64,000 bases of DNA, from contig JADYYG010000038.1 of assembly GCA_020853755.1 (NCBI GenBank), positions 4,649 through 68,648 on the forward strand. The letters run 5' to 3'. The notes beneath the pieces were generated by a model, which worked only from the letters and a program-made list of their open reading frames with translations, was not told the DNA's origin and searched no databases. The translations under genes and the position numbers were made by a program. Positions 1 through 64,000 of this stretch are shown one piece after another (positions within the stretch are counted from its first letter, which is position 1; every line of letters begins with the position of its first letter). This DNA is from Dehalococcoidia bacterium (lineage in GTDB: Bacteria; Chloroflexota; Dehalococcoidia; Tepidiformales; Tepidiformaceae).

Positions 1-890
1 GGCGGCTGCCGGGCAGCGGCGCAGGCCCGAGCCCGGACCGCATGATCCTCGGCAGCGAAGGGACGCTCGGGATCATCACAGAGGCGTGGATGCGTATCCA
101 GGGGCGCCCGGTCTTCCGGGCCAGCGCGGGCCTCACGTTCGATAGCTGGCAGGCAGGCTATGAAGCCGCCCGCCACGTCGTCCAGGCCAAGCTCTGGCCC
201 GCCAACTGCCGCCTGCTCGACCCGGTGGAAGCGGGCTCGGCGGCGGGCCTCAAGGGCGACGAAGCGCTTCTCATCATCGCCTTCGAATCAGCCGACGTAC
301 CCCAGGACGCCTTCATCCGCGAGGCGGTGAACATCGCCCGCGCGGCCGGCGGCCGCATCGACGACAGCGCCATCAAGATCTCGGACGGGCGCAACGAAGA
401 AGTCGGCCGCGAAGGCGCGGTCGGCGCATGGCGCAACTCGTTCATCACCGCGCCCTATTCGCGCAACATGACGGCTGGCACGGGCCTCGTGAGCGACACG
501 TTCGAGACATCGATCACGTGGGATCGCTGGCCCGAGTTCGACCGCAACATCCGCGAAGCGATGAATGGCGCGCTCCAGCGCGTCTGCGGCGGCGGCTCGC
601 TCAGTTGCCGCTTCACGCACGTCTATACCGACGGTCCTGCGCCGTACTACTCGTTCAGCGGCATGGGCCGCCCCGGCGCCGAACTCGAAATGTGGGCCGA
701 ACTGAAGCACGCCGCGAGTGACGCCGTCATCGCCAACGGCGGGACGATCACGCACCACCACGCGGTCGGCCGGGACCACATGCCGTGGTACCGCGAGCAG
801 CGTCCGCCGCTGTTCGAAGCCGCCCTCCGCGCCGCGAAGGAGGCAGTCGACCCGCAGGGCCTGCTGAACCCGGGGATCCTCATCGGCTGA
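1..890 (+). CDS. FAD-linked oxidase, C-terminal portion (alkyl-DHAP-synthase / glycolate-oxidase-like); 5' end outside window
   Basis: ORF 42..890 stays open in the same frame back to base 3 (..RLPGSGAGPSPDR-MILGSEGTLGIITEAW..). It has a GSEGTLG motif and a C-terminal HHHAVGRDH ... DPQGLLNPG signature typical of FAD-oxidase_C proteins. Confidence 0.8.
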   Translation, partial: RLPGSGAGPSPDRMILGSEGTLGIITEAWMRIQGRPVFRASAGLTFDSWQAGYEAARHVVQAKLWPANCRLLDPVEAGSAAGLKGDEALLIIAFESADVPQDAFIREAVNIARAAGGRIDDSAIKISDGRNEEVGREGAVGAWRNSFITAPYSRNMTAGTGLVSDTFETSITWDRWPEFDRNIREAMNGALQRVCGGGSLSCRFTHVYTDGPAPYYSFSGMGRPGAELEMWAELKHAASDAVIANGGTITHHHAVGRDHMPWYREQRPPLFEAALRAAKEAVDPQGLLNPGILIG

Positions 891-902
891 GGCTGGCGGC
901 GG

Positions 903-1262
903 TCAGTAGAGGGCGGCCGGCCCCAGCTTTTCGCGCCAGAGCGCTTCGAGCATGCCGAGGTCGTCGTTGACCTGGTGCGCAGTGGCCGCAGGGTCCGGCG
1001 CCAGCACTTCGAGGACCTCGAATTCGAGGGCGGCGACGTCGGCTACGGTGATGGCCTGCTTTAGACGCATATCGAGGGCGCCGGTTGAGCCGGTCGAGCG
1101 GGCGAAATCCAGGCGGTTGCGGGCGCTCTTCAGGTTCGACGTCGAACCCAGCAGGCCGCGGCCGGTGCGCGGGTTCAGGATGCGGTAAACCCCGGCCTCG
1201 GGGCGCTGCTCTTTGTACTCCGCCTTCAGTTCGCGGCGGCTGTGCTCGTGCTGCTCAGTCAT
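903..1262 (-). CDS. small GIY-YIG nuclease family protein
   Basis: 119-aa ORF. Its N-terminal GVYRILNPRTGRGLLGSTSNLKSARNRL layout resembles the GIY-YIG catalytic core. Confidence 0.7.
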   Translation of the reverse strand: MTEQHEHSRRELKAEYKEQRPEAGVYRILNPRTGRGLLGSTSNLKSARNRLDFARSTGSTGALDMRLKQAITVADVAALEFEVLEVLAPDPAATAHQVNDDLGMLEALWREKLGPAALY

Positions 1263-1300
1263 CGAAACAGTGTGTCAGCCGCGGCAGATGCCTCGCAAGG

Positions 1301-1870
1301 TCAGTTGCCGGAGAGCGCCGCGTCCGTGTCGGTCATCTTCGCCAGTTCTTCTCGGAACTGCGCTTCGTTGGCGACCGCGCCGAAGCTGCCCATCGCGTTC
1401 CCTTCGGCGTCGAGCCAGACGAAGGTGGGAACCTGCTTTACACCGAGCCGCTCCGCCGAGGTGTCGCGGTCGATGGCTTTCTCCACGAACACCACGCTCT
1501 TGCGGTAGTCCGCCATCGCTTTGTGGACGAAGAGTTCCTTCTCGCACTCGCCGCAGGTGGCGTTGGTGAACCAGACGAGCGTGATCATGCCGTCGGCCTG
1601 GGGCGCTTTCGCGTCGGGCAGGGGCCGTGTGGAGTGATAGACGGTGTGGCCGGTGCCGGTAATCGCGGTGACGTCGCCCTTCCCGTTGGCCTGGGCGAGC
1701 GCGTAGATGGCCGGGTCGATTTTCGTTTGTTCGCTGGCCTGGGCGAACACCCAGAGCGTGAACCCGATGGTGGGGACAAGCAGTGCGGCAACCACCGCCC
1801 AGACCTTCCAGCTCCAGCGAGGGTTGAGCCACGAGACGGCCGGCGCGACCGAAGTTGCTTTCATGCTCAT
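1301..1870 (-). CDS. membrane-anchored thioredoxin-like protein
   Basis: 189 aa. N-terminal hydrophobic helix (WKVWAVVAALLVPTIGFTLWVF) followed by a thioredoxin-like region with a CGEC (CxxC) motif. Confidence 0.75.
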   Translation of the reverse strand: MSMKATSVAPAVSWLNPRWSWKVWAVVAALLVPTIGFTLWVFAQASEQTKIDPAIYALAQANGKGDVTAITGTGHTVYHSTRPLPDAKAPQADGMITLVWFTNATCGECEKELFVHKAMADYRKSVVFVEKAIDRDTSAERLGVKQVPTFVWLDAEGNAMGSFGAVANEAQFREELAKMTDTDAALSGN

Positions 1871-2096
1871 GACTGTACGTTCGACAGCCCGGTACCGGAA
1901 GCAGAGGGCTCAAAGAAGGAAAGGGAAGCGAGGACAGGGAACCGCGCGCCACCGTTACGCACGCTGCCGCGGACAGGTGTGAGGCCTCGTGGCGTGCCCT
2001 CGCTTGCGCGCGGGCCTTTGCGAAAGGGGTGGTGGTTCCGGCCAACGTTCGCGCCCACAACGATCCGCAGGCTGCCGCGCGCGGTTCCCTTTTCCG

Positions 2097-3371
2097 CTAC
2101 AGCGCCTCGTCGCACTCCCGCTGGACGACTTCCTCGAACGTTTCCCGGCGGCTGATGAGCGAGGCGTGGCCATCCTCCCAGTACACCTGCGGCGCCCGGC
2201 CAAGGGAGACGTAGTTCGAGGACATGGCGGCGCCGTAGGCCCCGGCGTCGTGCAGCACCACGAGGTCGCCCGGTTCCGGCCGCGGGAGGTCGCGCGGTTC
2301 GAGCAGTTCGTGCTCGTCCCGCGTGAAGACGTCGCCGCTTTCGCAGAGCGGCCCGGCGACCACGAACGGTTCGCGGGCCCGGCCTGCGCCTTCGCCCACG
2401 ATGGAGATGTGGTGGTACGAGCCGTACATCGCCGGGCGGACGAGGTCGTTGAAACCGGCGTCGGTCATGATGAACTGGTGGCCCGGGCCCTTCTCGTTCG
2501 TGCGGGTGGCCTTCACATCCTTGACCCGGCCGACGAGCAGGGCCATGCCCGCGACGGGGTAGCGCCCCGGCTCGATTTCGACCCGGACCTGGCGGCCCGC
2601 CGCCTCGGAGAGCGCGCGCTGGGCTTCGACGAGGATGACCTGGTAATTCGGCAGGTTGTACTCGCGGGCGCCCGGCCGGTAGGCGTGGGGGATGCCGCCG
2701 CCGAGGTTCACGCTCGTCGCTTCGGGGTACGAAGAGAGCAGGCCCTCGAACACCTCGGCGAGGTGCTTCATGTTGCGGTCGAACTCCTCGATTTGCGGGC
2801 CGGTGCCGACGTGGGCGTGGAGAGCGACCACCGTCATCCCGGCGTCGCGGGCGAGGTTGCCGGCCTCGGCGTGGTCTTCGTACCAGATGCCGTGCTTCGA
2901 AGAAGGACCGCCGGTGTCGCAGGCCTGGACGTGGCCGTGCCCGAACCCGGGGTTGATGCGAAGGGCGACCGGCCCGCCGTAGCCGGCCTCGGCGAGTTCG
3001 CGGATCATCCCCGGTGAGCCGATGTTCGGCAGGACGTTGTTCTCGATGACCGCGGCGAGGGCGTTATCGCGAAAGACGTCAGCCGTGTACATGACGACCG
3101 GCGGTTCGTTGCCCATGGCAAAGCCCGCCCGCTTCGCCCGGAGGATCTCGTTGCCGGAGACGGCGTCGATCCACATGCCGTGCTCGCGGGCGGCTTCGAG
3201 GACTTTGCGGGCGGAGTTGGCCTTGACGGCGAAGCGGCACTGGAGGCCGCGCGGCTCGGTGAGCGATGCCAGTTCAGCGAACTTCTGGCGGAGGATGTTG
3301 CCGTCGTAGAAGAAGAACGGAGTGCCAACCTTCGCGGCGATCTCCATGAGCGGGTACTGGGTCAGGTCCAT
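2097..3371 (-). CDS. lysA: PLP-dependent Orn/DAP/Arg-family decarboxylase, most likely diaminopimelate decarboxylase
   Basis: The track ORF 2097..3737 has an implausible Arg/Ser-rich N-terminus. The ATG at 3371 (MDLTQYPL..) gives 424 aa with FAVKAN (PLP-Lys), HAHVGTG, GGGIP, EPGRY and CESGD motifs. Confidence 0.8.
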   Translation of the reverse strand: MDLTQYPLMEIAAKVGTPFFFYDGNILRQKFAELASLTEPRGLQCRFAVKANSARKVLEAAREHGMWIDAVSGNEILRAKRAGFAMGNEPPVVMYTADVFRDNALAAVIENNVLPNIGSPGMIRELAEAGYGGPVALRINPGFGHGHVQACDTGGPSSKHGIWYEDHAEAGNLARDAGMTVVALHAHVGTGPQIEEFDRNMKHLAEVFEGLLSSYPEATSVNLGGGIPHAYRPGAREYNLPNYQVILVEAQRALSEAAGRQVRVEIEPGRYPVAGMALLVGRVKDVKATRTNEKGPGHQFIMTDAGFNDLVRPAMYGSYHHISIVGEGAGRAREPFVVAGPLCESGDVFTRDEHELLEPRDLPRPEPGDLVVLHDAGAYGAAMSSNYVSLGRAPQVYWEDGHASLISRRETFEEVVQRECDEAL

Positions 3372-3441
3372 CCGGACAGGGTAAGACACGGGGGCATGGA
3401 GGACACCCGGCTGCGCGGCCCGGTGTCCTCCGCCCCCGCCA

Positions 3442-4296
3442 TTAGCGCACCGTGATCGCGGCGTTCGAGATGACCGGCGTCCCGCGCTCCTTCGACTTCG
3501 ATTCCACGAGGATGGTCTTCCCGTCCCGCCAGTAGGAGGTCGCCATCGTCTCGCCCGGGAAGAACACGCCGGCGAAGCGCGCCTGGTAGCGGGCCACCTG
3601 CGCCGTGTCGCCGCCGAGTGCCTTATCGACGACCGCCTTGCAGACGATGCCGAACGAGCAGAGGCCGTGAAGGATCGGGAGGTCGAAGCCGCCCATCTTC
3701 GCGAACGCCGGGTCGGCATGGAGCGGGTTCTTGTCACCGCTGAGGCGGTAGAGCAGCGCCTGCTGGGGGATGGTCGCTGATTCGACCACGTTGTCCGGGC
3801 CGCGATCGGGCGCGGCGTTGCCGGCTGCCGGGCCGCTCTCGCCGCCGAAGCCGCCTTCGCCGCGGAGGAAGAGGGAGAAGCGGTTGACGAACAGCGGGTC
3901 GCTTTCGCCCTTGATCCTGGTCTCGGTTTCGACGACGACGAGGGCGGCCTTGCCCTTGTCGTAGATGCCAGCGACCTGGCCCTCGGTCTCGACCTCCGCC
4001 TCGACCGGGATGGCCTTGCGGATTTCGAGGTCCTGCTCGCCGTGGAGCAGCATCATCGGGTTGAACGACATGCCGGGGACGGCGCCGAGGCCGCCCATGG
4101 AGGCGAAGGCCGGGATGACGCCGAAGCTCGGCAGGACCTTGAGGTCCTTCTCGTAGGTGTAGGCGAGCTCGTTCGCGTCAGTCTGGGGGACGCCGGCGCC
4201 GACGCCGAGGTGGTAGAGGATGACCTTGTCGCGGTTCCAGCTGGCTGCGCCGCCGGAGATTTTCGCGCCGAGCGCTTTTGCGGGATCGATGGGCAC
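3442..4296 (-). CDS. MaoC-like (R)-specific enoyl-CoA hydratase, double hot-dog
   Basis: 284 aa. The C-terminal half carries the hydratase-2 motif YRLSGDKNPLHADPAFA. The N-terminal half looks like a degenerate hot-dog. Confidence 0.8.
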   Translation of the reverse strand: MPIDPAKALGAKISGGAASWNRDKVILYHLGVGAGVPQTDANELAYTYEKDLKVLPSFGVIPAFASMGGLGAVPGMSFNPMMLLHGEQDLEIRKAIPVEAEVETEGQVAGIYDKGKAALVVVETETRIKGESDPLFVNRFSLFLRGEGGFGGESGPAAGNAAPDRGPDNVVESATIPQQALLYRLSGDKNPLHADPAFAKMGGFDLPILHGLCSFGIVCKAVVDKALGGDTAQVARYQARFAGVFFPGETMATSYWRDGKTILVESKSKERGTPVISNAAITVR

Positions 4297-4414
4297 GGTG
4301 AACCTTCCTGGGGTGGGTGCGTGACTCCGAACGTGGTTCGGATGTTCCGCGCGTTAGGGTAAGGGATCAGGCGTGCAGCCCCAAGGAGGCACGGCGACGG
4401 CAAACCGCGCGGCC

Positions 4415-4678
4415 TCAGCCGCCGATGCGCTGGTGCCTGTTGGTGATCTCCTGCTGCTCTTCCTGGCCGGTCTTCAGGTGCGATTCGGCGGGGCGCAGGG
4501 TGCGTTCCCGTTCGGCCTCGGCGTCCCGCTCACGCCGCCACTCATCGAGCGAATCATCGCGCCACTGGGGGGTCTCGGGCTTCTGGCTTTCCTTCTTCGA
4601 AAGCCGCCATGCGGCGACGCCGCTGACCGCCATTGCAACGGGCATTCCAAGCGCGAAGAGGATTTCGGGGCTTGCCAT
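4415..4678 (-). CDS. small membrane-anchored charged protein (hypothetical)
   Basis: An internal ATG at 4678 within track ORF 4415..5284 gives 87 aa. These comprise MASPEILFALGMPVAMAVSGVAAW (TM helix) and then a highly charged tail. No clear SD. Confidence 0.45.
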   Translation of the reverse strand: MASPEILFALGMPVAMAVSGVAAWRLSKKESQKPETPQWRDDSLDEWRRERDAEAERERTLRPAESHLKTGQEEQQEITNRHQRIGG

Positions 4679-4737
4679 CTGCCTGCAAGTGTCGGGCTTT
4701 GGGCGCTGGCGCGAAAGGTGGCCCCGAAAGCCCGGGT

Positions 4738-5979
4738 TTACGGGTGGGGCGTTCGAACACCCCGCATCGACCACCAGGTGGCGGCCGCGGCCACGATCAG
4801 GGCGACCGCGCAGAGGCGGAAGGCTGTTTCGTAGGCGGCGGCGCTGGCCCCCACGGCGCTCACGGCCACCGGACCAAGCGCGCGCGCCGCGGCGACGAAG
4901 AGCGCCTGCAGCCCGATGATCCGGCCGAAGTACGGCCCCGCGAATTGTTCGGAGGTGACGAGCGCGCGCAACGGGTAGACCGCCCCGAAGACCGCGCCAT
5001 AGACGGCGATGTAGAGCCAGACCTGCCACCAGCTGCCGGAGACGCTCGCGAGCGCGGCGGCCGTCCCGAGGAGGACCATGCAGACCGCGAGGAGGATGAC
5101 GCTCGGCACGCGCCCCGAGGCCATCGGCAGGAGCAGGCGCGCAGGCAGGCTGATGATGCCGGTGAGGGCGATGGCGTTCGCCACCGGCGCCTCGGCGAAG
5201 CCGCGCGATTCGAGCTGGGCGATCATGTGGAACGAGAATCCGCTGATCGCCACCGTGGCCACGACGAAGGCGAGCGTGAACCACCAGAACCGCCGGTCCG
5301 CGTGGTGCAGCCCGGAGCGCGCCTCGCGCAGGAACCGCGACGGCGTGAGGCGGTCTCCTTCGGCCGTGCGTTCGAACGGTTCGCGCAGGAGTGCCGTGAC
5401 CACCAGGCCAACCGCCATGAGGATGATGCCGAGCACGATCACGGCTTCGCGCCAGCCGAGCGACGAGACGAGCCAGCGGGTGAGCGGCGTGTAAATAGTG
5501 ATAGAGAAGCCGCCCAGCAGTGTGAGCACACCGTAGGCCCGCGGCCGTTCGGAGGCGGCGAACCAGCGGTTCATCAGCACATAGACCGGCTCGTAGAAGG
5601 TGGCGGCCATCGCCGGGCCACAGAGCAGGGCCATGACGAGGAAGAACTGCCAGCCGGTCTGCGTGGCTGCCAGCAGCGCGAGGCCGGCCGCGCCCACCGC
5701 CGAGCCTGCCGCCATCAGCCGCCGCGTGCCGATCAGGTCGGCGATAGCGCCGGCGAAAATGCCCATCGCGCCGGAGACGAGGAGGGCCGCGCCGAAGGCG
5801 AAGGAGACGGTCCTCGGGCCGAATGTGCCACCCGGGCCGGACTCGGTGACGAGGACAGAGAAGGCGTAGCTGAGCGTGCCGTAACTGGTGTTGATGAACA
5901 TGGCGGCGGCGAACACCTGGAGCCAGCGGCGCGAAGAAGCCACTTGCCAGCCATGCGAAAATGCGCGGGCGACGGTCAT
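4738..5979 (-). CDS. MFS transporter
   Basis: 413 aa and about 12 hydrophobic segments. Typical MFS loop motif GAIADLIGTRR after TM2. Confidence 0.85.
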   Translation of the reverse strand: MTVARAFSHGWQVASSRRWLQVFAAAMFINTSYGTLSYAFSVLVTESGPGGTFGPRTVSFAFGAALLVSGAMGIFAGAIADLIGTRRLMAAGSAVGAAGLALLAATQTGWQFFLVMALLCGPAMAATFYEPVYVLMNRWFAASERPRAYGVLTLLGGFSITIYTPLTRWLVSSLGWREAVIVLGIILMAVGLVVTALLREPFERTAEGDRLTPSRFLREARSGLHHADRRFWWFTLAFVVATVAISGFSFHMIAQLESRGFAEAPVANAIALTGIISLPARLLLPMASGRVPSVILLAVCMVLLGTAAALASVSGSWWQVWLYIAVYGAVFGAVYPLRALVTSEQFAGPYFGRIIGLQALFVAAARALGPVAVSAVGASAAAYETAFRLCAVALIVAAAATWWSMRGVRTPHP

Positions 5980-6136
5980 CGGGTGGGTGCTACCGGGGAA
6001 TTGCTGGGGATATGACCATCCGCCATTAACCTTTCTCCGGCCAGCCCGTTATCTCTAGTACACAAGGCGCAACCGTGCCTATGGTGGAAAGGAGGACCTC
6101 GGCCTCGCAGATTCCGGTACGGCCCAGGGGGCTGGT

Positions 6137-6706
6137 TTGGGCAATACTACGGTAGAAGAGCTGGCGCCGGAGTTCGACGAAAAAGCCATCGTCGATGCGG
6201 CGCAGGGAGGGGATCAAGCAGCGCTTGGCGCGCTCTACGATCACTACTTCCCACGCGTCTACCGCTACGTCTCAACCCGCCTTGCCTCAGCGGAAGACGC
6301 AGAAGATGTCACCACGGAGATCTTCCTCCGGATCATCGAAAACCTGCGCTCTTTCACCTGGCGAGGACTCCCCTTCGCAGCCTGGGTCTTTCGCATCGCA
6401 CGGAACGAGGTTGTCTCGCACGTGCGCCGCCAGAAAGTCCGTTCAGGCGCAGCCCAGCTCACGGAATCGATCCAGGACCCATCGCCCGATCACGTGGACG
6501 AAATCGTCACCGCCTTCACCATCCAGGAAGTCCGTGAAGCCACGGCCCTCCTGCCCGAAGCGCAACGCCAGGTGATCACCCTCCGCTTCAGCGCCGGCCT
6601 CTCCGTCGCCGAAACGGCCCAGGCCCTGGGCAAGACCGAGAACAACGTGAAAGTCCTCCAACACAAAGCCATCGCAAAACTCCAGGGGATGGTGCGTCCG
6701 CAGTGA
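6137..6706 (+). CDS. ECF-type RNA polymerase sigma-70 factor
   Basis: 189 aa with region 2 (YDHYFPRVYRYV, FAAWVFRIARNEV) and region 4 (LPEAQRQVITLRFSAGLSVAETAQALGKTENNVKVLQHKAI). TTG start is 6 nt after AGGGGG. Confidence 0.9.
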   Translation: MGNTTVEELAPEFDEKAIVDAAQGGDQAALGALYDHYFPRVYRYVSTRLASAEDAEDVTTEIFLRIIENLRSFTWRGLPFAAWVFRIARNEVVSHVRRQKVRSGAAQLTESIQDPSPDHVDEIVTAFTIQEVREATALLPEAQRQVITLRFSAGLSVAETAQALGKTENNVKVLQHKAIAKLQGMVRPQ

Positions 6707-7728
6707 TCCGCCATTTGTTCGAACGCAAAGCCACTCCCCAGGCTGAACTCCTCGCCGAAGCCCAGCCCCTGCTCGATGACGGGCTGGACCTCGACTTCGT
6801 CCTCGGGCTTTTCCCCGATGACACCGACTGGCTCGAACCACTCCTCGAAGTGACCACGGGGATCGCCGAGGCGGCCGCGTCCGAGCCGCCGAGCTACTAC
6901 TTCGAAGCCTCGCTCAAGTCGCAGTTCCTCAATGCTGCTCGCAACCCGAAGCCGGCGCAGCCTGTGGTCATGCCGGCGCCGGTCTATTCGCCCGCCCGCA
7001 CCGCTGTCGCCAGCCTCTCCGTAGCCGGCGTGGCAGCCGCGGTCGGTGCACTCGCGCTTGGCTTCATCACGGCCGGCAACGCCGTCCCCGGCGATTGGAA
7101 CTACACCTTCAAGCTGGCCAACGAACGCCTCGAATACACCCTCTCGCGCGGTGACGGCCGGGTCGATGTCCAGCTTCACCAGGTCGAGAACCGCGTGGTC
7201 GAACTGCAGAAGCTCAGCTCGCGCGGCGATGTCTCGCCTGAGCAGCTCGAACGCGCGCAGCGTGACCTCGCCGACCTCCAGCAGATAGCCGGACAGCGCG
7301 ACCTCGACCAGATGCAGCGCGCCCGCCTCGAAGGCATCGGCCGCCAGGGCAAGGCGGTCGTCGTCGCTATCAGCGAAAAGCAGCCCGACATCCCGCAGGA
7401 AACGGTCGACGCGACCGCCGCCGGCTTCGATGCCGTCGCCACCCTTGGCGCCAGCGGCCCGACGGAGATCCCGACCGCAACTGCGACGGCAACGGCCAGC
7501 CCCACGGCTTCGCCAACCACGCCGCCAACCGCTTCGCCGAGTGCATCGCCTTCGGCCACGGCCGAGCCAAGCGCGACCGCGAGCCCTCCGGCCACCACGA
7601 CGGCCACCCCTGAGCCGACCGCTTCGGCTTCGCCCACGGGCAGCGTCACCGCAGAGCCGACCTCGACAGGCACAGCCACCCCGGGCGAAACCGAGACCTC
7701 GACGCCCCCGGCGACGCATACGCCCTGA
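6703..7728 (+). CDS. putative anti-sigma / membrane protein with coiled-coil ectodomain and PT/SA-rich tail
   Basis: GTG start overlaps the sigma stop (GTGA). There is one TM helix (VASLSVAGVAAAVGALALGFI), a coiled-coil-like region and a C-terminal low-complexity T/P/A/S tract. Position directly after an ECF sigma gene. Confidence 0.75.
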   Translation: MIRHLFERKATPQAELLAEAQPLLDDGLDLDFVLGLFPDDTDWLEPLLEVTTGIAEAAASEPPSYYFEASLKSQFLNAARNPKPAQPVVMPAPVYSPARTAVASLSVAGVAAAVGALALGFITAGNAVPGDWNYTFKLANERLEYTLSRGDGRVDVQLHQVENRVVELQKLSSRGDVSPEQLERAQRDLADLQQIAGQRDLDQMQRARLEGIGRQGKAVVVAISEKQPDIPQETVDATAAGFDAVATLGASGPTEIPTATATATASPTASPTTPPTASPSASPSATAEPSATASPPATTTATPEPTASASPTGSVTAEPTSTGTATPGETETSTPPATHTP

Positions 7729-7814
7729 ACCCCCGGTTAACCCGTTCGTTGCCCCCAGCCGGGCCGCTGCCTACCCTCAGAGTGCGCCCCTTCTTACCTT
7801 CCCTGGAGTACTTC

Positions 7815-8342
7815 ATGCGACGATTCGTCCTTGCCGCCACGCCGCTGGCCCTGCTCGTCCTGACCTCAGCCTGTGGTGACGGCCCCGACAAGACAGACCA
7901 GCCGACCGCGACCGTGGAGGCGACCGCCACCCTCAATTCGGGTGAACAGCCGCAGGTGCCGGATAAGGAACTGCCAAGCCCGACGCCGATTCCCGACACG
8001 CTGCCCGTCATCCAGGTGGCGTTCGGCGGCAAGGTCTACGCGCCCACGCGGACCGAGTTCAGCGCCCTCGCGAAGACGAAGGTGACCGCCGGCGGCAAGG
8101 AGTACGAGGGCGTGACCCTCGCCGCTCTTGCTGATCAGGCCGGGGCGAAGACCGGCGCGGTCGCCACCATCCGGGGCACGCGCGCGGACAACCTCCGCCT
8201 CGGGGCCGTGCGCTTCCCGGTGGCCGATATCGGCGCGAGCACCGTCTTCATCGTTGATGACAGTGGCCACGTCACGCTCTTCAGTTCCAGCATCCCCCAG
8301 GAGCAGTGGCTCAAGGACGTCACGGCGATTGCCCTGAACTGA
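7815..8342 (+). CDS. lipoprotein (hypothetical)
   Basis: The ATG at 7815 gives MRRFVLAATPLALLVLTSAC-GDG, a signal peptide plus lipobox. The upstream part of track ORF 7749 is implausible. Confidence 0.75.
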   Translation: MRRFVLAATPLALLVLTSACGDGPDKTDQPTATVEATATLNSGEQPQVPDKELPSPTPIPDTLPVIQVAFGGKVYAPTRTEFSALAKTKVTAGGKEYEGVTLAALADQAGAKTGAVATIRGTRADNLRLGAVRFPVADIGASTVFIVDDSGHVTLFSSSIPQEQWLKDVTAIALN

Positions 8343-8727
8343 CGTCTTCCGCGAGGTCAGCGCCTCCCGGATCACCGGGGTCCAGCGCCGCCCACGCGCG
8401 CATCTCTTCCACGGTTTGCGGGTCCATCACGCTGGCTGCGAACTCCCACTGGGCGGGTGTCTGCGGCGGCACGCCGTGGATCGCGCCGCCATAGACTGCC
8501 AGTTGCATGAGGGCCGTCTCGTTGTCCTGCGCGCCGGCGCCGAGCCGTTCGGCGATGCGCGCCCAGGCAGCGGCCCGCGTCGAATCCTCCGTCCGCAAGT
8601 TCCGCGAAAGATGCCCAAGCCACGCCCAGGCCAGCCCGCGGAGGTCGGCGGCGTCGAGCGCCTCGGCGGCGCGGCGCAGGTCTTCCCCGTCTGGCGGCGG
8701 CGATGTGCAGTCCTCGTCGTTGGCCAT
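8320..8727 (-). CDS. hypothetical acidic Trp-rich protein
   Basis: The internal ATG at 8727 of track ORF 8320..9195 gives 135 aa (MANDEDCTSPPPDGEDLRRAAE..). It is transcribed divergently from the SOS-box promoter region. Confidence 0.5.
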   Translation of the reverse strand: MANDEDCTSPPPDGEDLRRAAEALDAADLRGLAWAWLGHLSRNLRTEDSTRAAAWARIAERLGAGAQDNETALMQLAVYGGAIHGVPPQTPAQWEFAASVMDPQTVEEMRAWAALDPGDPGGADLAEDVSSGQSP

Positions 8728-8836
8728 GCGTCCACGCTCGGGCAGGCGGGCTGCACCGCCAAGGCGGCGTTGGCCAGCCGCCCTCGGAGCGGCGCTGCCA
8801 ACCCCTGACGAGTTCGAACCTTCACCAAAAAGGGTC

Positions 8837-8865
8837 TTGAGACGTATCAGAACGTATGTTCTAAT
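8837..8865 (+). promoter_or_regulatory. sigma-70-like promoter (TTGAGA-N17-TCTAAT) overlapped by a Cheo-type LexA/SOS box GAACGTATGTTC (8850..8861)
   Basis: Read directly from the sequence. The -35 is 8837..8842 and the -10 is 8860..8865. The arms AGAAC / GTTCT form an inverted repeat with 4-nt spacing. It sits about 35 nt upstream of the GGAGGA SD and the ATG at 8902. Confidence 0.6.
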
Positions 8866-8901
8866 ACCTCCCCACACACAGTGTGATCGGAGGAAACCGC
8901 C

Positions 8902-9210
8902 ATGCACGAAGTGCTCGAACTGCCCGCCCGCGTTGATGCGCTGCCCGAGTACATCGACTACACCGATTCGGGGTGCGACCTCTACCCGTCGTGCCTGAAC
9001 TGCCCGCTGCCGCGCTGCCGCTACGAAGTAAGCGGCGGGGCAAGCGCGATGCTCCGCATGGGTCGCGATGCCAGCATCATCGCCGCATCGAAGCGGTACG
9101 GCGCGACCATCGATGACCTGGCGCGCACCTTCGGGCTCTCCCGCCGGACCATCTTCCGCGTTCTCGAAAAGGAACGGTCGCCGCGCGGCCTCCACGGCCG
9201 CGAGGGATGA
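8902..9210 (+). CDS. small Cys-rich HTH DNA-binding protein
   Basis: 102 aa with a GGAGGA SD 7 nt upstream. It has an N-terminal C-x5-C-x2-C-x4-C cluster (CDLYPSCLNCPLPRC) and a C-terminal HTH (IDDLARTFGLSRRTIFRVL). Confidence 0.75.
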   Translation: MHEVLELPARVDALPEYIDYTDSGCDLYPSCLNCPLPRCRYEVSGGASAMLRMGRDASIIAASKRYGATIDDLARTFGLSRRTIFRVLEKERSPRGLHGREG

Positions 9211-9219
9211 CCCTGGCGG

Positions 9220-10239
9220 CTACCAGCGGGCCTCGTGCTCCTCGATCCAGCCGAAGAGGTCGCGCACTCTGATGACCTCGCCGCTGTCCGGCACGATGGT
9301 CCCGCGGTAGACGCCGAACATCTGGTGGACTTCGGTGAACCAGGCCTCGCGGCGCCCGCTCGTGCCGTGACGGTCATACTCCGGCTCGAAGACGAGGTCG
9401 ATCCGGTCTGATTCGGAGGTGCGCACGGTCCACGGCTTCATCCAGTCCGTGCGGTCGTAGTCGAGGACGAGGTCCTCGCTGATTTTCGAAAGTTTCCCGT
9501 CGATGCAGAGGCCGTTTTCGTTCATGCCGGTGCCCGTGGTCCACTTATCGCCGAGGTTGAAGCCGACCAGCCGGCCATCCTGCACGCCCGAGGCCGCGCC
9601 CCAGTTCCAGACCGTGTGCAGTGGCCACACGCCGCGGCCGTAGTCGAGGCAGCCGAACGCGCCCTCGCCGAGTTCGTACCGCGTATCACCCAGCTGGATG
9701 TACCCGGTCGCGGGGAGCGTGTTCTGCTTCGAGGTGAACTGCATCGAGAGGTCGTTCCAGGGGATGACGACGTTGAGGGTTTCGTGGCCCTCCGGGCGGC
9801 GGACATGGATATCGGCTTCGAGCGGGTAGCCCTGGAAGTCCGCCGCCCAAACCTGCAGCCGTGTGCCGGCCCCTTCGTCCGTGTGCGAAACGCGCATGTC
9901 CGGGTGCTCGATCACCATGTCGCCGTGGACATACTCCGGGATGGCGATGGTCCCGGGCGGGCGCGTCACGGTCTTGTCCAGGTGGAGTTTCGTACCCCGG
10001 TGGAAGAAGTACGCACCGCCGAGTTGCAGCCGCTCCATGTCGGCGATGGTGGTGGAAAAGAGAAGGTCGTTGTTCGTGACCGCCCAGTAGTTCCACTTCT
10101 TCGGGCGTTCGAGCGAAGGCGCGAGGTTGCAGCGGTGCAGCGGGTGGCGCGACCAGCCGACGGCGGCGCGGTTGAAGCGCCCGTCCGGGCCGCAGAGGTC
10201 GACGGGCGAAGTCAGTTCGGGTTCGTGGTAACGGGTCAC
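9220..10239 (-). CDS. DUF2804-family protein
   Basis: Body matches my recollection of DUF2804 proteins (..PVDLCGPDGRFNRAAVGWSRHPLHRCNL.. WNWGAASG..). I chose the GTG at 10239 (VTRYHEPELTSPVDLC). The longer 412-aa form would overlap the neighbouring SDR start. Start is uncertain. Confidence 0.7.
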   Translation of the reverse strand: MTRYHEPELTSPVDLCGPDGRFNRAAVGWSRHPLHRCNLAPSLERPKKWNYWAVTNNDLLFSTTIADMERLQLGGAYFFHRGTKLHLDKTVTRPPGTIAIPEYVHGDMVIEHPDMRVSHTDEGAGTRLQVWAADFQGYPLEADIHVRRPEGHETLNVVIPWNDLSMQFTSKQNTLPATGYIQLGDTRYELGEGAFGCLDYGRGVWPLHTVWNWGAASGVQDGRLVGFNLGDKWTTGTGMNENGLCIDGKLSKISEDLVLDYDRTDWMKPWTVRTSESDRIDLVFEPEYDRHGTSGRREAWFTEVHQMFGVYRGTIVPDSGEVIRVRDLFGWIEEHEARW

Positions 10240-10354
10240 GGAGGGGAAGGCTACCGTGCGCGCCGGTTCGCTGCTACGGGCCGGGCGAACACCGGGAACG
10301 CGGCCGCCCGGTAGAATCACGAGCGCATCACACCCACTGGAGAAGGAAACACCC

Positions 10355-11125
10355 ATGTCACTTTCAGGACGCGTCGCGCTTGTCACCGGCGGAGGCCGCG
10401 GCATCGGCAAGGCCATCTCGCTCGCCCTCGCTGCCGACGGTGCAACCGTCGCAGTCAACTACCGCCGCGACGAAGAGGCCGCCGCCCAGACCGTCGCCGA
10501 GATCCGGAACGCGGGCGGCACGGCGAAAGCCTACGCGGCCTCGGTCGAAGACTGGGGCCAGGATGAAGCGATGGTCGATGCGGTCATCAAGGACTTCGGC
10601 CACATCGACATCCTTATTAATAACGCTGGCATCGCCTCGCGCGGCCAGGGCGTCGCCGACACCGACCCGGCGGAGATGGAGCGCGTGGTGCGCACCCACG
10701 CCTTCGGCCCGCACTACCTTTCGAAGCTGGTCCTCCCGAACATGCGCCAGCAGGGGCGCGGCGACATCATCATGATTTCCAGCGTTGCAGCCCGCGGCCT
10801 TGGCCCGAACGGCGCCCCCTACAACATGGGCAAGGCCGCGATGGAAGCCCTCGCCATGACCCTCTTCAAGGAAGAGCGCCGCCACGGGATCCGCGTGAAC
10901 GTCGTCCGCCCGGGGCTGACCGAAACCGAGATGGGGAGTCGCCTGGCGCGCGCCACCCAGGGCATCCAGAGCATGCGCGACATCGACGCCCGCTCGCCGT
11001 TCGGCCGCGTCGCCCAGCCGGAAGACGTCGCCAAGGTCGTCGCCTTCCTCGTCAGCGACAACGCCTTCTACCTCACGGGCCAGACGATCGAAGTGGACGG
11101 GGGCGCCAACCAGGCGCTCCTGTGA
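10355..11125 (+). CDS. SDR-family oxidoreductase (FabG-like)
   Basis: ATG at 10355 after GGAGAAGGA. It has TGGGRGIG, NNAG and YxxxK (YNMGK) motifs. The stop codon TGA runs into repeat array R1. Confidence 0.9.
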   Translation: MSLSGRVALVTGGGRGIGKAISLALAADGATVAVNYRRDEEAAAQTVAEIRNAGGTAKAYAASVEDWGQDEAMVDAVIKDFGHIDILINNAGIASRGQGVADTDPAEMERVVRTHAFGPHYLSKLVLPNMRQQGRGDIIMISSVAARGLGPNGAPYNMGKAAMEALAMTLFKEERRHGIRVNVVRPGLTETEMGSRLARATQGIQSMRDIDARSPFGRVAQPEDVAKVVAFLVSDNAFYLTGQTIEVDGGANQALL

Positions 11126-11165
11126 TTTTGGATTGCGGATTTCGGATTTCGGATTTTGGATTGAG
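11124..11165. repeat. heptamer array R1: gattttg gattgcg gatttcg gatttcg gattttg gattgag (6 x 7 bp)
   Basis: Direct reading. The array starts inside the SDR stop codon. Confidence 0.9.
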
Positions 11166-11185
11166 CAACGCAGTGAACTGGCTTG

Positions 11186-11542
11186 ATGGATGAGGCAGCG
11201 TTCAAAGAGCGAACGCGCCAGCTTGGGCTGGCGGTGATCGCGCTGTCTCGTTCCATCCGGCACGACCTGGCTGCTGATGTCATCATCCGGCAGGTGGTTC
11301 GCTCCTCAACCTCAGTGGGGGCGAACTATCGTGCGGCCTGCCGGGCGAAGTCCCTGAAAGACATGGTTGCGAAGCTCGCGGTCGTCGAAGAGGAAGCCGA
11401 CGAGACGGTCCACTGGCTTGAAATGCTGCGTGACTCAGCCTCTGTCCCAGCGGATGTAGTGGCGCCGCTCATCCAGGAGGCCAGCGAAATCGTCGCAATG
11501 ACCGTCGCCTCCATTCGCACCCTCCGCCGCAGACTCAGCTGA
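11186..11542 (+). CDS. four-helix-bundle protein (23S rRNA intervening-sequence protein / Avd-like family)
   Basis: 118 aa. The motif pattern RQVVRSSTSVGANYRAACRAKSLKDMVAKL..EEADETVHWLEML is characteristic of this family. Confidence 0.85.
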   Translation: MDEAAFKERTRQLGLAVIALSRSIRHDLAADVIIRQVVRSSTSVGANYRAACRAKSLKDMVAKLAVVEEEADETVHWLEMLRDSASVPADVVAPLIQEASEIVAMTVASIRTLRRRLS

Positions 11543-11549
11543 ACTGGCT

Positions 11550-11582
11550 CAATGCAAAATCCAAAATCAAGAATCCAAAATC
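11550..11582. repeat. heptamer array R2 (reverse orientation: gattttg gattctt gattttg gattttg cattg)
   Basis: Direct reading, 8 nt after the four-helix-bundle stop. Confidence 0.9.
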
Positions 11583-11585
11583 CCT

Positions 11586-11651
11586 GAGGCCAGCGAAATC
11601 GTCGCAATGACCGTCGCCTCCATTCGCACCCTCCGCCGCAGACTCAGCTGA
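11586..11651 (+). repeat. exact 66-bp duplicate of the four-helix-bundle gene 3' end (copy of 11477..11542, including the stop codon)
   Basis: Both copies read gaggccagcgaaatcgtcgcaatgaccgtcgcctccattcgcaccctccgccgcagactcagctga. The offset is 109 bp. Confidence 0.9.
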
Positions 11652-11660
11652 GGCGCCAGA

Positions 11661-11694
11661 CCAATCCAAAATCCAAAATCACGAATCCAAAATC
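11661..11694. repeat. heptamer array R3 (reverse orientation: gattttg gattcgt gattttg gattttg gattgg)
   Basis: Direct reading. It overlaps the last 16 nt of the aldolase-family CDS. Confidence 0.9.
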
Positions 11695-12236
11695 CTCCCC
11701 CTGATGGCCGCAATCTCCGCGCTCTCCTCGAGCGCGGTAATCCAGTGGAGGGCTTCCCAGAGGGTTTGGCCGCGGGCGTAGGCGCCGTGTCCCTGGAGGA
11801 TGACGGCCAGGCGGGTTTGGAGCGCGGCGGCCACCTGCGCTACCTGGTTCGGGCCCTGGGCGATGACCGGCACGTCTTCGAGGAAGTGCTTCCGTTCGAA
11901 GTCGGGCGGAACGAACCGGTCCGTTTCGAAGGTGAGGGCGACCGCGTGGCGTGGGTGGGCGTGGACCACCGCGTTCGCGCCGCCAAGCGCGTAGATAGCA
12001 GTGTGCAGCGCCGTGTCGCTCGAAGGCGGCGGGCCTTCGTAGCCGCCGTCCGGGCGAACCAGCGAGATGTGCCGTTCGCGCAGCCGCCCGAGCATCGTGC
12101 CCGTGCCGGTAATCCACATCTCGTGCCCCGAGCGCACCGAAAGGTTGCCCCCATGCGATGAGACCAGCCCGAGCTGGTAGAGGTCCTTGCCGACTTCGGC
12201 AAACGTGCCCATGAGCTCGGGCGGGACAACGGTCAT
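11679..12236 (-). CDS. class II aldolase/adducin-family protein
   Basis: The ATG at 12236 (MTVVPPELMGTFAEVGKDLY..) gives 185 aa with SSHGGNLS and HAHP metal-binding motifs. The last residues (..GRILDS*) are encoded by array R3. Confidence 0.8.
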   Translation of the reverse strand: MTVVPPELMGTFAEVGKDLYQLGLVSSHGGNLSVRSGHEMWITGTGTMLGRLRERHISLVRPDGGYEGPPPSSDTALHTAIYALGGANAVVHAHPRHAVALTFETDRFVPPDFERKHFLEDVPVIAQGPNQVAQVAAALQTRLAVILQGHGAYARGQTLWEALHWITALEESAEIAAIRGRILDS

Positions 12237-12283
12237 GCGGGCGCCTCCGGGGGTGTTTGGCCCAGGCAATGGTAACCCGAGGG

Positions 12284-12318
12284 GATTTTGGAATGTGGAT
12301 TTCGGATCGTGGATTGGA
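12284..12318. repeat. heptamer array R4: gattttg gaatgtg gatttcg gatcgtg gattgga
   Basis: Direct reading, in the aldolase upstream region. Confidence 0.85.
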
Positions 12319-12465
12319 GGTGCTGCAGCCGAGAGGTTGACAGGTTTTGGCAGTGAGTACGGTGAGGGCGTCCGCCACGCCGGGTGGCGTGACCAACTTC
12401 TGGCACTCCGCGTGTGACGCCGGAGGCCCGTGTTCGAGCGCCGTGACAGAGAGGAGCGATTACCC

Positions 12466-13215
12466 ATGAACAAGCGTGTTCTCTGGAGCGCCCTCGGCGC
12501 TGTCATTCTCGCAGTCGTGGCAGTTGCCGCCGGTGGATTGGTGTTCGGCGGAGGAGATTCGTCGACACCGGTATCGGCGGACGGCCCTGGTCCGCTTTCG
12601 ACCGCGGTCGCGCCGGGCAAAGGCCCAGCGCCGGGCGCGGCAGCAACAACAGTGAACGTCACGGTCGGTCCGTACACGATCCCGCCCGCCCAGCTCACCG
12701 GATGGCTTGCCGTCGCGAGCGAGCGCGAGCGCCCGTTGCTCGAAGATGGCGTCCTCACGTTCGCTGAGTACCAGTCGGCGGTGCTCGATGCCGTGGCCTG
12801 TATCGAACGCGGCGGCGTGAAGGTCGTCCACTTCCCGGGCTACGGCCGCGGCGGGGTTGGCGAACCCGGTCCGCGACTTTCGAGCCGGGGTGTGTACAGC
12901 TATGCTGGCTCGGTGCAGGGTTCGTCCGGGAGTGTCCCGGCGGACGCCGCCCGTGTCGTGGCCGACTGCAAAGCAGGGTCGGCCCAGGTGGAGTTCATCT
13001 GGGCGCAGCACACCGCGCCGAGCGAAGTGGAGCTGCAGGCGATGCGCGACGCCATGGCGGTCTGCCTGCGCGAGGCCGGCGCAAGCGTGCCGGAGGCGCA
13101 CCCGTCAGATGTGCAATTGAAGGCGGCAAAGCAGCACGGCGCTTCGGACCAGGCCTACTGGACGTGCCAGTTCGCAGCTGCAGACGCGTTCGAAATCGAC
13201 CGCCTGCCCGGCTAA
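12466..13215 (+). CDS. membrane-anchored hypothetical protein
   Basis: ATG at 12466 after GAGGAG. It begins MNKRVLWSALGAVILAVVAVAAGGLVF (TM anchor) and has a Cys-containing ectodomain. I recognise no family. Confidence 0.65.
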   Translation: MNKRVLWSALGAVILAVVAVAAGGLVFGGGDSSTPVSADGPGPLSTAVAPGKGPAPGAAATTVNVTVGPYTIPPAQLTGWLAVASERERPLLEDGVLTFAEYQSAVLDAVACIERGGVKVVHFPGYGRGGVGEPGPRLSSRGVYSYAGSVQGSSGSVPADAARVVADCKAGSAQVEFIWAQHTAPSEVELQAMRDAMAVCLREAGASVPEAHPSDVQLKAAKQHGASDQAYWTCQFAAADAFEIDRLPG

Positions 13216-13230
13216 ACCCGCGCCCGCCCC

Positions 13231-13264
13231 CTCAATCCGAAATCCGAAATCCGCAATCCAGATC
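13231..13264. repeat. heptamer array R5 (reverse orientation: gatctg gattgcg gatttcg gatttcg gattgag)
   Basis: Direct reading, 16 nt after the stop of 12466..13215. Confidence 0.9.
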
Positions 13265-13445
13265 GTCTACCCTGTTCGCGTGGATGTCGTCTCGTGGGCG
13301 GTCCCATTCGCGCTCGAGCCCGAGGATGGCCAGCCAAGCCGCTGGAACACCCTTCGTGCGCTGCGGGTTCTCGCCTGGTGGGACGGCTCGCCGGGCTGAT
13401 ACTCCTCGCGCAACAGCCCTGCCCGGCTAAACCCGCGCCAGCCCA

Positions 13446-13487
13446 CTCAATCCCCAATCCCCAATCCAAAATCCGCAATCCCCGATC
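13446..13487. repeat. heptamer array R6 (reverse orientation: gatcggg gattgcg gattttg gattggg gattggg gattgag; 6 x 7 bp)
   Basis: Direct reading. It ends 1 nt before the stop codon of the convergent SDR gene and is inverted relative to R1. Confidence 0.9.
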
Positions 13488-13488
13488 G

Positions 13489-14310
13489 TCACTTCAGCGT
13501 GATGCCGCCGTCCACTGCGATGGCCTGGCCGGTGATGTTCCACGCCGCCGGGCTGCTGAGGAACGCGGCCAGGTGGCCGATGTCCTCCGGCGTCTGTTCG
13601 CGGCGCAGGGGAACGCCGTTCTTCACCACCTCGAGGAAGATGTCGCGCGGGTCGCGGTCGGCGTACTGGGGGACGCGCATCTTCATGCCCGTGGCCAACC
13701 CCTCCCATGCGCGCGTCCAGAGGAAGCCCGGCATGATGGCGTTCACGCGGATGTTCGCCGGCGCGTATTCGAGCGCGGAGGTGCGCGAGAGCGAGATGAC
13801 GCCTGCCTTGGCCGCGGCGTAGGCAGGGAGCGTTGGCGAGGCGGTTATCCCGGCGATGCTGGCGATGTTCACGATCGAGCCGCCGCCGCGGGCCTTCAGG
13901 TAAGGCACTGCCACACTCGTCCCCAGGAACGTGCTGCGCAGGTTCTGGGCCAGCTGCTCGTCCCACATTTCGGCCGACATGCCTTCGACGTTCGCCGCGC
14001 GGGTCGAGGGCGTAATCGCCGGGTCCAGTGGGCCGCGGCCGGCGCCGGCGTTGTTGACCATGATGTCGAGGCCGCCGAACGCGTCGGTGACCTGCTTCAC
14101 CGCCGCCTGCAACGCGCCATCGACGATGACGTCGCAGGCGAGGCCCATGCCCGGGACGGCCAGCGCCGCCGCGGTCTGGGCGGCCGTTTCGCCGTCGAGG
14201 TCGAGGATGGCGACCTTCGCGCCCTGTTCGGCCATGACCTTCGCGATGCCCGCGCCAATCCCGCGCGCGCCGCCGGTGACGATCGCCACCTTTCCATCAA
14301 GCTGTCCCAT
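13489..14310 (-). CDS. SDR-family oxidoreductase
   Basis: ATG at 14310 after GGGGAG (MGQLDGKVAIVTGGARGIG). It has NNAG and YAAAK motifs. The N-terminal 79 aa of the track ORF are implausible. Confidence 0.9.
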   Translation of the reverse strand: MGQLDGKVAIVTGGARGIGAGIAKVMAEQGAKVAILDLDGETAAQTAAALAVPGMGLACDVIVDGALQAAVKQVTDAFGGLDIMVNNAGAGRGPLDPAITPSTRAANVEGMSAEMWDEQLAQNLRSTFLGTSVAVPYLKARGGGSIVNIASIAGITASPTLPAYAAAKAGVISLSRTSALEYAPANIRVNAIMPGFLWTRAWEGLATGMKMRVPQYADRDPRDIFLEVVKNGVPLRREQTPEDIGHLAAFLSSPAAWNITGQAIAVDGGITLK

Positions 14311-14348
14311 GGTGTTGCTCCCCTTTCTGGTTCGAAGTTGGGCGACTG

Positions 14349-15197
14349 CTACTCGCCGATGAAGCGCGGTTCGCGCTTTTCCACGAAGGCGCGGACGGCC
14401 TCGCGGCTGTCGGTGCTCATCCCGCTGATGCGCATGTTGATCGCCTCCTGGTCGAGCACTTCCTGGAGGGTCCCGGTCTCGCTGAGGTTGAGGTTCGCCT
14501 TCATCCGGCCGTAGGTGGCCGTCGGCCCGGCGGCGATCTTCGCGCAAAACGCCATCCCCTCGGTCATCAGGTCATCGTGGGGGACGACGAGGTTCGCGAT
14601 GCCGAGCGCGAGCGCCTTCTGGGCGTCGATGATCTCGGCAGTCAGGTAGAGCTCGCGCGCTTTGCCCGCACCGACGATGCGCGGGAGGAAGTACGAGCCG
14701 CCGAAGTCGCCGCTCAGGCCCACGTTGCGGAAGGCGGTGCCGAAGCGCGCCCGGTCGCTGCAGACGCGGACATCGCAGGCCAGCGCGAGGCTGAACCCGG
14801 CGCCCACGGCCACGCCGTTGACGAGCGCGATCGTCGGCTTCGGCGTCGTGTGGAGGCGCAGCGAGGTGATGTCGTGCACGGCGCGCAGTTCGGCCGTCGT
14901 GCGTTCGAGAGTGGACATGGCGCGGGTCACCGGGTTCGCCTCCGGGTCGGCCGCCGCGGCTGACTGGCTGTCGTTGCGGGACTGCATCCCGCGGACGTCG
15001 CCGCCGGCGCAGAACCCGCGGCCAGCCCCGGTGAGGACGATGGCGCGAACCGCGCGGTCGCGTTCGGCGTCCTGGAGGGCGTCGGCCAGCATCGGCAGGA
15101 GGTGGCCGCCCATCGCGTTCAGGCTGTCGGGCCGGTTGAGGGTGATGAGCGCGACACCGTCGCTGCGCTTCTCGTAGAGGACATCCTGGTCAGACAT
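14349..15197 (-). CDS. enoyl-CoA hydratase/isomerase (crotonase) family
   Basis: The ATG at 15197 begins MSDQDVLYEKRSDGVALITLNRPDSLNAM. It has the oxyanion-hole segment GAGRGFCAGGD. Confidence 0.9.
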   Translation of the reverse strand: MSDQDVLYEKRSDGVALITLNRPDSLNAMGGHLLPMLADALQDAERDRAVRAIVLTGAGRGFCAGGDVRGMQSRNDSQSAAAADPEANPVTRAMSTLERTTAELRAVHDITSLRLHTTPKPTIALVNGVAVGAGFSLALACDVRVCSDRARFGTAFRNVGLSGDFGGSYFLPRIVGAGKARELYLTAEIIDAQKALALGIANLVVPHDDLMTEGMAFCAKIAAGPTATYGRMKANLNLSETGTLQEVLDQEAINMRISGMSTDSREAVRAFVEKREPRFIGE

Positions 15198-15295
15198 GGG
15201 GACCGTTCCGGGGCAGAGTGTGGCGGCAATACTACGCCCAATTCCGGGCGCGCTGGCGGCCATGTTCGCGGGCCGTCCTCTATACTCCGGCGGCG

Positions 15296-16654
15296 ATGGA
15301 CATTCGCCCCCTCCCCGAACCGCTGGTCCGCTACGCCGAAGCCGAAATCGCCCGCCTGCAGGTTCCCGGCGCGGCTGCGGCAGTCCTCCACGACGGCGTC
15401 ATCTACGCCGCCGGAGTGGGCGTCACGAACGTCGAACACCCGCTCCCGGTGACCCCGGAGACGCTCTTCCAGGTGGGGTCGACCTCGAAGACGTTCACGG
15501 CCACCGCACTCATGGCGCTGGTCGAAGCCGGGCGGGTCGACCTCGACGCCACGGTGCGCACGTACCTCCCGGGGTTCGCCCTCCAGTCTGAGGAAGACGC
15601 AGCCCGGCTCACGGTCCGCGACCTTGTGACGCACCACGGCGGCTACGTCGGCGACTACTTCAAGGACACCGGCCGCGGCGATGACGCCCTCGGGACCATC
15701 GTGGCGAAGATGGCGAATTCGCCCCAGCTCGTCCCGGCCGGGACTACCTTCTCCTACAGCAATGCGGGCTTCTATGTGCTCGGCCACATCGTGGCGACGG
15801 TCCATCGGCGGCCGTTCGAGCAGGTGGTGCGCGAAACCGTCTTCGAACCGCTGGGCATGGACCGCTCGTTCTACTTCCCGGAGGAGGCGCTGACGCACCG
15901 GGTGGCGGCTGGCCACATCGTCACCGGGGACGGCCCGAAGGTGGCCCGGCCGTGGCACACGCCGCGCAGCATCGCCCCCGGCGGCGGCGTGATTTCGAAC
16001 GTGATCGACCAGTTGCGCTACGCCGCGCTGCACCTTGGCCAGGCGCGCGAAAGCGGCGTCCTCAGCCGTGCGACGGTGGTTGCGATGCAGCAGGCCCAGC
16101 GCCCGGCGGGCAGCATGTGCGAATCGATCGGCACCTCCTGGATGCTCGACTGGGCCGGCGATGGGGCGCCGCTGGTGAAGCACGGCGGGGCCACCAACGG
16201 CCAGCTTTCCTCGTTCGAACTTGTGCCCTCGAAGGGGTTCGCAGTCACCGTGCTGACGAACTCGGACACGGGCCGCGAAGCGCGCCAGACCATCGCCGAC
16301 CGCTGCCAGGAGCACTTCCTCGGCTTCGGCAAGCCCGAACCGGCGCCGCTCGCCGCGCAGCCCGAGTACGCCGGATACGAAGGCGTCTACCAGTCCGTCC
16401 TCGCCCGGCTCGAGGTGCGCGCCCGCGATGGTGCGCTCATGGTTGCCGACACCACGCCGGAGCGCGGGTTCGCGGAGCGCCGCCACCGGCCGATCCCGCT
16501 GCCGCCAGCCGCGCTCGTCTTCACGGGCACGGATGCAACGGCCGTGCTGAGCGGGCCACGGAAGGGCGAGCGAGCGGAGTTCCTGCGCGGCGAAGATGGC
16601 CGCATCGCCTGGATGCGCTGGGACGGCCGCATCGCGCGGCGCATCGCCGATTGA
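15296..16654 (+). CDS. serine hydrolase (beta-lactamase / PBP4*-like family)
   Basis: The ATG at 15296 begins MDIRPLPEPL. It has an SxxK motif (STSK) and YSN, plus a C-terminal extra domain. Confidence 0.85.
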   Translation: MDIRPLPEPLVRYAEAEIARLQVPGAAAAVLHDGVIYAAGVGVTNVEHPLPVTPETLFQVGSTSKTFTATALMALVEAGRVDLDATVRTYLPGFALQSEEDAARLTVRDLVTHHGGYVGDYFKDTGRGDDALGTIVAKMANSPQLVPAGTTFSYSNAGFYVLGHIVATVHRRPFEQVVRETVFEPLGMDRSFYFPEEALTHRVAAGHIVTGDGPKVARPWHTPRSIAPGGGVISNVIDQLRYAALHLGQARESGVLSRATVVAMQQAQRPAGSMCESIGTSWMLDWAGDGAPLVKHGGATNGQLSSFELVPSKGFAVTVLTNSDTGREARQTIADRCQEHFLGFGKPEPAPLAAQPEYAGYEGVYQSVLARLEVRARDGALMVADTTPERGFAERRHRPIPLPPAALVFTGTDATAVLSGPRKGERAEFLRGEDGRIAWMRWDGRIARRIAD

Positions 16655-17787
16655 CCCGCCTCGAAGTTGCCGCCTGCCTCGCGCTGGCCATGATCGGCGT
16701 CTCGTCGACCTCCTACGGCCCGGCGATGGAGAGCTTCGCGGCCGATTTCGACGTCTCGCTTGACCATGCCGGTGTCATCCTCACGCTCCTGTTCCTCGGG
16801 TCGATCGTGGCCTCGGCGGCGTTCGCAGCCTGGTTCCACGCCTACGAACCGCGGCGGTTCATGCTCGCGGGCACGCTGCTCATGGCGGTGGGTTCGGCGG
16901 GCATCGGCCTTGCGCCGTCGTGGGGGTTGCTGCTCCCGTGCCTGGTCATCTCCGGCGCGGGCGGCGGGCTGGTGGATGCGGGTTCGCTCACCATCGTCAC
17001 GCGCGTGAGCGACGACGTCACACGCAGCATCAACCGCCTCAACGTCGGCTTCGCAGTGGGGGCGCTGGCCGGTCCGCTCTGGGCCGGGAGCGTGCTCGCC
17101 GCCCATGCCGGGGCGCGGCCGCTCGTTTACCTGGGAGTGGCTGGCGTCACGCTGCTGGCGGCCGCGTTCACGCTGTTCAGCCCGGCGGTCGAAGCGCACC
17201 CGGCGGCGCCGCGGCATTCCTCGCCCCGGCTGACGCGCGGGGCCCTGGCCCTCGGGCTGGTGCTCTTCCTTTACGTCGGCGCGGAGTTCGGGCTCGGCTC
17301 CTGGGTGGCCAGCTACGCCAGCCGCGAGTTCGACGCGGGCACGTTCAGCGGCGGGCTTATCACCGCGGGCTACTGGGGCGCGCTGATGGTCGGCAGGCTT
17401 ATCTCGGGGTGGCTGTTCCAGCGCGGCATGGGCGCGCGGCAGGTGCTTCTCGGCAGCATCGCCCTCGCCACGATGACCAGCGCCGCCATCGCCGCCGCGA
17501 ACGAGTCGCTCGCGCTCGCTGCGGCCGCGGCATTCGCCACCGGGCTCGCCTTCGGGCCCATCTGGCCGGCCGCGATGGCGGTCGCAGCCGGCAAGCGTGC
17601 AGCGAACGTCCCCGCCGCGCTTGTCACGATTGGCAACTCGGGTGGGTTCATCTTCCCCTGGCTGCAGGGCCGCATCCTCGTCTCATCCGGGGCAAGCGCT
17701 GGCATCGGGCTCAGCGCCGTGCTCTGCGTGGGCATGCTCCTCATCGCCTGGCGCGCCCCGCGGGACCCGGACGATCCGCCTTCCTAA
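16651..17787 (+). CDS. MFS transporter
   Basis: This is the hydrophobic C-terminal 378 aa of track ORF 15952..17787. The TTG at 16651 overlaps the preceding stop. The start could instead be a downstream ATG. Confidence 0.75.
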   Translation: MTRLEVAACLALAMIGVSSTSYGPAMESFAADFDVSLDHAGVILTLLFLGSIVASAAFAAWFHAYEPRRFMLAGTLLMAVGSAGIGLAPSWGLLLPCLVISGAGGGLVDAGSLTIVTRVSDDVTRSINRLNVGFAVGALAGPLWAGSVLAAHAGARPLVYLGVAGVTLLAAAFTLFSPAVEAHPAAPRHSSPRLTRGALALGLVLFLYVGAEFGLGSWVASYASREFDAGTFSGGLITAGYWGALMVGRLISGWLFQRGMGARQVLLGSIALATMTSAAIAAANESLALAAAAAFATGLAFGPIWPAAMAVAAGKRAANVPAALVTIGNSGGFIFPWLQGRILVSSGASAGIGLSAVLCVGMLLIAWRAPRDPDDPPS

Positions 17788-18890
17788 TAGATCACGAGGT
17801 TGTCGCGGTGGATGGCTTCGTCCCCGAAGTCGTAGCCCAGGGTTTCAGCGATGCGGTCGCTGTGCAGGCCGCGAATGCGCGCCAGTTCGCCGCTCGCGTA
17901 GTTCGTCGTGCCGACCGCGACGCGGTTGCCGGCCGGGTCCCGGATTTCGACGGCGTCACCGCGTTCGAACGTCCCGGTGACAGACGCGATCCCGGCGGGA
18001 AGAAGGCTGCGGCCGTGGCCCCGCAGCGCCGAAGCAGCACCGGCATCGACGACGATGTGCCCCTCGCGTGAGATGTGGGCGAGGATCCAGCGTTTGCGGC
18101 TTTCGATGCGGTCGCCCGGCGCCGGGAACGAGGTGCCGCGCTGTTCGCCGTTCGCCGACGCGATGAGCGCGTCCGGTTCGCGGCCGTTCGCGATAACAAC
18201 GTCGACGCCGGCCTGGGTGGCGACCTGGGCCGCGCGCAGCTTGGTGGCCATGCCGCCGGTGCCGGTATGCGCGCCACCGCCGAGGGACTCGATCGTCGCG
18301 TCGATGCGCTCGACCCGTTCGAGCAGGCGGGCCTCCGGGTTCTGGCGCGGGTCGCTGTCGAACAACCCGGCGACGTCGGTGAGCATGACCAGCAGGTCGG
18401 CGTCGATGAGGTTGGCGACGTAGGCCGAGAGGCTGTCGTTTTCGCCGATGCGGGTGGCCAGCACCTGGTCGAGGGCGACGGCGTCGTTCTCGTTCACGAT
18501 GGGCACGGCCCCGGCTTCGATGAGGTCGCGCAGGGTGTTGCGGGCGTTCAGGTAGCCGAGGCGGTCGGCCAGGTCACGGCGGGTGAGAAGCACCTGGGCG
18601 ACCACGGTGTCGTGCCAGTCGAAGAGTTCGTCCCAGCTCTGCATGAGGTGGCTCTGGCCGACGGAGGCGATGGCCTGGCGGCTGGGGGAGCGGCCCGCCG
18701 GGATGCGCCCGCGCAGGCGATGGCGGCCCGCTGCCTGGGCGCCGCTCGAAACCACCACGACTTCGTGGCCGGCCGCCCGAAGGCGCACCACCTGGCCCAC
18801 GAGTTGGGCCATGGCTTCGAGGTCCAGCCGGTTGCTGCCGGCGGTCAGCAGGCTGGTGCCGAACTTGGCGACGATGCGGCGATAGCGCAT
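17784..18890 (-). CDS. proB: glutamate 5-kinase with PUA domain
   Basis: The ATG at 18890 begins MRYRRIVAKFGTSLLT. It has VVSSGA, ENDSLSA and GTGGMATKL motifs and a C-terminal PUA-like region. Confidence 0.9.
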   Translation of the reverse strand: MRYRRIVAKFGTSLLTAGSNRLDLEAMAQLVGQVVRLRAAGHEVVVVSSGAQAAGRHRLRGRIPAGRSPSRQAIASVGQSHLMQSWDELFDWHDTVVAQVLLTRRDLADRLGYLNARNTLRDLIEAGAVPIVNENDAVALDQVLATRIGENDSLSAYVANLIDADLLVMLTDVAGLFDSDPRQNPEARLLERVERIDATIESLGGGAHTGTGGMATKLRAAQVATQAGVDVVIANGREPDALIASANGEQRGTSFPAPGDRIESRKRWILAHISREGHIVVDAGAASALRGHGRSLLPAGIASVTGTFERGDAVEIRDPAGNRVAVGTTNYASGELARIRGLHSDRIAETLGYDFGDEAIHRDNLVIY

Positions 18891-18955
18891 GCCGCTAGTA
18901 GATAGGAGAACGCGGGAACGGGGAAGGATTCGAACGTGCGGCCTGCCGGTAGCCG

Positions 18956-19711
18956 TCAGCGGCCGGTGACCCGGCGGGTGGCATCGCGGAAGCGAGCGAC
19001 CTGCTCGTCGCTGCCGCGGAGGCGGCGGTTTGCCTCGTCCTCGAGCTGCCGCGCTTCGTCCGAAAGCGTGGCGGCATCGATGACCTGCTTCGCCGCGCGG
19101 ACAGCCCCGGGCGAATGGCTCGCGATGGTTTCGGCCATGGCCCATGCCGCCGGCAGCAGTTCGGCCTGCGGGTAAACCGCGGAAAGCAGCCCGTAGGAGA
19201 AGGCCTCGGCGGCGGTGAACCGGCGGGCCGTGAAAATCAGGTCCTTGGCACGTTCGGCGCCGACCAGCCGGGGCAACGTGGCTGCAGCCACCACGAGGCC
19301 GTACTCGGAGCCGGGGAGCCGGAAGGACGCCTGTTCGGCGGCGAGGCGGATGTCGCAGCCGATGGCGAGGCGCGCGCCGCCGCCGAAGCAGTAGCCGTTG
19401 ATGGCGGCTATAACCGGCATCGGCGCACTGTCGATCGCCGCATACAGGCGGGACGCGCCGGAAGCCGTCGAACCTTCGCCACCGGCGCCGCTCATTTCAA
19501 CCATGTCGGCCCCGGCGCAGAACGCCTTTTCGCCGCTGCCGGTGATGACCAGGCAGGCCACGCTGTCGTCGTTCGAGGCCCGCGTAATCGCGCCCGCGAG
19601 GGCGTCGCTCAGGGCCTGGTTGAGGGCGTGGTGGCGCTCGGGCCGGTTGAGGGTGAGGAGCACGGCGTTGCCGCGGCGCTCCTCGATGACGAGGTTGGAA
19701 TCGGCGGTCAC
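18956..19711 (-). CDS. enoyl-CoA hydratase/isomerase family
   Basis: 251 aa with a GTG start. It has LNRPERHHAL and GSGEKAFCAGAD crotonase motifs. Confidence 0.85.
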   Translation of the reverse strand: MTADSNLVIEERRGNAVLLTLNRPERHHALNQALSDALAGAITRASNDDSVACLVITGSGEKAFCAGADMVEMSGAGGEGSTASGASRLYAAIDSAPMPVIAAINGYCFGGGARLAIGCDIRLAAEQASFRLPGSEYGLVVAAATLPRLVGAERAKDLIFTARRFTAAEAFSYGLLSAVYPQAELLPAAWAMAETIASHSPGAVRAAKQVIDAATLSDEARQLEDEANRRLRGSDEQVARFRDATRRVTGR

Positions 19712-19748
19712 CCGGGCAGTTTACCGTGACCGCCGCCCTGCATGCCGG

Positions 19749-20135
19749 TTAGCGGTTCTTCAGGAGGTCGCGGATTTCGCGCAGGAGGGCGATGTCCTCC
19801 GGGTCGGCCGGGGCCGGTTCGGCGCCGCTCTTCTGGCGGGCGCGGATTGCTTCCACCGGCTTCACGATGAAGAAGAAGACCGCCCCCCCAACGAGGATCA
19901 GGTTCACGACAGCAGTCAGGAAGGTGCCGATGAGCAGCCGGCTGTCACCGACGTCGAGGCCGATGTCATCGAAGTTTGGCTTGCCCACGATGGCCGCGAT
20001 GAAGTTGAGGACGATGCCGTTCGTGAACGAATTGACAACAGGCAGGAACGCCCCGGCCATGATGAAGGCGACGGCAAGCGAGATGATGTCGCCCCTGAGC
20101 AGGAAGTCTCGGAACTCTTTGAGCAGTTGATTCAT
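19749..20135 (-). CDS. mscL: large-conductance mechanosensitive channel
   Basis: 128 aa. The N-terminus is MNQLLKEFRDFLLRGDIISLAVAFIMAGAF. It has two TM helices and the typical MscL length. Confidence 0.9.
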   Translation of the reverse strand: MNQLLKEFRDFLLRGDIISLAVAFIMAGAFLPVVNSFTNGIVLNFIAAIVGKPNFDDIGLDVGDSRLLIGTFLTAVVNLILVGGAVFFFIVKPVEAIRARQKSGAEPAPADPEDIALLREIRDLLKNR

Positions 20136-20215
20136 GTACGGCGTCTCCTTTCGCGGCGCGCGGATGCTAGGCGGGCGGATTCGGCGAAGTCAAGCAAAAA
20201 CTCGGGCAGGCTGAA

Positions 20216-21454
20216 TCAGGAGTACTGGGCCTGCTGCGAGGCTGCGCCGCCCGCGCCGGCTTCGGCGATGCATTCGGCAGCAGCGGCGGCGTAGGCGTCC
20301 GCCGAGCTTTCGTGGACCGGCGTCGCCATGACGTGGATACCCGCCGGGCTCGTGGTCTGGCCGCAGAGCCAGCCGCGGCGGGCCATCGCCCCGGCAACCG
20401 CGCCCATGTCGACTCCCGGAGCGGCCCACGAGAAGGCGTAGAGCGGCGGCGCGCCGTGGACCTGGACGCCCTCGATGGCGGTCAGCCCGGCGATGGTGCG
20501 CTCCTTCGCGCGCATGCTGGCCGCGGCGATCTCGCGGTAACCCTCGCGGCCGAGGAAGTTCAGTGCCGCCCACGAGGCCGCGATCGCCCCGCCCGGGCGC
20601 GTGCCCGTGAACGTCAGCGATGCGTACGTCCCGCTTGGCCAGTCATCGAAGACGTAGCGCGCGAAATCGCGGTGGGCGCGCGTGCGGAAGCTCACCGTCG
20701 ACGCCGGCTTGGCGGCGAAGCCGGACTTGTGCAGGTCCGCCGAGATGGACGTGACGCCGGGGACCGAGAAATCGAACGGGGGGACTTCGTAGCCGCACTC
20801 GCGCACGAACGGCGCGAGGATGCCGCCCACGCAGGCATCGACATGGAGCCAGAGGCCGTGCTTCGCCGCCATCGCCCCGAGCGCCGGGATAGGGTCGACC
20901 ATGCCAAGGGAGTAGCTCGGCGCGGAGGCATAGACGCCCACCGTGTTGGGGCCGATGGCCGCTTCGAGGGCTGCGGGGTCGGCCCGGAAGTCCGCGCCGA
21001 CGGGCACGCGCTTCACATCGAGGCCGAGCATGAAGGCCGCCTTGTTCAGTGCTGGGTGGGCGGAATGTGGCGCGATGACCTGGGGCCGGGAAACGCCGCG
21101 CTTCTCCTTCTTCGCCCACTCCCGCAGCGCGAACATGGCGAGGAAGATGCTCTCCGTGCCGCCGCTGGTGAAGATGCCGGCCGTCTCGTCGTCGCCGCTG
21201 AGGAGGCCGCGCACCATCGAGAGCACTTCGTTCTCCATCCGGGCGATGCTCGGGAAGGCACGCATGCCGAGGCCGTTTTCGACGAGGAACATGCCGAACG
21301 CCTCGCGCAGCACGTCTTCGAGTTCGTCACTGGCGTACCAGACGTAGGCGCCGTGGCGGCCGTGCTTCCAGTCGAGGTCGTTCGCGCGCATGGCCATCAT
21401 TTCGTCGCGGAGGACGGGCCAGCGATGTCCGTGAAGGGGCAGGTCCATTGGCAT
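20216..21454 (-). CDS. PLP-dependent group II decarboxylase / sphingosine-1-phosphate-lyase-like
   Basis: ATG at 21454 (MPMDLPLHGH..). It has TSGGTESI and the SADLHKSG (PLP-Lys) motif. Confidence 0.8.
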   Translation of the reverse strand: MPMDLPLHGHRWPVLRDEMMAMRANDLDWKHGRHGAYVWYASDELEDVLREAFGMFLVENGLGMRAFPSIARMENEVLSMVRGLLSGDDETAGIFTSGGTESIFLAMFALREWAKKEKRGVSRPQVIAPHSAHPALNKAAFMLGLDVKRVPVGADFRADPAALEAAIGPNTVGVYASAPSYSLGMVDPIPALGAMAAKHGLWLHVDACVGGILAPFVRECGYEVPPFDFSVPGVTSISADLHKSGFAAKPASTVSFRTRAHRDFARYVFDDWPSGTYASLTFTGTRPGGAIAASWAALNFLGREGYREIAAASMRAKERTIAGLTAIEGVQVHGAPPLYAFSWAAPGVDMGAVAGAMARRGWLCGQTTSPAGIHVMATPVHESSADAYAAAAAECIAEAGAGGAASQQAQYS

Positions 21455-21495
21455 GCCGGGGAGTCTACAGCGCGGGCGGGCGTCCGTGCCTGCAG

Positions 21496-21873
21496 TTATC
21501 CCTCGATGGGGGCGGCGAAGCGCACGCCGAAACCGTCCGGGTCGAGGACGATGAAGTCGCGCAGGCCGTAGTCGCGGTTGCCGATGGGCACGAAGACCGG
21601 CGCGCCGAGCGACCGCGCGAGGTCCCACCTCGCGTCCACTTCGGCGATGGTTTCGACGAGGATGCGAAGGTTCGCCGCGGGCCGCCGGGGCAGTTCACCG
21701 AGGCGGCTGGAGTGCTGGAGCATCAGCCCGCACTGGTCAAAGCGGAGGAAGGCGAACCCTTCCTCCTCGCGTTCGACTTCGAACCCCAGCGCGAGGTAGA
21801 ACGCGCGCGACCGGGCGAAATCGCGGACGAAGAGTTCGAGGACGAGTTGGTCGCCGGCAGGGAATGTGGACAT
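21496..21873 (-). CDS. VOC/glyoxalase-bleomycin-resistance family protein
   Basis: The ATG at 21873 (MSTFPAGDQLVLELFV..) gives 125 aa with the typical small VOC fold pattern. Confidence 0.75.
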   Translation of the reverse strand: MSTFPAGDQLVLELFVRDFARSRAFYLALGFEVEREEEGFAFLRFDQCGLMLQHSSRLGELPRRPAANLRILVETIAEVDARWDLARSLGAPVFVPIGNRDYGLRDFIVLDPDGFGVRFAAPIEG

Positions 21874-22061
21874 GGCGGCAGGAGTGTAGGGGATCCGCGT
21901 GCGCACAGTTTCGCGATCCGTGCTACGCTCGATAACGAGCCCCGCACGATTATGCCGTGCACCCGTGCCCTACTCGTTCTACTTGTGTTTGTTCGTCGTG
22001 AGCGCAACCCGAGACCAGGCCACACCCAGCGCTCACATCTTCCTGGAGTAGTCCTACCCGT

Positions 22062-23444
22062 TTGTCTCTGAATCTTTCGAACCGCACCAGCGTGCCGGCC
22101 GTTGCCGATGCGCCGGAAACCCCTGCCTTCGCCAACCTTGGCCTGGCGCCCGAAATCGTCTCGACCCTCGATGAGCTCGGTATTACCGCGCCCTTCCCCA
22201 TCCAGGCGATGACCATCGCCGACGCGCTCGCCGGGCGCGATGTCTGCGGCAAGGCGAAGACCGGCTCGGGCAAGACCCTTGCCTTTGGCCTGCCCGTCAT
22301 CCAGCTGACGACGACCGCCCGCAAGCGCCGGCCACACGCGCTCATCCTCGTCCCCACGCGGGAACTCGCGAACCAGGTCGCCGACGAGCTGACCCCGTTC
22401 GCGGCCGCTCGCGGCCTCTGGCTGACCGCTATCTACGGCGGCGCCTCGATCGTGAACCAGGTGCGCGCCCTCCACGCCGGCGTCGATATCGTGATCGCCA
22501 CGCCCGGCCGCCTTAATGACCTGATCGAACGGAAGGAGATGTCCGTCGCCAGCGTCTCGATGGTGGTCCTCGACGAAGCGGACCAGATGGCCGACATGGG
22601 CTTCCTGCCCCAGGTTCGCCAGATCCTCGACCGTATCGAGGGCGAACACCAGACGCTGCTCTTCTCCGCCACGCTCGACGGCTCCATCGGCGAACTGTCC
22701 GCGCGCTACCAGCATGACCCGGTCACCCACGAAGTCGCTTCGCCGACCACCTCGGTGGAGACGCTCGATCAGCGCTTCATCGGCGTGGACCGGATGGAGA
22801 AGCTGCCGGTGGCGGCTGAAGTGTGCAGTGCCGCCCGCCGCTCGATCGTCTTCGTGCGCACGAAGCACGGCGCCGACCGGCTGGCCCTCCAGCTTTCGCG
22901 CTATGGCGTGGCTGCGGCCCCCATCCACGGCGGCCTGAACCAGAACAAGCGCGAACGCACCCTCGCCCGCTTCGCCAGCGGCGATACCCCGGTGCTGGTG
23001 GCCACGAACGTCGCTGCTCGCGGCATCCACGTCGACGGCGTTGATACGGTGCTGCACTTCGACATCCCGGAGGACGCGAAGACCTACCTCCACCGCTCGG
23101 GCCGCACGGCACGCGCCGGCAGCGAGGGCCTTGTGGTCACGCTCGTCGCCCCGGACGAAGCGCGCGAGGTGCGGGCCTTCCAGAAGGACGCGGGCATCAA
23201 CCTCGCTATCGTGCCCATGAAGCCCGGTGACGAACGCCTGCGAGACCTCGCTTCGTTCGAACCCGGACCGATGCCGGAAGCGCCCGCCGCAAAGGAGCAC
23301 ACTCCTCGCGCAGCAGGCGACCAGCGGCGTCCCTTCGCGGGTGGCCGCGGCAACGGCCGCCGTCCGTTCCGCCCGCGCGAGGTAAGCCCGGCCGAAGGCG
23401 GTTCGCGCCGCCACAACCGGGCGCCGCGTCCGGCAGGGCGCTAA
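22062..23444 (+). CDS. DEAD-box ATP-dependent RNA helicase with basic C-terminal tail
   Basis: It has a Q motif (FPIQ), AKTGSGKT, DEAD, SAT and HRSGRTARAG. The TTG start is uncertain. A roughly 190-nt lower-GC leader precedes it. Confidence 0.9.
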   Translation: MSLNLSNRTSVPAVADAPETPAFANLGLAPEIVSTLDELGITAPFPIQAMTIADALAGRDVCGKAKTGSGKTLAFGLPVIQLTTTARKRRPHALILVPTRELANQVADELTPFAAARGLWLTAIYGGASIVNQVRALHAGVDIVIATPGRLNDLIERKEMSVASVSMVVLDEADQMADMGFLPQVRQILDRIEGEHQTLLFSATLDGSIGELSARYQHDPVTHEVASPTTSVETLDQRFIGVDRMEKLPVAAEVCSAARRSIVFVRTKHGADRLALQLSRYGVAAAPIHGGLNQNKRERTLARFASGDTPVLVATNVAARGIHVDGVDTVLHFDIPEDAKTYLHRSGRTARAGSEGLVVTLVAPDEAREVRAFQKDAGINLAIVPMKPGDERLRDLASFEPGPMPEAPAAKEHTPRAAGDQRRPFAGGRGNGRRPFRPREVSPAEGGSRRHNRAPRPAGR

Positions 23445-23515
23445 CCAGCAGCCCGACCCGTTGACAGCCCGGCGGCATGAGCCAGATGATCCTTACGCAA
23501 AGTAAGGAGTGACTC

Positions 23516-23989
23516 ATGCCGCCCGTCACGCTCTCCCGCCTCAACCACGCCGTCCTCTTCGTCCGCAATGTCGAGCGGTCGGTCGCGTTCTACCAGGCCG
23601 TCTTCGGCTTCGAAGTCATCGGCCGCGAGGGCGGCGGGCGGATGGCCTTCCTCCGCGCTGAAGGCGGCGCGAACCATCACGACCTCGGCCTCTTCGAAGT
23701 CGGCGAGAACGCTCCCTCCGCGCCGCGCGGCGCCACCGGGCTCTACCACCTCGCCTGGGAAGTGCCCGCCCTCGAGGACCTGGCGACTGCACGCGCCACG
23801 CTCGCTGAACTCGGCGCACTCGTCGGCCAGAGCGACCACGGCGCGACAAAGTCGCTCTACGCCGTCGACCCCGACGGCAACGAGTTCGAGGTGATGTGGA
23901 TGGTTCCACGGGCGGAATGGGGCGACTACGACCGCCGCGCGATCACCGCGCCGCTGAACCTCGAGCGGGAGATCGCCGCTCGCAGCTAA
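23516..23989 (+). CDS. VOC-family (catechol-dioxygenase-like) protein
   Basis: 157 aa with an AAGGAG SD. It begins LNHAVLFVRNVERSVAFY and also contains HHDLGLFEV and YHLAWEV. Confidence 0.8.
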   Translation: MPPVTLSRLNHAVLFVRNVERSVAFYQAVFGFEVIGREGGGRMAFLRAEGGANHHDLGLFEVGENAPSAPRGATGLYHLAWEVPALEDLATARATLAELGALVGQSDHGATKSLYAVDPDGNEFEVMWMVPRAEWGDYDRRAITAPLNLEREIAARS

Positions 23990-23997
23990 GCCCGCAC

Positions 23998-24723
23998 CTA
24001 ATCCGCGCGGTGCTGGTGGGCGGCCTGCGCAAAGGCGGCGAAGAGCGCCCGCGCCTGCCTTCGTTCCGGCGAATCATCGGCGGCGATGGCCATGTTCTCC
24101 GGGTGCCACTGCACCCCGAGGACGAAACGCGGCCCGCTCTCCTCCACCGCCTCGACCGTGCCGTCGGTGCACCGCCCGCTGAGGGTCAGTCCCGCGCCGA
24201 GCCGTGCCGGGTCCAGCGCCTGGTGGTGGCGCGAGTTCGTCTCCGCAGTCGCGCCGAGCAGCTTCGCCGTGCGCGTGCCGGGGATGACATCGACCGTGTG
24301 GAACGGCCGCCACTTCTCGGCTTGCTCGCGGCCGTCGCGGTGGGCATCGCCGAGGTCCTGGATGAGTCCGCCGCCGCGCTGCACATTCAACACCTGCGCG
24401 CCCCGGCAGATGGCGAGCACGGGCAGCCCCGCTGCGTCGGCCTCGGCGAGGGCGGCGAACTCCAGTGCGTCCCGCGTCTCGTCGACGTAGCGCATCTCGG
24501 TTCCCGCGGGCTCTTCGTTGTAGCGCGCCGGGTGGACGTCGGGTCCGCCCGAAAGGACGAGGCCAGCTGATTCGCGGACGAGCGCGCGCACCGTCTCCGG
24601 GTCATCGGCGGGCCGCACACAGACCACTTCGAGGTCGAGGCCGTCGAGCCCGAGCGCACCGAGGTAGCACTGGTCGGGCGGCCCCGGTTTCGACCCGAGG
24701 CTGAGGACGACGCGCCGGGTCAC
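23998..24723 (-). CDS. class I glutamine amidotransferase (peptidase C26, gamma-glutamyl hydrolase-like)
   Basis: 241 aa with LAICRGAQ (nucleophile Cys) and the QWHPE motif. Confidence 0.85.
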   Translation of the reverse strand: MTRRVVLSLGSKPGPPDQCYLGALGLDGLDLEVVCVRPADDPETVRALVRESAGLVLSGGPDVHPARYNEEPAGTEMRYVDETRDALEFAALAEADAAGLPVLAICRGAQVLNVQRGGGLIQDLGDAHRDGREQAEKWRPFHTVDVIPGTRTAKLLGATAETNSRHHQALDPARLGAGLTLSGRCTDGTVEAVEESGPRFVLGVQWHPENMAIAADDSPERRQARALFAAFAQAAHQHRAD

Positions 24724-24917
24724 CGGGGAAGGATCCTCGCAGGTTGGTTGGGGCGGGCGCGCATGCCTGCCATGGTAGCAACCTGGCGAGTTCCGGGGGC
24801 GGGAGCAGCCCGTAAGCGTTCACACCTGCGCATTCCGCGGGGCATGGTACCGTGAAGCTGGCCGGCGGATGCTGGCTGCTTGAGAAGGCAACCTCTCGGG
24901 CGGAGAGGATCGAAACG

Positions 24918-25973
24918 TTGGCAGTGTTTACCGCGCAGCGGGAGGGCAATGCCCGGCCCGCGCCGGCAGTGGACTATGTTGTCCTCAAGCGCCGGATCAA
25001 AGAAGCAGGATTGATGGAGCCACGCCCGGCGTACTACTGGCTCAAGACGGCGATCGCCATCGGAACGCTGGGGCTCGCCATCACCCTCGCCCTGGTGGTG
25101 GAAAACCCGTGGTTGCTGATGCTGGATGCGGTGTTCATGGGCTTCGCCTCCACGCAGATCGCCCTGCTTGCGCACGATGTCGGCCATCGGCAGGGGTATC
25201 GCGGGCGCCGCACGAACCGGATCGCACGCTCGATGTTCGGCAATCTCCTCCTCTGCGTCAGCCACTCCTGGTGGAACGATAAGCACAATCAGCACCACGC
25301 GAGCCCGAACCATATCGATAAGGACCCGGACATCCAGTTCCCGATGATTGTGTTCGCCGCGGAGCAGATTGAATCACGCAGCCGCTTGCTTCGCCCGCTG
25401 ATTGCCATCCAGGCCTTCCTGCTCCTCTTCTTGCTGCCGTTCCAGGCATTGAACATGCGCATCATCAGTGTGCAGCACCTGTTCAGCCCGAAAGCGGAGC
25501 GGCCGTGGCTCCAGGCGGCCCTGCTCCTGGCGCACCTCGCAGGCTATGCAATGCTGCTTTTCTTCATCGGTCTCCCCTGGGCGATCCCGTTCGCGGTGGT
25601 CCACCAGTTGACGTTTGGGCTGTACAACAGCTCAGTCTTCGCTTCGAACCACAAGGGAATGCCGCTCACCGCCGATGGCCGACGGATGGACTTCTTCCGT
25701 GAGCAGGTGTTGACTTCGCGGAACGTTACCGGCCGGCGGCTGACGGACTTCTGGTACGGCGGGCTGAACTACCAGATCGAGCATCACCTCTTCCCCACGA
25801 TGCCGCGCTGCAACCTGAGCAAGGCGCAGCCGATTGTCGAGGCGTTCTGCGCGGAGCAGGGTGTCAGCTACCACTCGACCGGGCTCTTCGCGTCGTACCG
25901 CGAGATCCTGGCGCACCTGCACCGCGAGAGCGCATCACTCCGCGGGGGGCGCGAGGCAGCGCGCGCAATCTGA
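24918..25973 (+). CDS. membrane fatty-acid desaturase
   Basis: Three His boxes: HDVGH, HNQHH and QIEHH. I prefer the TTG at 24918 (GAGAGGA SD 8 nt upstream); the track start GTG 24852 is possible. Confidence 0.85.
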   Translation: MAVFTAQREGNARPAPAVDYVVLKRRIKEAGLMEPRPAYYWLKTAIAIGTLGLAITLALVVENPWLLMLDAVFMGFASTQIALLAHDVGHRQGYRGRRTNRIARSMFGNLLLCVSHSWWNDKHNQHHASPNHIDKDPDIQFPMIVFAAEQIESRSRLLRPLIAIQAFLLLFLLPFQALNMRIISVQHLFSPKAERPWLQAALLLAHLAGYAMLLFFIGLPWAIPFAVVHQLTFGLYNSSVFASNHKGMPLTADGRRMDFFREQVLTSRNVTGRRLTDFWYGGLNYQIEHHLFPTMPRCNLSKAQPIVEAFCAEQGVSYHSTGLFASYREILAHLHRESASLRGGREAARAI

Positions 25974-26046
25974 GGCGGATCGCGCGACGGCGCGGGCCAC
26001 CGCCGTTACCATGATCGTGCACGCTTTTGTGGCCCAGGAGTCCTCC

Positions 26047-26580
26047 ATGCAACTGTCCGCAGAACTGACGAAAGCCTATAACGACCAGATCCAGCTCGAG
26101 TTCGAGTCCTCCTTCGCCTACCTCCAGATGGGCGCCGACTTCGAACTGCGCAGCCTGCCCGGCATGGGCCGCTGGATGCGGCTCCAGTCCGCTGAAGAGC
26201 ACCTCCACGCCATGAAGTTCATCCAGTTCGTGCTCGACCGCGGGGGCAAGCTCGAACTGCAGACGCTGGCCGCGCCCCACGCCACGCCGGACACAGTGGT
26301 CCACACCTTCGAGGCCGCCCTTGCCCACGAGCAGCGCGTCACCCGCGCGATCCACGGCCTCTACAAGAAGGCGCTCGACGCCCAGGACTTCGCGAGCCTG
26401 CCGCTCCTCCAATGGTTTGTGAACGAACAGGTCGAAGAGGAAGCGACCGTTTCGACCATCCTCGAGCGGCTCCGCATGGTCGGTGACGACCAGACCGGCC
26501 TGCTCTTCCTCGACCGGGAACTGGGGTCCCGCGCGCCCGGCGCCGATTCCGGCGCGCCCGAGGCCGACGGAGCCGCCTAA
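26047..26580 (+). CDS. ferritin-like protein (non-haem ferritin)
   Basis: ATG at 26047 after GGAG. It begins MQLSAELTKAYNDQIQLEFESSFAYLQM and contains EEHLHAMKF, the ferroxidase-centre ligand pattern. Confidence 0.85.
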   Translation: MQLSAELTKAYNDQIQLEFESSFAYLQMGADFELRSLPGMGRWMRLQSAEEHLHAMKFIQFVLDRGGKLELQTLAAPHATPDTVVHTFEAALAHEQRVTRAIHGLYKKALDAQDFASLPLLQWFVNEQVEEEATVSTILERLRMVGDDQTGLLFLDRELGSRAPGADSGAPEADGAA

Positions 26581-26611
26581 CAGGCTCGCGCCGCTGGTGT
26601 AGGCTGCGCGC

Positions 26612-27808
26612 GTGACCGTCGACCTCGCCTGCAGGGAAGCCATCACCCGCCCGGCGGAGTACTTCGGCCGCGCGCTGGACGATGGCCCGGTGCAGTGGAG
26701 TGATGCCCAGCACGCCTGGCTCGCCCTCTCCCACGCCGAAGTCGAGGCTGGCTTCCGCGACGGCGAACTCCTTTCGGCCGAACGCAGCGGCGTGTTCGCC
26801 CGCGCCGCCCGCGGCCGCAGTGAAGCGTTCACCCGCGCGGTCGACATGCTCAGCGCATGGATGAACTTCCGCGATCCGCCGGCCCATACCCGCCTGCGCG
26901 GCCCGGTCAAAGGCGCGTTCACGCCGCGCGCAGTGGCGGCGTTCGAGGCCCGGGTCCAGGCCATCGTCGATGCTGCCATCGACCGCTTCGCCGACGGCGG
27001 CGTGGTCGACCTGAACGAAAGCTTCGCTCATCCCGTCCCGGCGCTCGTCATCGCCGCGATCCTCGGCGCGGACGAGGGGGACCGTGAACGCTTCCAGGGC
27101 TGGTCCGACGACATCGGCCGCCTCGTCTTCGCGATGGAGCCGGGCAAGGTGGACGAGGCGCCGGTGAACCGCGCGACTGCCGAATTCGTGAGCTTCTTCG
27201 GCCGCCTGATCGAACGGGAACGAGCAGAGCCTTCGGGCAGCGTCCTCTCCGCAATCGTCCATTCGGACATCGGCGAACTGAGCGAGATGGAACTCGTTGG
27301 AGCCTGCACGCTCATCCTCTTCGGCGGGCACGAAACGACAACGACGCTTTTGACCAACGCCTTCAGCATCCTCCTCGAACGGCCGGACCTCGTGGACTGG
27401 TTGCGGCGCCACCCGGAGGGGACGGCGACCGCCGTCGAGGAGTTCATGCGGGTGGCCGGCCCGGCCCGGAGCATGCCGCGCAAGGTGGCGAAGACCCACG
27501 AGCGCGGCGGCCAGCTGCTGCGCGAGGGCCAGAACATCTTCCTCGCCATCGTCTCGGCGAACCACGACCCGGCGGTCTTCACCGACCCCGGCGAAATTGA
27601 CCTTACGCGGGACCCGAACCCGCACCTCGGATTCGGCTGGGGTCTCCACTTCTGCCTTGGCGCGAACCTGGCCCGGCTCGAAGCCACGACGGCGCTGCGC
27701 ACGCTCCTCGCGCGCTTCCCCCGCTTCGAGCCGGCGGGCCCGGTGGCGGAGGTGCGGGCGAGCGCGATGGGGTTCGGGCGCCGCCCGGTCCTCGCTCGGC
27801 TTCGCTGA
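26612..27808 (+). CDS. cytochrome P450
   Basis: 398 aa with the I-helix GGHETT, ExxR and haem-binding FGWGLHFCLG. Confidence 0.9.
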   Translation: MTVDLACREAITRPAEYFGRALDDGPVQWSDAQHAWLALSHAEVEAGFRDGELLSAERSGVFARAARGRSEAFTRAVDMLSAWMNFRDPPAHTRLRGPVKGAFTPRAVAAFEARVQAIVDAAIDRFADGGVVDLNESFAHPVPALVIAAILGADEGDRERFQGWSDDIGRLVFAMEPGKVDEAPVNRATAEFVSFFGRLIERERAEPSGSVLSAIVHSDIGELSEMELVGACTLILFGGHETTTTLLTNAFSILLERPDLVDWLRRHPEGTATAVEEFMRVAGPARSMPRKVAKTHERGGQLLREGQNIFLAIVSANHDPAVFTDPGEIDLTRDPNPHLGFGWGLHFCLGANLARLEATTALRTLLARFPRFEPAGPVAEVRASAMGFGRRPVLARLR

Positions 27809-27942
27809 CTGTGAAACTTCCGCAGAGCGAGTGACAGGTGAGTGACTGTTAGGGGTTTTCCCTGACAATTCGCGCAGATAATCAGAGAAATCGCACCATT
27901 GCGCCGCCACCGCCCCTCCGGCCGCGAGTGAGGAACCACCGT

Positions 27943-28422
27943 GTGCATGCCGAAAACCTCCGTATGAGTCAGCCACGCCCCGGCGGCGATTACCGGCCTG
28001 CATATGAGGCCTTGCGGCGGGAGTACAACGACTTCCGCTACTTCCTGCCGGATGCGCTGATCGAGGTCGACCTCAGTTCGCTCCAGATCCTGTACGCGAA
28101 TCGGATGGCCGAGATCGTCATCGGGATCACTCCCGAGGACGTGGAGGCAGGACTCAACGGGACCGCCCTGGTCGACGGTCCGGACATGCCGCGGCTGCTC
28201 GAATTGATGCAGGGCTACGCCGGTGAAAGCCGGGCAAAGAACAGCCCCTACGAGCGCACCGGACGCCAGGCCATCCACACGGCCACGCTCCGGCGGCGCG
28301 ACGGTTCGACGTTCCTCGCCGAGACGCAGAGTTCGTTCGTCCTCGACTCTCGCGGCGTGCCCGTGCGCATGCTCACGATCATCCGCGACATCTCCTACCG
28401 GGAGAGCCAGGCCGACGGCTGA
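27943..28422 (+). CDS. stand-alone PAS-domain protein
   Basis: Single PAS-like fold (..LIEVDLSSLQILYANRMAEIVIG.. RRRDGSTFLAETQSSFVLD..). I chose the GTG at 27943 because GAGGAA lies 6 nt upstream. Starts at 27928 or 27964 are also possible. Confidence 0.65.
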   Translation: MHAENLRMSQPRPGGDYRPAYEALRREYNDFRYFLPDALIEVDLSSLQILYANRMAEIVIGITPEDVEAGLNGTALVDGPDMPRLLELMQGYAGESRAKNSPYERTGRQAIHTATLRRRDGSTFLAETQSSFVLDSRGVPVRMLTIIRDISYRESQADG

Positions 28423-28487
28423 GGCGCCCCGAAACAGGCTCCAACCTGTCCCTTGAAAGGCCCGGCCGGGCGGAGTACCGTGCCCGT

Positions 28488-28868
28488 ATGCCGATTCCAG
28501 TTGTAATGGGCGCCCAGATCATGTGTTCCTTTGGGACCGGACCCGGGTCGTTAATCGTGGTCCCACAGGGGCCGCCAGTGCTGATCGAAGGGAAGCCCGC
28601 CGCAACGGTGATGGACCACATCCCGTTCGTGAACATCGCGCCGTTCCCGACCTGCATCGCGCCGACGAACCCGGCCGGGATGGCGAAAGTGCCGCCAACG
28701 CCCGGCCCGTGCATCCCGGTGACCACGGCCCCCTGGGTTCCCCCGTCACCGACAACTCAGATCAACAAGAAGCCGGCACTCTGCATGGGCGCGACGCTGA
28801 TGTGTACCGCCTGGGCGGGCGTCATCACCATCGTGAACCCCGGCGCCACCAAGGAAATCGTCAACTAG
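28488..28868 (+). CDS. DUF4280 (PAAR-like spike-tip) domain protein
   Basis: 126 aa. The pattern VVMGAQIMCSFGTGPGSL..GKPAATVMDHIPFVNIAPFPTC..PGPCIPVTTAPWVP..KPALCMGATLMC..GVITI follows the DUF4280 Cys/Pro pattern closely. Confidence 0.8.
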   Translation: MPIPVVMGAQIMCSFGTGPGSLIVVPQGPPVLIEGKPAATVMDHIPFVNIAPFPTCIAPTNPAGMAKVPPTPGPCIPVTTAPWVPPSPTTQINKKPALCMGATLMCTAWAGVITIVNPGATKEIVN

Positions 28869-30208
28869 GACGCCCGGCTGCGCCCGAACGCCCGCCGCTC
28901 GGGCCGGAGGCCTTCGGCTGCGCGCAGGCAGAGGGCCAGGCTCGCCACGCAGTCATCGTGTTCGCCCTGCGGCGCGGCCCACCCGATCTGGAGATGGCCC
29001 GCGCGTTCGACCCGGCAGAGGCGCAGTTCGCGCCAGAGCCGGCCAATCCCGGCGCTCCCGGCCCGGGCAATGGCGAGGCGGCCCGTCGCCGCGGCGGCCT
29101 GCAAGGCGAACCCCAGCGCTGACTTCTCGGCACGGGTGAAGACGAGCGGCTCGACTACCCGCCCGAGTTCGCCACGGAGCTGCGCGGTGAGCGCCGCGCC
29201 GAGGCCGGTGGCATCGCAGACCAGCCGCTCGATTCGCCAGGCGCGGGCAAGCGCCGCCACCGCCGCAACCTGCGTTTCGAACGGCGTGCCGGTCCAGCAT
29301 TCGACGGCCACGACCTCCAGCCCGCCATCGGTTTGCCGGCCGATGGTGAGGACGGTCGAGTCGCCGCCGAGCCGTTCGCCCGCGAAATCGAGCCCGGCGC
29401 AGTAGCGTTCGCCCGGCAGTGGTTGTTCGAGCGCCGGGAAGCTGCCGGCGACGGCGCGGAGGGCCTCGGGTGAGAGCAGCGTTGCCTCGGACGCCGCGGC
29501 CACCAGGTCGTACTGGGACCGGAAGATCGGGTGATCCGCACCAAGGCGCTCGCGTTCGAGTTCGACGTAGCGGCCATAGGGCGGGTTGTACCGCGCGACC
29601 TCGGCCCAGCTGAACTGGTGGTGCCAGCTGCGGAGGCTGATTTCCGCCGGGCTCCCGGTCAGGCCCGCGTCGCGCCGGCGGTTGGCTTCGACGGCGTCTT
29701 CGAGAAGCGAGTTGCCGCTCCACGGCGTGCCGAACATCACCGTCGATGCTCCAGTTGATGCCGTCATCGGCCGGAACTGGCGGTTGAACCAGTCAGCATC
29801 GATGTCCTGCGCTTCGTCGGCGATGAGGGCGAGCGAGGCGGTGTGCCCGGCGACGTTCGCGGTTGGCGCGGCGCTGAGGAAGACGGCGTGCGCGCGGCCG
29901 CAATGGATGGCCTGGCCCTCGCGCCGCGGGCGGATTGGGAAGAGGTCATCCCAGCGGCGCATCTGGGCGAGCGTGCGCTGGAGGCTTAGGCCCGCCTGGG
30001 GCCGGAAGCTCGGCGCGCAGACCACGATGCTGCCGCCTTCGGCGGCGTTCGCCAGTAACAGCCCGGCCACCAGCCACGCCGAGATCTCATTCTTGCCTGC
30101 CTGCCGCGGGAACATCACGGTCAGCGTCTGGCCGCGGGCCGCGACGAGGTTGTAGTGGAGGCTGCGAAGCGTAGCCGCCTGGTAGGCGCGAAGACCGGGG
30201 ATTGCCAT
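28865..30208 (-). CDS. phage terminase large-subunit-like protein
   Basis: 447 aa with the N-terminal LRAYQ...FPRQAGKNE (Walker A-like, GKN instead of GKS/T) and LALIADEAQDI (Walker B). The C-terminal RNaseH-like nuclease acidic residues are present (GLDFAGE, VCDATGLG, GEHDDCV). Codon usage looks host-like. Confidence 0.75.
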   Translation of the reverse strand: MAIPGLRAYQAATLRSLHYNLVAARGQTLTVMFPRQAGKNEISAWLVAGLLLANAAEGGSIVVCAPSFRPQAGLSLQRTLAQMRRWDDLFPIRPRREGQAIHCGRAHAVFLSAAPTANVAGHTASLALIADEAQDIDADWFNRQFRPMTASTGASTVMFGTPWSGNSLLEDAVEANRRRDAGLTGSPAEISLRSWHHQFSWAEVARYNPPYGRYVELERERLGADHPIFRSQYDLVAAASEATLLSPEALRAVAGSFPALEQPLPGERYCAGLDFAGERLGGDSTVLTIGRQTDGGLEVVAVECWTGTPFETQVAAVAALARAWRIERLVCDATGLGAALTAQLRGELGRVVEPLVFTRAEKSALGFALQAAAATGRLAIARAGSAGIGRLWRELRLCRVERAGHLQIGWAAPQGEHDDCVASLALCLRAAEGLRPERRAFGRSRAS

Positions 30209-30260
30209 GCCTTGGAGGGTGGCTTGCCTGCGCGTTTGGTCGAACGCCCTGCTGGCGCGC

Positions 30261-30782
30261 TTAGTTCGCGGCCGGGTTTGGCGTTTCGGTAGCCGTTGGT
30301 TCGGTCGTCGGGGCGGGAGTCTCGCTGCCCGGCGTTGCCGTTTCGGTGGCCTCGGGCGTTGGCGTGCCCTCCGGTGTTTCCGTCGCTTCCGGCGTCTCGT
30401 CGGTGTCCGAGGCGACGTTCACGATCTTGAGCGGAGGAGGCGTCGGATCGGCGGCGGCGGCGCTCACACCCGCATCATCACCCGAGAGGCCGAAGATGCG
30501 CAGCGGCGTCAGCGTGGGCGAGGGTTCTGGTTCAGGTTCGGCGACGAGCGCGGGGGCGGCGGGTTCTTTGTGGACAACCGGCTCGATGTACGACGTCAAC
30601 AGGGTGTCGAGTGCGGGGACGGTGAACGGCGTTCCGGTGTCGATAACGCGGGCCTGTTGGGTGGCCGGCGGCGGGCCTTCGAATGGCCCCCATTGCGCCC
30701 GCTCGGCGGAACTGAGCGCGAGGCCAGACACGCCGATCGCGAAAAGCACCATGGCCAGCAGGAGGGGCGCTTTCCCTGCCAT
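30261..30782 (-). CDS. membrane-anchored protein with acidic T/P/E-rich tail (hypothetical)
   Basis: 173 aa. It begins MAGKAPLLLAMVLFAIGVSGLAL (TM anchor), with GGGAAAGAGGGGG upstream. The C-terminus is low-complexity TPEATETP repeats. Confidence 0.6.
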   Translation of the reverse strand: MAGKAPLLLAMVLFAIGVSGLALSSAERAQWGPFEGPPPATQQARVIDTGTPFTVPALDTLLTSYIEPVVHKEPAAPALVAEPEPEPSPTLTPLRIFGLSGDDAGVSAAAADPTPPPLKIVNVASDTDETPEATETPEGTPTPEATETATPGSETPAPTTEPTATETPNPAAN

Positions 30783-30964
30783 AACGCCGATCTTGCCCCC
30801 TCTTTCCCGTCAGCGCCACCTTGAGGATGGCGCTGTCACCTGTTCGCTCCATCCTGACACCCGAATTGGCCCTGCGCGACCCGCCACCCGTAAGGGTTCT
30901 CCCCCATTCCCGCCGGGCAACCCCCGCTGTTTCGGCGAAGGGCTGCCCGGCAGCGAACCGGGCC

Positions 30965-32575
30965 TTAGCGGGCGAGGAACTCCTTGCTTGCCCAGCCCGT
31001 CTCACCGGAAGGCGCCTGCACCTTGTGGAAGGTGACGCCCCCCGCGGCCTGCTCGTCCGAGAGGTCACGCAGGAGCACGGTATCCGCGTAGCAGCCGAGC
31101 ACCTTCGCGCTCGTTGAAGGGGTCTCGCGGACGTTCAGGCAGTCACCGGCGCCGGTCACCCGGAGGAACGGACCGGGTTCGACCAGCTCGATGCGGTTGC
31201 GCTGGAAGTCGTACGCGCTGCTGCCCACCGGCCCGAAGAGTTCGAGCACATTCACGGTCCCCGTGTGGAGGTCCAGCATCGCCGGGTAGAGCGGCGCGCC
31301 GCCGTCGGGGGCCACGTTGCCGAAGGCCACCGCCTGCGTCAGGACGCTGCCGATAGAGAGGCTGGCCGGGCCCTTGAACGCCCGCGTGAGCTTGCCGCCC
31401 TGCATCAGCCCCAGGTAGGCATCCGGCCCGTTCCCGGTGTACCAGCCGATGAGCATATCGCCGCCGGGCGACACGTCGACGATCCATGCGCGCTGGGCTC
31501 CGAGGTCCGGCAGGACGACGAGGGTCGAACCGTCGAGCGCCTGGATGGTGCGATTGTCGGCCATCCGCCAGCCGACGAGGCGGTTCTCCGCGAATTCGGG
31601 TTGCGCGCCCGCTGGCGGGGTGAGCACCTGGTTCGAACCGAGCAGCTGGAAGCGCCACTGCACCTGACCGTCGCTGGAGGTGGATCGGTTGACGAGCACG
31701 CCCTGGGCGGTCGTCGCCGCGACGGTGGCCGCGCCGTCGAAGGTCCCGAGCGCCTGCCAGCTGACGCCGCCGTCCGTCGAGCGGTAGATAGTGGTCTGCG
31801 CATCGGCGCTGATCTGGCCGACGTCGCCGCAGTAGCCGCGGGTGCACATGCTCAGGTAGTCCGCGCCGTCGCGCGTCCAGTAATCGCCGATGATGTCGCC
31901 GGGCGGCTTCGGCAGCGCCTCGATCTTGAGCTTGCCGTTTGCATCGAGGGTGACGCGTTCGAAACCGGTCGTCGGGCCGTCGCACTGGTAGCAGCCCTTC
32001 GCCACGATGACCGAGAGCGGCACCGGCAGTGAGCCGGGCGCGCCGAACGTCATTGCGGAAACCGGGACACCGGCCACCACTTCGCCGGTGGGATTGGCGA
32101 TGATGGGCGAAGGCGCCGGCGTGACGCTGGCGGGAACGCTGGGCGAGGCGGTGGCGGGCGCGGGCACGGTCGCGGTGGATTCGATGCCGCCACCGGCATG
32201 CTCTTCGCCTTCGCTGCCGGTTTCGTAGAGGGCGAAGATCGCCATCGCCGCGATGATGGCAACCCCGGCGGCCAGGGCAGTAACCCCGGCCCACTTGAAG
32301 ACGCCCGAGGTGGCGAAGCCGGCAACGCGTGTGATTCGCATCCGCCAGCCGTTTTCGTGGCGCCAGTATTCGGCCGCCTCATCGCGCGATTGGACGCCGA
32401 GGCGGGTGATGATTTCGCTGACGTGCCACTTGGCGCCGTCGAGGCTGATGCCGAGTTCCTCGGCGATTTCGCGGTTCGTGCGGCCGCGTGCGAGCAGGGT
32501 GAGAACCTCCCGCTGGCGCGGTGTCCAGCTCGTCACACGGGACGTTTCGATGGGAGAGGGCGTTGTCACAGTCAT
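30965..32575 (-). CDS. membrane-tethered LuxR-family HTH regulator with extracytoplasmic Asp-box domain and C-terminal SH3b-like domain
   Basis: ATG at 32575. The N-terminal LuxR HTH is TPRQREVLTLLARGRTNREIAEELGISLDGAKWHVSEI. One TM helix follows (WAGVTALAAGVAIIAAMAIFAL). The ectodomain carries STDGGVSW (Asp-box). The C-terminal ~60 aa look SH3b-like. Confidence 0.75.
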   Translation of the reverse strand: MTVTTPSPIETSRVTSWTPRQREVLTLLARGRTNREIAEELGISLDGAKWHVSEIITRLGVQSRDEAAEYWRHENGWRMRITRVAGFATSGVFKWAGVTALAAGVAIIAAMAIFALYETGSEGEEHAGGGIESTATVPAPATASPSVPASVTPAPSPIIANPTGEVVAGVPVSAMTFGAPGSLPVPLSVIVAKGCYQCDGPTTGFERVTLDANGKLKIEALPKPPGDIIGDYWTRDGADYLSMCTRGYCGDVGQISADAQTTIYRSTDGGVSWQALGTFDGAATVAATTAQGVLVNRSTSSDGQVQWRFQLLGSNQVLTPPAGAQPEFAENRLVGWRMADNRTIQALDGSTLVVLPDLGAQRAWIVDVSPGGDMLIGWYTGNGPDAYLGLMQGGKLTRAFKGPASLSIGSVLTQAVAFGNVAPDGGAPLYPAMLDLHTGTVNVLELFGPVGSSAYDFQRNRIELVEPGPFLRVTGAGDCLNVRETPSTSAKVLGCYADTVLLRDLSDEQAAGGVTFHKVQAPSGETGWASKEFLAR

Positions 32576-32662
32576 GACTCTACCGTAGGAGGGAACCGGT
32601 CGCGGCTCCCTACCCGATGGTAAAGATTGCAATGAGCGATGTGACGCAGTTCACACGATCCG

Positions 32663-33241
32663 TCAGCTCGTCATCCCCTGCAGGCCCACGAGCGCGCGGC
32701 CGTGCTCGATTTCGCCCATGTGGCGAAGGCCGTGCTGGTAGACGAAGCACTCCAGCACTTCGAGCCGGCGCAGCGGCGCGCCCGGCCCGATGACGATCGC
32801 GCAGAAGATGTTCTGCATGTTCGGCGGCAACTGGGGCATGAGCACTTCGGCCAGGCGCTCGGCGGTGATGGTTTCGAGGGCGCCTTTCGTCCGGGCGATG
32901 ACCGCCGACTGGTATGCCCGCCACGCGTCGAGGTCGCCGAAGCGGAGGTGTTGCATCTCCTCCACGGTCTCCTCGCGGCCGAGGACATCGACGGTCACGC
33001 CTACCTTGTCGCGCCAGCCGCCGGTCTCCCAGAGCGGGTTTTCGGCGAGGAAGACGCGGCTGACGGACTGGTCCTGGGCCTTGATGTAGTGGCTGAAGCT
33101 GAACGCCATGGGCAGCACGCCGTCGCGCTCGTGGTGGTTCACCTGCTCGAGCGAAAGGTCGCTCACGGCGCGCTCCCAGAGCACGTTCATGGCGTTGATG
33201 CGGTTGCGCAGGCTTGTAACGAACATCGCTTCGTGGCTCAT
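32663..33241 (-). CDS. DinB-family (DinB_2-like four-helix metal-binding) protein
   Basis: 192 aa with spaced His residues (HHERD ... HYIKAQD ... HMGEIEHGR), as in DinB-superfamily proteins. Confidence 0.6.
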   Translation of the reverse strand: MSHEAMFVTSLRNRINAMNVLWERAVSDLSLEQVNHHERDGVLPMAFSFSHYIKAQDQSVSRVFLAENPLWETGGWRDKVGVTVDVLGREETVEEMQHLRFGDLDAWRAYQSAVIARTKGALETITAERLAEVLMPQLPPNMQNIFCAIVIGPGAPLRRLEVLECFVYQHGLRHMGEIEHGRALVGLQGMTS

Positions 33242-34143
33242 GGTTGGTTCCTCTTCTCGACGCTGATGCGCTGGGTGTCGCGCGCGATCTGGATGGGGCC
33301 GGGGAAGATGTCGCTCATCCCGGCGGCGAACTGCTCCTCCATCGCCGGGTCGTTCGGCAGGTTCGGCAGCAGGTGGCTGAGGACGAGGCGGCCGACCCCG
33401 GCGTCGCGCGCGAGGCGGGCAACCTCCGGCGTGTGGATGTGGTAGCTCGGCACGTCATCGAAGAGCGCCGCCGCGAGCGGGCGGATAGCCCTCACCCGCT
33501 CGGTGAACTGGGCGAACATCGCCGGGTTCAGGGCGTCGCTCACCAGCAGGTCCGCGCCCTGGGCGGCGGCGAGCAGCGAATCGCACATGCTCGTATCGCC
33601 CGAAAGCACCGCGCTGCGGCCGTCGAAGCGGAACCGGTAGCCCAGCGCAGGGACCACCGGGAAGTGGTCGACCTCGAAGCTTTCGAGTGACAGCCCGCTG
33701 GCCGCGGTGGCGAACGATGCGGCATCGGGCGTGGCCGGGATCTCGGTGACCTCGACGCGGATGCCGTCCGGGTGCAGCTTGCCCGGGTGGTGGGCCAGGC
33801 GGAAGCGGATGTCGTCTTCGAGGGCGAGGAGGAAGCCGTCCATCATCTTTTTCGTGCCGGTTGGGCCGAACACCTGGAGCGGCTTCGTCGCGCCCGAAGT
33901 CCAGCGCAGGTTGAGGAAATCCGGCACATCGGTGATGTGGTCGGTGTGCATGTGAGTGAAGACGGCGGTACCGATGGTGGCCGGGACGATGCCGGTTGGC
34001 ATCAGGCGGCGGGCCGAACCGTACCCGCAGTCCACCAGGACATGCGATTCTCCCGCGACGACGACGTGGCCGCAGCCACACCGGTCGGGGCTGGGGATCG
34101 GGCTCCCGGTCCCCAGGAAGACGATATCGAAGACAGGCGGCAA
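33238..34143 (-). CDS. MBL-fold metallo-hydrolase (RNase Z / arylsulfatase-like)
   Basis: 301 aa with the HMHTDH motif. It shares a 4-nt overlap with the downstream DinB-like gene. TTG start. Confidence 0.8.
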   Translation of the reverse strand: MPPVFDIVFLGTGSPIPSPDRCGCGHVVVAGESHVLVDCGYGSARRLMPTGIVPATIGTAVFTHMHTDHITDVPDFLNLRWTSGATKPLQVFGPTGTKKMMDGFLLALEDDIRFRLAHHPGKLHPDGIRVEVTEIPATPDAASFATAASGLSLESFEVDHFPVVPALGYRFRFDGRSAVLSGDTSMCDSLLAAAQGADLLVSDALNPAMFAQFTERVRAIRPLAAALFDDVPSYHIHTPEVARLARDAGVGRLVLSHLLPNLPNDPAMEEQFAAGMSDIFPGPIQIARDTQRISVEKRNQP

Positions 34144-34197
34144 AGGTTCCCCCGAGGCCGCCGGGCAGGCGGCGGGGGCGATTCTACACGAGGGAGC

Positions 34198-34275
34198 GGG
34201 TGAGAATCGAACCGGGTTCGGGTTTTCAAGCCCGGTCCATCCGTCGAAAGGATTGACGGATCCGCGTTCTCGCCC
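34198..34275 (+). other. candidate structured RNA / tRNA-like fragment (three-way junction)
   Basis: P1 is GGGTGAGAA (34198..34206) pairing with TTCTCGCCC (34267..34275). That is 9 bp with one U-G on the + strand, which would be a C-A mismatch on the - strand. P2 is ACCGGG (34211..16) with CCCGGT (34231..36). P3 is ATCCGTC (34239..45) with GACGGAT (34255..61). The - strand reads GGTTCGATTC, a tRNA T-loop-like string, but no cloverleaf can be built. Confidence 0.3.
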
Positions 34276-34337
34276 GAGGCGCTTTGTGGCAAGATGGTGC
34301 CTGGAGGGCCGTTCGGCCCACTTTGGAGAAGCAGCGA

Positions 34338-34604
34338 ATGGCGTCAGTGAACTACGAAATTGGCAGCCCCGCAGCCGTGGCGAAAGAACTTCATGAGTTC
34401 CGAAAGTCCGCTGTGCTGTTTTCCGGTGGCCGGTCCCTGCTCGGTGACTATGACGGGCAATGGGTCGCGGCGATCGGCGGGGAAGTCTGCGCTACGGCCG
34501 AGTCGTTCGATGGCATCTTCGAGGAACTCGAACATCGCGGTCTCGATGCCCGCTACGCGATCATCCGCCACATCCAGCGTAACCAGCGAACTCTGATCCT
34601 GTAG
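34338..34604 (+). CDS. DUF5678-like small protein
   Basis: ATG at 34338 after GGAGAAG gives 88 aa. The segment LLGDYDGQWVAAIGGEVCATAESFDGIFEEL resembles the DUF5678 pattern. It is directly abutted by the protease gene. Confidence 0.65.
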   Translation: MASVNYEIGSPAAVAKELHEFRKSAVLFSGGRSLLGDYDGQWVAAIGGEVCATAESFDGIFEELEHRGLDARYAIIRHIQRNQRTLIL

Positions 34605-35099
34605 GTGATCCACGGCAGGTTTGGCGACACGACAGGACGGCCGTACGTCGAAGGGCGATTCGTCTTTCCGCATCAGCCCGGCAATGTCTGGGCATGGTGT
34701 TCGTTCATCATTGATACAGGAGCGGAGCGGAGCGTCCTGCTCCCGGTGGATGCGAGGAGAATGGGCCTGGATCGCACCAGGCTGCAGCACCGCGCCAACT
34801 CTCTCGGCATCGGCGGCAACGCCCCCGGCTATAACGAGTTCGCCATCGTCATCCTCGGAGATGACGAGTTGGGCCGCCTCTTCGAGTTCCGGCTCGAGGC
34901 TGGCGCGTTCATCCCGGACGACAGTCCCGAGATGCGAGAGATCGACGCAAGCGTCCTGGGCCGCGATGTGCTCGACCGGACCCGATTGGTGTACGACAAG
35001 CCGAACGGCGTTGTGACCCTTGAGGTGCTCTCCTTCGACCGCGAATGGCAGGTGCCGCCTGGCCCGTTGCCAGACCAGCCCGGCAATATCGCCCGCTAA
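34605..35099 (+). CDS. retropepsin-like (clan AA) aspartic protease
   Basis: 164 aa. The GTG comes immediately after the previous stop (TAGGTG). It has the active-site IIDTGAERS and the later SVLGRDVL motif typical of bacterial/archaeal retropepsin-like proteins. Confidence 0.75.
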   Translation: MIHGRFGDTTGRPYVEGRFVFPHQPGNVWAWCSFIIDTGAERSVLLPVDARRMGLDRTRLQHRANSLGIGGNAPGYNEFAIVILGDDELGRLFEFRLEAGAFIPDDSPEMREIDASVLGRDVLDRTRLVYDKPNGVVTLEVLSFDREWQVPPGPLPDQPGNIAR

Positions 35100-35193
35100 G
35101 GAACGCTGGCCAGATCACCTATCAACTGACCTCCCCCTCCACAACCTTCCCCCACAGGTCTAAGGTGGAAGGAGAACGCGAAGGAGGCATTCG

Positions 35194-37254
<2,061 letters not shown>

Positions 37255-37261
37255 TGCACTG

Positions 37262-37292
37262 ACTATATCGGCAGCGGTGCGGCGATTGTCAA
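37262..37292 (-). promoter_or_regulatory. promoter-like element TTGACA-N17/19-(GA)TATAGT for the leu leader
   Basis: On the minus strand TTGACA is 37292..37287 and TATAGT is 37267..37262. The ATG of the leader peptide lies only about 8 nt downstream, so the leader may be near-leaderless. Confidence 0.5.
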
Positions 37293-37332
37293 GCATTGCG
37301 GGGCTCGAAACGTCCAGGCTGGGAGACATTCG

Positions 37333-37902
37333 TCATTGCGCCGCTTCGGCGAGGCCGGCCTGCCAGCCCGGCGCGCGGCAACCCGGCGGCAGCGAGAGTT
37401 CCTCCGGGTGCAGCCCGGCCCTCGCGAGGATCCACGCCAGCGCCGAATCGGAGGTCCACATCTCCGGGTGGCCCGGGCGGCGGCGGCCCCAGGTGTAGGC
37501 TGGGACCGAACGGCTGGCGGCGACAATTGCCTCGACGGTTTCGGCGTCACCGGCAAGGCGGACTGGCGGCGCCACCGCCCACTGCTGGTCCGGCAGCGCG
37601 GCGTTCGGCAACAGGCAGACCTGGTAGCGAAACAGCCGCAGCCTGCCCGCGGCGGCGATGCCAACAGGCCCGGTCACTTCGTCGCGGGTGTTCGGCCCAG
37701 GCGGCGACGGCATCAGTTCGAGGGTGAAGGATTCGCCGTGCAACCGGCAGACCAGCCCGCCGTGTACGAGACGCTGACGCGGGCGGCGCGCAATCGTGGC
37801 GGCGCACCATTCGTACGCGAGGAGCGAAGCCCGCTGGAAGTGCGTCCCCGCGCCGACCGGGATCCACCAGAGGTCGACGCTGGAATCACCGGGAGGTTCC
37901 AC
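37333..37902 (-). CDS. conserved hypothetical protein
   Basis: 189 aa. The N-terminal VDLWWIPVGAGTHF motif recalls an uncharacterised family common in high-GC Gram-positives. No function assigned. Confidence 0.65.
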   Translation of the reverse strand: MEPPGDSSVDLWWIPVGAGTHFQRASLLAYEWCAATIARRPRQRLVHGGLVCRLHGESFTLELMPSPPGPNTRDEVTGPVGIAAAGRLRLFRYQVCLLPNAALPDQQWAVAPPVRLAGDAETVEAIVAASRSVPAYTWGRRRPGHPEMWTSDSALAWILARAGLHPEELSLPPGCRAPGWQAGLAEAAQ

Positions 37903-37979
37903 GCCGGGAATGGTGCGCGCTGGATTCGCGCGTCGTCACGGTCCGAAGGGCCATCCTGCTGGTCCAGCCAGCCGGGGCG

Positions 37980-38579
37980 TCAGGCTGGCACGTAGAGGCG
38001 GTGCTGGCGCACACGGTTCTTTCGCCCGTAGGTGTGGAGTAGCTGCCGGAAGGCGGTCTGGCGCGCCCGCGCGAGAGCGGCGTACCGTTCGCTGGCCTCC
38101 GGTTGGAGGGTGACGATATTCGTGACGCCGGCTGCCAGTTCGAGCGCCGCATAGGCCGCCGCGCCCGTCACCAGGACGTCCGCCAGGTGGTCCGGCAGCG
38201 TCGAACCATCCTCGTCGAGCACGTGCGAGGCCGTGTAGAAGACGCGCACGTCCGCTCCGTCGGGCGGCGAATCGGTGTGCAGGATGAGTGTTTGCGCCCA
38301 GGTTCCGAAGCCCGGGTAACACGGCGGGTACTGTCCGATGGGGTACTCGACCATCTCCACTTCGATCAGGGCGTCGAGCGCGGAGAGGTCGAGGTCGCGG
38401 CTACCCGCCGTGGTCGCGATGTCCTCGGACAGTTCGCGCGGGATGGCAAGGCTCAGGTCGGAAAGCGCGTGGGCGATGTGCCGGTCGATCTGGTCATCCG
38501 GCCAGGCCGTGGCATCGAGGTCGGACAGGTCGCTGCGGACGCGCCCGCGGATATCGGTGAGGGTGGTCATGGCGGTCAC
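37980..38579 (-). CDS. phage-associated hypothetical protein (possible head-completion / neck adaptor)
   Basis: 199 aa. The pattern LTDIRGRVRSDLSDLD..WPDDQIDRHIAHALSDLSLAIPRE ... RLYVPA resembles proteins I have seen next to capsid genes in prophages. The assignment rests on recollection only. Confidence 0.4.
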   Translation of the reverse strand: MTAMTTLTDIRGRVRSDLSDLDATAWPDDQIDRHIAHALSDLSLAIPRELSEDIATTAGSRDLDLSALDALIEVEMVEYPIGQYPPCYPGFGTWAQTLILHTDSPPDGADVRVFYTASHVLDEDGSTLPDHLADVLVTGAAAYAALELAAGVTNIVTLQPEASERYAALARARQTAFRQLLHTYGRKNRVRQHRLYVPA

Positions 38580-38663
38580 CGTAGCCAGCCGCCCGGCGAG
38601 CGCGAACGGCCCGATGGCACGCCCGGCGGTTCCGCGTTGAACCTATGCGTGGACCCTGTGGCG

Positions 38664-39200
38664 ATGCACCCCTGGCACGATATCCCCGTCAACCCCGCAG
38701 ACATCGAGACGCACCTCCCGGTTGTCGTCGAAATCCCGGCGGGCAGCAAGAACAAGTACGAACTCGATAAGCCGACCGGCATCCTCAAGCTCGACCGCGT
38801 GCTCTACAGCTCGGTCCACTACCCGGCGAACTACGGCTTTATCCCGCGCAGCTACTGCGACGACGGTGACCCGCTCGATGTCCTCGTCCTCGGCCAGGAG
38901 CCGGTCCACCCGCTGACGCTCATCTTCGTGCGTCCGATTGGCGTGATGCACATGCGCGACCAGGGGAAGGCCGACGACAAGGTGCTCGCGGTCCATGCCA
39001 ACGATCCCGCGGTGAACCACCTCCAGGAATTGGACGAAGTGCCGCCGCACACCATGCTCGAAATCCGGCGCTTCTTCCTCGACTACAAAGTGCTCGAAGA
39101 GAAGGAAGTGGTGGTCGACCCATTCCAGGGCCGCCTCGCCGCGATCGAGGTCATCCGCCAGGCGCTCGTGGACTATCAGGCGCTCCGGGCGAAGGGTTAG
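38664..39200 (+). CDS. ppa: inorganic pyrophosphatase (family I)
   Basis: ATG at 38664 (MHPWHDIP..). It has EIPAGSKNKYE, YPANYGFIP and DGDPLDVLVL motifs. Confidence 0.9.
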   Translation: MHPWHDIPVNPADIETHLPVVVEIPAGSKNKYELDKPTGILKLDRVLYSSVHYPANYGFIPRSYCDDGDPLDVLVLGQEPVHPLTLIFVRPIGVMHMRDQGKADDKVLAVHANDPAVNHLQELDEVPPHTMLEIRRFFLDYKVLEEKEVVVDPFQGRLAAIEVIRQALVDYQALRAKG

Positions 39201-39292
39201 CCGTCCTTCGCCGTTAGCAAAAAGCTGACAGTTATGCACTGTTCGCTGTACGCTCTGCCGCGCCGGGTGGTGGGAATCTGGCAGGTCAGCAC

Positions 39293-39730
39293 ATGCTGGA
39301 CGTTTTCGCTCGCCGCGCCGTGCGCATCTTTCCCTGCGGTTCCACGCGTTCCCATCACTCCCAGTTTGCGTTGCTCGCAGCGGCGCCGGCCGCGGCCGGG
39401 ACAGGCGGTGCAGGCTTCGACCCGGTGTTTCTCGTTTGCGGCCTGGCCGTCCTGAGCGCGGGCCTCGTCGTCCTCCACGCGGCCCAATCGTTGCCGCGCC
39501 GAGCGCCGGCGATGGCGCTCGCGGGCGAACCGCGCCGCCTGTTCACGGCCGACGAAGCGCTCGCCGAGCGGGACCGCCTGCGCGAAACCTCGGTCCTCGT
39601 CGATGCCCTGGCCGAAGCGGCGGCGACCTTCTACGCCATCGCCGGGCAACTGCCCCAGGACGCCTCGGAACGCGTGGTCCAGCGCGCAGATGACCTGCGC
39701 GAACTGGTCTGGCAGAACCGGACGGGGTGA
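39293..39730 (+). CDS. hypothetical protein (weak call)
   Basis: 145-aa ORF with one hydrophobic stretch (FDPVFLVCGLAVLSAGLVVL) and a helical acidic C-terminus. I recognise no family. The antisense ORF looks worse. Confidence 0.35.
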   Translation: MLDVFARRAVRIFPCGSTRSHHSQFALLAAAPAAAGTGGAGFDPVFLVCGLAVLSAGLVVLHAAQSLPRRAPAMALAGEPRRLFTADEALAERDRLRETSVLVDALAEAAATFYAIAGQLPQDASERVVQRADDLRELVWQNRTG

Positions 39731-39755
39731 TGTGGGTGGCCGCTACTGCGCCAAC

Positions 39756-39769
39756 TGTAGCGTGCTACA
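39756..39769. promoter_or_regulatory. perfect 6-2-6 palindrome TGTAGC-GT-GCTACA just upstream of the dinD-like gene
   Basis: Direct reading. With flanks it reads CTGT-N8-ACAC, one base off the gamma-proteobacterial LexA box CTGT-N8-ACAG. It ends 9 nt before the ATG at 39779, and no SD is visible. Confidence 0.4.
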
Positions 39770-39778
39770 CTGATACCG

Positions 39779-40642
39779 ATGACCAGGAGCACTGATCTGC
39801 CCTTTGAGGGTGAAACTGCCATTGCTCTTTTCCAGGCGAAGCAAGTCCGCCGTATATTCCACGATGATGAGTGGTACTTCTCGATCATCGATGTCGTCGA
39901 AGCTCTAACCGACTCAGGTACCCCACGCCGCTACTGGTCAGATCTCAAGGCAAAACTTGGCCGAGAAGCAGGGGATCTTCAACTGTACGATGAAATCGTA
40001 CAGTTGAAACTAGAGGCTGCTGACGGGCGCCTCCGCGAGACCGACACCGCCAATGCCGAGACTCTCCTGCGTATCATCCAATCCATCCCTTCGCCGAAGG
40101 CGGAGCCTTTCAAGCGCTGGCTCGCTCGGGTCGCCTTCGAGCGGCTCCAGGAGTACCAGGATCCCGAGAAAGCGATCCGGCGGGCAATCCTTGATTATCA
40201 ACTACAAGGTTATGACGATGACTGGATCGACACCCGCATCAAGACCATCGTCAGCCGGAAAGAACTGACCGGCGAATGGGCAAGACGTGGAGTCAAAGAA
40301 GGGCAAGAGTTTGCCATCCTGACCAATGTAATTTCGGAGGAGACCTTTGGTGTCGGCGTCCAGGCTCATAAGGAGCACAAGAGCCTGAAACGGAACCATA
40401 ACCTTCGGGACCACATGACCGATCTGGAGCTTATCCTCACGATGCTCGGAGAGAAGTCCACGGTGAACATCGCCCGGGCTCGCGATGCGCAGGGGTTTCA
40501 GCAGAACAGGGGCGCGGCCACGGATGGCGGGAAGATCGCAGGAGATGCGCGGAGGAACTTGGAGAGGGAGCTCGGGGAGTCCGTGGTGTCCCCCTCGAAT
40601 TTTCTTCCCGACAGGCGCCGGCCGGAACTCCCAACCGAATAA
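39779..40642 (+). CDS. BRO-N domain / DNA-damage-inducible protein D (DinD)-like protein
   Basis: 287 aa. The N-terminal Bro-N-like region is FQAKQVRRIFHDDEWYFSIIDVVEAL. The C-terminal part is collinear with E. coli DinD as I recall it (..KSLKRNHNLRDHMTDLEL..). The gene is clearly lower in GC than its surroundings. Confidence 0.75.
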   Translation: MTRSTDLPFEGETAIALFQAKQVRRIFHDDEWYFSIIDVVEALTDSGTPRRYWSDLKAKLGREAGDLQLYDEIVQLKLEAADGRLRETDTANAETLLRIIQSIPSPKAEPFKRWLARVAFERLQEYQDPEKAIRRAILDYQLQGYDDDWIDTRIKTIVSRKELTGEWARRGVKEGQEFAILTNVISEETFGVGVQAHKEHKSLKRNHNLRDHMTDLELILTMLGEKSTVNIARARDAQGFQQNRGAATDGGKIAGDARRNLERELGESVVSPSNFLPDRRRPELPTE

Positions 40643-40693
40643 GTGTGGGATCAAACATCGGGCGGCAAGGTCGTCGGACTCGCTTTCTCGCCG

Positions 40694-42415
40694 CTACCGT
40701 CGCCGCTTTTCGAACGCCGCCTTCGCCCGCTGGCCGGCCTGTGCTTCTGAGGCGACGGCTTCGAGGGCCGGCGCGTTGATTCGCTCGAGGTAGGCGCTGT
40801 AGCCGCCTTCGAAGCTCCGCAGTTGGCCGTCGCGCACTTCGATGACGCGGTCGACCAGCCGGTCGAGCAGGTAGCGGTCGTGCGAAACCACGATGACCGT
40901 GCCGGGGAACTTTTCGAGTGACTCTTCGAGCACCTCTGCGGCGGGGATGTCGAGGTTGTTCGTCGGTTCATCGAGGACCAGGCAGTTGGCGTTGAGCTGC
41001 ATCAACCGGGCGAGTTGGACGCGCGACTTTTCGCCGCCGCTGAGCCGCGCGATCGGCTGCGAGCAGGCATCGTAGGGCAAGAGGAAGCGCTGCAACTGGG
41101 CCACCGCTTCGCCTTCGTACATTGGGCGGACCTCGCGCAGCGCCTCGACCGGTGTCTGGCGGAAGTCGAGCGTCTCGTGCTCCTGCGAGTAGTAGCCGGT
41201 GCGCACGCTCGGGCCTATCCAGACCTCGCCGCTGTCCGGCTGGAGCTGGCCGAGGACGAGCTTGAGCAGCACGGACTTGCCCGCGCCGTTCGGCCCGACG
41301 ATGCCGATGCGCTCCGCGTTGAGGATGGTTTCGTTGACGCCGCCGAGGACGCGCTTCTCGCCGAACGCCTTGCTGAGGCCGCGCAGTTCGAGCGTCTTCG
41401 CACCGCCACGGCCGCCCGTGCGGAACTCGAGACGCATCTTCCGCCGTTCGAGCACCGGGCGTTCGACCTTGTCCATCGCATCGATCTGGCGCTGCTTGTT
41501 GCGGGCCTGCTTGATGTGGCGCTCATCGATGACGATGGACGCCCACAGCTTGAAGCGGGCGATGGCCGCTTCGAGCCGCTGGATCTCCTTCTGCTGGGCC
41601 ACGAAATCCTGCTGCTGCTTGAGCAGCGCGAGTTCCTTCTGGGTCACGTAGCTCGTGTAGTTGCCTTCCCAGCGGCGAAGGACGATGCCGGCCTCGCGGG
41701 AGTAGTCGAGTTCGCAGATAACCGTCGCCACCTCGTCCAGCAGGTAGCGGTCGTGCGAGACGACGACGACGCAGCCGGGGAACTGGCGGATGACCTTTTC
41801 GAGGAGTGCCTTGCGTTCGAGGTCGAGGTGGTTGTCCGGTTCGTCGAGGAGGAGCAGGTCCGGCTCAGCGAGGATGCAGCGGGCGATGCCGATGAGCTTC
41901 CGCTGGCCGCCCGAGAGCAGTTCCATCGGCCGCGACCAGGCGTCTTCATCGAAGCCGAGCGAGCGGAGCAGGGCCTCCGCGCGGTTGCGGACTGCGCCGC
42001 CCCCGGCCTTCTCGAACTGTTCCAGGAGGTCGGCGTGGTCGTGCAACACGCGGTCGAAAGCGTCCGGGTCGGCGAGGATGTCCGGGTCGGCCATGCGCTG
42101 TTCGGCCTCGGTCAGCGCGTGTTCGATGGCGGCAAGGTTGCCGCTCGCGCTCAGCAGTTCTTCGAACGCGCTGCGGCCGGGCTGCCCGCTGAACTCCTGT
42201 TCCAGGTAGGCGACACGCGCGCCCCGGCGGAGCGTCAGCGTCCCGGTATCCGGCGTATCCACCCCGGCGAGGACGCGCAGGAGCGTGGACTTTCCCCAGC
42301 CACTGGGCCCGACGAGGCCGATCTTCTCGCCGTCCTGGAGGGACCACGAAAGGCCGCGGAAAATGGTGCGGCCCCCGTGGATGCGCGAAATCGAGGCAAG
42401 GTCGGCGACGATCAT
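40694..42415 (-). CDS. ABC-F family ATPase (two ABC domains, no TMD)
   Basis: 573 aa with two Walker A motifs (GPSGWGKST, GPNGAGKSV), two signature motifs (LSGGQR, LSGGEK) and an inter-domain linker. Confidence 0.9.
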   Translation of the reverse strand: MIVADLASISRIHGGRTIFRGLSWSLQDGEKIGLVGPSGWGKSTLLRVLAGVDTPDTGTLTLRRGARVAYLEQEFSGQPGRSAFEELLSASGNLAAIEHALTEAEQRMADPDILADPDAFDRVLHDHADLLEQFEKAGGGAVRNRAEALLRSLGFDEDAWSRPMELLSGGQRKLIGIARCILAEPDLLLLDEPDNHLDLERKALLEKVIRQFPGCVVVVSHDRYLLDEVATVICELDYSREAGIVLRRWEGNYTSYVTQKELALLKQQQDFVAQQKEIQRLEAAIARFKLWASIVIDERHIKQARNKQRQIDAMDKVERPVLERRKMRLEFRTGGRGGAKTLELRGLSKAFGEKRVLGGVNETILNAERIGIVGPNGAGKSVLLKLVLGQLQPDSGEVWIGPSVRTGYYSQEHETLDFRQTPVEALREVRPMYEGEAVAQLQRFLLPYDACSQPIARLSGGEKSRVQLARLMQLNANCLVLDEPTNNLDIPAAEVLEESLEKFPGTVIVVSHDRYLLDRLVDRVIEVRDGQLRSFEGGYSAYLERINAPALEAVASEAQAGQRAKAAFEKRRR

Positions 42416-42482
42416 TCCGTCGATTGTGGCGGATCAGGCGTTCGCGGCGAATCCGCCGGAAGGGGGAGGCTCCGCCGGCGCC

Positions 42483-43496
42483 TCACATTCCGTCATCGAA
42501 GTAGCTGACCTGCTGTCCTGTGCAGTTGTACAGGACAGCGTCGTCGTTATCCGAATTGCTCCACTGGCTTGCAGCGGTCCACCACAGGGTAGCCGGCGTG
42601 TTGGGGAACGCCGGCGTTCCAGACCGAATCTGTACTGAGCCGTTCAGGGTGAAGTTGCCGGGGAAGTCGAACCGCTGCTGTCCCTTCACCGAGATGACGT
42701 ACCACCCAGTCATGTTTCCCGAGCCCGAGACGGTCACCACCTCTCCGAACTTATCCAGACCGGTGATCGTTGCAGTGGCAGCCTGGCATAAGCTGCCGAC
42801 CGTGGGTGTAGGGGTAGCTGTCCCCTGCGGCGTGGGGCTTGGCGTCGCGGTTGCCGTCGGCGATTGAACCGGGGTGGCGGTTCCGGGAACACCGACCATG
42901 CCGCATACAGGCCAGAGGCCGCGCTTCTCCGCCTTCGCCTCTTGCTGTGCCGCCTCGATGCGTGCCCGGTACTTTACGTCGGGAGGGTACACCGCCAGCT
43001 CGGCGTACCCGTCGCGAACGAGGCGCTCGTTGAACAATGCGCCGTCGAGCCAGACGTAGCGCAGGTTTCGCCCGAATGAATCCTTGTTCGACACATCCTT
43101 TTCAAGCGCCACCTGGTGGTTGAGGAGTGCCTCGTTCGTGTAGCCCGCCGCCTGCTTCCCGAAGCATTCACCCGGGTTTATCTCGGGTGTGTTCACAAGG
43201 ATGAGCCGGACACGCCCGGGTTCGGCGCAACCGGCGACGTCGATAGTGTCCCCATCGACAATGTGTGTGACTGTGCAGATGGCCATGCCCGCCGGTGTGC
43301 TGGCGGGCATGGCCGTTGCGGTTGCTGTCATCGCCGGAGTGGCTGGAGGGGCTGCGGAGTCAGCTGCGAGTTGCGGTAGCCGAGCGCGCACCAAGGTGCT
43401 CGAAGCACTGCTGGTTCGTTCGGAGGAGACCATCGCGAGAACGCCGAGCGCGAGACCGCATCCGGCAAGAAGCGCCGCGGAGAACCTGCCGTTCAT
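42483..43496 (-). CDS. secreted thermonuclease (SNase) fused to a lamin-tail-like C-terminal domain
   Basis: 337 aa with a signal/anchor. The SNase core is HIVDGDTIDV..RVRLILVNTPE..GRNLRYVWL. A PT linker follows, then a C-terminal ITGLDKFGEVVTVSGSGNMTGWYV...NSDNDDAVLYN, which is LTD-like. Confidence 0.75.
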   Translation of the reverse strand: MNGRFSAALLAGCGLALGVLAMVSSERTSSASSTLVRARLPQLAADSAAPPATPAMTATATAMPASTPAGMAICTVTHIVDGDTIDVAGCAEPGRVRLILVNTPEINPGECFGKQAAGYTNEALLNHQVALEKDVSNKDSFGRNLRYVWLDGALFNERLVRDGYAELAVYPPDVKYRARIEAAQQEAKAEKRGLWPVCGMVGVPGTATPVQSPTATATPSPTPQGTATPTPTVGSLCQAATATITGLDKFGEVVTVSGSGNMTGWYVISVKGQQRFDFPGNFTLNGSVQIRSGTPAFPNTPATLWWTAASQWSNSDNDDAVLYNCTGQQVSYFDDGM

Positions 43497-43649
43497 AAAG
43501 CCGCTCCGATCTGTACGTTTGTCTCGAATCTATCCCTGCCTGCACTCGTCGGGAAGAGGTATCGCAAAACTCGTCATCGGTTGACGCGAACAGCTATCCC
43601 CGGTGACTCGAATCACGTGATATGCTCCGGCACCGGGTGGTATTGCGAA

Positions 43650-44261
43650 ATGAACGGTGAACCGCGGAAAGACTACGGTGCATTCGACAACTTCATGCGC
43701 TGGCTTGGGCGAACAATCGCTCGGATGAGTAAGCGATGGTGGCGCGTGAGTCCGCGGTGGCGGATCGAAACCACAGCTATCGCCGTGCTGGTCCCGCTCA
43801 TCGCCGCCGCATCGGCCTGCGGTGGGGAATCGAGTTCCTCCCCAGCTTCTCGCGATGAAGATACTTCTTCCGGCGTGACACCCACAGCCCTCGCGTCAGC
43901 CAGCAGCACTGCGACGAGTGCAATCCAGGGCTTCCTGGGCACACCGGCGGCGAGTTCTCCGGCTACAGCTTCCGGCGTTGCCACGGTCGCGGCGACTGCC
44001 ACCACTGTGCCATCAGCAACTCAAGTCCCGGCGACTGCAACAAAGATGCCGCCCACGCCAGTACCACCCACGCCAATACCGCCCACGCCAATACCGCCCA
44101 CGGCCACCGCCACCGCCACTTCGGCGCCTTCGGTGTATTACCCGAACTGTGCTGCGGTCCGCGCGGCGGGCAAGGCCCCGCTTTATCGCGGTGACCCCGG
44201 GTATCGCTCGGGGTTAGACCGGGACAATGACGGCATTGCGTGTGATACGGTCGGGAACTAG
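43650..44261 (+). CDS. secreted/lipoprotein with C-terminal Excalibur calcium-binding domain
   Basis: The C-terminus YYPNCAAVRAAGKAPLYRGDPGYRSGLDRDNDGIAC is the Excalibur signature. It also has a TM/lipobox-like AAASAC, a PT-rich linker and a 15-bp tandem (PPTPI). Start is uncertain: ATG 43650 or TTG 43581. Confidence 0.7.
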   Translation: MNGEPRKDYGAFDNFMRWLGRTIARMSKRWWRVSPRWRIETTAIAVLVPLIAAASACGGESSSSPASRDEDTSSGVTPTALASASSTATSAIQGFLGTPAASSPATASGVATVAATATTVPSATQVPATATKMPPTPVPPTPIPPTPIPPTATATATSAPSVYYPNCAAVRAAGKAPLYRGDPGYRSGLDRDNDGIACDTVGN

Positions 44262-44278
44262 CCGCTCGCCGGTCGCCC

Positions 44279-45052
44279 CTACACGTGGCGGGTGCTGATG
44301 CCGCCGTCCACCGGGATGATGACGCCGGTGATGTAGGCGCTCGCCCGCGAGGAGAGGAAGATGGCGGTTCCGGCCATGTCGTCCGGTTCGCCGAGGCGGT
44401 GACGCGGGTTTGTCGCAATCATGCCGGCGCCGAAGCGCTGGATGGTCTCGTGCATCATCTTGCTTTCGAACGGCCCCGGCGCGATGGCGTTCACGGCGAT
44501 GTTCCTGTCGGCCAGGTTGTGGGCCAGGTGGCGGGTGAGCTGGTGCACCGCCGCCTTGCTCGACGAGTACGCGTAGGTCTCCATCGCCGGCGCCTGGATG
44601 CCGTCGATCGAACCGATGTTGATGACGCGCGCCGGGTCTTCCTGGGTGGCCGCCGCTTCGAGCTGGGGCAGGAGGAAGCGGGTGAGGTGGAAGATGCCCT
44701 TCACGTTCAGGTTCATCACCTTGTCGAAGGCGTCATCCGGGTAGTCGGCGATGGGCGCGCCCCAGGTGGCGCCGGCGTTGTTCACGAGGACCTGGAGCTT
44801 CGGCTCGCGCTTCGCGATTTCGTCGGCGAGGTAGCGGCAGCCCGCCTCTGTGCCGAGGTCCGCGGGGATGGAGATGCACTGGCCGGACTTCGAGAGTTCG
44901 GCGGCCACGGCGTCGCAGACGTCGGCCTTGCGCGAGGAGATGTAGGTCTTCGCGCCGGCCTCGACGAAGCCGCGGGCGATCATCAGGCCGATGCCGCGCG
45001 AACCCCCGGTGACGAGGGCGACTTTGCCGGAAATATCGAAGAGGCGGGACAT
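44279..45052 (-). CDS. SDR-family oxidoreductase (RhlG-like)
   Basis: 257 aa with TGGSRGIG, NNAG and YSSSK motifs. Confidence 0.9.
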   Translation of the reverse strand: MSRLFDISGKVALVTGGSRGIGLMIARGFVEAGAKTYISSRKADVCDAVAAELSKSGQCISIPADLGTEAGCRYLADEIAKREPKLQVLVNNAGATWGAPIADYPDDAFDKVMNLNVKGIFHLTRFLLPQLEAAATQEDPARVINIGSIDGIQAPAMETYAYSSSKAAVHQLTRHLAHNLADRNIAVNAIAPGPFESKMMHETIQRFGAGMIATNPRHRLGEPDDMAGTAIFLSSRASAYITGVIIPVDGGISTRHV

Positions 45053-45143
45053 TGGCGAACTCCTGGGGGCCCGTGCTGCGGGCAGACTGTTGTGCCGCGA
45101 TTGTGGCCGATCCGGGGCATGCGCGCGAAGCCGCCGGCGCGCG

Positions 45144-45171
45144 AAAAGGCGGCCCCGGTACGGCGCCGCCT
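45144..45171 (-). terminator. intrinsic terminator after the capsid-like gene
   Basis: The minus strand reads AGGCGGC-gccgtaccggg-GCCGCCT-TTTT, 29 nt downstream of the stop at 45200. Confidence 0.6.
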
Positions 45172-45199
45172 CTCGTGATTTGGCCGGGCCGGACTGGCG

Positions 45200-46090
45200 T
45201 CAGGCCGCGCGCACGCCGGTGAGCCGGGCCAGCTTTACGCTGTTGAACAGCGCGAGCCCCGCGTACCACTTCACCCGCACGCGGCTGGCGTCCTTCGTTT
45301 CGAGGTTGCCGACGCGGTCGACGGTGAGGCCGCCGGGAGCGGTCAGCCCGCTGAGCGCTCCCTCGCCGAACTGCATCGCGTAGATGGTGCTGCAGTCGTT
45401 GCTCGTGCCGACGGTTTTCGCGTCGCTGATGTAGTCGCAAATGCCGATCGGCACGCCGTCGTAGTACTGGACCATGTGGCCGAACTGGTCGCGGTCCGCT
45501 TCGAGGAAGCCGCCGCTGGCGCGGGCCAGTTCGTTCAGCGTGCGCCGGGTGCGGCGGCTCATCAGCAGCAACTCCGGCTTGCCGCCGCGCACCTTGTCGA
45601 TCATCTCGTCGAGTTTCGCCAGCGTGAGGACGGCGCCGTTCGTGCCCATGCTGACCGATTGCCCGGCGGCGCAGAGCACGTCGATGCCGTCGAAGCTCAG
45701 CGGGTCCACGCCGTCGTCGCCGTTCACGAAGGTGTCGTCGAAGAGCGCCTGGACGGCCTTCGCCTTGAGCTGGACGACCGCGGCTTCGAGGTCCTGGATG
45801 TTCGAACGGGTGGACTTGAGGAAGTTATCGACGTCCGCGTCGCCGCCGAGGATTTTCAGCGTCGCGGTCGCCTGGGTGAAGGTCGGCGTGCTTTCGTCCC
45901 AGTCGTCGCCGACGTCGTAGAAGCTGGCCGAGGGAGCGGCGTTTTCACGGTTGTAGGTCAGGCCGTTGCCGACGATCTCGACGAACGGCAGGCGCTGGAG
46001 GATGGGGCTTTCGAGCGCGATCGTCTCGATCACGCCGGTGAGCAGCGAGTCGTTGCTCAGTTTCGAAGCTTCGACGAGGGTCAGGGCCAA
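45200..46090 (-). CDS. phage major-capsid-like protein (presumed HK97-fold)
   Basis: TTG start at 46090, 7 nt after a perfect AAGGAGG, giving 296 aa. The N-terminus ALTLVEASKLSNDSLLTGVIETIALESPILQRLPFVEIVGNGLTYNRE resembles a recurrent phage MCP family from memory. The upstream 76 aa of the track ORF are implausible. Confidence 0.65.
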   Translation of the reverse strand: MALTLVEASKLSNDSLLTGVIETIALESPILQRLPFVEIVGNGLTYNRENAAPSASFYDVGDDWDESTPTFTQATATLKILGGDADVDNFLKSTRSNIQDLEAAVVQLKAKAVQALFDDTFVNGDDGVDPLSFDGIDVLCAAGQSVSMGTNGAVLTLAKLDEMIDKVRGGKPELLLMSRRTRRTLNELARASGGFLEADRDQFGHMVQYYDGVPIGICDYISDAKTVGTSNDCSTIYAMQFGEGALSGLTAPGGLTVDRVGNLETKDASRVRVKWYAGLALFNSVKLARLTGVRAA

Positions 46091-46172
46091 GTGGGCGCCT
46101 CCTTGTGGGTTGGCTCGATGGTTGCGAGCCGCGGGAGGAACCCGAAGGGCCGGTTGGCACGAACGCAGAAGG

Positions 46173-47558
46173 TTATCCGGCCGGCCCGGCAGTCTGTGCC
46201 TCGGTGGCCGCTGCCGGGCCCGAACCCTGCGCGAACCAGAGCCACGCGAACCCGGCGAGACCCGCGACCGTGGACGCCGCGAGGATGCCCAGCTTCGCCT
46301 CGTCCACCATGCTGGCGTCATTGAAGGCCAGGTTCGTGATGAAGAGCGAGACGGTGAAGCCGATGCCTGCGACCAGCCCCGCGCCGAGCATCTGCCTGTA
46401 GCCCAGGCCGCCGGGCAGGTCAGCGAGGCGGAGGCGGACGGCGAGGAAGCTCGCGAGGAGGATGCCCGCCGGTTTGCCGAGGGCCAGGCCGGTCGCCACG
46501 CCGAGGCTCACCGGGCTCGCCAGCGAATCGGACACGAGCGAGGACGAGATGGCCACGCCTGCATTCATGAACGCGAACACCGGGACGATGAGGTAGCTGA
46601 CCCACGGGTGGAGCATTCGTTCGAGGCGGTCCAGCGGCGATTCGCTGCCCCGGCTCAGGGCCTCGAACTCGCCGAGGAGTTGCTGGGCGCGGTCACCGTC
46701 GCCAGCGGCAAGCGCCTGCCGGTAGCTGGCGAGGAGGTCGACGGCGCTGGCTTCGAACGCTTCCCGGGCGAACTGCGGCCGCGCCGGCGTGAGCGCTGCA
46801 AGGATCACGCCGGCCAGCGTGGCATGGATGCCGCTCTTGTAGACGGCCATCCAGAGCGCCACGCCGAGGACAACGTACACGTCGGTGCTCTGAACCCCTG
46901 CGCGCTTCAGGGTAACGATGGCGGCGAGGACAACGGCCGCCCACGCTACCGCTTCGAGCGAGATGCTGCCGCTGTAGAACACGGCGATGACGAGGATCGC
47001 GCCAAGGTCATCGACGATGGCGAGGGCGAGGAGGAACACCTTGAGCGAGACGGGCACGCGCCTGCCGAGGAGGGCGAGGACGCCCATTGCGAAGGCGATG
47101 TCGGTCGCCATGGGGATGCCCCAGCCGTGGGCGCTGTCGCTCCCCAGGTTCCAGCCGGCGTAGATGAGTGCGGGCACGGCCATGCCGCCAAGGGCCGCGG
47201 CGACGGGGAGGGCAGCCTTGCGCCGCCCGGCCAGTTCGCCGGTCAGCAGTTCGCGCTTGATTTCGAGGCCGACGACGAAGAAGAAGACCGTCATCAGGCC
47301 GTCGTTCACGAGGTGGCCGAGGCTGTCATCGATCGTGAACGCGCCGAAGTCGGCCTGCAGGCGGGCGTGGACCAGGTCGGCGTAGCGCCCGTCCCACGCC
47401 GAGTTCGCCCAGGCGAGGGCGATCAGCGTGGCCGCGAGCAGGAATACGCCGCCCGAGGCCTCGGTGTTGACGAACTCGCTGATCGGCTGGATGAAGCGCT
47501 CGCGGACGAAGCGCGGGCCGGGCCGCCAGAGCCGGGAAAGCGTCTCCATTCCGTCCAT
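46173..47558 (-). CDS. nhaA: Na+/H+ antiporter NhaA
   Basis: 461 aa and polytopic, with characteristic NhaA segments (FLLALAIVDDLGAILVIAVFY, the DD pair). Confidence 0.9.
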   Translation of the reverse strand: MDGMETLSRLWRPGPRFVRERFIQPISEFVNTEASGGVFLLAATLIALAWANSAWDGRYADLVHARLQADFGAFTIDDSLGHLVNDGLMTVFFFVVGLEIKRELLTGELAGRRKAALPVAAALGGMAVPALIYAGWNLGSDSAHGWGIPMATDIAFAMGVLALLGRRVPVSLKVFLLALAIVDDLGAILVIAVFYSGSISLEAVAWAAVVLAAIVTLKRAGVQSTDVYVVLGVALWMAVYKSGIHATLAGVILAALTPARPQFAREAFEASAVDLLASYRQALAAGDGDRAQQLLGEFEALSRGSESPLDRLERMLHPWVSYLIVPVFAFMNAGVAISSSLVSDSLASPVSLGVATGLALGKPAGILLASFLAVRLRLADLPGGLGYRQMLGAGLVAGIGFTVSLFITNLAFNDASMVDEAKLGILAASTVAGLAGFAWLWFAQGSGPAAATEAQTAGPAG

Positions 47559-47656
47559 TCAAACACACCTGCGGGTGTCTTCGCGCCCGGTACCCGCCGG
47601 GCAACGAAAAAGGGCGCCCGCTGGGCGCCCTCTCCAAGCTTGCCGGGTGGCTGGCG

Positions 47657-48886
47657 TTACAGCCGTTCGATGATAGTGGCCGTGCCCATGCCGCCGCCGG
47701 TGCACATCGCGATGAGCGCCGTCGACTGGTTGCGCCGCTCGAGTTCGTCGAGCGCGGTCTGGATGAGCATACCGCCGGTCGCGCCGATGGGGTGGCCGAG
47801 GGCGATGGCGCCGCCGTTCACGTTCAGCTTCTCGTTGCCGAGGTCCATCTCGCGCTGCCACTTGAGGACGACGGCCGCGAAGGCTTCATTGATCTCGAAG
47901 AGGTCGATGTTCTCCTTGCGCATGCCGGCCTTCTTCAGAACGAGCTGTGTGGCCGGGGCCGGGGCCGTCAGCATGATCACGGGCTCGCTGCCGGCTGTCG
48001 CGGTCATGACGACGCGGCCGCGCGGCTTCAGGCCGCGGGACTTCGCGTACTCCGGCGATGCGAGCAGGAGCGCGCTCGCGCCATCGACCACACCGGAGGA
48101 GTTGCCCGCGTGGTGGACGTGATTGACCTCGCTGATCTGCGGGTACACGGCTTTGCAGATCTCGTCGAAGCTGCGCGTGTCGTTCGGCGGGTTCATGGCG
48201 CCCATCTTCGCGAACGACGGGTTGAGGCCGGCCAGGCTCTCCATCGTGGTGCCTGCGCGGGGGTATTCGTCGTGGTCGAGGGCGAGCGTGCCGTCATCGT
48301 TGTGAATCGGGACGACGCTGCGCTTGAAGTGGCCCGCATCGATGGCGGCGGCAGCACGGCGCTGGCTTTCGACGCCGAGGCGGTCGCAGTCTTCGCGGCT
48401 GAAGCCCTCAACCGTCGCGATGAGGTCGGCCGAGATGCCCTGCGGAACCAGCGGGTACTGGGCGTAGAGGTGGGCGTTGTTCGCCGTGAAGCCGTCGACG
48501 CTGAGCGGCGCCGTGCGCGACATCGATTCGATGCCGCCGGCGACGACGAGATCCTGCTGTCCGGACATCACGCTCATCGCCGCCACGTTGACGGCCTGCT
48601 GGGCCGAACCGCAGAAGCGGTGGAGGGTGACACCGGGGACGCTCACCGGCCAGCCTGCATCGAGCGTGGCCATGCGGGCGATGTCCATCGCATGGTCGCC
48701 CACGCCGGACCCATTGCCCATGATGACGTCTTCGACGTCTGCGGGGTCGAAGCCGGCGCGTTCCTGCAGGGCGTTGAGGACCTGCGCGAGGATGCGCTGG
48801 GGGTGGATGTGGGTCATGCTGCCGACGCCCTGCTTGCCGCCTCCGCGGGGCGAGCGGACGCCTTCGATAATCCAGGCTTCAGACAC
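47657..48886 (-). CDS. acetyl-CoA C-acyl/acetyltransferase (thiolase)
   Basis: GTG at 48886 (VSEAWIIEGVRSPRG) after GGAGAG. The active-site Cys context is RFCGSAQQA, and the C-terminal CTGGGMG motif is present. Confidence 0.9.
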   Translation of the reverse strand: MSEAWIIEGVRSPRGGGKQGVGSMTHIHPQRILAQVLNALQERAGFDPADVEDVIMGNGSGVGDHAMDIARMATLDAGWPVSVPGVTLHRFCGSAQQAVNVAAMSVMSGQQDLVVAGGIESMSRTAPLSVDGFTANNAHLYAQYPLVPQGISADLIATVEGFSREDCDRLGVESQRRAAAAIDAGHFKRSVVPIHNDDGTLALDHDEYPRAGTTMESLAGLNPSFAKMGAMNPPNDTRSFDEICKAVYPQISEVNHVHHAGNSSGVVDGASALLLASPEYAKSRGLKPRGRVVMTATAGSEPVIMLTAPAPATQLVLKKAGMRKENIDLFEINEAFAAVVLKWQREMDLGNEKLNVNGGAIALGHPIGATGGMLIQTALDELERRNQSTALIAMCTGGGMGTATIIERL

Positions 48887-49024
48887 TGTGGCTCTCCGTA
48901 ACGTGGGTGATCTGGTCATGCGCAGCCCGTCGGCGGCGGCGCGTATGGCTTGGCCACATGGTAACGGGGAACGCTTGCTCGCGCCGGAGGCTGCGGGGAC
49001 GGAATGCCGGATGGCGGCCCAGGT

Positions 49025-49279
49025 CTACGGGATCGAAGGCAACAGGTCAGAGTACTTCGAGCTGGACGGGAGGCCGCCGAAGTAGTTCGCGTGGGTGATC
49101 TTGATGGTCTCCAGCGAATCGGAACCGATCAGGACAACCTCGATGCGCGGCCGACCCCAGTACTCACGTTCCTTCTTGTCGTAAGCATCGACCGCCTTCT
49201 TCCAGTTGCGACCAAACTCGATCGTCTCGATGAGCTTCCGGGCGTCGCGGTCATATACGAAGAGGTAGTGCTTGGTCAT
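49025..49279 (-). CDS. small hypothetical protein
   Basis: The ATG at 49279 after GAGGA gives 84 aa (MTKHYLFVYDRDARKLIETIEF..). It begins 10 nt after the stop of the PSP1/RicT gene, so it probably shares that operon. Confidence 0.6.
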   Translation of the reverse strand: MTKHYLFVYDRDARKLIETIEFGRNWKKAVDAYDKKEREYWGRPRIEVVLIGSDSLETIKITHANYFGGLPSSSKYSDLLPSIP

Positions 49280-49289
49280 GAGTTTTCCT

Positions 49290-50678
49290 CTACTCCGCCG
49301 AAGGCGCGCCGCCGCCGCCGCGCCCGCGCCGTCGCCTGCGGGAGGAACGCTGGCCTTCGCCGGGTTGACCCTCTGGCGTGCTGGCTTCGCCCTGGGGGCG
49401 CTGCTCGCGTGGCGGTCGTGGCTCGCGCGGTGGCCGTGTCTGTGCCGGTTCTGCCGCTTCACCGCCGCGCCGGAAGACGCGGCCTTCGCCGAGGTTCTGC
49501 GGTTCGCTCCGTGGCGGGCCGCCGCGCCCGCGTTCCCGCCGCGGCTGCCCTTCACTCGGCTGCTGCTGGCGTGGCTCGTTGCCCTGACGGCGTCCTCCCT
49601 GCTGCTGGCGGCCTTGCGGGCGTTCGGGGGCCTGTTCCCCGCGAGGCGGTCGCGCGGGCACGTTGCGCCGGGGTCCGCCGCCGGGCAGGCGTCCGCGCCC
49701 CGGGCCGGGGTCGAGGATTGGCCGTTCGTCCAGCCAGTCTGGCGCCTGCTGCTGGCGAGCGGCGGCCAGCACATCTTCTTCGGTCTCTTCGATGAGCCCC
49801 TGGGCAATGGCTTCGGCCCGGCTGATGCTCGGCGGCGGGTCGCCACTCTTGCTGCCGGTGTCCCAGCGGACCACCGTCCCGAGGTCCCGGTCCGGCACTT
49901 CGACGCGCTGGCCATCGGCCCAGAGGGTGATGGAGCGGCGGAGGATATTGATGGCGATGACCTTGCCTTCGCCGGTAGGGGTGCTGCAGCGCTGCCCGAT
50001 CTTTGGCAGCGTCTTGCGCATCTCCTTGTAGCCTTCCTCTTCGTAGCTCAGGCAGCAGAGCAGCCGCCCGCAAAGCCCGCTGATCTTCTGCGGGTTGAGG
50101 GGCAACTCCTGTTCCTTCGCCATCCGGATGGAGATGCTGGGGAAGGTCGTTAGCCAGCTCGAACAGCAGAGTTCGCGGCCGCAGATGCCGTAGCCGCCGG
50201 CCAGCTTGGCCCGGTCGCGAGCGCCCATCTGGCGCATGTCGACCCGGGCCTTGAAGCGGTCGCTCGCGCGCTTGAGGAACTCGCGATAGTCGAGCCGCTC
50301 CTCGCTCGTGAACGAAAAGGTCAGGCGCCGCCCGTCGAGGGTGTATTCGGCGGCGTCGATGTGGGCGGGAAATCGCAGCTCCTCGCCGAGGCGGCGGGCC
50401 TCGGGGAGCAGTTCCTCCGCCTGGTTTCGAAGCTGGTCGGCCTTGCGGATGTCCCCTTCGGTGGCGAGCCGGAGGATCGGCTTCAGCTCCTCGCGGCCCA
50501 TCTCGTTGACCACCACCTGGTCCGGCGCGATGACCACCTTGGCGATCTCGGGACCGCGCACGGTTTCGACCACGACGTATTCGCCCGGCTCCAGGCGCAT
50601 CCCGGCGGTGTGGAAGTAGAAGATCTTTCCGGCGTTTCGAAAGCGTACGCCGGCGACGCGAGGCAATTCTTCAGGCAT
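49290..50678 (-). CDS. PSP1-domain protein (RicT/YaaT-like) with long Arg/Gly/Gln/Pro-rich C-terminal tail
   Basis: ATG at 50678 (MPEELPRVAGVRFRNAGKIFYF). The PSP1 core has the Cys cluster GICGRELCCSSWL...GLCGRLLCCLSYE. The last ~190 aa are low-complexity RGG/RQ-rich. Confidence 0.85.
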   Translation of the reverse strand: MPEELPRVAGVRFRNAGKIFYFHTAGMRLEPGEYVVVETVRGPEIAKVVIAPDQVVVNEMGREELKPILRLATEGDIRKADQLRNQAEELLPEARRLGEELRFPAHIDAAEYTLDGRRLTFSFTSEERLDYREFLKRASDRFKARVDMRQMGARDRAKLAGGYGICGRELCCSSWLTTFPSISIRMAKEQELPLNPQKISGLCGRLLCCLSYEEEGYKEMRKTLPKIGQRCSTPTGEGKVIAINILRRSITLWADGQRVEVPDRDLGTVVRWDTGSKSGDPPPSISRAEAIAQGLIEETEEDVLAAARQQQAPDWLDERPILDPGPGRGRLPGGGPRRNVPARPPRGEQAPERPQGRQQQGGRRQGNEPRQQQPSEGQPRRERGRGGPPRSEPQNLGEGRVFRRGGEAAEPAQTRPPREPRPPREQRPQGEASTPEGQPGEGQRSSRRRRRGRGGGGAPSAE

Positions 50679-50772
50679 AAGCCGCGGGTTCTTCCTCTCG
50701 GCGAAGAACCAGTGTAGCGCGGGGACTGCCCTCGGGCACTCCGGGCCGCAGCGAGCCCCGGGCGCGCCCTGG

Positions 50773-51519
50773 CTATGCCCTCGTGGCAAGCGCCGGGCGG
50801 ATGACCTCGAGCAGCCTGTCGGCCATCATCACGTGGAACGGCTCGCGGCGGTGGATGAGGTCCCCTATGTGGGCGGCGTCGCGCCCCAACTCATCGATGA
50901 TCGACTGGCTTTCGAACCAGGTCAGGCGGCGTTCATTTACCCGCCGGTGGATCACACGGTTGTGGCTTGCGATTTCGTCGTTCACCTTCGGCCATGTCTT
51001 GAGCAGGTCTCCGTGCTGGTCCGTCTTCCCGACGACGACGGCGAAGGCTTCCTCCCGCGCGACCCGGTCGATGATCTTCAGCCAGCGAGCTTCGGCCACC
51101 GAGCGGGAGAGGAACGTCCCGGGCGGCACCGTGTGGCGGACTATCCAGTGCACGCCGCTCGCAACTTTCTCGGCCACCCGGTGGGAGCGCGCGTGTTCGT
51201 CCATGCGCCGCTGTTGGCGTTCGGCCCATCCCCCGGCGCCCCGTCCGAACCACTTGCGCAGCCGGATTGGCACCGTCCGGAATGACCAGCTCACGCCGTT
51301 GACACAGACCACGATGATGTCCGGTTCGGCCGAGGCAATCGCCTGTTCGAAGCGGTCTTCCCAGCCCTCGGCGTGCACGTAAAGGCGGCAGAACGACAGT
51401 TCGAGGTCAGTGCCGCACTCCGTAGCTGCGCGCTCTTTAAGGAGCACCGGCCATGCCAGCGAGCGGTCGGGAAGGTTCGAACCGTCGCTGTCGCTGCTGC
51501 CGAAGACCAACAAGTGCAT
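50773..51519 (-). CDS. SGNH/GDSL-like hydrolase family protein (tentative)
   Basis: 248 aa. The N-terminal LLVFGSSDSDG resembles block I of SGNH hydrolases. It lies between holB and the PSP1 gene. Confidence 0.55.
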   Translation of the reverse strand: MHLLVFGSSDSDGSNLPDRSLAWPVLLKERAATECGTDLELSFCRLYVHAEGWEDRFEQAIASAEPDIIVVCVNGVSWSFRTVPIRLRKWFGRGAGGWAERQQRRMDEHARSHRVAEKVASGVHWIVRHTVPPGTFLSRSVAEARWLKIIDRVAREEAFAVVVGKTDQHGDLLKTWPKVNDEIASHNRVIHRRVNERRLTWFESQSIIDELGRDAAHIGDLIHRREPFHVMMADRLLEVIRPALATRA

Positions 51520-51564
51520 AGCGGCGGCAATAGTAACGGAATTACGCTTTGTGGATAGCCGGCA

Positions 51565-52668
51565 TCAGGCCGTCGCCTGCGCCTCTTCGACCGCGACGCT
51601 CGCCAGCCGCGGGAAGCAGAGCAGCATGTATTCGAGGGCGACGCGGGCGATGACCTGCGTGGTCAGGTCTTCGCGCGCCTGGGCGATCGCCTTGAGCGCG
51701 CCAAGTGCGCCGCGCAGGTCTTCCTCGCTGGCGCCCTCCGAAGCGCCGTCGCGCAGGCGCTGCTCCCAGAAGGCCTCCCAGACGTCGAGTTCGTTGAGCA
51801 CGCCGGCGCGGTCCTTGCGCCAGGTTTCTGCGAGCGTGGTAGCGTAGCGGAAGCGTTCGCCTGTGCCTTCGCCGGCCAGCCGCGCGCACCGTTCCCACAA
51901 CCGTCCGCGGATGTCCATCAGGTCGGGCCGTTCGGCGAAGGCGATCGCCTGGCCCGGGCGGCCGCGGGCGGCTTCGGCGCAGCGGGCGGCAAGCGCCAGG
52001 TCGAACCCGCGGGCGACGAGCCCCGCTTCGATTTCGGACCGCGGCACAGGCTGGACGTCGATCCGCCGGCAGCGCGAGCGGATGGTTTCGAGCAGCGCTT
52101 CGGGCGCGGCCGTGACCAGGCAGAAGACGGTGTGGCCGGGCGGTTCTTCCAGCGTCTTGAGGATGGTGTGGGCGGCCGTGCCCTCGCGGTAGAGCCGGTC
52201 AGCCGGGTCGATGATGACGAGGCGGTAGCGGGCTTCGAAGGGGTACTTCGCCACGAGGTCGATGAGGCCGCGGACCTGGCAGATGCGGATGTCGCGCGAG
52301 TCGGCGTGCTGAGCGTGGCTCTCGCCGTCACGCGGCCGGCAGAGCGTATCGCCCGGCCCGAGCGTGATGACGTCCGGGTGTGAACGCTCGCTGATGAGGC
52401 GGCAGGGACGGCATTCGCCGCACGGTTCGCCCAACGTCGCCGGACCGGTCTGCAGCTCCGAAAGCGTGTCATCACCGAAGAGTGATGCCCCGGCGGCGGG
52501 CGGCGCGTTGAGCCGTTCGCAGTTCAACAGCTTCGCGTACTCGAGGGCGAGGGCGGTGCGCCCGGAGGAATCCGGCCCGGCGAAGAGGATGGAGTGCGGC
52601 GGGTCGTCGCTCGCGGCCAGGGCCTGGAGTTCGCGGACGATGGCGGCATGGCCGATGAGGGCGCTCAC
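51565..52668 (-). CDS. holB: DNA polymerase III delta-prime subunit
   Basis: 367 aa and AAA+-like (HSILFAGPDSSGRT), with a Zn-module-like CGECRPC. It sits upstream of a PSP1 gene, as in Firmicutes. Confidence 0.8.
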   Translation of the reverse strand: MSALIGHAAIVRELQALAASDDPPHSILFAGPDSSGRTALALEYAKLLNCERLNAPPAAGASLFGDDTLSELQTGPATLGEPCGECRPCRLISERSHPDVITLGPGDTLCRPRDGESHAQHADSRDIRICQVRGLIDLVAKYPFEARYRLVIIDPADRLYREGTAAHTILKTLEEPPGHTVFCLVTAAPEALLETIRSRCRRIDVQPVPRSEIEAGLVARGFDLALAARCAEAARGRPGQAIAFAERPDLMDIRGRLWERCARLAGEGTGERFRYATTLAETWRKDRAGVLNELDVWEAFWEQRLRDGASEGASEEDLRGALGALKAIAQAREDLTTQVIARVALEYMLLCFPRLASVAVEEAQATA

Positions 52669-52705
52669 AGGGAAAGTCTAAACGGAGTTGCGGCGCGGCG
52701 CGGCG

Positions 52706-53413
52706 CTAAAACCCCAGCTTCTCCCGGCGCATGCTCACGAAGCTGTTCGTCCCGATCACGATGTGGTCTTCGACGGTAATGTCGAGCAGCTTGCCCGCGG
52801 CCGTGAAGGCCTTCGTTGAGGCCACGTCCTGGGGGCTGGGCCGCGGGTCCCCTGACGGGTGGTTGTGGACGAGGATGACCGACGGCGCGTCGAGGATGAC
52901 GGCCTCCCGGAAGAGCTCGGCCGGGCGGAGCGAGATGGAGTTCGCCGTGCCCGAAATGACCGGGTTGATGCCGCCGAGAAGCCGGCCCTTCGTGTCGAGC
53001 GCGAGGCAGAAGAGGTCCTCGCGGCGCGCGCCGATGAGCCGCGGGCCCATCAGGTCCATCACCCTCTCCGGCGTGCGCAGGTCGGGGCGTTCGCCCATCG
53101 TCAGGCCCTGGGCGCGACGCCCCAGTTCGATTGCCGCAGCGAGTTGGGCGGCCTTTGCCGGGCCAAGGCCGCGCGTGCGCTGGAGGGCTTTCGGACCCGC
53201 GCGCAGCAGTCCGTCGATGCCGCCGAAGGTTTCGAGCAGCCCCCGCGCCATATCGACCACGTTCTCGCCGGGCACGCCGGAGCGCAGGACGATGGCGATG
53301 AGGTCGGCGTCGCTGAGGGTTTCGGGGCCGTGTTCGAGGAGGCGTTCGCGGGGGCGCTCATCGCCCGCCCAGTCGCGGATGGTGCGGTAGGCCGGGCGCT
53401 CTCCGTCTGACAT
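52706..53413 (-). CDS. radC: RadC-family JAB/MPN domain protein
   Basis: 235 aa with an N-terminal HhH region and the C-terminal HNHPSGDPRPSPQD JAMM motif. Confidence 0.9.
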   Translation of the reverse strand: MSDGERPAYRTIRDWAGDERPRERLLEHGPETLSDADLIAIVLRSGVPGENVVDMARGLLETFGGIDGLLRAGPKALQRTRGLGPAKAAQLAAAIELGRRAQGLTMGERPDLRTPERVMDLMGPRLIGARREDLFCLALDTKGRLLGGINPVISGTANSISLRPAELFREAVILDAPSVILVHNHPSGDPRPSPQDVASTKAFTAAGKLLDITVEDHIVIGTNSFVSMRREKLGF

Positions 53414-53455
53414 CCGGCCGATTCTACCCGCGGTACGCTCGATGCGCGGGACGCG

Positions 53456-53498
53456 AAAAAGCGAGGCACGGAAAGAGAGGGGGAGTTCCGTGCCTCGC
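53456..53498 (-). terminator. intrinsic terminator (12-bp perfect stem)
   Basis: The minus strand reads GCGAGGCACGGA-(14 nt)-TCCGTGCCTCGC followed by TTTTT, downstream of the small CDS 53549..53734. Confidence 0.75.
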
Positions 53499-53548
53499 TG
53501 GAAAAAAGGTAGCTTCCGCTCGGTGGGAGGATGTGCGGTTCGAAGGCC

Positions 53549-53734
53549 TCAGGCCGCGATGCGGTGTTCTTCGTTGGTGATGAAGTCGGTGTCTTCGAGC
53601 CAGTTCTTAAAGTCGCGCGAGGCGCCGCAGGTCTTGCAGCGGCCCTTGCTCAGCGGCCCGGAGGCCTCTTCGATGATCCAGTGGTGGGCGTGCTGCGCGG
53701 TGCGCGGGGCCAGGTCGAGAATCGTTGCTTCCAT
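53549..53734 (-). CDS. small hypothetical protein (possible CxxC zinc-binding)
   Basis: 61 aa with a GGAGGG SD upstream. It contains RCKTCG. A strong terminator follows. Confidence 0.65.
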   Translation of the reverse strand: MEATILDLAPRTAQHAHHWIIEEASGPLSKGRCKTCGASRDFKNWLEDTDFITNEEHRIAA

Positions 53735-53908
53735 TGTGTTGTCCCTCCGTGGTGAGGCCGGTGTCCCGTGCTCTCTCCTGTATGACCAGATAGTAGGTAC
53801 ACCCTTCCATGGCTACTCCCGACTGGCGGGTGACGCGGGGTCACCCGAAAGTCGGAAAATGTGGCGAATGCCACACTGCGACGTTACCCGGCATGGATGG
53901 GAAGCTGA

Positions 53909-54820
53909 TTGGAATCGCCTGAGATTTCGCTAAGAATCCGGGAGCGGCTCATCGGCGCCAACGGCGAGGCCGGGCGTGAGTGGCTGGCACGCTTCCCGGC
54001 GCTGCTGCGCGAGGTCTGCGCCCGCTGGGACGTTGTCTCGCTCGAGCCCGCGTTCGAATACGTGGGGTACGCCTGGGTGGCGCCGGTCCGCCTCGGGAGC
54101 GGCGAACCCGCCGTGCTAAAACTCGCCCCGCCGGGCCCCGAATCGGTCGCGGAGTGCGCGGCCCTCCGTCTCTATGACGGGGACGGCGCGGTTCGCCTGC
54201 TCGAAGCCGACCCCGCAGCCGTGGCGTTGCTGCTCGAACGGCTCGAACCGGGCACGCCGCTCGCAGACCTCGAAGACGACACCGAGGCGACGGCGATCGC
54301 CGCTCGGGCGATGGCGCGCTGCTTCCGGCCGCTGCCAGCGAACCATGAGTTCCCCACCGTCGAACGGCTGGGGGCAGCCTTTGCGCGGGTGCGGGCTGCG
54401 AACGGCGGCGGCTGCGGGCCCTTCCCGGTTGACCTGTTCGACCCGGCCGAGCGCCTCTATTTCGAACTCTGCGCGAGCCAGGCGCCGCCCGTCCTGCTCC
54501 ACGGCGACCTCCACCACTGGAACATCCTCCGCGCTGGCCGCGAACCGTGGCTCGTGATCGACCCGAAGGGCGTCGCCGGTGAACCAGCCTTCGACCCCGC
54601 GGCGTATCTGCGCAACCGTGTCGACGTCGAAGGAGATGTGACTGCGACGGCGCTTCGGCGCATCGCTCAGTTCGCGGAGACCCTCGGCGTCGACCACGAG
54701 CGGGTGCTGCGGTGGGCGTTCGCGGCAGGCATGCTCAGCGCCCTCTGGGACTTCGAAGACCACGGCGACGCCGAGGAGCGCTGGCTGGCGCTCCCGCAGG
54801 CGTTGCTGCCGTTTATATAA
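53909..54820 (+). CDS. aminoglycoside/protein-kinase-like phosphotransferase (APH family)
   Basis: 303 aa with the catalytic-loop motif HGDLHHWN followed by IDPKG. TTG start is uncertain. Confidence 0.75.
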   Translation: MESPEISLRIRERLIGANGEAGREWLARFPALLREVCARWDVVSLEPAFEYVGYAWVAPVRLGSGEPAVLKLAPPGPESVAECAALRLYDGDGAVRLLEADPAAVALLLERLEPGTPLADLEDDTEATAIAARAMARCFRPLPANHEFPTVERLGAAFARVRAANGGGCGPFPVDLFDPAERLYFELCASQAPPVLLHGDLHHWNILRAGREPWLVIDPKGVAGEPAFDPAAYLRNRVDVEGDVTATALRRIAQFAETLGVDHERVLRWAFAAGMLSALWDFEDHGDAEERWLALPQALLPFI

Positions 54821-54835
54821 GCCGGGCGGCCGGGC

Positions 54836-55771
54836 TTAGAACCAGTGGCGGCGGCGGAAGAAGTAGGCCATCCCGAGCATCACGCCCGTGATGCCGCCGA
54901 TCATCAGGGCGAACCCGGTCTGGCTGTGCAGCCCGGGCACGTTATCGAAGTTCGTGCCGAAGACCCCGGTGATGAGCGTGCCCGGCAGCGCCAGCGCCGA
55001 GACGACGGCGAGCACCTTCATCACTTCGTTGAGCTTGTTGTTCATCGCGCTCAAATACATGCTCAGGGCGACTTCCGTGTCCTCGCGCAACTCCTCGAGG
55101 GCGAGGTCCACCCGGAGGAGGTGGTCGTACACGTCGCGGAAGTAGGGCCGGTCCGAGGGTTCGACGACGGCGAATTCGCCGCGGCCGAGGCGCATCATGA
55201 ACTGGAGTTCGGGCGTGAGCAGCCGCCGCATCTTGCCGGCAAGGCCGCGCTGGGCCATCACCCGCCGGTGGTCCTCGCCAAGCCGCCCGTCTATCAGGAT
55301 GTGATCCTCGATGGCGTCGAGTTCCTCCCCGAGCTGTGTGACGATCGGGATCATCGCGTCCACCGAGCGGTCGGCGACTTCGTAGAACAGGCCGGAAGCG
55401 CCGGGGCGAAGGTTCATCCCGCTTTCGAGCGCGTTCACCACGCCCGCGATGGCGGCGGGCAGCTCGGGCGCGTCGTGATAGGTAATCAGGAAGTCTTTGC
55501 CGAGGAAGATGTCGAGTTCCTGGACCTCCGGCGTCGTCTCGCCCTCGACCATGTCGGCGAGGATCATGAACAAGTAGCTGTTGAAGTCTTCGAGCTTGGG
55601 CGTGTGCAGGTAGGGTGAAAGACAATCGTCGACCGCGAGTGGATGGAGGGCGAAGGTGGCGGCCAGCGTGCGGAGCGGCGCTTCATCCTCGCGGCAGAGG
55701 TCGAACCAGCGCAGCCCGCTGCCGGCGTCACCCGGCTGCCATCGCCCATCGACCCGTGACCACGCGTGCAT
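54836..55771 (-). CDS. corA: CorA-family divalent-cation transporter with GTN in place of GMN
   Basis: 311 aa with two C-terminal TM helices. The signature loop reads FGTNFDNVPG. Codons GGC ACG AAC at 54958..54950 were verified on the sequence. Confidence 0.8.
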   Translation of the reverse strand: MHAWSRVDGRWQPGDAGSGLRWFDLCREDEAPLRTLAATFALHPLAVDDCLSPYLHTPKLEDFNSYLFMILADMVEGETTPEVQELDIFLGKDFLITYHDAPELPAAIAGVVNALESGMNLRPGASGLFYEVADRSVDAMIPIVTQLGEELDAIEDHILIDGRLGEDHRRVMAQRGLAGKMRRLLTPELQFMMRLGRGEFAVVEPSDRPYFRDVYDHLLRVDLALEELREDTEVALSMYLSAMNNKLNEVMKVLAVVSALALPGTLITGVFGTNFDNVPGLHSQTGFALMIGGITGVMLGMAYFFRRRHWF

Positions 55772-55966
55772 TGCGCGATCCTAGGGCCTGCGCGGGTAGC
55801 GGCGAACCAGCCCCGCGGGCGCGGTTTGCCGGCGCCCTCGGTCTTTGGTCGGATTGCCGGGCCGAGCGTGAACCGGGCCACTGTTGGTAGTCGAGCAAAC
55901 AGGGAACCTCGAGTGCAGGCGCTGGCGGAGGCGCCGCCACTTTTGTTTGAGGGAGCACCCCATTTC

Positions 55967-56647
55967 ATGGCGATCGCCACAGTCAATTCGACCTTTTCCC
56001 GGACCGCCGTTAGCGCGCCCGCGGGCAAGACCTGGGCATGGTCCGGCCTGCTGACTTTTGTCCTCGGGTTCGCATTTACCTGGGCGCCCGCCTTCATGGG
56101 CGTGAGCGAAAGCGACCAGCAAGACCCTGCCCGCCTGATGGCCTCGCTCGACACTACCTCGAACCTCTGGCTCGGGCGGGTCAGTTCGGGCGTCGGCTTC
56201 CTCGCCGTCGCGGCGCTCATTGTGTTCGCCACCGGGTTCCGCCGGATGCTCCGTTCGCGCATGCCCGAAAGCCTCGTGCCTGACGTGGCCTACGGCAGCC
56301 TGCTCGCGACGGCAGGCGCGCTGACGGTGGCCTCGGTCTTCCGAGCCATGCTGTTCGACAGCATCGATTCCTACGACAACAGCGTGCACGCGATGCTGTA
56401 CGCGCTGAGCTGGGACGCCGCCCTTGCTGGCTGGACGCTCGGCTTCCTCGCAGCCGGGGCGAGCGCAGTAGCGGCCTTCCGGGGCTCGCTCCCACGCTGG
56501 TTCGGCTGGACGAGTGCGGTCCTCACCGGCCTCGCCATCCTCCTCGCGCTCACGGGGCTTTCGTTCCCGGCGCACATGCCGGTGTTCATCTGGCTCATCT
56601 GCGCGGCGATCGTCTCCATCCGAGCGAGCGGCGAAGCCGCCGCCTGA
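55967..56647 (+). CDS. polytopic membrane protein (hypothetical)
   Basis: ATG at 55967 after GAGGGAG gives 226 aa with about 6 hydrophobic segments. Confidence 0.65.
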   Translation: MAIATVNSTFSRTAVSAPAGKTWAWSGLLTFVLGFAFTWAPAFMGVSESDQQDPARLMASLDTTSNLWLGRVSSGVGFLAVAALIVFATGFRRMLRSRMPESLVPDVAYGSLLATAGALTVASVFRAMLFDSIDSYDNSVHAMLYALSWDAALAGWTLGFLAAGASAVAAFRGSLPRWFGWTSAVLTGLAILLALTGLSFPAHMPVFIWLICAAIVSIRASGEAAA

Positions 56648-56673
56648 CCCGGGCGGCCGCGCGCCACATAGAG

Positions 56674-56714
56674 GCGGACCCTTTCGCCACAGGCAAGGGG
56701 TCCGCTTCGTTTCT
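56674..56714 (+). terminator. intrinsic terminator
   Basis: GCGGACCC-(16 nt)-GGGTCCGC followed by TTCGTTTCT, 27 nt after the stop at 56647. Confidence 0.6.
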
Positions 56715-56719
56715 GGAAC

Positions 56720-57472
56720 CTACTTCAGCAGACCGTCGAGGAGCTTGCGCCACTCCGCAGCGCTCGCGGGGCCATCGGTCACCTTCCCGTTAATCACGAA
56801 CGACGGCGTGCCCGGGAGGTTCAGGTCATTCGCCGACTTGAGGTCGGCCTGGACTGCGGTCACGGCCTTATCGCTCGAAATGCAGTCGCCGAACTTCGCG
56901 GTATCGAGTTTCAGGTCGCTGGCGAGTTGCTTGAGGCCGTCAGGTGCGAAGGCCTGGTTGAGCGATGGCCCCTTGCGCTCGTTCGCTTCGGCCTGGGCGA
57001 TAAAGAGCAGCCGGTGGTACGCCCAGAACTGGTTCTGTTCGCCCGCGCAGTACGCGCCGATGGCCGCTGCCGCGGTGATCTGGTGGAGCGGGAAGTAGCG
57101 GTAAACGAGCTGCACCTTCCCCGTAGCCACGTACTCGTCCATCAGCACCGGTTCGATCGAGGCGGTGAAGTCGAGGCAGTGCGGGCAGCCGAAGTCCTCG
57201 TACATTTCCACGACGACCTTCGCATCCGCCTTGCCGATGGCCTGGCCGTTCGCGAGGTCCTGCGGGATCTTCGCCTGGTTGATCTTCTTGCCGAGGGCCG
57301 ATTGCGGCGAACCGTTGCCGGTGACGCCCGCGGCCGTCGGGGCGGCTTTGGTGGCTGCCGTGGTTGGTTCTGGGCCGCTGTCGTCGTCATCTCCGCCACA
57401 GGCCGCGAAGACGGCGCCCGCCGCGAGCAGGGCCACGCCGGCAACGGCCAGCAGCATGCGGCGCTTATCCAT
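56720..57472 (-). CDS. DsbA-family thiol:disulfide oxidoreductase lipoprotein
   Basis: ATG at 57472 (MDKRRMLLAVAGVALLAAGAVFAAC-GG, lipobox). It has a CPHC active site. Confidence 0.85.
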   Translation of the reverse strand: MDKRRMLLAVAGVALLAAGAVFAACGGDDDDSGPEPTTAATKAAPTAAGVTGNGSPQSALGKKINQAKIPQDLANGQAIGKADAKVVVEMYEDFGCPHCLDFTASIEPVLMDEYVATGKVQLVYRYFPLHQITAAAAIGAYCAGEQNQFWAYHRLLFIAQAEANERKGPSLNQAFAPDGLKQLASDLKLDTAKFGDCISSDKAVTAVQADLKSANDLNLPGTPSFVINGKVTDGPASAAEWRKLLDGLLK

Positions 57473-58316
57473 TGAGGAACCCGTTGACGTGACCCATGAA
57501 GACCTCGAACTGGTCGTGGTGCACCCAGTGGCCGGCGTTCGCCACCTCCACCGAGCGGACATCGTGGAAGGCGCTGAGGTCGACCACGCCGGAGCGATTG
57601 CCCCAGCTCTCCTTGCCCCAGATCACCAGCAACGGGCAGCGAATCTGGTTCCAGAGGTCGCGCGCGTCTTCCATGTTGAACTCGTAGGGCGAACCGGCGT
57701 GGGTGTAGTTGTCGAACTTCCACGTATAGCCGTCTTCGACCTTGCGGACGCCCTGTTCGGTGAGATGGCGGGCCAGTTCCGGCGTGAGGTGGCGGTTGGC
57801 CTCGCGCATCCTCTGCGTGGCCTCATCGATGCTGGCGTAGATGTGGAGCCGGCGCCCTTCGAGGCCCTTCATGCTCTCCACCCAGGAGCGCATGCGGACG
57901 TGCGCGGGCCTTCGTTCACGCGTCCAGCCGAGGCCCCCGAGGCCCTCGATGGTGATCAGCCGGCTGATCTGCTCGGGGAAAGCGCCCGCGTACTGGAGCG
58001 TCACTCCGCCGCCGAGCGAGTGCCCGATGATGGTGTATGGCCCGCGCCCGATCTCCTCGCCGAGGGCGTGGATGTCGAGGGCGTAATCGATGATCGAGTA
58101 GTTGCCGCCCTGGGCCCACGCTGAATCGCCGTGGCCGCGGAGGTCCGGCGCATACACGCAGTAGCGGTCGGCCAGGGCCTGGGCTGTCCGGTCCCAGCTG
58201 CGGGCGTGGTCCCGCGTGCCGTGGACGAGGATGAGCGGCGGCTTCGCCTCATCGCCCCAGACCACGTAGTGCATCTTCAGTCGTTGCGAATAGTAATAGC
58301 GGCTCTCTGGCTCCAT
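57465..58316 (-). CDS. alpha/beta-fold hydrolase
   Basis: 283 aa with HGTRDH, the nucleophile elbow GHSLGG and a C-terminal His (AGHWVHHD). Confidence 0.85.
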   Translation of the reverse strand: MEPESRYYYSQRLKMHYVVWGDEAKPPLILVHGTRDHARSWDRTAQALADRYCVYAPDLRGHGDSAWAQGGNYSIIDYALDIHALGEEIGRGPYTIIGHSLGGGVTLQYAGAFPEQISRLITIEGLGGLGWTRERRPAHVRMRSWVESMKGLEGRRLHIYASIDEATQRMREANRHLTPELARHLTEQGVRKVEDGYTWKFDNYTHAGSPYEFNMEDARDLWNQIRCPLLVIWGKESWGNRSGVVDLSAFHDVRSVEVANAGHWVHHDQFEVFMGHVNGFLNG

Positions 58317-58465
58317 AGCTCACCAAGGGTAAGCGGCAAGCCTGTGGCAGGGAATCCGCGTGTGAACCCGGGCTCGCCGGCGCAACTGCTGAGTGATTTT
58401 GTCCGAAGCGCGGTGACAAACCTCCCTTCGCCGTCGGGTGCGAAGGAAAACACCCTTGTCCCGCG

Positions 58466-60535
58466 ATGCTCACTCTCACCAGCACCCTCCAAGCCGCCAT
58501 CGGCGACCCTCGCCGTAAGCCCGCTATCGCCGCCTCAGTCCAGCCCTACCGCTTCAACGTCCCCATCCTCACCGCTTCCTGGCTCGGCGCCAACGGCTCC
58601 GCCGATACCCAACTCTCCCTCGCCGTCAATCCCACCGACCGCTCAAAGCTCGTCGCTGTCCGCTCCAACGGCACCGCCCTCGACTTCTCTACCCCCTACC
58701 CCTCCGGCGCCTGGACTAACCTCGACACTATCTCCGCAGGCCAGGGCTTCCAGCTCGCCTACGACCCCACAGCCGCCGTCTTCGCCGTCGCCTATGGTGA
58801 CGGTACGGCCCTCAAATTCCGCACCTCCGCTGACGGCCTCACCTGGTCCGCCGCCACCACCATCGTCACCGAGGCCTCTAACATCGGAGCCGTCGCACTC
58901 GCCTTCGACGACTCCGGCGACGCCTGCGTCTTCTACGTCATCGGCACCTCCACCACCCTCAACCGCATCCGCCGCACAGCTGGCGCCTGGGCGGCCTCCG
59001 GCGCCAACTGGTCCCGCTCGTCCAGCGTCGCCAACCTCACCGGCCTCGCCGCCTACTGGCGCGCCGACTACTTCCTCGCCGTCACCGGCCTCGCCGCCAC
59101 ATCCCTCGCCCCCACCGCCTGGGCGGTCCGCATGGGAGACACCTTCTACGCCCCCAACGCCTGGTCAACCCTCAAAACCATCACCGAGGCTGACCCAGCC
59201 TCTACACTCACCTTCGCCTACCCCTCCATCGTCGACTTCGACGGCTACGCCTTCGCCACCTTCCAGCGCACCGAAGCCGGCAACGTCCCCAGCCAGACCG
59301 TCCAGCTCGCCCACTCCCTCTCTCCCGGCCCTATCGGCCTCTGGTCGGAACCTCGCCCCGTCCCATGGATCGACACCACCCACGGAGCCGCACTCGCACA
59401 CTTCGACGACGACACCTACAACCTCACCTGGATCGCAGGCTCCGCCTACGGCCACGTCTCCCAGCATCCCCCTTCCTACGACGTCTCAGCCCGCATCCTC
59501 GCACTCTCCTACCGCCTCACACCCGGCTCCCTCAGCCTCCGGCTCGAGCTCGACAACCACGACGGCAACGCACGCTTTCACCCCTCAGCCGACTTCCGCA
59601 TCGACGTCGGCCGCGACGTCCTCGTCTCCCTCGGCTACCACACCTCAGCCGGAGCCGAGCACGCCACCTTCCTCCGCGCCAACATCCACCGCATCACCGA
59701 CCAGATCGGCCCCGGCGCTCACCGCCTCATCATCGAGGCTAGCGGCCCATGGGAAGCCATGGACCGCTACCGTGCCCTCGCCGCCTGGACTGCACCCGCA
59801 GGCACCACCCGCGGCAACACCTTCCAGCGCGTCGCCGCTCTCGCCGGCCTTGAAGTCTCCACCGCCTCCGGCGGCTTCGCACCCTCCACCGCCTGGACCA
59901 CCGACACCCCGGCCTTCGCCATCGCCGCCGGCGAGAAGGGTTCAACCACCCTTCAACGCCTCCTCACCGTCACACCCGACTTTGTCCGCCCAGCCTTCGG
60001 CTCCGGCGGCCTTGAAATCTGCACCGCACCCGTCGACACCTCCGGCGCGCCCATCTTCGCCCTCGGCCCTTCCCCTGGTTCCCCCTACCCCCTGCTTGAC
60101 CTCCAACTCGCCGACCAGCTCGCGCCCAACCTCTTCCGCCTGCAGGGTCCCGACCGCTACGCCGACTCCGCCCGTCTCGGCGCCGACGGCTACGTCGACA
60201 TCCTCAGCGTCGGCCCCGCCGCCCAGCTCGTCCGTGACCTGGACGCCACCACCAACACCGCCGCCACCACCCGCGCCGCCAACGCCCGCAAACGCGCCCT
60301 GCAGCTGGAGCCTCGCGGCCGCGCCGTCGTCCCATTTCACCCCGGCCTTGAACTCTTCGACCCCGTCGCCTTCCGCTGGAACCTCAACCCCCTCGACGGA
60401 CTGGAAGACGCAACCCGCCGCATCGTCGGCCTCGCCGTCGACTACCGCGCCGACCCGGCCCCAGCCGCCGGCGCCGGTCGCGTCGCCTACACCGCCACAC
60501 TCGACCTCGCCGAAGCCGCCGGCTTCGACGGCTAA
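58466..60535 (+). CDS. phage tail/baseplate-hub-like protein with N-terminal Asp-box (BNR) beta-propeller-like region
   Basis: 689 aa. It has SADGLTW (Asp-box). The C-terminal half (..LSLRLELDNHDGNARF..DVLVSLGYHTSAGAEHATFLRANIHRI..LIIEASGPWEAM..) resembles gpD/gp27-type hub proteins from memory. Almost every codon ends in C. The 897-aa alternative frame 58131..60824 is a P/S/T-rich shadow. Confidence 0.6.
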   Translation: MLTLTSTLQAAIGDPRRKPAIAASVQPYRFNVPILTASWLGANGSADTQLSLAVNPTDRSKLVAVRSNGTALDFSTPYPSGAWTNLDTISAGQGFQLAYDPTAAVFAVAYGDGTALKFRTSADGLTWSAATTIVTEASNIGAVALAFDDSGDACVFYVIGTSTTLNRIRRTAGAWAASGANWSRSSSVANLTGLAAYWRADYFLAVTGLAATSLAPTAWAVRMGDTFYAPNAWSTLKTITEADPASTLTFAYPSIVDFDGYAFATFQRTEAGNVPSQTVQLAHSLSPGPIGLWSEPRPVPWIDTTHGAALAHFDDDTYNLTWIAGSAYGHVSQHPPSYDVSARILALSYRLTPGSLSLRLELDNHDGNARFHPSADFRIDVGRDVLVSLGYHTSAGAEHATFLRANIHRITDQIGPGAHRLIIEASGPWEAMDRYRALAAWTAPAGTTRGNTFQRVAALAGLEVSTASGGFAPSTAWTTDTPAFAIAAGEKGSTTLQRLLTVTPDFVRPAFGSGGLEICTAPVDTSGAPIFALGPSPGSPYPLLDLQLADQLAPNLFRLQGPDRYADSARLGADGYVDILSVGPAAQLVRDLDATTNTAATTRAANARKRALQLEPRGRAVVPFHPGLELFDPVAFRWNLNPLDGLEDATRRIVGLAVDYRADPAPAAGAGRVAYTATLDLAEAAGFDG

Positions 60536-60553
60536 CCACACCCCAAAAACCCC

Positions 60554-60581
60554 AACCTCAAACCTCAAACCTCAAACCTCT
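60554..60581. repeat. heptamer array aacctca x3 + aacctct
   Basis: Direct reading. It lies in the 76-nt spacer between 58466..60535 and 60612..60824, embedded in C/A-rich sequence. Confidence 0.85.
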
Positions 60582-60611
60582 ACCCCCCAACCCCTACCCC
60601 CGGAGCCCCCC

Positions 60612-60824
60612 ATGGCCGTCCTTCGCGCCCACCTCGTCAGCTTCGACTCAGGAACCTACCTCGCCACCGTCCGCGTCGACGGCTCAGCCGCCCAGGTCCT
60701 CGCCGGCATCCCCACCGCACGCGACATCGCCGCCGCCGAGATGACCGCAGGCCGCCGCGTCCTCCTCGACACCGGCGACCACAACCACCCCTCAGACTTC
60801 GTCGTCACCGTCGTCTACGTCTGA
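60612..60824 (+). CDS. small beta-rich hypothetical protein (phage-tail-associated type)
   Basis: ATG at 60612, 7 nt after GGAG, gives 70 aa (MAVLRAHLVSFDSGTYLATVRVDGSAAQVLAGIPTARDI...). It shares the extreme C-ending codon bias of the preceding gene. Confidence 0.55.
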   Translation: MAVLRAHLVSFDSGTYLATVRVDGSAAQVLAGIPTARDIAAAEMTAGRRVLLDTGDHNHPSDFVVTVVYV

Positions 60825-60851
60825 GCCCGGCGTGACTGCTGCGACAGCCGG

Positions 60852-61757
60852 GTGGAAGATGAACCCGAAGGCTGCCGGGGGACGGCCGTGGAGGGTGCGG
60901 CCCTGGAACGAACGGCGCGGGCGAATCGGTGGACCCACCTCATCGGTGTTGGTCTCGTCGCGCTCTCCGGGGTAGCCGCCATCGCCCTCAGCGTCATCGA
61001 AAACGAAACGCGCCCCGTCAAGGTCAGCGCCGCCAGCCCGGCAACCACCTCTCTCGTCCGCCTGCCCGACCTTGCCTTCGACGGCACGCCCGAACCCCTT
61101 CCGACGCCCACCCCGACGCCGACGCCGACACCCACGCCGGTGCGCACCTCGCTCGAAGGCCTTCGCGTCTGGAGCGACGGCGACTCGACCAGCTACTTCG
61201 TGACCGTGGCCTTCTACCAGATTGCCGCCGCCCAGGGCGGAATCCCGGTGCGCGCCGCCGACTACAAGATCTCCTCCGGCCTCGTCAGCACCTGGTTCTT
61301 CGACTGGCCGCCGTTCATCGCCAGCGAGATGGCGACCTACGACCCGGACGTCGCCGTCTTCATGGTCGGCGCGAACGACGCCATGCAGATCAGTTCGTAC
61401 GAAAACTATGCTGCGAAGGTTGGCGCGGTGATGGACGAGATGTACCGCCCCGGCCGCATCGTCATCTGGATGGGCCAGCCGAACATGCGCCCGGACCCGT
61501 CGCAGGGCTACAACCCGGCGCTCGCGCAGGCCATCCCGCCGGTCAACGCCGTGTTCCAGGCCGAAGCGGCGAAACGCTCCTGGGTCCGCTACGTCGATAC
61601 CTGGGCGCTGACCTCCTACTCCGAAGGCTCCTACGCCGACGTCCTCCCCGACGAAAACGGCGTCCCGCAGGTCCTCCGCGCGAGTGACGGCATCCACTTC
61701 ACCCCTGCCGGCGGCCACCGGCTGGCCCTCGCCGCGGTGGCGGCCGTCCTCCGCTGA
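60852..61757 (+). CDS. membrane-anchored SGNH-hydrolase / DUF459-like protein
   Basis: 301 aa with a TM anchor and a TPTPTPTPTPTP linker. It has GDS (WSDGDST) and GANDA blocks, and DGIHFT (catalytic His block). GTG start is uncertain. Confidence 0.75.
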   Translation: MEDEPEGCRGTAVEGAALERTARANRWTHLIGVGLVALSGVAAIALSVIENETRPVKVSAASPATTSLVRLPDLAFDGTPEPLPTPTPTPTPTPTPVRTSLEGLRVWSDGDSTSYFVTVAFYQIAAAQGGIPVRAADYKISSGLVSTWFFDWPPFIASEMATYDPDVAVFMVGANDAMQISSYENYAAKVGAVMDEMYRPGRIVIWMGQPNMRPDPSQGYNPALAQAIPPVNAVFQAEAAKRSWVRYVDTWALTSYSEGSYADVLPDENGVPQVLRASDGIHFTPAGGHRLALAAVAAVLR

Positions 61758-61861
61758 GGCCGTAACCGCCCCATTACGAACGTTCGCCCGTGCGCCAGCC
61801 GCAGGCGACAATGCCCGCGGGCACGGCGGCTCCGCGGGGCCGGCGGCGGCCAAAGACACCG

Positions 61862-63286
61862 ATGCTCTTCCCGACAGTCGATTTCGCCATCTTCTTCGTG
61901 TGCGTGTTTGCCGTCGCCTGGCTCATCCGGCCGTGGCACCTCGGCTGGCGAATCTTCCTCGTCCTCGCAAGCTGGTTCTTCTACGCCTTCTGGGAGCCCG
62001 AGTTCGTCCTCCTCCTTATCGGCTCGACGGCGGTGAACTGGGCGATCGGCCGTGACCTCGCGCAGATGCGCGACGAAGCCGGCAAGCCCACGCCGGGCGC
62101 CCGCGCGCTCCTCACCTTCGGCATCACTCTCAACCTCTTCACCCTCGGCTGGTTCAAGTACTACGGCTTCTTCGCCGAAGAACTCGACGGCCTCTTCGGC
62201 GTCTTCCGCATGGGGAACCCCATCCCCCTGAAGGAGATAACGCTCCCGATCGCCATCTCTTTCTTCACCTTCCACGCCATCAGCTACCTGGTCGATATCG
62301 TCCGCGGCGAAATCGCCGAACCGATGTCGCCGCTCGATTTCGCCCTCTACCTCTCGTTCTTCCCCCACCTCGTGGCAGGTCCGATCGTCCGCGTGACGGA
62401 GTTCGCCCCGCAGATCCGCGAGCCGGTCACGAAGCGCCTGATCGACGCTGCGCCGGCCTTCCAGCTCATCCTCTTCGGCCTCTTCAAGAAGGTGGTGATT
62501 TCGAGCTACCTCTCGAAGCAGATCGCCGACCCGGTGTTCGCGTCACCCGGTTCGCACAGCGCCTTCGAAGTCATCGTCGGGGTCTACGCCTACGCCGTGC
62601 AGATCTTCGCCGACTTCTCCGGCTATACGGACATCGCAATCGGTTGCGCGCTGCTCCTCGGCATTCGCTTCCCCCAGAACTTCGATGCGCCCTACCGCGC
62701 ACTGTCGCTCCAGGACTTCTGGCGGCGATGGCACATGACGCTCTCCCGCTGGCTGCGCGATTACCTCTACATCCCCCTCGGCGGCAACCGCGGGACGAAA
62801 GCGTTCATCTACCGCAACCTCTTCATCACCATGGTCCTCGGCGGGCTGTGGCACGGCGCGGCGTTCACCTTCATCGTCTGGGGCGCCATCCACGGCGGCG
62901 GTCTCGTGGTCGAACGGGAACTGCGCGAACGCTTCCCCGGCCGTCTCGGGCGGGCGGCCCCGGTGGTCCACTGGCTCATCACCTTCCACGTTGTCTGCCT
63001 TGCCTGGATCTTCTTCCGGGCTGAGACGTTCGGCGCTGCATGGGAGATCCTCGGGCGAATGGTCACCGGCTGGGGCGCTTCGCCAGCGGTGACGCCGCTG
63101 CTCCTCCTCGTCATCGCGGGCAGCATCGCCTCCCAGTTCGTACCGCCGCGCTGGTGGGAGCGGGTGCAGGTGTCTTTCTCGAAGCTGGCGCCAGCCGCGC
63201 AGGCCGGTACCCTAGCCCTCGGGCTCGTCCTCATCGATGCGCTCGGCCCCGAAGGCGTCGCCCCGTTCATCTACTTTCAGTTCTGA
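61862..63286 (+). CDS. MBOAT-family membrane O-acyltransferase (AlgI/DltB/PatA-like)
   Basis: ATG at 61862 (MLFPTVDFAIFF..). Polytopic, with FWRRWHMTLSRWLRDYLYIPLGGNRG containing the conserved His. Confidence 0.9.
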   Translation: MLFPTVDFAIFFVCVFAVAWLIRPWHLGWRIFLVLASWFFYAFWEPEFVLLLIGSTAVNWAIGRDLAQMRDEAGKPTPGARALLTFGITLNLFTLGWFKYYGFFAEELDGLFGVFRMGNPIPLKEITLPIAISFFTFHAISYLVDIVRGEIAEPMSPLDFALYLSFFPHLVAGPIVRVTEFAPQIREPVTKRLIDAAPAFQLILFGLFKKVVISSYLSKQIADPVFASPGSHSAFEVIVGVYAYAVQIFADFSGYTDIAIGCALLLGIRFPQNFDAPYRALSLQDFWRRWHMTLSRWLRDYLYIPLGGNRGTKAFIYRNLFITMVLGGLWHGAAFTFIVWGAIHGGGLVVERELRERFPGRLGRAAPVVHWLITFHVVCLAWIFFRAETFGAAWEILGRMVTGWGASPAVTPLLLLVIAGSIASQFVPPRWWERVQVSFSKLAPAAQAGTLALGLVLIDALGPEGVAPFIYFQF

Positions 63287-63293
63287 GGTTGGC

Positions 63294-64000
63294 ATGGCGC
63301 GAAGCAGACCCAACCGCGACGAGGAGCACATCGAGGGCGGACGACGTGGCTACCGGCCCGCACGCGTGATGTGGGTGCTCGTCGTGGGCCTGCTCATCGC
63401 CCTCATGCTCAACGCCACCGAACTCGAAAACGAAGCCAAATCGAAGCCTTACGGCCGCAACCGCGACGTCTGGGTGGCCATCTGGAAGCCGTTCGCCGTC
63501 GTCAGCCACGCGCTCTACATCGACCGGCCGCGCGCCTGGTTCGACGATGCCATCGGCCGCGGCGATAGCGGTTCACTCTTCGAACTGCCCCCGGCCGAAG
63601 CTGGCGAAACCCCGGCCAGCGGCGCCACCGAAACCTCGACCACCGGGCCGAAGGGCACGAAGACCCCGGCCGCCACGCCAACCCCTTCGAAGCCGAAGCA
63701 GCTGGTGCGCACCCCCAGCGCGGCTGACCCCCTGCGCGTGTGGGTCGGAGGCGACTCGATGTCGAAGATCCTCGGCGAAGCGCTCGTCCGCCAGGCGACC
63801 GAGTCCGGCGTGATGAAACCGGTGCAGGACTCCCAGCTGTCGAGCGGCCTCACCCGGCCCGATTTCTTCGACTGGCCCGGCCACTTAAACGACCTCGTCA
63901 AGGCGAACCCGCCGAACGAGGTGTTCGTCGTGATGTTCGGCGCGAACGACGCGCAGGGCATCAAGACCCCCGACGGCAAGATCTTCCAGTCGACCGATGA
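63294..64000 (+). CDS. second SGNH/DUF459-like protein (partial, 3' end outside window)
   Basis: Not in the ORF track because there is no stop in the window. Hand translation from the ATG at 63294 gives MARSRPNRDEEH..WVLVVGLLIALML (TM)..LRVWVGGDSMSK..VVMFGANDAQG. It is a paralogue of 60852..61757. Confidence 0.75.
   Translation, partial: MARSRPNRDEEHIEGGRRGYRPARVMWVLVVGLLIALMLNATELENEAKSKPYGRNRDVWVAIWKPFAVVSHALYIDRPRAWFDDAIGRGDSGSLFELPPAEAGETPASGATETSTTGPKGTKTPAATPTPSKPKQLVRTPSAADPLRVWVGGDSMSKILGEALVRQATESGVMKPVQDSQLSSGLTRPDFFDWPGHLNDLVKANPPNEVFVVMFGANDAQGIKTPDGKIFQSTD

Follow-up and report, generated by a model that had tools for sequence, protein, structure and literature searches.

Paired GATT-core heptamer arrays as probable terminal repeats of a small four-helix-bundle gene cassette in Dehalococcoidia

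Introduction

What is delimited by six arrays of a 7-bp repeat that stand between two SDR genes of a Dehalococcoidia bacterium? In a preliminary description of the 64-kb stretch of DNA analysed here (the window), segment 11124-13487 was read as one 2.4-kb insert, partitioned into integron-like or terminal-inverted-repeat-bounded cassettes by a repeat that was not recognised. Our analysis makes it probable (roughly 0.7) that a family of ~450-bp cassettes, which lack a transposase and carry one PF05635 four-helix-bundle (4HB) gene each, has these arrays as its terminal inverted repeats; with the same confidence, and by analogy, the architecture appears to be that of the ORF-containing 23S rRNA intervening sequences (IVS), here between protein-coding genes.

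Results

Arrays and genes of the segment

The six (GATTNNG)n arrays were confirmed at the positions originally reported, and every intergenic space of 11124-13487 bears an array. Scanning of the window with a three-unit pattern (up to 2 mismatches) gave 19 matches, all of them inside this segment and none in the rest of the 64 kb, while 0.06 were expected from dinucleotide-preserving shuffles and 0/100 shuffles reached 19. The features are as follows.

10355-11125, plus strand: left SDR gene, 256 aa (Pfam adh_short/adh_short_C2)
11124-11165, plus strand: R1, 6 units, left terminal array of the 4HB cassette
11186-11542, plus strand: 4HB gene, 118 aa, PF05635/TIGR02436, cassette type A (MDEAAFK...)
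11548-11583, minus strand: R2, 5 units, two imperfect, right terminal array of the cassette
11580-11695, plus strand: tandem duplication, second copy of 72 nt (11580-11651) and R3 (inverted)
11660-11695, minus strand: R3, 5 units
11679-12236, minus strand: class II aldolase gene, 185 aa (Pfam Aldolase_II)
12284-12318, plus strand: R4, 5 units, degenerate
12466-13215, plus strand: gene of a hypothetical membrane-anchored protein, 249 aa, between R4 and R5
13231-13259, minus strand: R5, 4 units
13280-13399, plus strand: gene remnant, 39 codons in frame, from a 314-aa gene
13418-13487, minus strand: 28-nt copy together with R6
13446-13487, minus strand: R6, 6 units
13489-14310, minus strand: right SDR gene, 273 aa (Pfam adh_short_C2)

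As first described, R1 starts within the stop codon TGA of the left SDR gene (11123-11125), R6 ends at 13487, one base short of the right SDR stop codon (13489-13491), and the aldolase stop codon (11679-11681) lies with the last 4 to 5 codons inside R3; the proposed gene identities (PF05635/TIGR02436, Aldolase_II, two adh_short genes and one protein without family) also held. The unit order of R1 is GATTTTG, GATTGCG, GATTTCG, GATTTCG, GATTTTG, GATTGAG; its second unit GATTGCG and inner unit GATTGAG are indeed shared with R6, and R5 is complementary to R1 at 27/27 positions (inverted pair I8). The arrays of the lineage are polar, with GATTTTG as outer and GATTGNN as inner unit.

The intact cassette and its relatives

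R1, the 4HB gene and R2 form a single intact cassette. Its insertion point lies precisely between the SDR stop codon and the aldolase, once the operon partner of the SDR gene. The left SDR has lost part of its native C-terminus (..ALPNL/ALPNR in relatives), and the R1 junction provides its TGA, while the orthologues have 258 aa and their own stop codon. The 4HB protein scored 49.8 bits against Pfam PF05635 (cut-off 33.8) and 70.1 bits against TIGR02436 (cut-off 24); its AlphaFold model (pLDDT 96) has four helices, and the top structural matches, 2rld, 2gsc (Xcc0516) and the DGR protein Avd (4dwl/8ub7), are pentameric. GC of the gene is 0.62 and GC3 0.73 (host median GC3 0.85). R1 pairs with R2 in both MFE and centroid RNA folds of 11110-11600 (z = -3.26).

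The site was compared in 18 related Dehalococcoidia contigs with an orthologous SDR (84-99% identity). The 4HB gene is present in L120-122 (type A), L123, L124/125, L129-133, L130 and L137, with an upstream array of 3 to 5 units, mostly 5, and wherever the contig reaches that far the roughly 35-nt array has an inverted copy downstream (L120 and L122 end inside the 4HB gene; the downstream array of L123 stands in plus orientation at the contig end). The 5-unit array homologous to R1 occurs in L120-122, L218 and L129-133 and is missing wherever the 4HB gene is missing; the six contigs that lack the gene (L126-128, L134-136) are free of arrays. At the SDR site the arrays and the 4HB gene come or go together. 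L129 and L130, which encode an identical SDR protein, show ~97% identity outside the cassette and are visibly divergent inside it; identity stops in the last unit of the left array and restarts at the last bases of the right one. In two lineages, identical SDR proteins are followed now by a type A, now by a type B (MDERERDF) cassette: one site with identical flanking genes bears different cassettes, with breakpoints within the arrays. These aligned contigs, with their filled and empty sites and cassette swaps, bear out the earlier proposals that the arrays delimit a mobile or exchangeable unit, that the interval varies among relatives and that the 4HB gene is a small insertion.

Other rearrangements in the segment

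The single 2.4-kb insert had to be abandoned, since the aldolase is an ancestral neighbour of the SDR gene: in L134-136 the two stand on the same strand with a 20-nt gap and without arrays. The aldolase lies on the plus strand directly after the SDR gene in L126-128 and L134-137, and on the minus strand in the window, L121, L124 and L218; adjacency being the ancestral state, it is therefore an inverted resident gene and not cargo. Comparison of C-termini with relatives revealed that its last ~6 residues were exchanged for the array-encoded ..GRILDS.

The final 72 nt of the 4HB gene are present twice in the window (11471-11542 and 11580-11651, 97% identical, family D3). R3 stems from a strain-specific 109-bp duplication, whose junction lies at an ATCC microhomology and which is found neither in the 97%-identical relative L218 nor in L121, both with a single array there. 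R4 precedes the aldolase start by 46 nt and the hypothetical gene by 147 nt; it is kept in L218 and further decayed in L121. The 249-aa hypothetical gene between R4 and R5 is a relocated gene; its homologues in relatives (67% and 55% identity) occupy other contexts without arrays, the one in L224 preceded by a PSP1-domain gene and followed by a thiolase gene. The hypothetical protein had no matches in Pfam, NCBIfam or PADLOC. The 314-aa gene has suffered an ~823-bp internal deletion in the window and is intact at L218 4414-5358 (by BLAST, L218 4401-4431 corresponds to 13267-13297, and L218 from 5255 onward to 13296 onward). R5 and R6 are direct repeats around this gene or its remnant, with an identical layout in L218. 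About 28 nt preceding R5 are found again ahead of R6 (family D2, 86%).

R3-R6 may be read as a record of array-associated rearrangements, namely the 109-bp duplication (R3), inversion of the aldolase between the opposed arrays R3/R4, a relocated gene between R4/R5 and another gene enclosed by the direct repeats R5/R6. The aldolase of L124 is inverted, yet has no array on its 5' side, and array-mediated inversion is therefore not proven. That R4-R5 and R5-R6 flank genes other than 4HB counts against the cassette explanation.

4HB genes and arrays beyond the lineage

Eighty metagenome loci with 4HB relatives (44-61% identity, GC 34-68%), picked by similarity to the 4HB protein of the window and including some near-duplicates, were inspected. 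At least one flanking GATT-core heptamer array was found in 70/72 evaluable loci: both arrays in canonical orientation in 56, one in 14 and none in 2. Up to 200 nt from the 4HB gene, arrays amount to 5.2 per kb, versus 0.19 elsewhere (27-fold); beside 4HB genes the unit number is tightly 3 to 6, mostly 4 to 5, and the elements measure 402-665 bp (median about 455). The two arms have 59-62% of their variable positions in common, against 38 +/- 2.4% for shuffled partners, and the cargo is essentially always one small gene of the same kind. The upstream neighbour is co-oriented with the 4HB gene 51:7; no promoter-like site and no terminator-like signal above shuffle expectation was found. The same layout was detected in five IMG/VR loci and in plasmids of named organisms, and in more distant 4HB subfamilies the 7-nt period is retained but the motif differs, (GTCGGAG)n in Nostoc punctiforme and (CGGAGAG)n in Treponema.

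In the converse survey of 119 array loci from many phyla, only 3 contained a 4HB gene; most arrays therefore occur in its absence and might have an independent role. Adjacent arrays stood in +/- order in 33 pairs and in -/+ order in 6, the outward-facing order GATT...> <...AATC predominating, and 27 of the 33 are hairpins with spacers of 2-139 nt and no gene. Arrays stand at both ends of ordinary genes too, e.g. an L9-like gene in L087. Conservation within the unit falls on GATT and not on the G-run, with variants such as GATTTAC and GATTTTC.

Discussion

Comparison with known systems

The closest likeness is to the IVS in 23S rRNA of Leptospira, Coxiella burnetii and Brucella. In Coxiella these measure 428-444 nt, with a 28-bp terminal stem that is cut by RNase III and an S23p ORF (PMC4990558); the elements here have a median of ~455 bp and arms of ~35 nt. 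Both have a PF05635 four-helix-bundle ORF as sole cargo, terminal inverted repeats closing a long stem, sporadic distribution, GC below that of the host and no mobility gene. The rRNA IVS is, however, located within an rRNA helix and the element here between protein-coding genes; the ends of the latter are phased GATTNNN arrays, which were compared with the rRNA IVS repeats as stems.

The repeat, taken as undescribed before, is the cyanobacterial STRR1/GGGGATT repeat in another register: (GATTGGG)n equals (GGGGATT)n, or (CCCCAAT)n on the opposite strand. STRR1 is presumably the CCCCAAT/CCCCAGT heptamer of cyanobacteria of Mazel et al. 1990. The Nostoc GGGGA(C/T)T and Xanthomonas GGGAATC repeats of Rehm et al. 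2015 (PMC4692102), the latter of the same GGGNATC type as the window repeat and not identical with it, are likewise intergenic, near ORF ends, transcribed, frequently in convergent inverted pairs and favour about four units, and they occur in the taxa that gave matches in our GATT-core scan. Rehm et al. took them for G-quadruplex-forming SSRs without a known function, which were 'generally not associated with mobile elements', and drew no connection to 4HB (Xcc0516-type) genes (PMC4692102); here, by contrast, GATT is conserved and the G-run is not. Class 3 sites of Geobacter metallireducens, which lie between genes of an operon (e.g. proB/proA, moaA/mosC; PMC2700814), also have five tandem heptanucleotides, paired on opposite strands at variable distance, but their consensus is MTYCTGA (GAAT/GAGT core on the opposite strand), the pairs shown lie about 100 bp apart with no gene between, and they were interpreted as IHF/HU-type regulator sites (PMC2700814). 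MITEs and TIR transposons share short size, terminal inverted repeats, presence/absence polymorphism and, for MITEs, many gene-less copies (hairpin pairs) besides fewer gene-bearing ones; in contrast, no transposase is recognisable in the gene-bearing form here, target-site duplications were not seen and the terminal repeats have an internal period. Avd, the accessory protein of diversity-generating retroelements, which structure 8ub7 presents in an RNA-protein complex with reverse transcriptase, has the same fold and belongs to a pentameric family, but its identity to the 4HB protein is about 13-14%, and neither a reverse transcriptase nor a template/variable repeat pair was found in window 1-24.8 kb.

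Alternative explanations

The arrays could instead be autonomous intergenic elements (structure-forming SSRs, G-quadruplex or hairpin regulators, terminator-like signals, sites of a host global regulator), into whose pre-existing inverted pairs 4HB genes homed as secondary guests, comparably to IVS in rRNA hairpin loops. The rarity of 4HB genes at array loci, the gene-free hairpins, the bracketed ordinary genes, the mostly transcribed repeats near ORF ends with G4 in vitro (PMC4692102) and the Geobacter pairs read as global regulator sites (PMC2700814) all fit this. We nevertheless regard it as unlikely: at the sole site that allows a comparison of empty with filled states, the empty ones are array-free, arrays of GATTTTG, GATTTCG, GATTTAC and GATTTTC lack the G-tracts that a quadruplex requires, and terminator-like signals do not exceed shuffle expectation.

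A site-specific system, with the arrays as recombination sites, a dedicated recombinase encoded elsewhere and the aldolase, hypothetical and 314-aa genes as captured cassettes, would account for the arrays in every intergenic space, for the minus-oriented array after each plus-strand gene (4HB-R2, hypothetical-R5, 314-aa-R6), for the 28 nt repeated with R6 and for the array-free hypothetical gene elsewhere in relatives. This integron-like reading is very improbable, since the aldolase was not captured, cargo hardly varies over the 80 loci, and phased tandem heptamers in both orientations, set as inverted pairs around one gene, do not resemble the imperfectly palindromic, single-orientation attC. 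Moreover, in agreement with the earlier remark that no recombinase is nearby, neither the ORFs of window 1-24.8 kb nor the gene lists of near-identical relatives yielded an integrase, transposase or reverse transcriptase. Ordinary microsatellites generated by slippage and placed by coincidence are the least credible possibility: R1 differs between strains (6 units in the window, 5 in L121 and L218) and heptamer SSRs are over-represented in bacteria (PMC4692102), but the statistics on enrichment and orientation (the 19 matches confined to 2.4 kb, the 27-fold enrichment, the fixed inverted orientation and polarity) already contradict this reading, and the narrow unit number and the core common to many phyla speak against it too.

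Possible mechanism and implications

If the arrays are the ends of a 4HB cassette, read-through from the host gene would probably express the 4HB gene. The recombination of arrays, to which we give even chances, would drive spread and turnover; we saw neither a mobility enzyme nor a target-site duplication nor an excision footprint, so strict transposition is not shown. Somewhat more doubtful is the suggestion that the two arrays in a transcript would pair into an imperfect ~35-bp stem cleavable by RNase III: the array stems are about 80% complementary, and such cleavage, demonstrated for the rRNA IVS only, is extrapolated from it. More speculative still, the GATT cores, kept in 7-nt phase on both arms regardless of pairing, might be binding sites of a multimeric protein. 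The best candidate would be the toroidal pentamer encoded by the cassette, arrays having 4 to 5 units, although this link between pentamer and unit number is numerology for now.

In the literature no paper was found which joins the STRR1/G-quadruplex heptamer repeats to the ORF-bearing 23S rRNA IVS. The 4HB cassette is apparently a small, widespread and selfish element, and its ends may account for the commonness of such heptamer repeats in bacteria.

Heptamer arrays and genes between the two SDR genes

The region 10200-14500 was read directly for arrays. Direct reading, Tandem Repeats Finder and a pattern search agreed on six tandem GATTNNG arrays (R1-R6), as the preliminary description had proposed, and the gene identities given there were confirmed by family searches. 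A three-unit GATTNNG pattern with at most two mismatches had 19 matches, all within the 2.4-kb stretch, against 0.06 in shuffled sequences.

Arrays and genes of the segment (window positions and strand; arrays from sequence reading, Tandem Repeats Finder and pattern search, genes from family search)
10355-11125, +, left SDR gene
11124-11165, +, array R1
11186-11542, +, four-helix-bundle (4HB) gene, PF05635/TIGR02436
11548-11583, -, array R2
11660-11695, -, array R3
11679-12236, -, class II aldolase gene
12284-12318, +, array R4
12466-13215, +, gene of a membrane-anchored protein without family
13231-13259, -, array R5
13446-13487, -, array R6
13489-14310, -, right SDR gene

The close contact of arrays and genes described earlier was also found: R1 starts inside the TGA of the left SDR gene, R6 ends 1 base ahead of the stop codon of the right one, and the 3' end of the aldolase gene lies inside R3. 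Two repeats were absent from that description: the 4HB gene's final 72 nt have a second copy at 11580-11651, directly ahead of R3, and about 28 nt preceding R5 are repeated ahead of R6. A different heptamer array, (AACCTCA)x3.9 or (TGAGGTT)n on the other strand, occupies window positions 60554-60580, in the spacer between a gene end at about 60536 and the next same-strand ATG at about 60613; no 4HB gene is near.

Presence, absence and variation at the SDR site

By the names given to homologues of the left SDR, the window belongs to Dehalococcoidia, near Tepidiformaceae. Eighteen contigs with orthologues of the left SDR (84-99% identity) were scanned for arrays, and a 97% identical relative (L218) was added afterwards. 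Wherever a 4HB gene follows the SDR gene (L120-122, L123, L124/125, L129-133, L130, L137), an array of 3-5 units, mostly 5, stands between the SDR stop codon and this gene, and an inverted array of about 35 nt comes right after it in every contig reaching that far, L123 differing; L120 and L122 end within the 4HB gene. The contigs lacking a 4HB gene at the SDR site (L134-136, L126-128) had zero arrays in the scan. Since arrays occur only where the gene is present, arrays and gene form one unit, which is gained or lost jointly. In the empty sites the aldolase gene follows the SDR gene after 20 nt on the same strand (L134-136), or the gap after the SDR gene is 136 nt (L126-128). As judged from these sequences, SDR-aldolase is the older arrangement, and the single 2.4-kb insert suggested previously has to be abandoned.

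Further observations were made on these contigs. The array following the cassette gene of L123 (1491-1518, at the contig end) has + orientation, where - was expected, and may mark where a second element begins or where the assembly broke within the repeat. The array-free 136-nt SDR-aldolase spacer of L126 (6778-6913) contains two other hairpins, ctctcccagatctgggagag and cccctctccc..gggagagggg, which may come from a different small repeat family. In L134-136 (L134 6001-8675) the SDR, aldolase and Orn/DAP/Arg decarboxylase genes form one co-directional string, and the decarboxylase gene of the window (2100-4052, -) is located about 7 kb upstream on the opposite strand; the old operon has consequently been scrambled.

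The content of filled sites is also polymorphic. Cassettes of type A (protein start MDEAAFK) are found in the window, L121, L218 and L129, where the gene is frameshifted, and those of type B (MDERERDF) in L123, L124, L130 and L137; in two separate lineages, identical SDR proteins are followed now by one type and now by the other. L129 and L130, which encode an identical SDR protein, match at about 97% DNA identity on both flanks but differ visibly in the 4HB gene enclosed by the arrays. The breakpoints lie in the arrays: the left ones are identical until the last unit, and high identity returns at the final bases of the right one. Either cassettes were exchanged via recombination in the arrays or the site was hit repeatedly, and the arrays are the boundaries under both alternatives. 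The exchangeable, variable interval expected at the outset was thus supported, the SDR site being filled or empty, and carrying different cassettes, among relatives.

Rearrangements beside the arrays

Only one array separates the 4HB gene from the aldolase gene in L218, therefore R2 and R3 of the window are the product of a recent tandem duplication. At window 11471-11695, the duplicated 109 bp comprise the 3' end of the 4HB gene and the array, with an ATCC microhomology junction, and the duplication is absent in L218 and L121. Between the R5 and R6 homologues, L218 carries an intact 314-aa gene (4414-5358), for whose protein the Pfam record shows no match. A 39-codon in-frame remnant of it is present at window 13280-13399, corresponding to an internal deletion of about 823 bp; R5 and R6, with the same 28 nt or so ahead of each, are direct repeats around this gene. 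Relatives encode homologues of the hypothetical 249-aa protein (67% and 55% identity) in other contexts and without arrays; the one in L224, which belongs to the same MAG as an SDR site lacking the cassette, follows a PSP1-domain gene and precedes a thiolase gene.

Relative to L126 and L134-137, the aldolase gene is inverted in L121, L124, L218 and the window, and in the window lineage it lies between R3 and R4, which are opposed. The inversion in L124 has no array on the 5' side of the gene, and array-mediated inversion is therefore just one possibility. The termini of two proteins have also changed: the left SDR ends in ..ALL* instead of ..ALPNL/PNR* (window 11100-11125), its stop codon being formed at the R1 junction, and the aldolase in ..AIRGRILDS* instead of ..WLRAAMK/WLRSATRS* (window 11679-11700), its last 6 or so codons being replaced by array-encoded sequence. 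The arrays thus coincide with four kinds of local rearrangement, and they would explain the local instability of the window, namely the truncated SDR and aldolase C-termini, the inversion, the duplication and the gene relocation.

Generality of the association

A four-unit array pattern was scanned over one genome per species and gave at least 119 array loci; the matches listed come from Planctomycetota, Cyanobacteria (Nostoc, Dolichospermum, Tychonema), Chloroflexota, Acidobacteriota, Gemmatimonadota, Bacteroidota, Verrucomicrobiota, Xanthomonadales (Xanthomonas, Lysobacter, Rhodanobacter) and others. An iterated 4HB profile found a 4HB gene in only 3 of the 119 loci among the matches listed, and the idea that every array marks such a gene was dropped. 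All-against-all clustering of the ORFs near these listed loci revealed no recurrent neighbour family. Adjacent arrays in them have a polarity, the order GATT...> <...AATC occurring 33 times and the opposite one 6 times; 27 of the 33 pairs have spacers of 2-139 nt and are hairpins without a gene.

The reverse test started from 80 metagenome loci with relatives of the 4HB protein (44-61% identity, GC 34-68%). With the strict GATTNNG motif both arrays were detected in 25 and one array in 23. On reading, 25 'negative' loci had inverted heptamer arrays with GATTTAC, GATTTTC, GATTCAC or GAATGCG-like units; as the strict motif overlooked about one third of the flanking arrays (GATTNNC/T and GAATNNG units), a GATT-core criterion was used. 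The association then proved near-universal in this subfamily: among 72 evaluable loci both arrays were found in 56, one in 14 and none in 2. Array density was 5.2/kb within 200 nt of the 4HB gene and 0.19/kb elsewhere on the same contigs. The arrays beside the genes mostly have 4-5 units, the elements measure 402-665 bp (median about 455), and 59-62% of the variable positions agree between the two arms, compared with 38 +/- 2.4% when partners are shuffled.

The same cassette layout was present in five IMG/VR loci and holds on plasmids of named organisms, with (GATTTTA)n in Gloeocapsa PCC 7428. In more distant 4HB subfamilies the motif differs, being (GTCGGAG)n on Nostoc punctiforme pNPUN01 and (CGGAGAG)n in Treponema saccharophilum, and the 7-nt period is retained; consequently the period is more conserved than the sequence. 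The 4HB gene of pNPUN01 (L221) adjoins tnsA, xisH, xisI and a tyrosine recombinase gene.

The 4HB genes of the metagenome loci are mostly co-oriented with their neighbours, 51:7 upstream and 35:11 downstream by a rough longest-ORF method. The cassettes are often within operons, and in seven loci between ABC-transporter genes. Seven metagenome contigs of differing GC (L140, L141, L147, L150, L151, L170, L171) carry the cassette at apparently one site, where the upstream gene ends in ..DECCPP and the downstream one, ZnuB-like by eye, starts with MSFLLEPLQYEFMQRG; either the insertion is old or the site is a hot spot. On plasmids from two phyla (L219, Gloeocapsa PCC 7428; L223, Ca. Chlorohelix) the cassette lies between DUF1156 and Swt1-family HEPN genes, and in the IMG/VR contigs L228/L229 between genes that appear BREX-like from reading the flanks.

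The 4HB protein, the transcript and signals of mobility

The window protein passes both family thresholds, with 49.8 bits for PF05635 (cut-off 33.8) and 70.1 bits for TIGR02436 (cut-off 24). Its AlphaFold model (pLDDT 96.3) has helices at 4-24, 29-53, 58-84 and 90-118. The best structural matches were BT_0352 (2rld), Xcc0516 (2gsc) and the DGR protein Avd (4dwl, 8ub7), the latter entry being Avd complexed with RNA and reverse transcriptase; the TM-score was 0.82 to 2rld and 2gsc and 0.75 to 4dwl. The model thus confidently predicts a four-helix-bundle fold like that of BT_0352, Xcc0516 and Avd. The matching PDB entries were each deposited with five chains, A-E, and Xcc0516 is described as a toroidal homopentamer (PMC4990558); by analogy with such relatives only, a homopentameric toroid may be assumed for the window protein. 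The cassette gene has a GC of 0.62 and a GC3 of 0.73, the host median GC3 being 0.85. PADLOC assigned no defence family to the 4HB protein or to the hypothetical protein.

When the RNA of 11110-11600 was folded, the minimum-energy structure and the centroid alike had R1 paired with R2 (z = -3.26). No promoter-like site was detected in a scan of the locus, and its terminator-like signals did not exceed shuffles. Rfam found no family, rRNA included, in the window or in 20 related cassette loci. The absence of a nearby recombinase, pointed out already in the preliminary description, was upheld: neither integrase nor transposase nor reverse transcriptase was found among the ORFs scanned (window 1-24.8 kb) or among the genes listed for close relatives. 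No target-site duplication was visible when filled (L137, L129) and empty (L134, L126) sites were compared. A trans-acting enzyme behind the cassettes is possible.

Discussion

Most likely the arrays form the terminal inverted repeats of a selfish, roughly 450-bp cassette with the PF05635 gene as its sole cargo. In the main rival view, 4HB genes home into arrays that exist as intergenic elements in their own right; here this view is weakened by the empty SDR sites, which have no arrays, though in general it may still apply.

In its architecture this cassette matches the ORF-bearing intervening sequences (IVS) of 23S rRNA. From R1 to R2 (11124-11583) the window element measures 460 bp, has inverted arrays of about 35 nt and contains a PF05635 ORF, the class being defined by about 0.4-0.75 kb; 54 further cassettes (402-665 bp) match this size class as well. 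In Coxiella the 23S IVS measures 428-444 nt, is closed by a terminal stem of 28 bp, carries an ORF of the same family and is an RNase III substrate (PMC4990558). However, rRNA IVSs are located in helix 9, 25 or 45 and the window cassette is flanked by protein-coding genes; cleavage by RNase III is a feature of the Coxiella IVS, whereas the window has a predicted R1:R2 stem. The window element is classed as a 4HB cassette of the IVS type that lies outside rRNA and has heptamer arrays as its ends.

Terminal inverted repeats and presence/absence polymorphism recall transposons and MITEs, but the cassettes have no transposase in the element or nearby and no visible target-site duplication. Integrons consist of attC sites and one-orientation cassettes on an intI/attI/Pc platform, whereas the window arrays are tandem heptamers in both orientations, and the ORFs scanned (window 1-24.8 kb) and the neighbours in relatives included no tyrosine recombinase; the integron-like reading was therefore given up. 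A DGR was rejected, as there is no reverse transcriptase among the neighbours and no TR/VR pair, the only long direct repeats being the two local duplications. A CRISPR-like array was likewise rejected, the units being contiguous without spacers.

Heptamer repeats have been known in cyanobacteria since 1990, and (GATTGGG)n is what we take to be STRR1 (CCCCAAT) of Calothrix and Anabaena in another register. The window arrays resemble STRR1 and GGGNATC-type SSRs in having about 4 tandem 7-nt GATT-type units, intergenic and near ORF ends, and the pattern recurs in Nostoc, Dolichospermum, Xanthomonas, Lysobacter and numerous other phyla among the matches listed. By sequence, (GATTGGG)n is also the GGGGATT repeat of Nostoc in another register; the repeat, not recognised at first as a described element, is thus a described one. 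Of the earlier interpretation the mobile-cassette boundary survives, and the integron, the single insert and the novelty of the repeat do not. The GGGAATC repeats of Xanthomonas and the GGGGA(C/T)T repeats of Nostoc are intergenic and near ORF ends, with about four units preferred (Rehm et al., PMC4692102). Each Xanthomonas genome has 70-75 convergent inverted pairs, and most repeats are transcribed; they form G4 in vitro, are 'generally not associated with mobile elements', and their function 'remains to be elucidated' (PMC4692102). Paired sites made of five heptanucleotides in tandem were regarded as putative global-regulator sites in the genome paper on Geobacter metallireducens (PMC2700814). 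The G4-type SSRs differ from our arrays in requiring at least 4 G-tracts of at least 3 G: R1-R5 have single G or GG and only R6 has two GGGG, and a G-quadruplex at the window locus was rejected for lack of G-tracts.

If the cassette reading is correct, the 4HB gene would be expressed through read-through transcription, and the array arms would pair in the transcript into a stem that, by analogy with the Coxiella IVS, could be an RNase III substrate. For a plain stem, a 7-nt period would be superfluous, and so would a GATT core that both arms conserve across phyla; therefore the arrays are probably also a putative phased binding site for a multimer. A candidate binder would be the pentamer encoded inside, the only protein always travelling with the arrays, which have 4-5 units. 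Turnover would proceed via recombination at the arrays, and the many array pairs without a gene would represent MITE-like derivatives.

A further-reaching version, which we regard as rather unlikely, is that the PF05635 pentamer is the sequence-specific end-binding, possibly mobilising protein of an unrecognised class of transposase-less elements with phased heptamer-array ends. If true, the cyanobacterial STRR, the 'G4' repeats of Xanthomonas and Nostoc and the 'global regulator sites' of Geobacter would be MITE-like gene-less derivatives, and this would account for the surplus of heptamer repeats noted long ago in genomes of bacteria as well as for how ORF-bearing 23S IVSs arose.

In searches of open-access full text, no paper was found that links heptamer arrays to PF05635 genes, and none that prints the array sequences; the link is probably undescribed. 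Heptamer repeats have been reported as over-represented in many bacteria, Xanthomonas and Geobacter among them, without an assigned function; the '23S rRNA IVS protein' family is abundant in many phyla, with solved structures and no assigned function either. These two orphan features would merge into one testable question. The PF05635 family was read as cas-associated because it is found within operons, and a 4HB gene between cmr3 and cmr2 has been published (PMC3936711); cassettes in defence-type operons might wrongly be counted as parts of the defence system. If arrays and gene are the ends and cargo of one selfish cassette, annotation pipelines could recognise the element, 4HB genes in defence and metabolic operons would be insertions and not system components, and the arrays would provide a defined ligand for asking what the pentamer binds.

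Follow-up and report, generated by a model that had tools for sequence, protein, structure and literature searches.

Scattered phage-type genes in a Dehalococcoidia genome as probable parts of one ancient, GTA-like module

Why do genes of phage-particle type stand singly, intact and far apart among the core genes of a bacterium? The question is raised by 64,000 nucleotides of DNA from a Dehalococcoidia bacterium (GCA_020853755.1, JADYYG010000038.1:4649-68648), the whole of which is called the window here. A sequence-only reading had picked out four such loci and asked whether they were a domesticated set resembling a gene transfer agent (GTA) or the debris of a shattered prophage, leaning towards the former. 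That leaning is favoured by the present analysis, since the genes belong to one module, have relatives in at least 161 species genomes, and display purifying selection, co-divergence and a common upstream motif. With a probability of roughly 0.6, the loci belong to a single ancient module, now dispersed, that derives from a short-tailed phage, has been inherited vertically and encodes a GTA-like particle.

All four loci are present where they had been placed. Their open reading frames are intact and full length, with host-like codons (GC3 0.83–0.87), and the genes that separate them are ordinary cellular genes. The reported absence from the window of integrase, portal, protease, tail tube, sheath, tape-measure, lysis and repressor genes was upheld in an inventory whose Pfam scan covered all but three genes at the right end (60852–63998). 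Family HMMs and phmmer gave no match in the window to a portal, scaffold or TerS-like gene, and neither lysis genes nor a receptor-binding protein were identified for the module. A fifth locus can be added to the earlier list, namely a gene for a helix-turn-helix (HTH) regulator (8902–9210) behind a LexA-type box. The in-window module genes, which are those for the large terminase (TerL), the major capsid protein (MCP), the adaptor, p689, p70 and the HTH protein, span 8.9–60.8 kb, that is, more than 52 kb.

TerL (28865–30208, minus strand; 447 amino acids) combines an ATPase with an RNase-H-like nuclease. It matches Terminase_6C (9.3e-12) and, over residues 6–431, phrog_2 (9.3e-19), while an alignment of the nuclease domain with TerL structures of G20c/P74-26 (PDB 5tge, 5m1f) shows all three acidic residues kept. 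The motifs RQxGKN, hhhDE, GT[PAT]W, D, D and HDD are invariant (120 and 26 homologues); the Walker A motif reads GKN, not GK[ST], and this Asn in the usual Ser/Thr place is a trait of the whole family. The ASCE ATPase motifs and the three-acid RNase-H-like nuclease identify it as a large terminase. Most of the 453 homologues are labelled Chloroflexota/Dehalococcoidia, and dN/dS is 0.10–0.23.

Convergent with TerL, and overlapping it by 4 bp, is a DUF4280/PAAR-like gene (28488–28868, plus strand; PF14107, E=3.9e-29). The two had been reported together at 28488–30208, and profile searches confirm both. The DUF4280 protein is weakly similar to the T6SS PAAR-like protein IglG, and its gene has a dN/dS of 0.15. 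Its upstream region differs, being sigma-70-like and without the module motif, and adjacency to TerL is confined to the clade of the window (the window, L009 and L120–L122). It is a lineage-specific neighbour of TerL whose place in the module is uncertain, and it was not accepted as a member, as the support consists of adjacency in one clade and nothing further.

The capsid-like gene (45200–46090, minus strand) encodes an MCP of 296 amino acids with the HK97 fold, of the epsilon15 gp7 type and without a delta domain. It matches phrog_212 (E=1.8e-70) as well as PF05065, and its score against the HK97 model TIGR01554 is 26.3, under the cutoff of 27.5. The type assignment follows the curated NCBIfam model NF045672 (MCP_gp7_epsi_15), which is matched at full length (profile positions 1–309) and above cutoff (6.3e-62; 209.8 bits, cutoff 75) and points to an epsilon15 gp7-type capsid. 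Homologues fall into more than 5698 clusters, the best 120 at 79–94% identity, and relatives at 69–100% identity include the isolate Tepidiforma flava; no cultured phage has an MCP that exceeds 42% identity. The dN/dS is 0.06–0.11. Translation begins at TTG, with AAGGAGG 7 nt upstream, so that the gene does have its own Shine–Dalgarno sequence as claimed. The terminator also claimed for it did not stand: the GC hairpin has only four U's and its stability does not exceed that of shuffles (z=-1.5), and consensus scans called no intrinsic terminator 3' of the gene and no sigma-70 promoter 5' of it.

A possible neck or adaptor protein had been proposed at 37980–38579 (minus strand; about 196–199 amino acids). 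Its match to the SU10_adaptor model PF24175 is above cutoff (30.8 bits, gathering cutoff 27; profile positions 1–182 of 194), which identifies it as an SU10-type head-to-tail adaptor. In about 25 relatives the homologue lies immediately 3' of MCP, an adjacency absent in the window, where the two genes are apart. Its dN/dS is 0.08–0.135. The gene does not overlap that of the inorganic pyrophosphatase on the opposite strand, because the true start of the latter is near 38691.

The last of the four loci (58466–60824) had been described as a hub-like Asp-box gene with a 70-amino-acid partner. Both reading frames are intact. p689 (58466–60535, plus strand; 689 amino acids) has a BNR/Asp-box-like N-terminal half and a C-terminal half that is weakly tail-protein-like, and p70 (60612–60824, plus strand; 70 amino acids) is a small conserved partner straight after it. 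Neither window protein has a match in Pfam, PHROGs or NCBIfam, and HMMs built from relatives recognise them at 2.7e-106 and 1.3e-26, respectively. The p689 homologue is always next after the adaptor in relatives, and in about 25 other genomes p689 and p70 directly follow MCP and adaptor. What places both in the set is the single MCP-adaptor-p689-p70 operon of relatives. Within the p689 family, BNR_2 matches 3 of 15 members, and the family profile meets sialidase Asp-boxes in the PDB at E=0.04 (N-terminal part). The C-terminal halves give weak, partial matches to phrog_1887 'tail protein' (5 of 17, best 1.3e-4) and phrog_177 (1 of 17). For p689 itself, a profile search of the C-terminal half against the PDB found nothing, and tblastn against 50,697 phage records returned no match. 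Comparisons by hhalign with SU10 gp12 and gp13 were both negative, and a single-sequence AlphaFold2 model was unusable (pLDDT 31). The protein is probably a tail or hub protein. The p70 domain heads proteins of 363–425 amino acids in four relatives.

The relationship among these loci can be read from more distant Dehalococcoidia, in which a contiguous module of 9–11 kb occupies one and the same chromosomal site, with host genes on either side. The ancestral order, as seen in relatives, is TerL-HTH-portal-scaffold-MCP-adaptor-p689-p70, possibly headed by TerS, and the same order occurs on at least 25 IMG/VR contigs. In L124 and L126, the module lies between HIT and MoaC-type host genes, and several genomes share the orthologous site with the same flanking host genes. 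The contiguous modules of L124 and L126 contain no integrase, replication or lysis genes, and none for integrase, replication, toxin or immunity were found in or beside any module version examined. The portal is of the SPP1 type, and its family has 4344 matches in the wider clade, the best 120 at 67–93% identity to the reference portal. Elsewhere the module is interrupted, split or fully scattered as in the window, and intermediate states contain inserted host genes (HlyIII, GNAT, dCTP deaminase-like and PlsY). Where at least 8 kb is available on either side of MCP, the gene is alone at 11 loci, has no module gene but TerL near it at 8 and belongs to the MCP-adaptor-p689-p70 operon at 11. Identical solo positions are found in more than one species of the clade.

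The Dehalococcoidia/Tepidiformaceae group of Chloroflexota keeps the module as host genes, and in the lineage of the window rearrangements and host-gene insertions have split it into single genes and pairs. The pieces stayed intact under purifying selection: dN/dS of the phage-type genes is 0.06–0.23 at dS 0.4–1.0, both similar to the values of host neighbours. Compared with the MAG STL-CHL37, the values are 0.10 for MCP (dS 0.38), 0.135 for the adaptor and 0.23 for TerL, and those of neighbouring host genes are 0.06–0.275 (dS 0.46–0.87). The GC content of MCP follows that of its flanks and host (r=0.90), and co-divergence with MCP is high for the portal (rho 0.84) and adaptor (0.79) and lower for TerL (0.57). 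Profile searches uphold the phage-structural homology that had been proposed by eye, and comparison with relatives revealed neither strain-specific fragments nor relaxed selection.

The dispersed genes also share a regulatory signature. The window contains exactly three copies of the motif GTGMCA-N8-TTCG, one each 5' of MCP, adaptor and p689. The expectation is 0.33, and none of 100 shuffles produced as many as three. The copies are GTGCCAACCGGCCCTTCG (46143–46160, minus strand), 70 nt 5' of the MCP start; GTGCCATCGGGCCGTTCG (38603–38620, minus strand), an exact copy 41–50 nt 5' of the adaptor start; and GTGACAAACCTCCCTTCG (58413–58430, plus strand), also exact, 53 nt 5' of the p689 ATG. When a position weight matrix (PWM) is trained on MCP-upstream sites only, the adaptor and p689 sites are the second- and third-best matches in the window (21.9 and 17.7 bits; the next scores 13.2). 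In other genomes, 71 of 81 PWM matches lie 5' of module genes, including adaptor, p689, TerL and scaffold, and relatives keep the motif 5' of MCP regardless of genomic context. A one-mismatch copy, GCGCCAGCAGGGCGTTCG (30241–30258, minus strand), lies 50 nt 5' of the TerL ATG, and the TerL genes of L120, L009, L030 and L033 have GTGCC[AG]...TTCG at the same distance. Because one-mismatch copies are not enriched in the window (10 against 8.2 expected), the case for the TerL site comes entirely from its position and its conservation across genomes. No -10 element was recognised alongside the motif. The MCP, adaptor and p689-p70 loci, and probably TerL, have each retained this module-specific motif, and the pieces are apparently co-regulated. 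The loci had been thought to be individually expressed, which does not hold in the sense of unrelated units, as they appear to form a regulon.

A candidate activator of the structural genes is the HTH protein 'c35' (8902–9210, plus strand; 102 amino acids; family HMM 3.5e-42), homologues of which lie between TerL and portal in contiguous modules. It matches HTH_23/HTH_7 and, weakly, phrog_836 'late transcriptional activator' (1.6e-5). About 40 nt 5' of its gene is a LexA/Cheo-type palindrome, AGAACGTATGTTCT (8849–8862), the sole intergenic match to GAAC-N4-GTTC within the window. By analogy with what is known of Gram-positive-type SOS boxes, it is presumably a LexA site. The perfect form AGAAC-N4-GTTCT has 11 distinct sites in 1.77 Mb of related loci, 6 of them directly 5' of HTH or scaffold genes and 2 more at the module head. 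With LexA-type boxes at their heads, the module operons are apparently under SOS control. A consensus scan called no sigma-70 promoter 5' of the HTH gene, and TTGAGA-17-TCTAAT, considered as a promoter there, fails the -10 rule of the scan. Literature on the Dehalococcoides LexA box yielded nothing relevant.

In the explanation proposed here, DNA damage would free the gene of the small HTH protein (8902–9210) from repression by LexA, and the protein would then switch on the motif-bearing promoters. Together with the capsid protein, a portal and scaffold with genes elsewhere in the genome would build proheads; TerL would cut DNA and pump it into the heads; and adaptor, p689 and p70 would close the portal and make a short tail. 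Such a particle would be unable to propagate itself, because its genes span more than 52 kb, with more outside the window, and include none for replication or integration. It would therefore behave either as a gene transfer agent or as some comparable particle in the service of the host. Of these roles, working like a gene transfer agent appears the most likely, and 'GTA-like' is meant as a functional analogy. Two traits that characterise GTAs can be recognised at the level of sequence: phage structural genes that appear to be vertically inherited on the host chromosome under purifying selection, apparently without replication, integration or lysogeny-control genes and without transfer as a unit. 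A more specific version is tentative and somewhat short of even odds. It holds that an independently domesticated, podovirus-derived GTA extends across much of Dehalococcoidia/Tepidiformales as a dispersed SOS-controlled regulon, in which a sigma-region-4-like HTH activator reads the private GTGMCA-N8-TTCG motif carried by each gene at break-up.

The alternatives differ in how much of this they deny. The most radical, that the loci are functionless leftovers of a shattered and decaying prophage, has become very improbable. It would account for phage-derived genes that are no longer contiguous, for a portal and scaffold absent from the window and for a strain-specific phage-type Bro-N gene nearby, but it is contradicted by full-length reading frames throughout, by host-like dN/dS (0.06–0.23 at dS 0.4–1.0) and by the retention of the capsid gene in at least 161 species at 69–100% identity. 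Solo positions recurring in different species, a common motif kept at three or four separate loci and invariant catalytic residues in TerL likewise speak against decay. An intact or recently decayed prophage was rejected too, there being no contiguous integrase-repressor-replication-lysis block and no pseudogenes under relaxed selection. Separate exaptations, in which each gene has its own cellular job and no particle is made (an encapsulin-like capsid, for example, and TerL as a nuclease or translocase), are unlikely. In their favour, family 3 encapsulins offer a precedent for solo PF05065 capsid genes; MCP, with more than 5698 clusters to the 453 of TerL, is much the more conserved and the more often detected of the two; and at 11 loci MCP stands with none of the other module genes within 8–10 kb. 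Independent jobs, however, sit poorly with one motif preceding MCP, adaptor, p689 and TerL, with components that co-diverge, with a portal family equally conserved in the wider clade, and with an adaptor and terminase that have no known role outside a portal-bearing capsid. No cargo-type or biosynthetic neighbours were seen.

A domesticated particle with another purpose is a stronger contender, if still a minority prospect. It might serve SOS-induced killing or defence, act as a decoy by packaging the DNA of invading phages or, in the contiguous form, be a minimal helper-dependent satellite that packages itself. Bacteriocin-like particles and satellites typically have SOS-type control, a 9–11 kb module could fit a capsid of this MCP type, IMG/VR files such contigs as viral, and the BNR/Asp-box-like domain of p689 could bind glycans. 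Yet no version has integrase, replication, toxin or immunity genes in or beside it, and the contiguous module occupies an orthologous site with the same host-gene flanks in several genomes. The set in the window, spread over more than 52 kb, has no way of transferring itself. An active terminase on a head implies that DNA is packaged, which sets the particle apart from tailocins. A vertically inherited module for a GTA-like particle is preferred to all of these.

That module resembles RcGTA-type agents (Rhodobacter capsulatus, Caulobacter GTA) in keeping phage-derived head genes as vertically inherited host genes and in having no replication or integration genes. RcGTA particle genes also lie at several loci, a 'multilocus genome' (PMC5026251), and GafA, according to two further papers (PMC6363796, PMC9638019), is a small dedicated DNA-binding activator of the RcGTA structural genes, comparable to the HTH protein. 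RcGTA-type agents are reported to have links to the SOS response and stress, which may be compared with the LexA-type boxes of the module. The clusters are non-homologous. The module has an epsilon15 gp7-type MCP and an SPP1-type portal. Unlike RcGTA, it has no tail tube, tape measure or head-completion set, and its SU10-adaptor neck is followed by the unique p689/p70; its host phylum is Chloroflexota, and its dispersal is far greater, reaching single genes each with its own motif copy. Membership of the RcGTA family was rejected on the MCP score below the TIGR01554 cutoff, the SPP1-type portal and the lack of tube and tape-measure genes at any locus.

With the podoviruses epsilon15 and SU10 (Kuravirus), the module shares an MCP that fits epsilon15 gp7, an adaptor that fits the SU10 model and the SU10 gene order TerL-portal-scaffold-MCP-adaptor-tail protein, but all non-structural phage functions are absent and p689 is without a cultured-phage match. 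Capsid-forming phage-inducible chromosomal islands carry a terminase-portal-scaffold-capsid-connector set of about 10 kb, without a full tail, and have SOS-linked induction. The module is like such islands and satellites in its small head-gene set of about 10 kb and its SOS link, and unlike them in its orthologous chromosomal position and its lack of integrase, replication and helper-interference genes; in many lineages it is not mobilisable as a unit because it is scattered there. Standing by itself among cellular genes, the PF05065 capsid gene of the window is like that of a family 3 encapsulin, but its motif and ancestral operon are common to terminase, portal, adaptor and tail-like protein. 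An encapsulin identity was rejected on the strength of that operon and the lack of a cargo-type context.

No published description of this system was found in the searchable literature, and searches on capsids or GTAs in Tepidiforma/Dehalococcoidia gave nothing relevant and no described Chloroflexota GTA. Known independent gene transfer agents number no more than a handful. Chloroflexota are abundant in soils, sediments, hot springs and wastewater and include members that are hard to manipulate genetically, for which the particles, if they transfer DNA, could become a genetic tool. Because cultured carriers exist, among them Tepidiforma flava YIM 72310, particle production, DNA content and SOS induction are directly testable. 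The graded natural series from contiguous through interrupted and split to scattered shows a viral cluster dissolving into what appears to be a host regulon, apparently functional throughout, with a private regulatory motif kept by each fragment. It also carries a warning for virus mining, as short contigs with the module are filed as viral in IMG/VR, yet the module behaves as a host locus. The Bro-N gene nearby is a phage-type gene that is truly strain-specific.

About 65 genes were called in the window on the basis of GC3, and members of a phage-derived set occupy five separate loci among them. The sequence-only reading had called a terminase, a DUF4280 gene and a capsid gene, all of which are confirmed by profile searches. 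DUF4280 (28488-28868, +) matches its profile at E=3.9e-29; the large terminase (TerL; 28865-30208, -) matches Terminase_6C (9.3e-12) and phrog_2 (9.3e-19, residues 6-431); and the major capsid protein (MCP; 45200-46090, -) matches phrog_212 (1.8e-70) and the NCBIfam epsilon15 gp7 model (6.3e-62). What had been a possible neck or adaptor protein (37980-38579, -) matches the SU10-type adaptor profile, scoring 30.8 bits where the cutoff is 27. A probable tail or hub protein of 689 aa (p689; 58466-60535, +) and its 70-aa partner (p70; 60612-60824, +) have no match in Pfam, PHROGs or NCBIfam, and their families were placed by relatives. The fifth locus, absent from the earlier list, is a small HTH gene (8902-9210), recognised by a family profile from relatives (3.5e-42). 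Family profile searches of the window found no portal, scaffold or TerS-like gene, and its first 26 kb contain no phage-type Pfam domains.

The intervening genes are cellular, in agreement with the core genes described from sequence. They encode a P450, a LuxR-type membrane protein, a metallo-beta-lactamase-fold protein, leuA, ppa, an ABC-F ATPase, a nuclease, an SDR, nhaA, thiolase, PSP1, holB, radC, APH(6), and corA. GC content ranges from 65 to 71%, and the flagged loci form no compositional island. Spurious long ORFs in alternative and antisense frames are plentiful, as is typical of DNA with 68% GC. Only the last 70 codons (p70) of an 897-aa ORF (58131-60824, +) are real, and only ppa, from ~38691, in a 365-aa ORF (38103-39200).

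Relatives of these genes are widespread. For the MCP, homologous clusters number more than 5698, the best 120 being 79–94% identical; labelled members come chiefly from Tepidiformaceae, Dehalococcoidia or Chloroflexota, and many are on contigs of 0.2–2.8 Mb. TerL has 453 homologues at 51–96% identity in the same taxa. The MAG ‘Dehalococcoidia bacterium AS-MESO-OLR.347’ is a close relative of the window (MCP 100%, TerL 96% identical). When one genome per species was scanned, MCP relatives turned up in at least 161 genomes, and 80 loci were fetched with 10-kb flanks, including those of Tepidiforma flava YIM 72310 (a complete genome) and Ca. Amarobacter glycogenicus. Where the MCP is 69–76% identical to that of the window, the order is MCP, adaptor, p689, p70. 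Because their homologues follow MCP and adaptor in relatives, p689 and p70 belong to the set despite having no library match. Clustering and profile scanning of all neighbours added four further families: a portal (SPP1_portal 3.6e-22; phrog_64 2.8e-34), a coiled-coil scaffold-like protein (weak matches only), a 110-aa TerS-like protein (one very weak match only), and the small HTH protein (HTH_7/HTH_23, with a weak match to ‘late transcriptional activator’). The portal has 4344 matches, of which the best 120 are 67–93% identical to the reference portal.

Look-up of portal homologues led to contiguous forms of the module. In locus L124, on a 233-kb contig, it spans 9.3 kb downstream of Rho, DAHP synthase, YbeY, AsnC, and HIT genes, and encodes, in order, the TerS-like protein, an 83-aa protein, TerL, HTH, portal, scaffold, MCP, proteins of 126, 245 and 67 aa, adaptor, p689, and p70. 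The same order is repeated in L126 (392-kb contig), between AsnC-ACAD-ACAD-HIT and MoaC-MoaA-Ham1-FBPase. The stretches concerned are L124:7292-17541 and L126:5585-19036. At one end the contiguous module borders genes of the HIT family and for acyl-CoA dehydrogenase; at the other end lies MoaC-MoaA-Ham1. Since the HIT flank is common to L123, L124, L126 and L127, and MoaC-MoaA-Ham1 recurs in L067, the module occupies an orthologous chromosomal site in several Dehalococcoidia genomes. No integrase, repressor, replication or lysis genes were found in these versions.

Intermediate states also occur. Loci L123, L127, L069 and L070 have cellular genes inside the module, encoding HlyIII, GNAT, dCTP deaminase-like, PD-(D/E)XK nuclease, PlsY, and glycosyltransferase proteins. 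Among loci where the MCP has 8 kb or more of sequence to either side, the main classes are those in which its neighbours include adaptor, p689 and p70 (11 loci), TerL only (8 loci), no module gene (11 loci), or all seven core families, namely TerL, HTH, portal, scaffold, adaptor, p689, and p70 (2 loci). The window represents the most scattered state of this series.

A related capsid gene, at most 64% identical to the MCP of the window, is found on 29 IMG/VR contigs (4–20 kb, GC 35–70%), about 25 of which keep the canonical order of whatever module genes are present. Short contigs carrying the module and little else are catalogued there as viral genomes. Because the module is chromosomal and host-like, many of these may be pieces of host genomes and not viruses.

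In the window, MCP, adaptor and p689 share an upstream signal. Alignment of the 90 nt upstream of the MCP from about 110 loci reveals a conserved box that accompanies the MCP irrespective of neighbouring genes. A weight matrix trained on these MCP-upstream sites alone was used to scan both strands of the window. Its top match is the MCP’s own site, a circular result, as identical close-relative sequences are in the training set. The next two precede the adaptor by 41–50 nt (21.9 bits) and p689 by 53 nt (17.7 bits), and the fourth is intragenic (13.2 bits). The consensus GTGMCA-N8-TTCG matches the window exactly three times, at the MCP, adaptor and p689 sites, against 0.33 expected (none of 100 shuffles had three). 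In the 1.77 Mb of fetched loci, the matrix gives 81 matches of at least 14 bits, of which 71 are no more than 250 nt ahead of a module gene, including adaptor (8), p689 (4), TerL (3), and scaffold (1). TerL of the window has a one-mismatch copy at -50, a class of match not enriched in the window; in L120, L009, L030 and L033 the motif precedes TerL at an equal distance. The conserved upstream region of DUF4280 is sigma-70-like and unlike the module motif, and this gene is therefore treated as a lineage-specific neighbour, possibly an add-on. Between the motif and the MCP Shine-Dalgarno there is another conserved box, (G)ACCATCG (46095-46125, -). It is kept in the window’s clade (L013-L029, L047, L052) and does not precede adaptor, p689 or TerL; it may serve the MCP alone, as an operator or part of the 5'-UTR.

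The HTH gene is preceded, at a distance of ~40 nt, by the perfect 14-bp palindrome AGAACGTATGTTCT. The fetched loci contain 11 distinct perfect AGAAC-N4-GTTCT sites, presumably Gram-positive-type LexA boxes; six immediately precede solo HTH or scaffold genes, and two more are at the module head in L070 and L123. In the regulatory order we infer, LexA would control the HTH activator, which would in turn switch on the motif-bearing structural genes.

Selection on the module resembles that on neighbouring host genes. Relative to a single MAG, STL-CHL37 (loci L013 and L120), dN/dS is 0.10 for MCP (93% amino acid identity, dS 0.38), 0.135 for adaptor (79%, dS about 1.0), 0.23 for TerL (72%, dS 0.9), and 0.15 for DUF4280 (80%, dS 0.93). 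Host neighbours (ABC-F, SDR, thiolase, nhaA, MBL-fold, DinB-like, and DUF2804) give 0.06–0.275 at 67–93% identity and dS 0.46–0.87. The likeness of these dS values argues that module genes and neighbours have diverged for equal time. Against a closer strain, the MCP has no non-synonymous changes at dS 0.08, while dN/dS is 0.10 for TerL and 0.08 for adaptor. The solo positions (nhaA-MCP-SDR, adaptor-p189-leuA, where p189 is a 189-aa hypothetical, and TerL convergent with DUF4280) are stable in the genus-level clade. Purifying selection like that on host neighbours, together with these stable positions, supports the long-term host retention proposed earlier. Flank GC (0.42–0.73) correlates with MCP GC across 83 loci (r=0.90), and pairwise identities correlate with those of the MCP for portal (rho 0.84), adaptor (0.79), TerL (0.57), and p689 (0.41).

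All TerL homologues examined retain RQxGKN(E/Q), hhhDE, GT[PAT]W, and three nuclease acidic residues. The Walker A motif of terminases usually has Ser/Thr where that of this TerL (PRQAGKNE, residues about 33–41) has Asn. This Asn is invariant in the 120+26 family members examined, those of contiguous-module lineages among them; it is a family trait and no lesion.

Taken together, a domesticated, co-regulated and scattered module is well supported, with a probability of about 0.85. A prophage, a satellite island and an encapsulin were each considered and rejected by the defining features of those elements. The nearest functional analogue is the gene transfer agent (GTA) of the alphaproteobacterium Rhodobacter capsulatus (RcGTA). 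In published accounts, RcGTA genes lie at several loci and are switched on by a dedicated activator, GafA (PMC5026251, PMC6363796, PMC9638019). Membership of the RcGTA family is rejected, however, as capsid, portal and neck types differ, siphovirus tail genes are lacking, and the host phylum is another. For the domesticated module, a GTA-like function is the likeliest mechanism, at roughly even odds. No description of the element was found in the searchable literature.

The role of p689 is suggested by its fixed place after the adaptor, which points to a distal neck or short tail. Its N-terminal half has weak BNR/Asp-box signals in 3 of 15 family members (Pfam) and reaches E=0.04 against PDB sialidases; in the C-terminal half, 5 of 17 members show weak similarity to a PHROG ‘tail protein’ family and one to a ‘baseplate hub’. 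The protein has no relative among cultured phages, and no similarity was detected to either SU10 gp12 or SU10 gp13. The earlier description as a hub-like Asp-box protein is a fair one, though it is not proven. In four relatives, p70 corresponds to the first 70 or so residues of 363–425-aa proteins (L068:11010-12134; L075:10955-12232; L076:2641-3732; L078:1962-3152). These separate MCP from adaptor, with a 73–86-aa protein encoded next, and may be fibre or spike variants on the p70 domain.

Several other features of the window were observed. Conserved hypotheticals of 189 aa (37333-37902, -) and 145 aa (39293-39730, +) flank the adaptor-ppa region and are retained in the genus-level clade (dN/dS about 0.21); they have no Pfam, PHROG or NCBIfam match and were not seen with the module in other lineages. 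The sole addition from a PHROG scan of hypothetical ORFs is a Bro-N gene (39779-40642, +; PF02498 1.5e-8; phrog_15286 1.8e-88; weak DinD/DdrC-like NCBIfam matches), located in the lowest-GC patch (0.62). Since it is missing from the otherwise syntenic close-relative contigs L001-L005, it is a strain-specific insertion of phage-associated origin, and has no relation to the conserved module. In the close relatives L001 and L002, SDR directly adjoins ABC-F, so that the stretch between them in the window (42483-44261) is another small insertion specific to the strain; it carries a gene for a secreted protein of staphylococcal-nuclease type (42483-43496, -) and one with an Excalibur domain (43581-44261, +). 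Lastly, GC skew in 2-kb windows falls to -0.23 to -0.34 at 58000-62000, far beyond the rest of the window; this stretch overlaps p689, p70 and the next + strand genes, and the skew could stem from amino-acid composition or strand effects.

Follow-up and report, generated by a model that had tools for sequence, protein, structure and literature searches.

The window, a stretch of 64,000 nucleotides from a Dehalococcoidia bacterium, carries a gene for a large terminase subunit (TerL; 447 aa, 28865..30208, minus strand) that stands apart from other phage-like genes. On balance we consider it probable that this lone TerL is an intact, host-kept unit of a dispersed phage-head gene set, and that the DUF4280 gene which converges on it encodes the tip of a separate contractile injection system (eCIS). 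The units of the set would be the terminase, a portal, a major capsid protein, a head-tail adaptor and a hub-like protein, inherited by much of Dehalococcoidia. The initial annotation had described a terminase without packaging partners. That description was not sustained: the genome encodes a portal, a capsid protein and an adaptor at separate sites, and across the class these genes and TerL co-occur.

The 447-aa protein was assigned using sequence profiles, a predicted structure and an alignment of homologues. Terminase_6C (PF17289) matched residues 272-426 (E = 9e-12; 45.6 bits, cutoff 22.6) and the PHROG large-terminase profile phrog_2 matched residues 6-431 (E = 9e-19). The AlphaFold2 model had a pLDDT of 91.5, and its best 40+ Foldseek matches in the PDB were large terminases only, including T4 gp17, Sf6 gp2, D6E, HK97 and P74-26/G20c, with both domains covered. 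The ATPase domain superposed on the ATPase domains of the P74-26, T4 and D6E TerLs, and the nuclease domain superposed on that of G20c with a TM-score of 0.80 and an r.m.s.d. of 2.6-2.9 Å. In an alignment of 38 homologues (51-96% identity), the Walker A motif (P34-R-Q-A-G-K39-N40-E), the Walker B motif (D131-E132) and the acidic residues of the RNaseH-like nuclease (D274, D332 and D418/D419) were invariant. The reading frame is intact, and dN/dS was 0.10 in the closest pair (dS 0.18) and 0.18-0.28 in more distant pairs. The initial annotation had recognised a terminase from its Walker A, Walker B and acidic nuclease motifs, and this is borne out by the profiles, by the placement of the model among TerLs and by catalytic motifs that are undisrupted in all 38 homologues. 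Judged by profile, fold and motifs, the protein is a true, intact large terminase. The gene probably specifies a working DNA-packaging ATPase and nuclease, a putative activity to which we give the same credence as to the explanation as a whole.

In the Walker A motif of TerL, Asn replaces the usual Ser/Thr, a feature pointed out in the initial annotation. It is not peculiar to this gene: the Lys-Asn pair is invariant in the family, and an isolated Bacillus phage, vB_BboS-125, also has TRQAGKNE in its terminase. The terminase of the related phage BCD7 has a canonical GKS. On these comparisons, Gly-Lys-Asn is normal for the clade of TerL and a natural variant of the packaging ATPase; a Lys-Asn Walker A in such an enzyme merits biochemical attention. 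The TerLs of these two Bacillus phages are the closest phage homologues (vB_BboS-125, 30% identity, E = 4e-40). Both share the domain order of TerL, and the vB_BboS-125 protein has the same RQAGKNE Walker A, whereas both phage terminases are ~100 residues longer at the N-terminus and are encoded directly upstream of the portal in a complete virion module.

The ORFs of TerL and of the DUF4280 PAAR-like protein (126 aa, 28488..28868, plus strand) are convergent, and bases 28865-28868 (CTAG) are common to both stops; the stop of DUF4280 is TAG at 28866-28868 and that of TerL is the complement of 28865-28867. This arrangement had been reported previously and was confirmed from the coordinates and letters. 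Pfam and PHROG searches recognised neither a portal nor a small terminase among the ORFs adjacent to TerL. The earlier statement that neither lies on either side is correct for the immediate locus but was incomplete, with capsid and adaptor genes 8-15 kb away and a portal on contig C51. No small terminase was recognised among the neighbouring and scanned ORFs, which is weak evidence, as the sequences of small terminases are poorly conserved.

Two further members of the set were located in the window: a lone head-tail adaptor-like gene (37980..38579, minus strand; PF24175 SU10_adaptor, 30.8 bits) and a lone HK97-fold major capsid gene (45200..46090, minus strand; phrog_212, 3e-71; PF05065). Both have a canonical copy of the promoter-like motif described below, at 38603..38620 and 46143..46160, respectively. 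The lone portal gene (G000:C51:118587-119873) was matched by SPP1_portal (60 bits) and phrog_64 (2e-31), and lies between genes for a kinase and an enoyl-CoA hydratase. Of the phage proteins used as queries, only the BCD7 portal detected it (25% identity over 453 aa, E = 1e-26); neither the portal of vB_BboS-125 nor head proteins from Pseudomonas phage Ab18 had a match in the genome. The portal and capsid genes are intact, and each carries the shared motif. A hub-like protein of 689 aa (58466..60535, plus strand), for which no match was obtained in Pfam or PHROG, probably belongs to the set as well. Its gene has a motif-like GTGAC-N9-TTCG at 58413..58430, is present in 30/41 family genomes and adjoins the capsid gene (G080) or the portal gene (G228) in relatives. 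The units of the set are divided between two or more contigs and, inside the window, extend across more than 30 kb. In the Tepidiformaceae-like family they have probably been scattered singly among housekeeping genes. TerL and the portal are still adjacent in G005, G010, G025, G027, G049, G069 and G190, and in some families the terminase, portal and capsid genes remain in phage order (within ~6.5 kb in, for example, G025 and G190). The conserved neighbours of TerL were also considered as further particle genes and were rejected; relatives in which TerL lies next to the capsid gene show housekeeping genes instead (lipoyl synthase, thiolase, aspartokinase and CoA ligase).

The distribution of the set was determined in a sample of 301 Dehalococcoidia genomes. 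TerL was detected in 200 (16/17 in its own family), mostly as a single copy and without internal stops, the portal in 178 and the capsid in 163 (54-94% identity). The TerL family is also represented in Tepidiforma genomes (L059, L067 and L070). The three genes track one another family by family: each is present in 16/17 genomes of family f6, and none is present in f22 (0/17), f24 (0/7) or f29 (0/6). A few genomes, for example G020 and G102, have 2-5 copies of TerL. The strength of the TerL match declines with taxonomic distance. The genes that flank TerL are housekeeping genes conserved in related species, synteny with the closest relative extends over 13 kb, and the GC content of the locus is that of its flanks. 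The contig carries no integrase and the window no tRNA; given these absences and the host-like composition, a reading of the window as a prophage was rejected. From the distribution and synteny we infer that the terminase set is kept by the host and vertically inherited.

The genes of the set are preceded by a motif, GTG(C/A)C-N9-T.SG, at fixed distances from their start codons. The canonical form GTGCC-N9-T.SG was found in 22/78 TerL upstream regions at -49..-51, and 23/27 regions upstream of the capsid gene had the motif at -74..-80. By expectation the rate would be 0.0095 per region, a comparison to be read with the motif having been defined after inspection of some of the sites and with the sampled genomes being related and not independent. 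The plain pattern GTGCC-N9-TTCG was rejected as a genome-wide marker (118 matches, mostly intragenic and unspecific), and a position-weight matrix (PWM) combined with a position test was adopted in its place. The PWM was built from sites of relatives only, with those of the genome itself left out. Eight matches in the genome scored at least 17, three of which precede the capsid, portal and adaptor genes. The capsid site scored 18.0 at -73, the adaptor site 17.0 at -44 and the hub-like gene site 10.3 at -56. Upstream of TerL, a one-mismatch copy (GCGCC-N9-TTCG; 30241..30258, minus strand) starts 50 nt before the start codon. The initial annotation had asked whether 32575..28865 is one transcript. 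The presence of this promoter-like motif where relatives carry the canonical one argues for a predicted promoter of its own for TerL. In the window copy, which scored 5.6, a nearly invariant T is replaced by C, and TerL may as a result be expressed differently here from the rest of the set. The motif was absent from 17/17 DUF4280 upstream regions and from eCIS genes. The best PWM match in the genome (19.0) lies upstream of lexA. SOS control through the shared motif was considered and rejected, as only 2/30 family lexA upstream regions score at least 12. A GAAC-N4-GTTC box was found upstream of lexA at -22..-32 in 30/30 family regions; four such boxes occur within the window, none of which precedes a phage-like gene.

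In the mechanism that we propose, the units would be activated together by one factor acting through the motif, and the capsid and portal proteins would assemble a procapsid. TerL would then dock at the portal, pump DNA in and cut it with its nuclease. The cargo would be host DNA and not the element itself, giving a gene-transfer-agent-like particle; this is suggested by the dispersal of the genes together with the lack of a recognised small terminase. With more reserve, we put forward the possibility that this is a class-wide, vertically inherited packaging-particle system, scattered in some families yet co-regulated through a private motif, and a new gene-transfer-agent (GTA)-like family.

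GTAs (RcGTA of Rhodobacter capsulatus and other GTAs/viriforms) offer the closest parallel for such an arrangement in several respects. Like them, the Dehalococcoidia set comprises intact, host-kept, phage-derived head and packaging genes that are widely conserved in the lineage, partly dispersed over the chromosome, without an integrase and with a common regulatory signal. As in GTAs, the host maintains structural genes of phage origin: they are class-wide and mostly single-copy, evolve under purifying selection and sit in a housekeeping context. The set differs from GTAs in being known here from genes alone, in belonging to a Chloroflexota lineage and in having its units scattered singly with no one main cluster. 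Its ties to a tail are also limited to the adaptor and the hub-like protein, and a small terminase was not recognised. A search of the literature found no description of such a system in Chloroflexota or Dehalococcoidia. If the proposal is correct, this would be a new family of GTA-like elements in a phylum with none described so far in the literature searched, and a virus-derived machine dismantled gene by gene would still be run as a unit through a common promoter signal. Dehalococcoidia are abundant and mostly uncultured inhabitants of soils, aquifers, sediments and sponges, and if the set builds particles, these would be a means by which they exchange genes. In the annotation of Dehalococcoidia genomes, a terminase, portal or capsid gene that stands alone should not be labelled a prophage remnant.

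Three other origins for the lone terminase were weighed. A decaying remnant of a shattered prophage with no present function would account for a TerL alone among cellular genes, with no adjoining portal, capsid or small terminase, and for the degenerate promoter-like motif in the species of the window. It is nevertheless disfavoured, and in our view very unlikely, given the intact frame, catalytic residues invariant at 51-96% identity, dN/dS values of 0.10-0.28, the presence of TerL in two thirds of the sampled class genomes (usually as one full-length copy) and its co-occurrence with equally intact portal and capsid genes. This co-occurrence also bears on the suggestion that the terminase was co-opted for a capsid-independent, non-packaging job, such as that of an ATP-driven nuclease acting alone in repair or defence. 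The physical separation of TerL from the other head genes in its own family and the lack of a recognised small terminase speak for such a role, but its presence and absence follow the portal and capsid family by family, the upstream motif is common to TerL, portal and capsid, and TerL and portal are adjacent in other families; we regard co-option as quite improbable. Nor does it seem at all likely that the terminase, portal and capsid genes represent a widespread mobile element (a prophage or satellite) that repeatedly infects Dehalococcoidia. Their compact phage order in families such as those of G025 and G190 and the multiple TerL copies in G020 and G102 are what such an element might leave. 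Against it, copies are mostly single, match strength drops with taxonomic distance, related species share the flanking housekeeping genes, and the genes lie on at least two contigs here, with no integrase on the contig of TerL and no tRNA in the window.

The second part of the preferred explanation concerns the DUF4280 protein. PF14107 matched it with E = 4e-29 and 101.9 bits (cutoff 26.3). Four conserved cysteines define the DUF4280 family (PMC5014421), and across 26 sequences C13, C56, C75 and C106 do not vary; the profile match and the cysteines together support the previous description of the protein as PAAR-like. The AlphaFold2 model (pLDDT 56) was too low in confidence for a fold search, and the sole significant PDB match of the DUF4280 profile was to the N-terminal region of the DUF3289-family chain 9jg8_B (E = 1.4e-4). 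The gene is under purifying selection (dN/dS 0.07-0.22). Of the further genes that the initial annotation had raised, DUF4280 paralogues were not found, the gene being single-copy and the sole PAAR-type gene of the genome, and a spike partner was found, in the form of a VgrG encoded on another contig (C43). The C43 cluster comprises genes for an AAA ATPase, eCIS_core, a sheath, two gp19 tubes, a CIS_tube-LysM protein, VgrG, gp25 and Baseplate_J, and no PAAR gene is present in it. Among the 23 VgrG-bearing family genomes, 21 have either a canonical PAAR beside VgrG (12) or DUF4280 (9), and never both. VgrG is present in 17/20 DUF4280-bearing genomes versus 14/31 DUF4280-less genomes (Fisher p = 0.007, with related genomes not independent), an association seen as co-occurrence only. 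Where DUF4280 is not beside TerL, VgrG is present in 8/8 genomes; in four of them both genes are on one contig, 26-29 kb apart. Because it is the sole PAAR-type gene, because the C43 cluster lacks a PAAR gene, and because of its co-occurrence with VgrG and mutual exclusivity with canonical PAAR, DUF4280 most likely encodes a PAAR-like tip for the VgrG spike of the C43 eCIS, and not a part of the packaging machine.

The gene content of C43 is that of Afp/PVC-type eCIS in the usual order, except that no PAAR gene occupies the Afp10 position between gp25 and Baseplate_J, and the DUF4280 gene of the window is the only candidate in the genome for the vacant role. The protein resembles DUF4280 PAAR-like proteins of the Francisella IglG family (PAAR type H) in its PF14107 match, its four cysteines and its co-occurrence with a VgrG-type spike. 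It differs from them in lacking an N- or C-terminal extension, in being encoded far from the contractile cluster (a separate contig in this genome, a distance of 26-29 kb in some relatives) and in that the host system would be a Chloroflexota eCIS and not a type VI secretion system. On this assignment, an eCIS may keep the gene for its spike tip outside the cluster, and surveys of eCIS components confined to clusters would miss such tips.

It is conceivable, if unlikely, that TerL and DUF4280 cooperate, either with the head genes and the eCIS forming one domesticated myovirus-like particle or with DUF4280 capping the hub of the head particle. The case for this lies in their adjacency. DUF4280 is directly downstream of TerL in 18/80 species-level loci, which belong to two strongly supported TerL clades where 11/13 and 7/8 members keep the arrangement; most of the exceptions are on contigs that end too soon for it to be seen. 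The adjacency survives inversion, insertion of a PAS gene and spacings from -4 to ~650 bp, and the other flank is not conserved. In two clades, then, a putative eCIS spike-tip gene appears to be held next to the terminase. Three genomes with DUF4280 beside TerL (G080, G330 and G334) have neither a VgrG nor a sheath that could be found, and the purifying selection on DUF4280 is also compatible with a shared function. Against cooperation, DUF4280 is present in 10/301 class genomes and 10/41 family genomes, compared with 200/301 and 16/17 for TerL, so a general partnership with the terminase was not upheld. DUF4280 and eCIS genes lack the shared motif, VgrG accompanies every DUF4280 that lies away from TerL, the distribution of DUF4280 complements that of canonical PAAR, and the features of the C43 cluster (AAA ATPase and eCIS_core) are of eCIS type and not of phage-tail type. 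Every eCIS-less genome has a sister with an eCIS, as expected from recent loss or incomplete bins.

The remaining neighbours of TerL agree with their earlier descriptions. Directly upstream on its strand is a 173-aa T/P/A-rich protein (30261..30782, minus strand) that begins with a membrane anchor or signal sequence; the hydrophobic segment spans residues 1-27 and the Pro and Thr contents are 17% and 14%, matching the T/P-rich membrane protein previously noted. Profile searches of Pfam and PHROG gave zero matches for it, and it is conserved in the five closest loci only. The membrane-tethered LuxR regulator reported further upstream (30965..32536, minus strand) has a GerE helix-turn-helix (6e-13), a large C-terminal domain and, in the 555-aa reading, a single transmembrane or hydrophobic segment at residues 110-139; its neighbourhood is retained in close relatives only. 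Upstream of DUF4280 lies a small stand-alone PAS-like protein (27943..28422, plus strand; PAS_9, 26.8 bits against a cutoff of 27), the gene for which adjoins DUF4280/TerL in seven related loci in varying order and orientation.

The 447-aa terminase ORF (28865..30208, − strand) and the 126-aa DUF4280 ORF (28488..28868, + strand; profile match at 4e-29) are convergent and have the CTAG at 28865–28868 in common. A small protein scoring slightly below the PAS cutoff lies upstream of DUF4280; the terminase is preceded on its own strand by the gene for a T/P-rich protein whose N-terminal part includes a hydrophobic segment and, farther upstream, by that for a GerE/LuxR protein with a single transmembrane segment. 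The initial annotation had described this arrangement accurately. The wider surroundings are cellular, with DEAD-box helicase, glyoxalase, C26 peptidase, desaturase, ferritin and P450 genes on one flank and DinB, a metallo-beta-lactamase-fold protein and LeuA on the opposite flank. The G+C content is ~68% across the window with no dip at the terminase/DUF4280 locus, and neither a tRNA in the window nor a tyrosine integrase on its contig was found.

The 447-aa protein matched Terminase_6C (9e-12) and, across nearly its full length, large-terminase PHROGs (phrog_2 at 9e-19). More than 450 homologous proteins of 435–470 aa share 51–96% identity with it; every one of them belongs to a Chloroflexota or Dehalococcoidia assembly, in some cases on a contig of 1–3 Mb. 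Residue conservation was assessed in an alignment of 38 of these homologues, in which R35, Q36, G38, K39 and N40 of Walker A, D131 and E132 of Walker B, T161 and the nuclease residues D274, D332, D418 and D419 are invariant; the Walker B and acidic nuclease motifs of the initial annotation are kept throughout. The AlphaFold2 model (pLDDT 91.5, pTM 0.80) was compared with the PDB using Foldseek, and the best matches were large terminases without exception, with both domains covered (TM-scores of ~0.6 with the full-length TerL of D6E and 0.80 with the nuclease domain of G20c). The dN/dS ratio, 0.10 for the pair with the closest relative (dS 0.18), is 0.18–0.28 in more distant pairs. The gene is real, intact and under selection, and its product is a large terminase by the criteria of both sequence and fold. 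The nearest phage terminase, that of the isolated Bacillus phage vB_BboS-125 (30% identity, E = 4e-40), has the Walker A sequence TRQAGKNEISA, and that of the related phage BCD7 has SRQSGKSE. The Lys-Asn pair, previously singled out as an oddity, is invariant in the 38 homologues and present in vB_BboS-125, and is a normal variant for the clade rather than a defect. A terminase match in a genome of the same genus (G255:C194:1976-3310) contains one in-frame TAG, which might stem from a sequencing error or from the gene having been inactivated recently.

The terminase had been taken to lack packaging partners; it belongs instead to a dispersed set of head and packaging genes. A whole-genome capsid search located an HK97-type capsid gene standing alone in the window (45200..46090; phrog_212 at 3e-71), where there is also a lone adaptor-like gene (37980..38579; PF24175). 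Using the BCD7 portal as a query, a lone portal was found on another contig of the same genome, C51:118587-119873 (− strand; L099:10587-11873 in the extracted locus; SPP1_portal, 60 bits; phrog_64 at 2e-31), flanked by genes for an aminoglycoside-kinase-like protein and an enoyl-CoA hydratase. In an even sample of 301 genomes across the class, matches to the terminase, portal and capsid were present in 200, 178 and 163, respectively, in the majority of genomes as a single full-length copy without stops. The three genes follow one common family-level pattern: 16/17, 16/17 and 15/17 genomes in the window's own family, 16/17 for each in family f6, 12/12, 11/12 and 11/12 in family f20, and no match to any of them in families f22, f24 and f29. 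In other families the terminase still adjoins the portal, with the capsid a few kilobases beyond; all three lie inside ~6.5 kb in G025 and G190, and terminase–portal adjacency also occurs in G005, G010, G027, G049 and G069. Capsid and terminase are divergent and ~150 bp apart in ~20 own-family species; in the window's clade the distance is 15 kb. A 689-aa hub-like gene (58466..60535, + strand), present in 30 of 41 family genomes, is tied to the set by adjoining the capsid in G080 and the portal in G228. It is fast-evolving (30–42% identity within the family).

A promoter-like motif, GTG(C/A)C-N9-T(A/C/T)(C/G)G, was seen upstream of the relatives' terminase genes. It occurs in 22 of 78 terminase upstream regions, nearly always starting 49–51 nt before the start codon, and in 23 of 27 capsid regions at −74 to −80, against a chance expectation of 0.0095 per region; these counts come from related genomes, which are non-independent samples, and the pattern was set after some sites had been seen. 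The motif was absent from 17 DUF4280, six PAS and four LuxR upstream regions. A weight matrix derived from relatives' sites only was used to scan the own genome on both strands (6.7 Mb of sequence in all), giving eight matches scoring at least 17. Those in front of the capsid (18.0), the portal (17.6, at −75) and the adaptor (17.0) account for three of the eight. The capsid and adaptor have the best scores among the window's 69 called genes, followed by the hub-like gene (10.3) and a staphylococcal-nuclease-like gene (9.4, 80 nt upstream). The latter (42483-43331, − strand; SNase at 2e-19; phage nuclease phrog_20876 at 1e-32) could be a further regulon member. The window terminase is preceded at exactly −50 by GCGCC-N9-TTCG, one mismatch from the motif (score 5.6), and relatives' terminases at 69–76% identity have the canonical form; the copy is degenerate in the window's species. 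No eCIS gene of the own genome carries the motif. The genome's best copy (19.0; C14:33683, − strand) lies 105 nt upstream of lexA; a link with lexA was rejected because only two of 30 relatives' lexA upstream sites reach a score of 12. A GAAC-N4-GTTC box stands at about −27 of lexA in all 30.

A functional link between the terminase and the neighbouring DUF4280 gene would fit the persistence of their adjacency: on the terminase tree, the 18 loci with adjacent DUF4280 fall into two clades with strong support (11 of 13 members of one, seven of eight of the other), and the arrangement has outlasted inversion (14 loci convergent, four co-directional), the insertion of a PAS gene between the two (locus L016) and spacing that ranges from a 4-nt overlap to ~650 bp. 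On the flank opposite DUF4280, conservation is limited to the five closest relatives. Neither VgrG nor sheath was found in three genomes with terminase-adjacent DUF4280 (G080, G330 and G334); their sister species have VgrG, so the absence may reflect a recent loss or incomplete bins. DUF4280 is rare (10/41 family genomes, 10/301 class genomes), so that the terminase works without it in most lineages. We regard such a link as improbable.

DUF4280 is most simply read as the spike tip of an eCIS that is separate from the terminase set and has no PAAR of its own. A complete-looking eCIS cluster is present outside the window on contig C43 (~102,500–119,100; loci L103 and L104), encoding an AAA ATPase with a winged-helix domain, an eCIS_core protein, a sheath, two gp19 tubes, a CIS_tube-LysM protein, a 587-aa VgrG as potential spike partner, gp25 and Baseplate_J. 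Such clusters usually encode PAAR between gp25 and Baseplate_J; no gene occupies this position in the C43 cluster. DUF4280 is single-copy, and no other PAAR-type gene was detectable in the genome. VgrG occurs in 23 of 41 family genomes, of which 12 have a canonical PAAR (usually adjoining VgrG), nine have DUF4280, two have neither and none has both. Ten further genomes with terminase-adjacent DUF4280 include eight with VgrG, and canonical PAAR was found in none of the five tested. Overall, VgrG is present in 17/20 DUF4280-bearing and 14/31 DUF4280-free genomes (Fisher p = 0.007, an overstatement as related genomes are non-independent), and in four genomes DUF4280 lies 26–29 kb from VgrG on one contig. 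Away from the terminase, DUF4280 is often found (five of eight such loci: L090, L091, L093, L094 and L096) beside a ~255-aa membrane-anchored protein with a conserved C-terminal QCESGxN...GSYGLxQ motif. This neighbour had no Pfam or PHROG match and looks like a lytic transglycosylase from its motif; the own genome has a homologue at G000:C3:23075-23860.

In the reading that we consider fairly probable, the terminase is functional and belongs to a phage head and packaging set that has been domesticated and dispersed, and DUF4280 is the spike tip of the eCIS. The initial interpretation of a true large terminase beside a PAAR-like gene is retained, and its partnerless state and unusual Walker A are not. 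The set resembles gene transfer agents (GTAs) in its domesticated, host-inherited and partly dispersed head and packaging genes and its common control signal; the defining behaviour of GTAs is the production of particles carrying random host DNA. No account of such a system in either Chloroflexota or Dehalococcoidia was found by full-text literature searches. New here are the terminase's membership of the set, the normality of its Walker A variant within the clade, the degenerate state of its motif in this species, the lack of a tie between motif and lexA, and the proposed assignment of DUF4280 to a separate PAAR-less eCIS.

Three other features were observed. In the capsid-adjacent clade (L037, L044, L052 and ~16 other loci), a HicA/HicB pair and a conserved ~156-aa protein follow the terminase 50–800 bp downstream; the own-genome homologue of the latter lies elsewhere (G000:C27:119693-120031) with no motif upstream. 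A Bro-N domain gene in the window (39779-40642, + strand), which matches phage family phrog_15286 (2e-88), scores lowest for coding among the called genes nearby; it stands in a stretch slightly lower in G+C and may be a recent mobile insertion. The 8.6 kb contig C20 of the same genome (L101) carries an HK97-type portal (PF04860, 3e-77) and capsid (PF05065, 3e-71) in phage order; this contig is probably a piece of a genuine prophage or phage and has no relation to the dispersed set.
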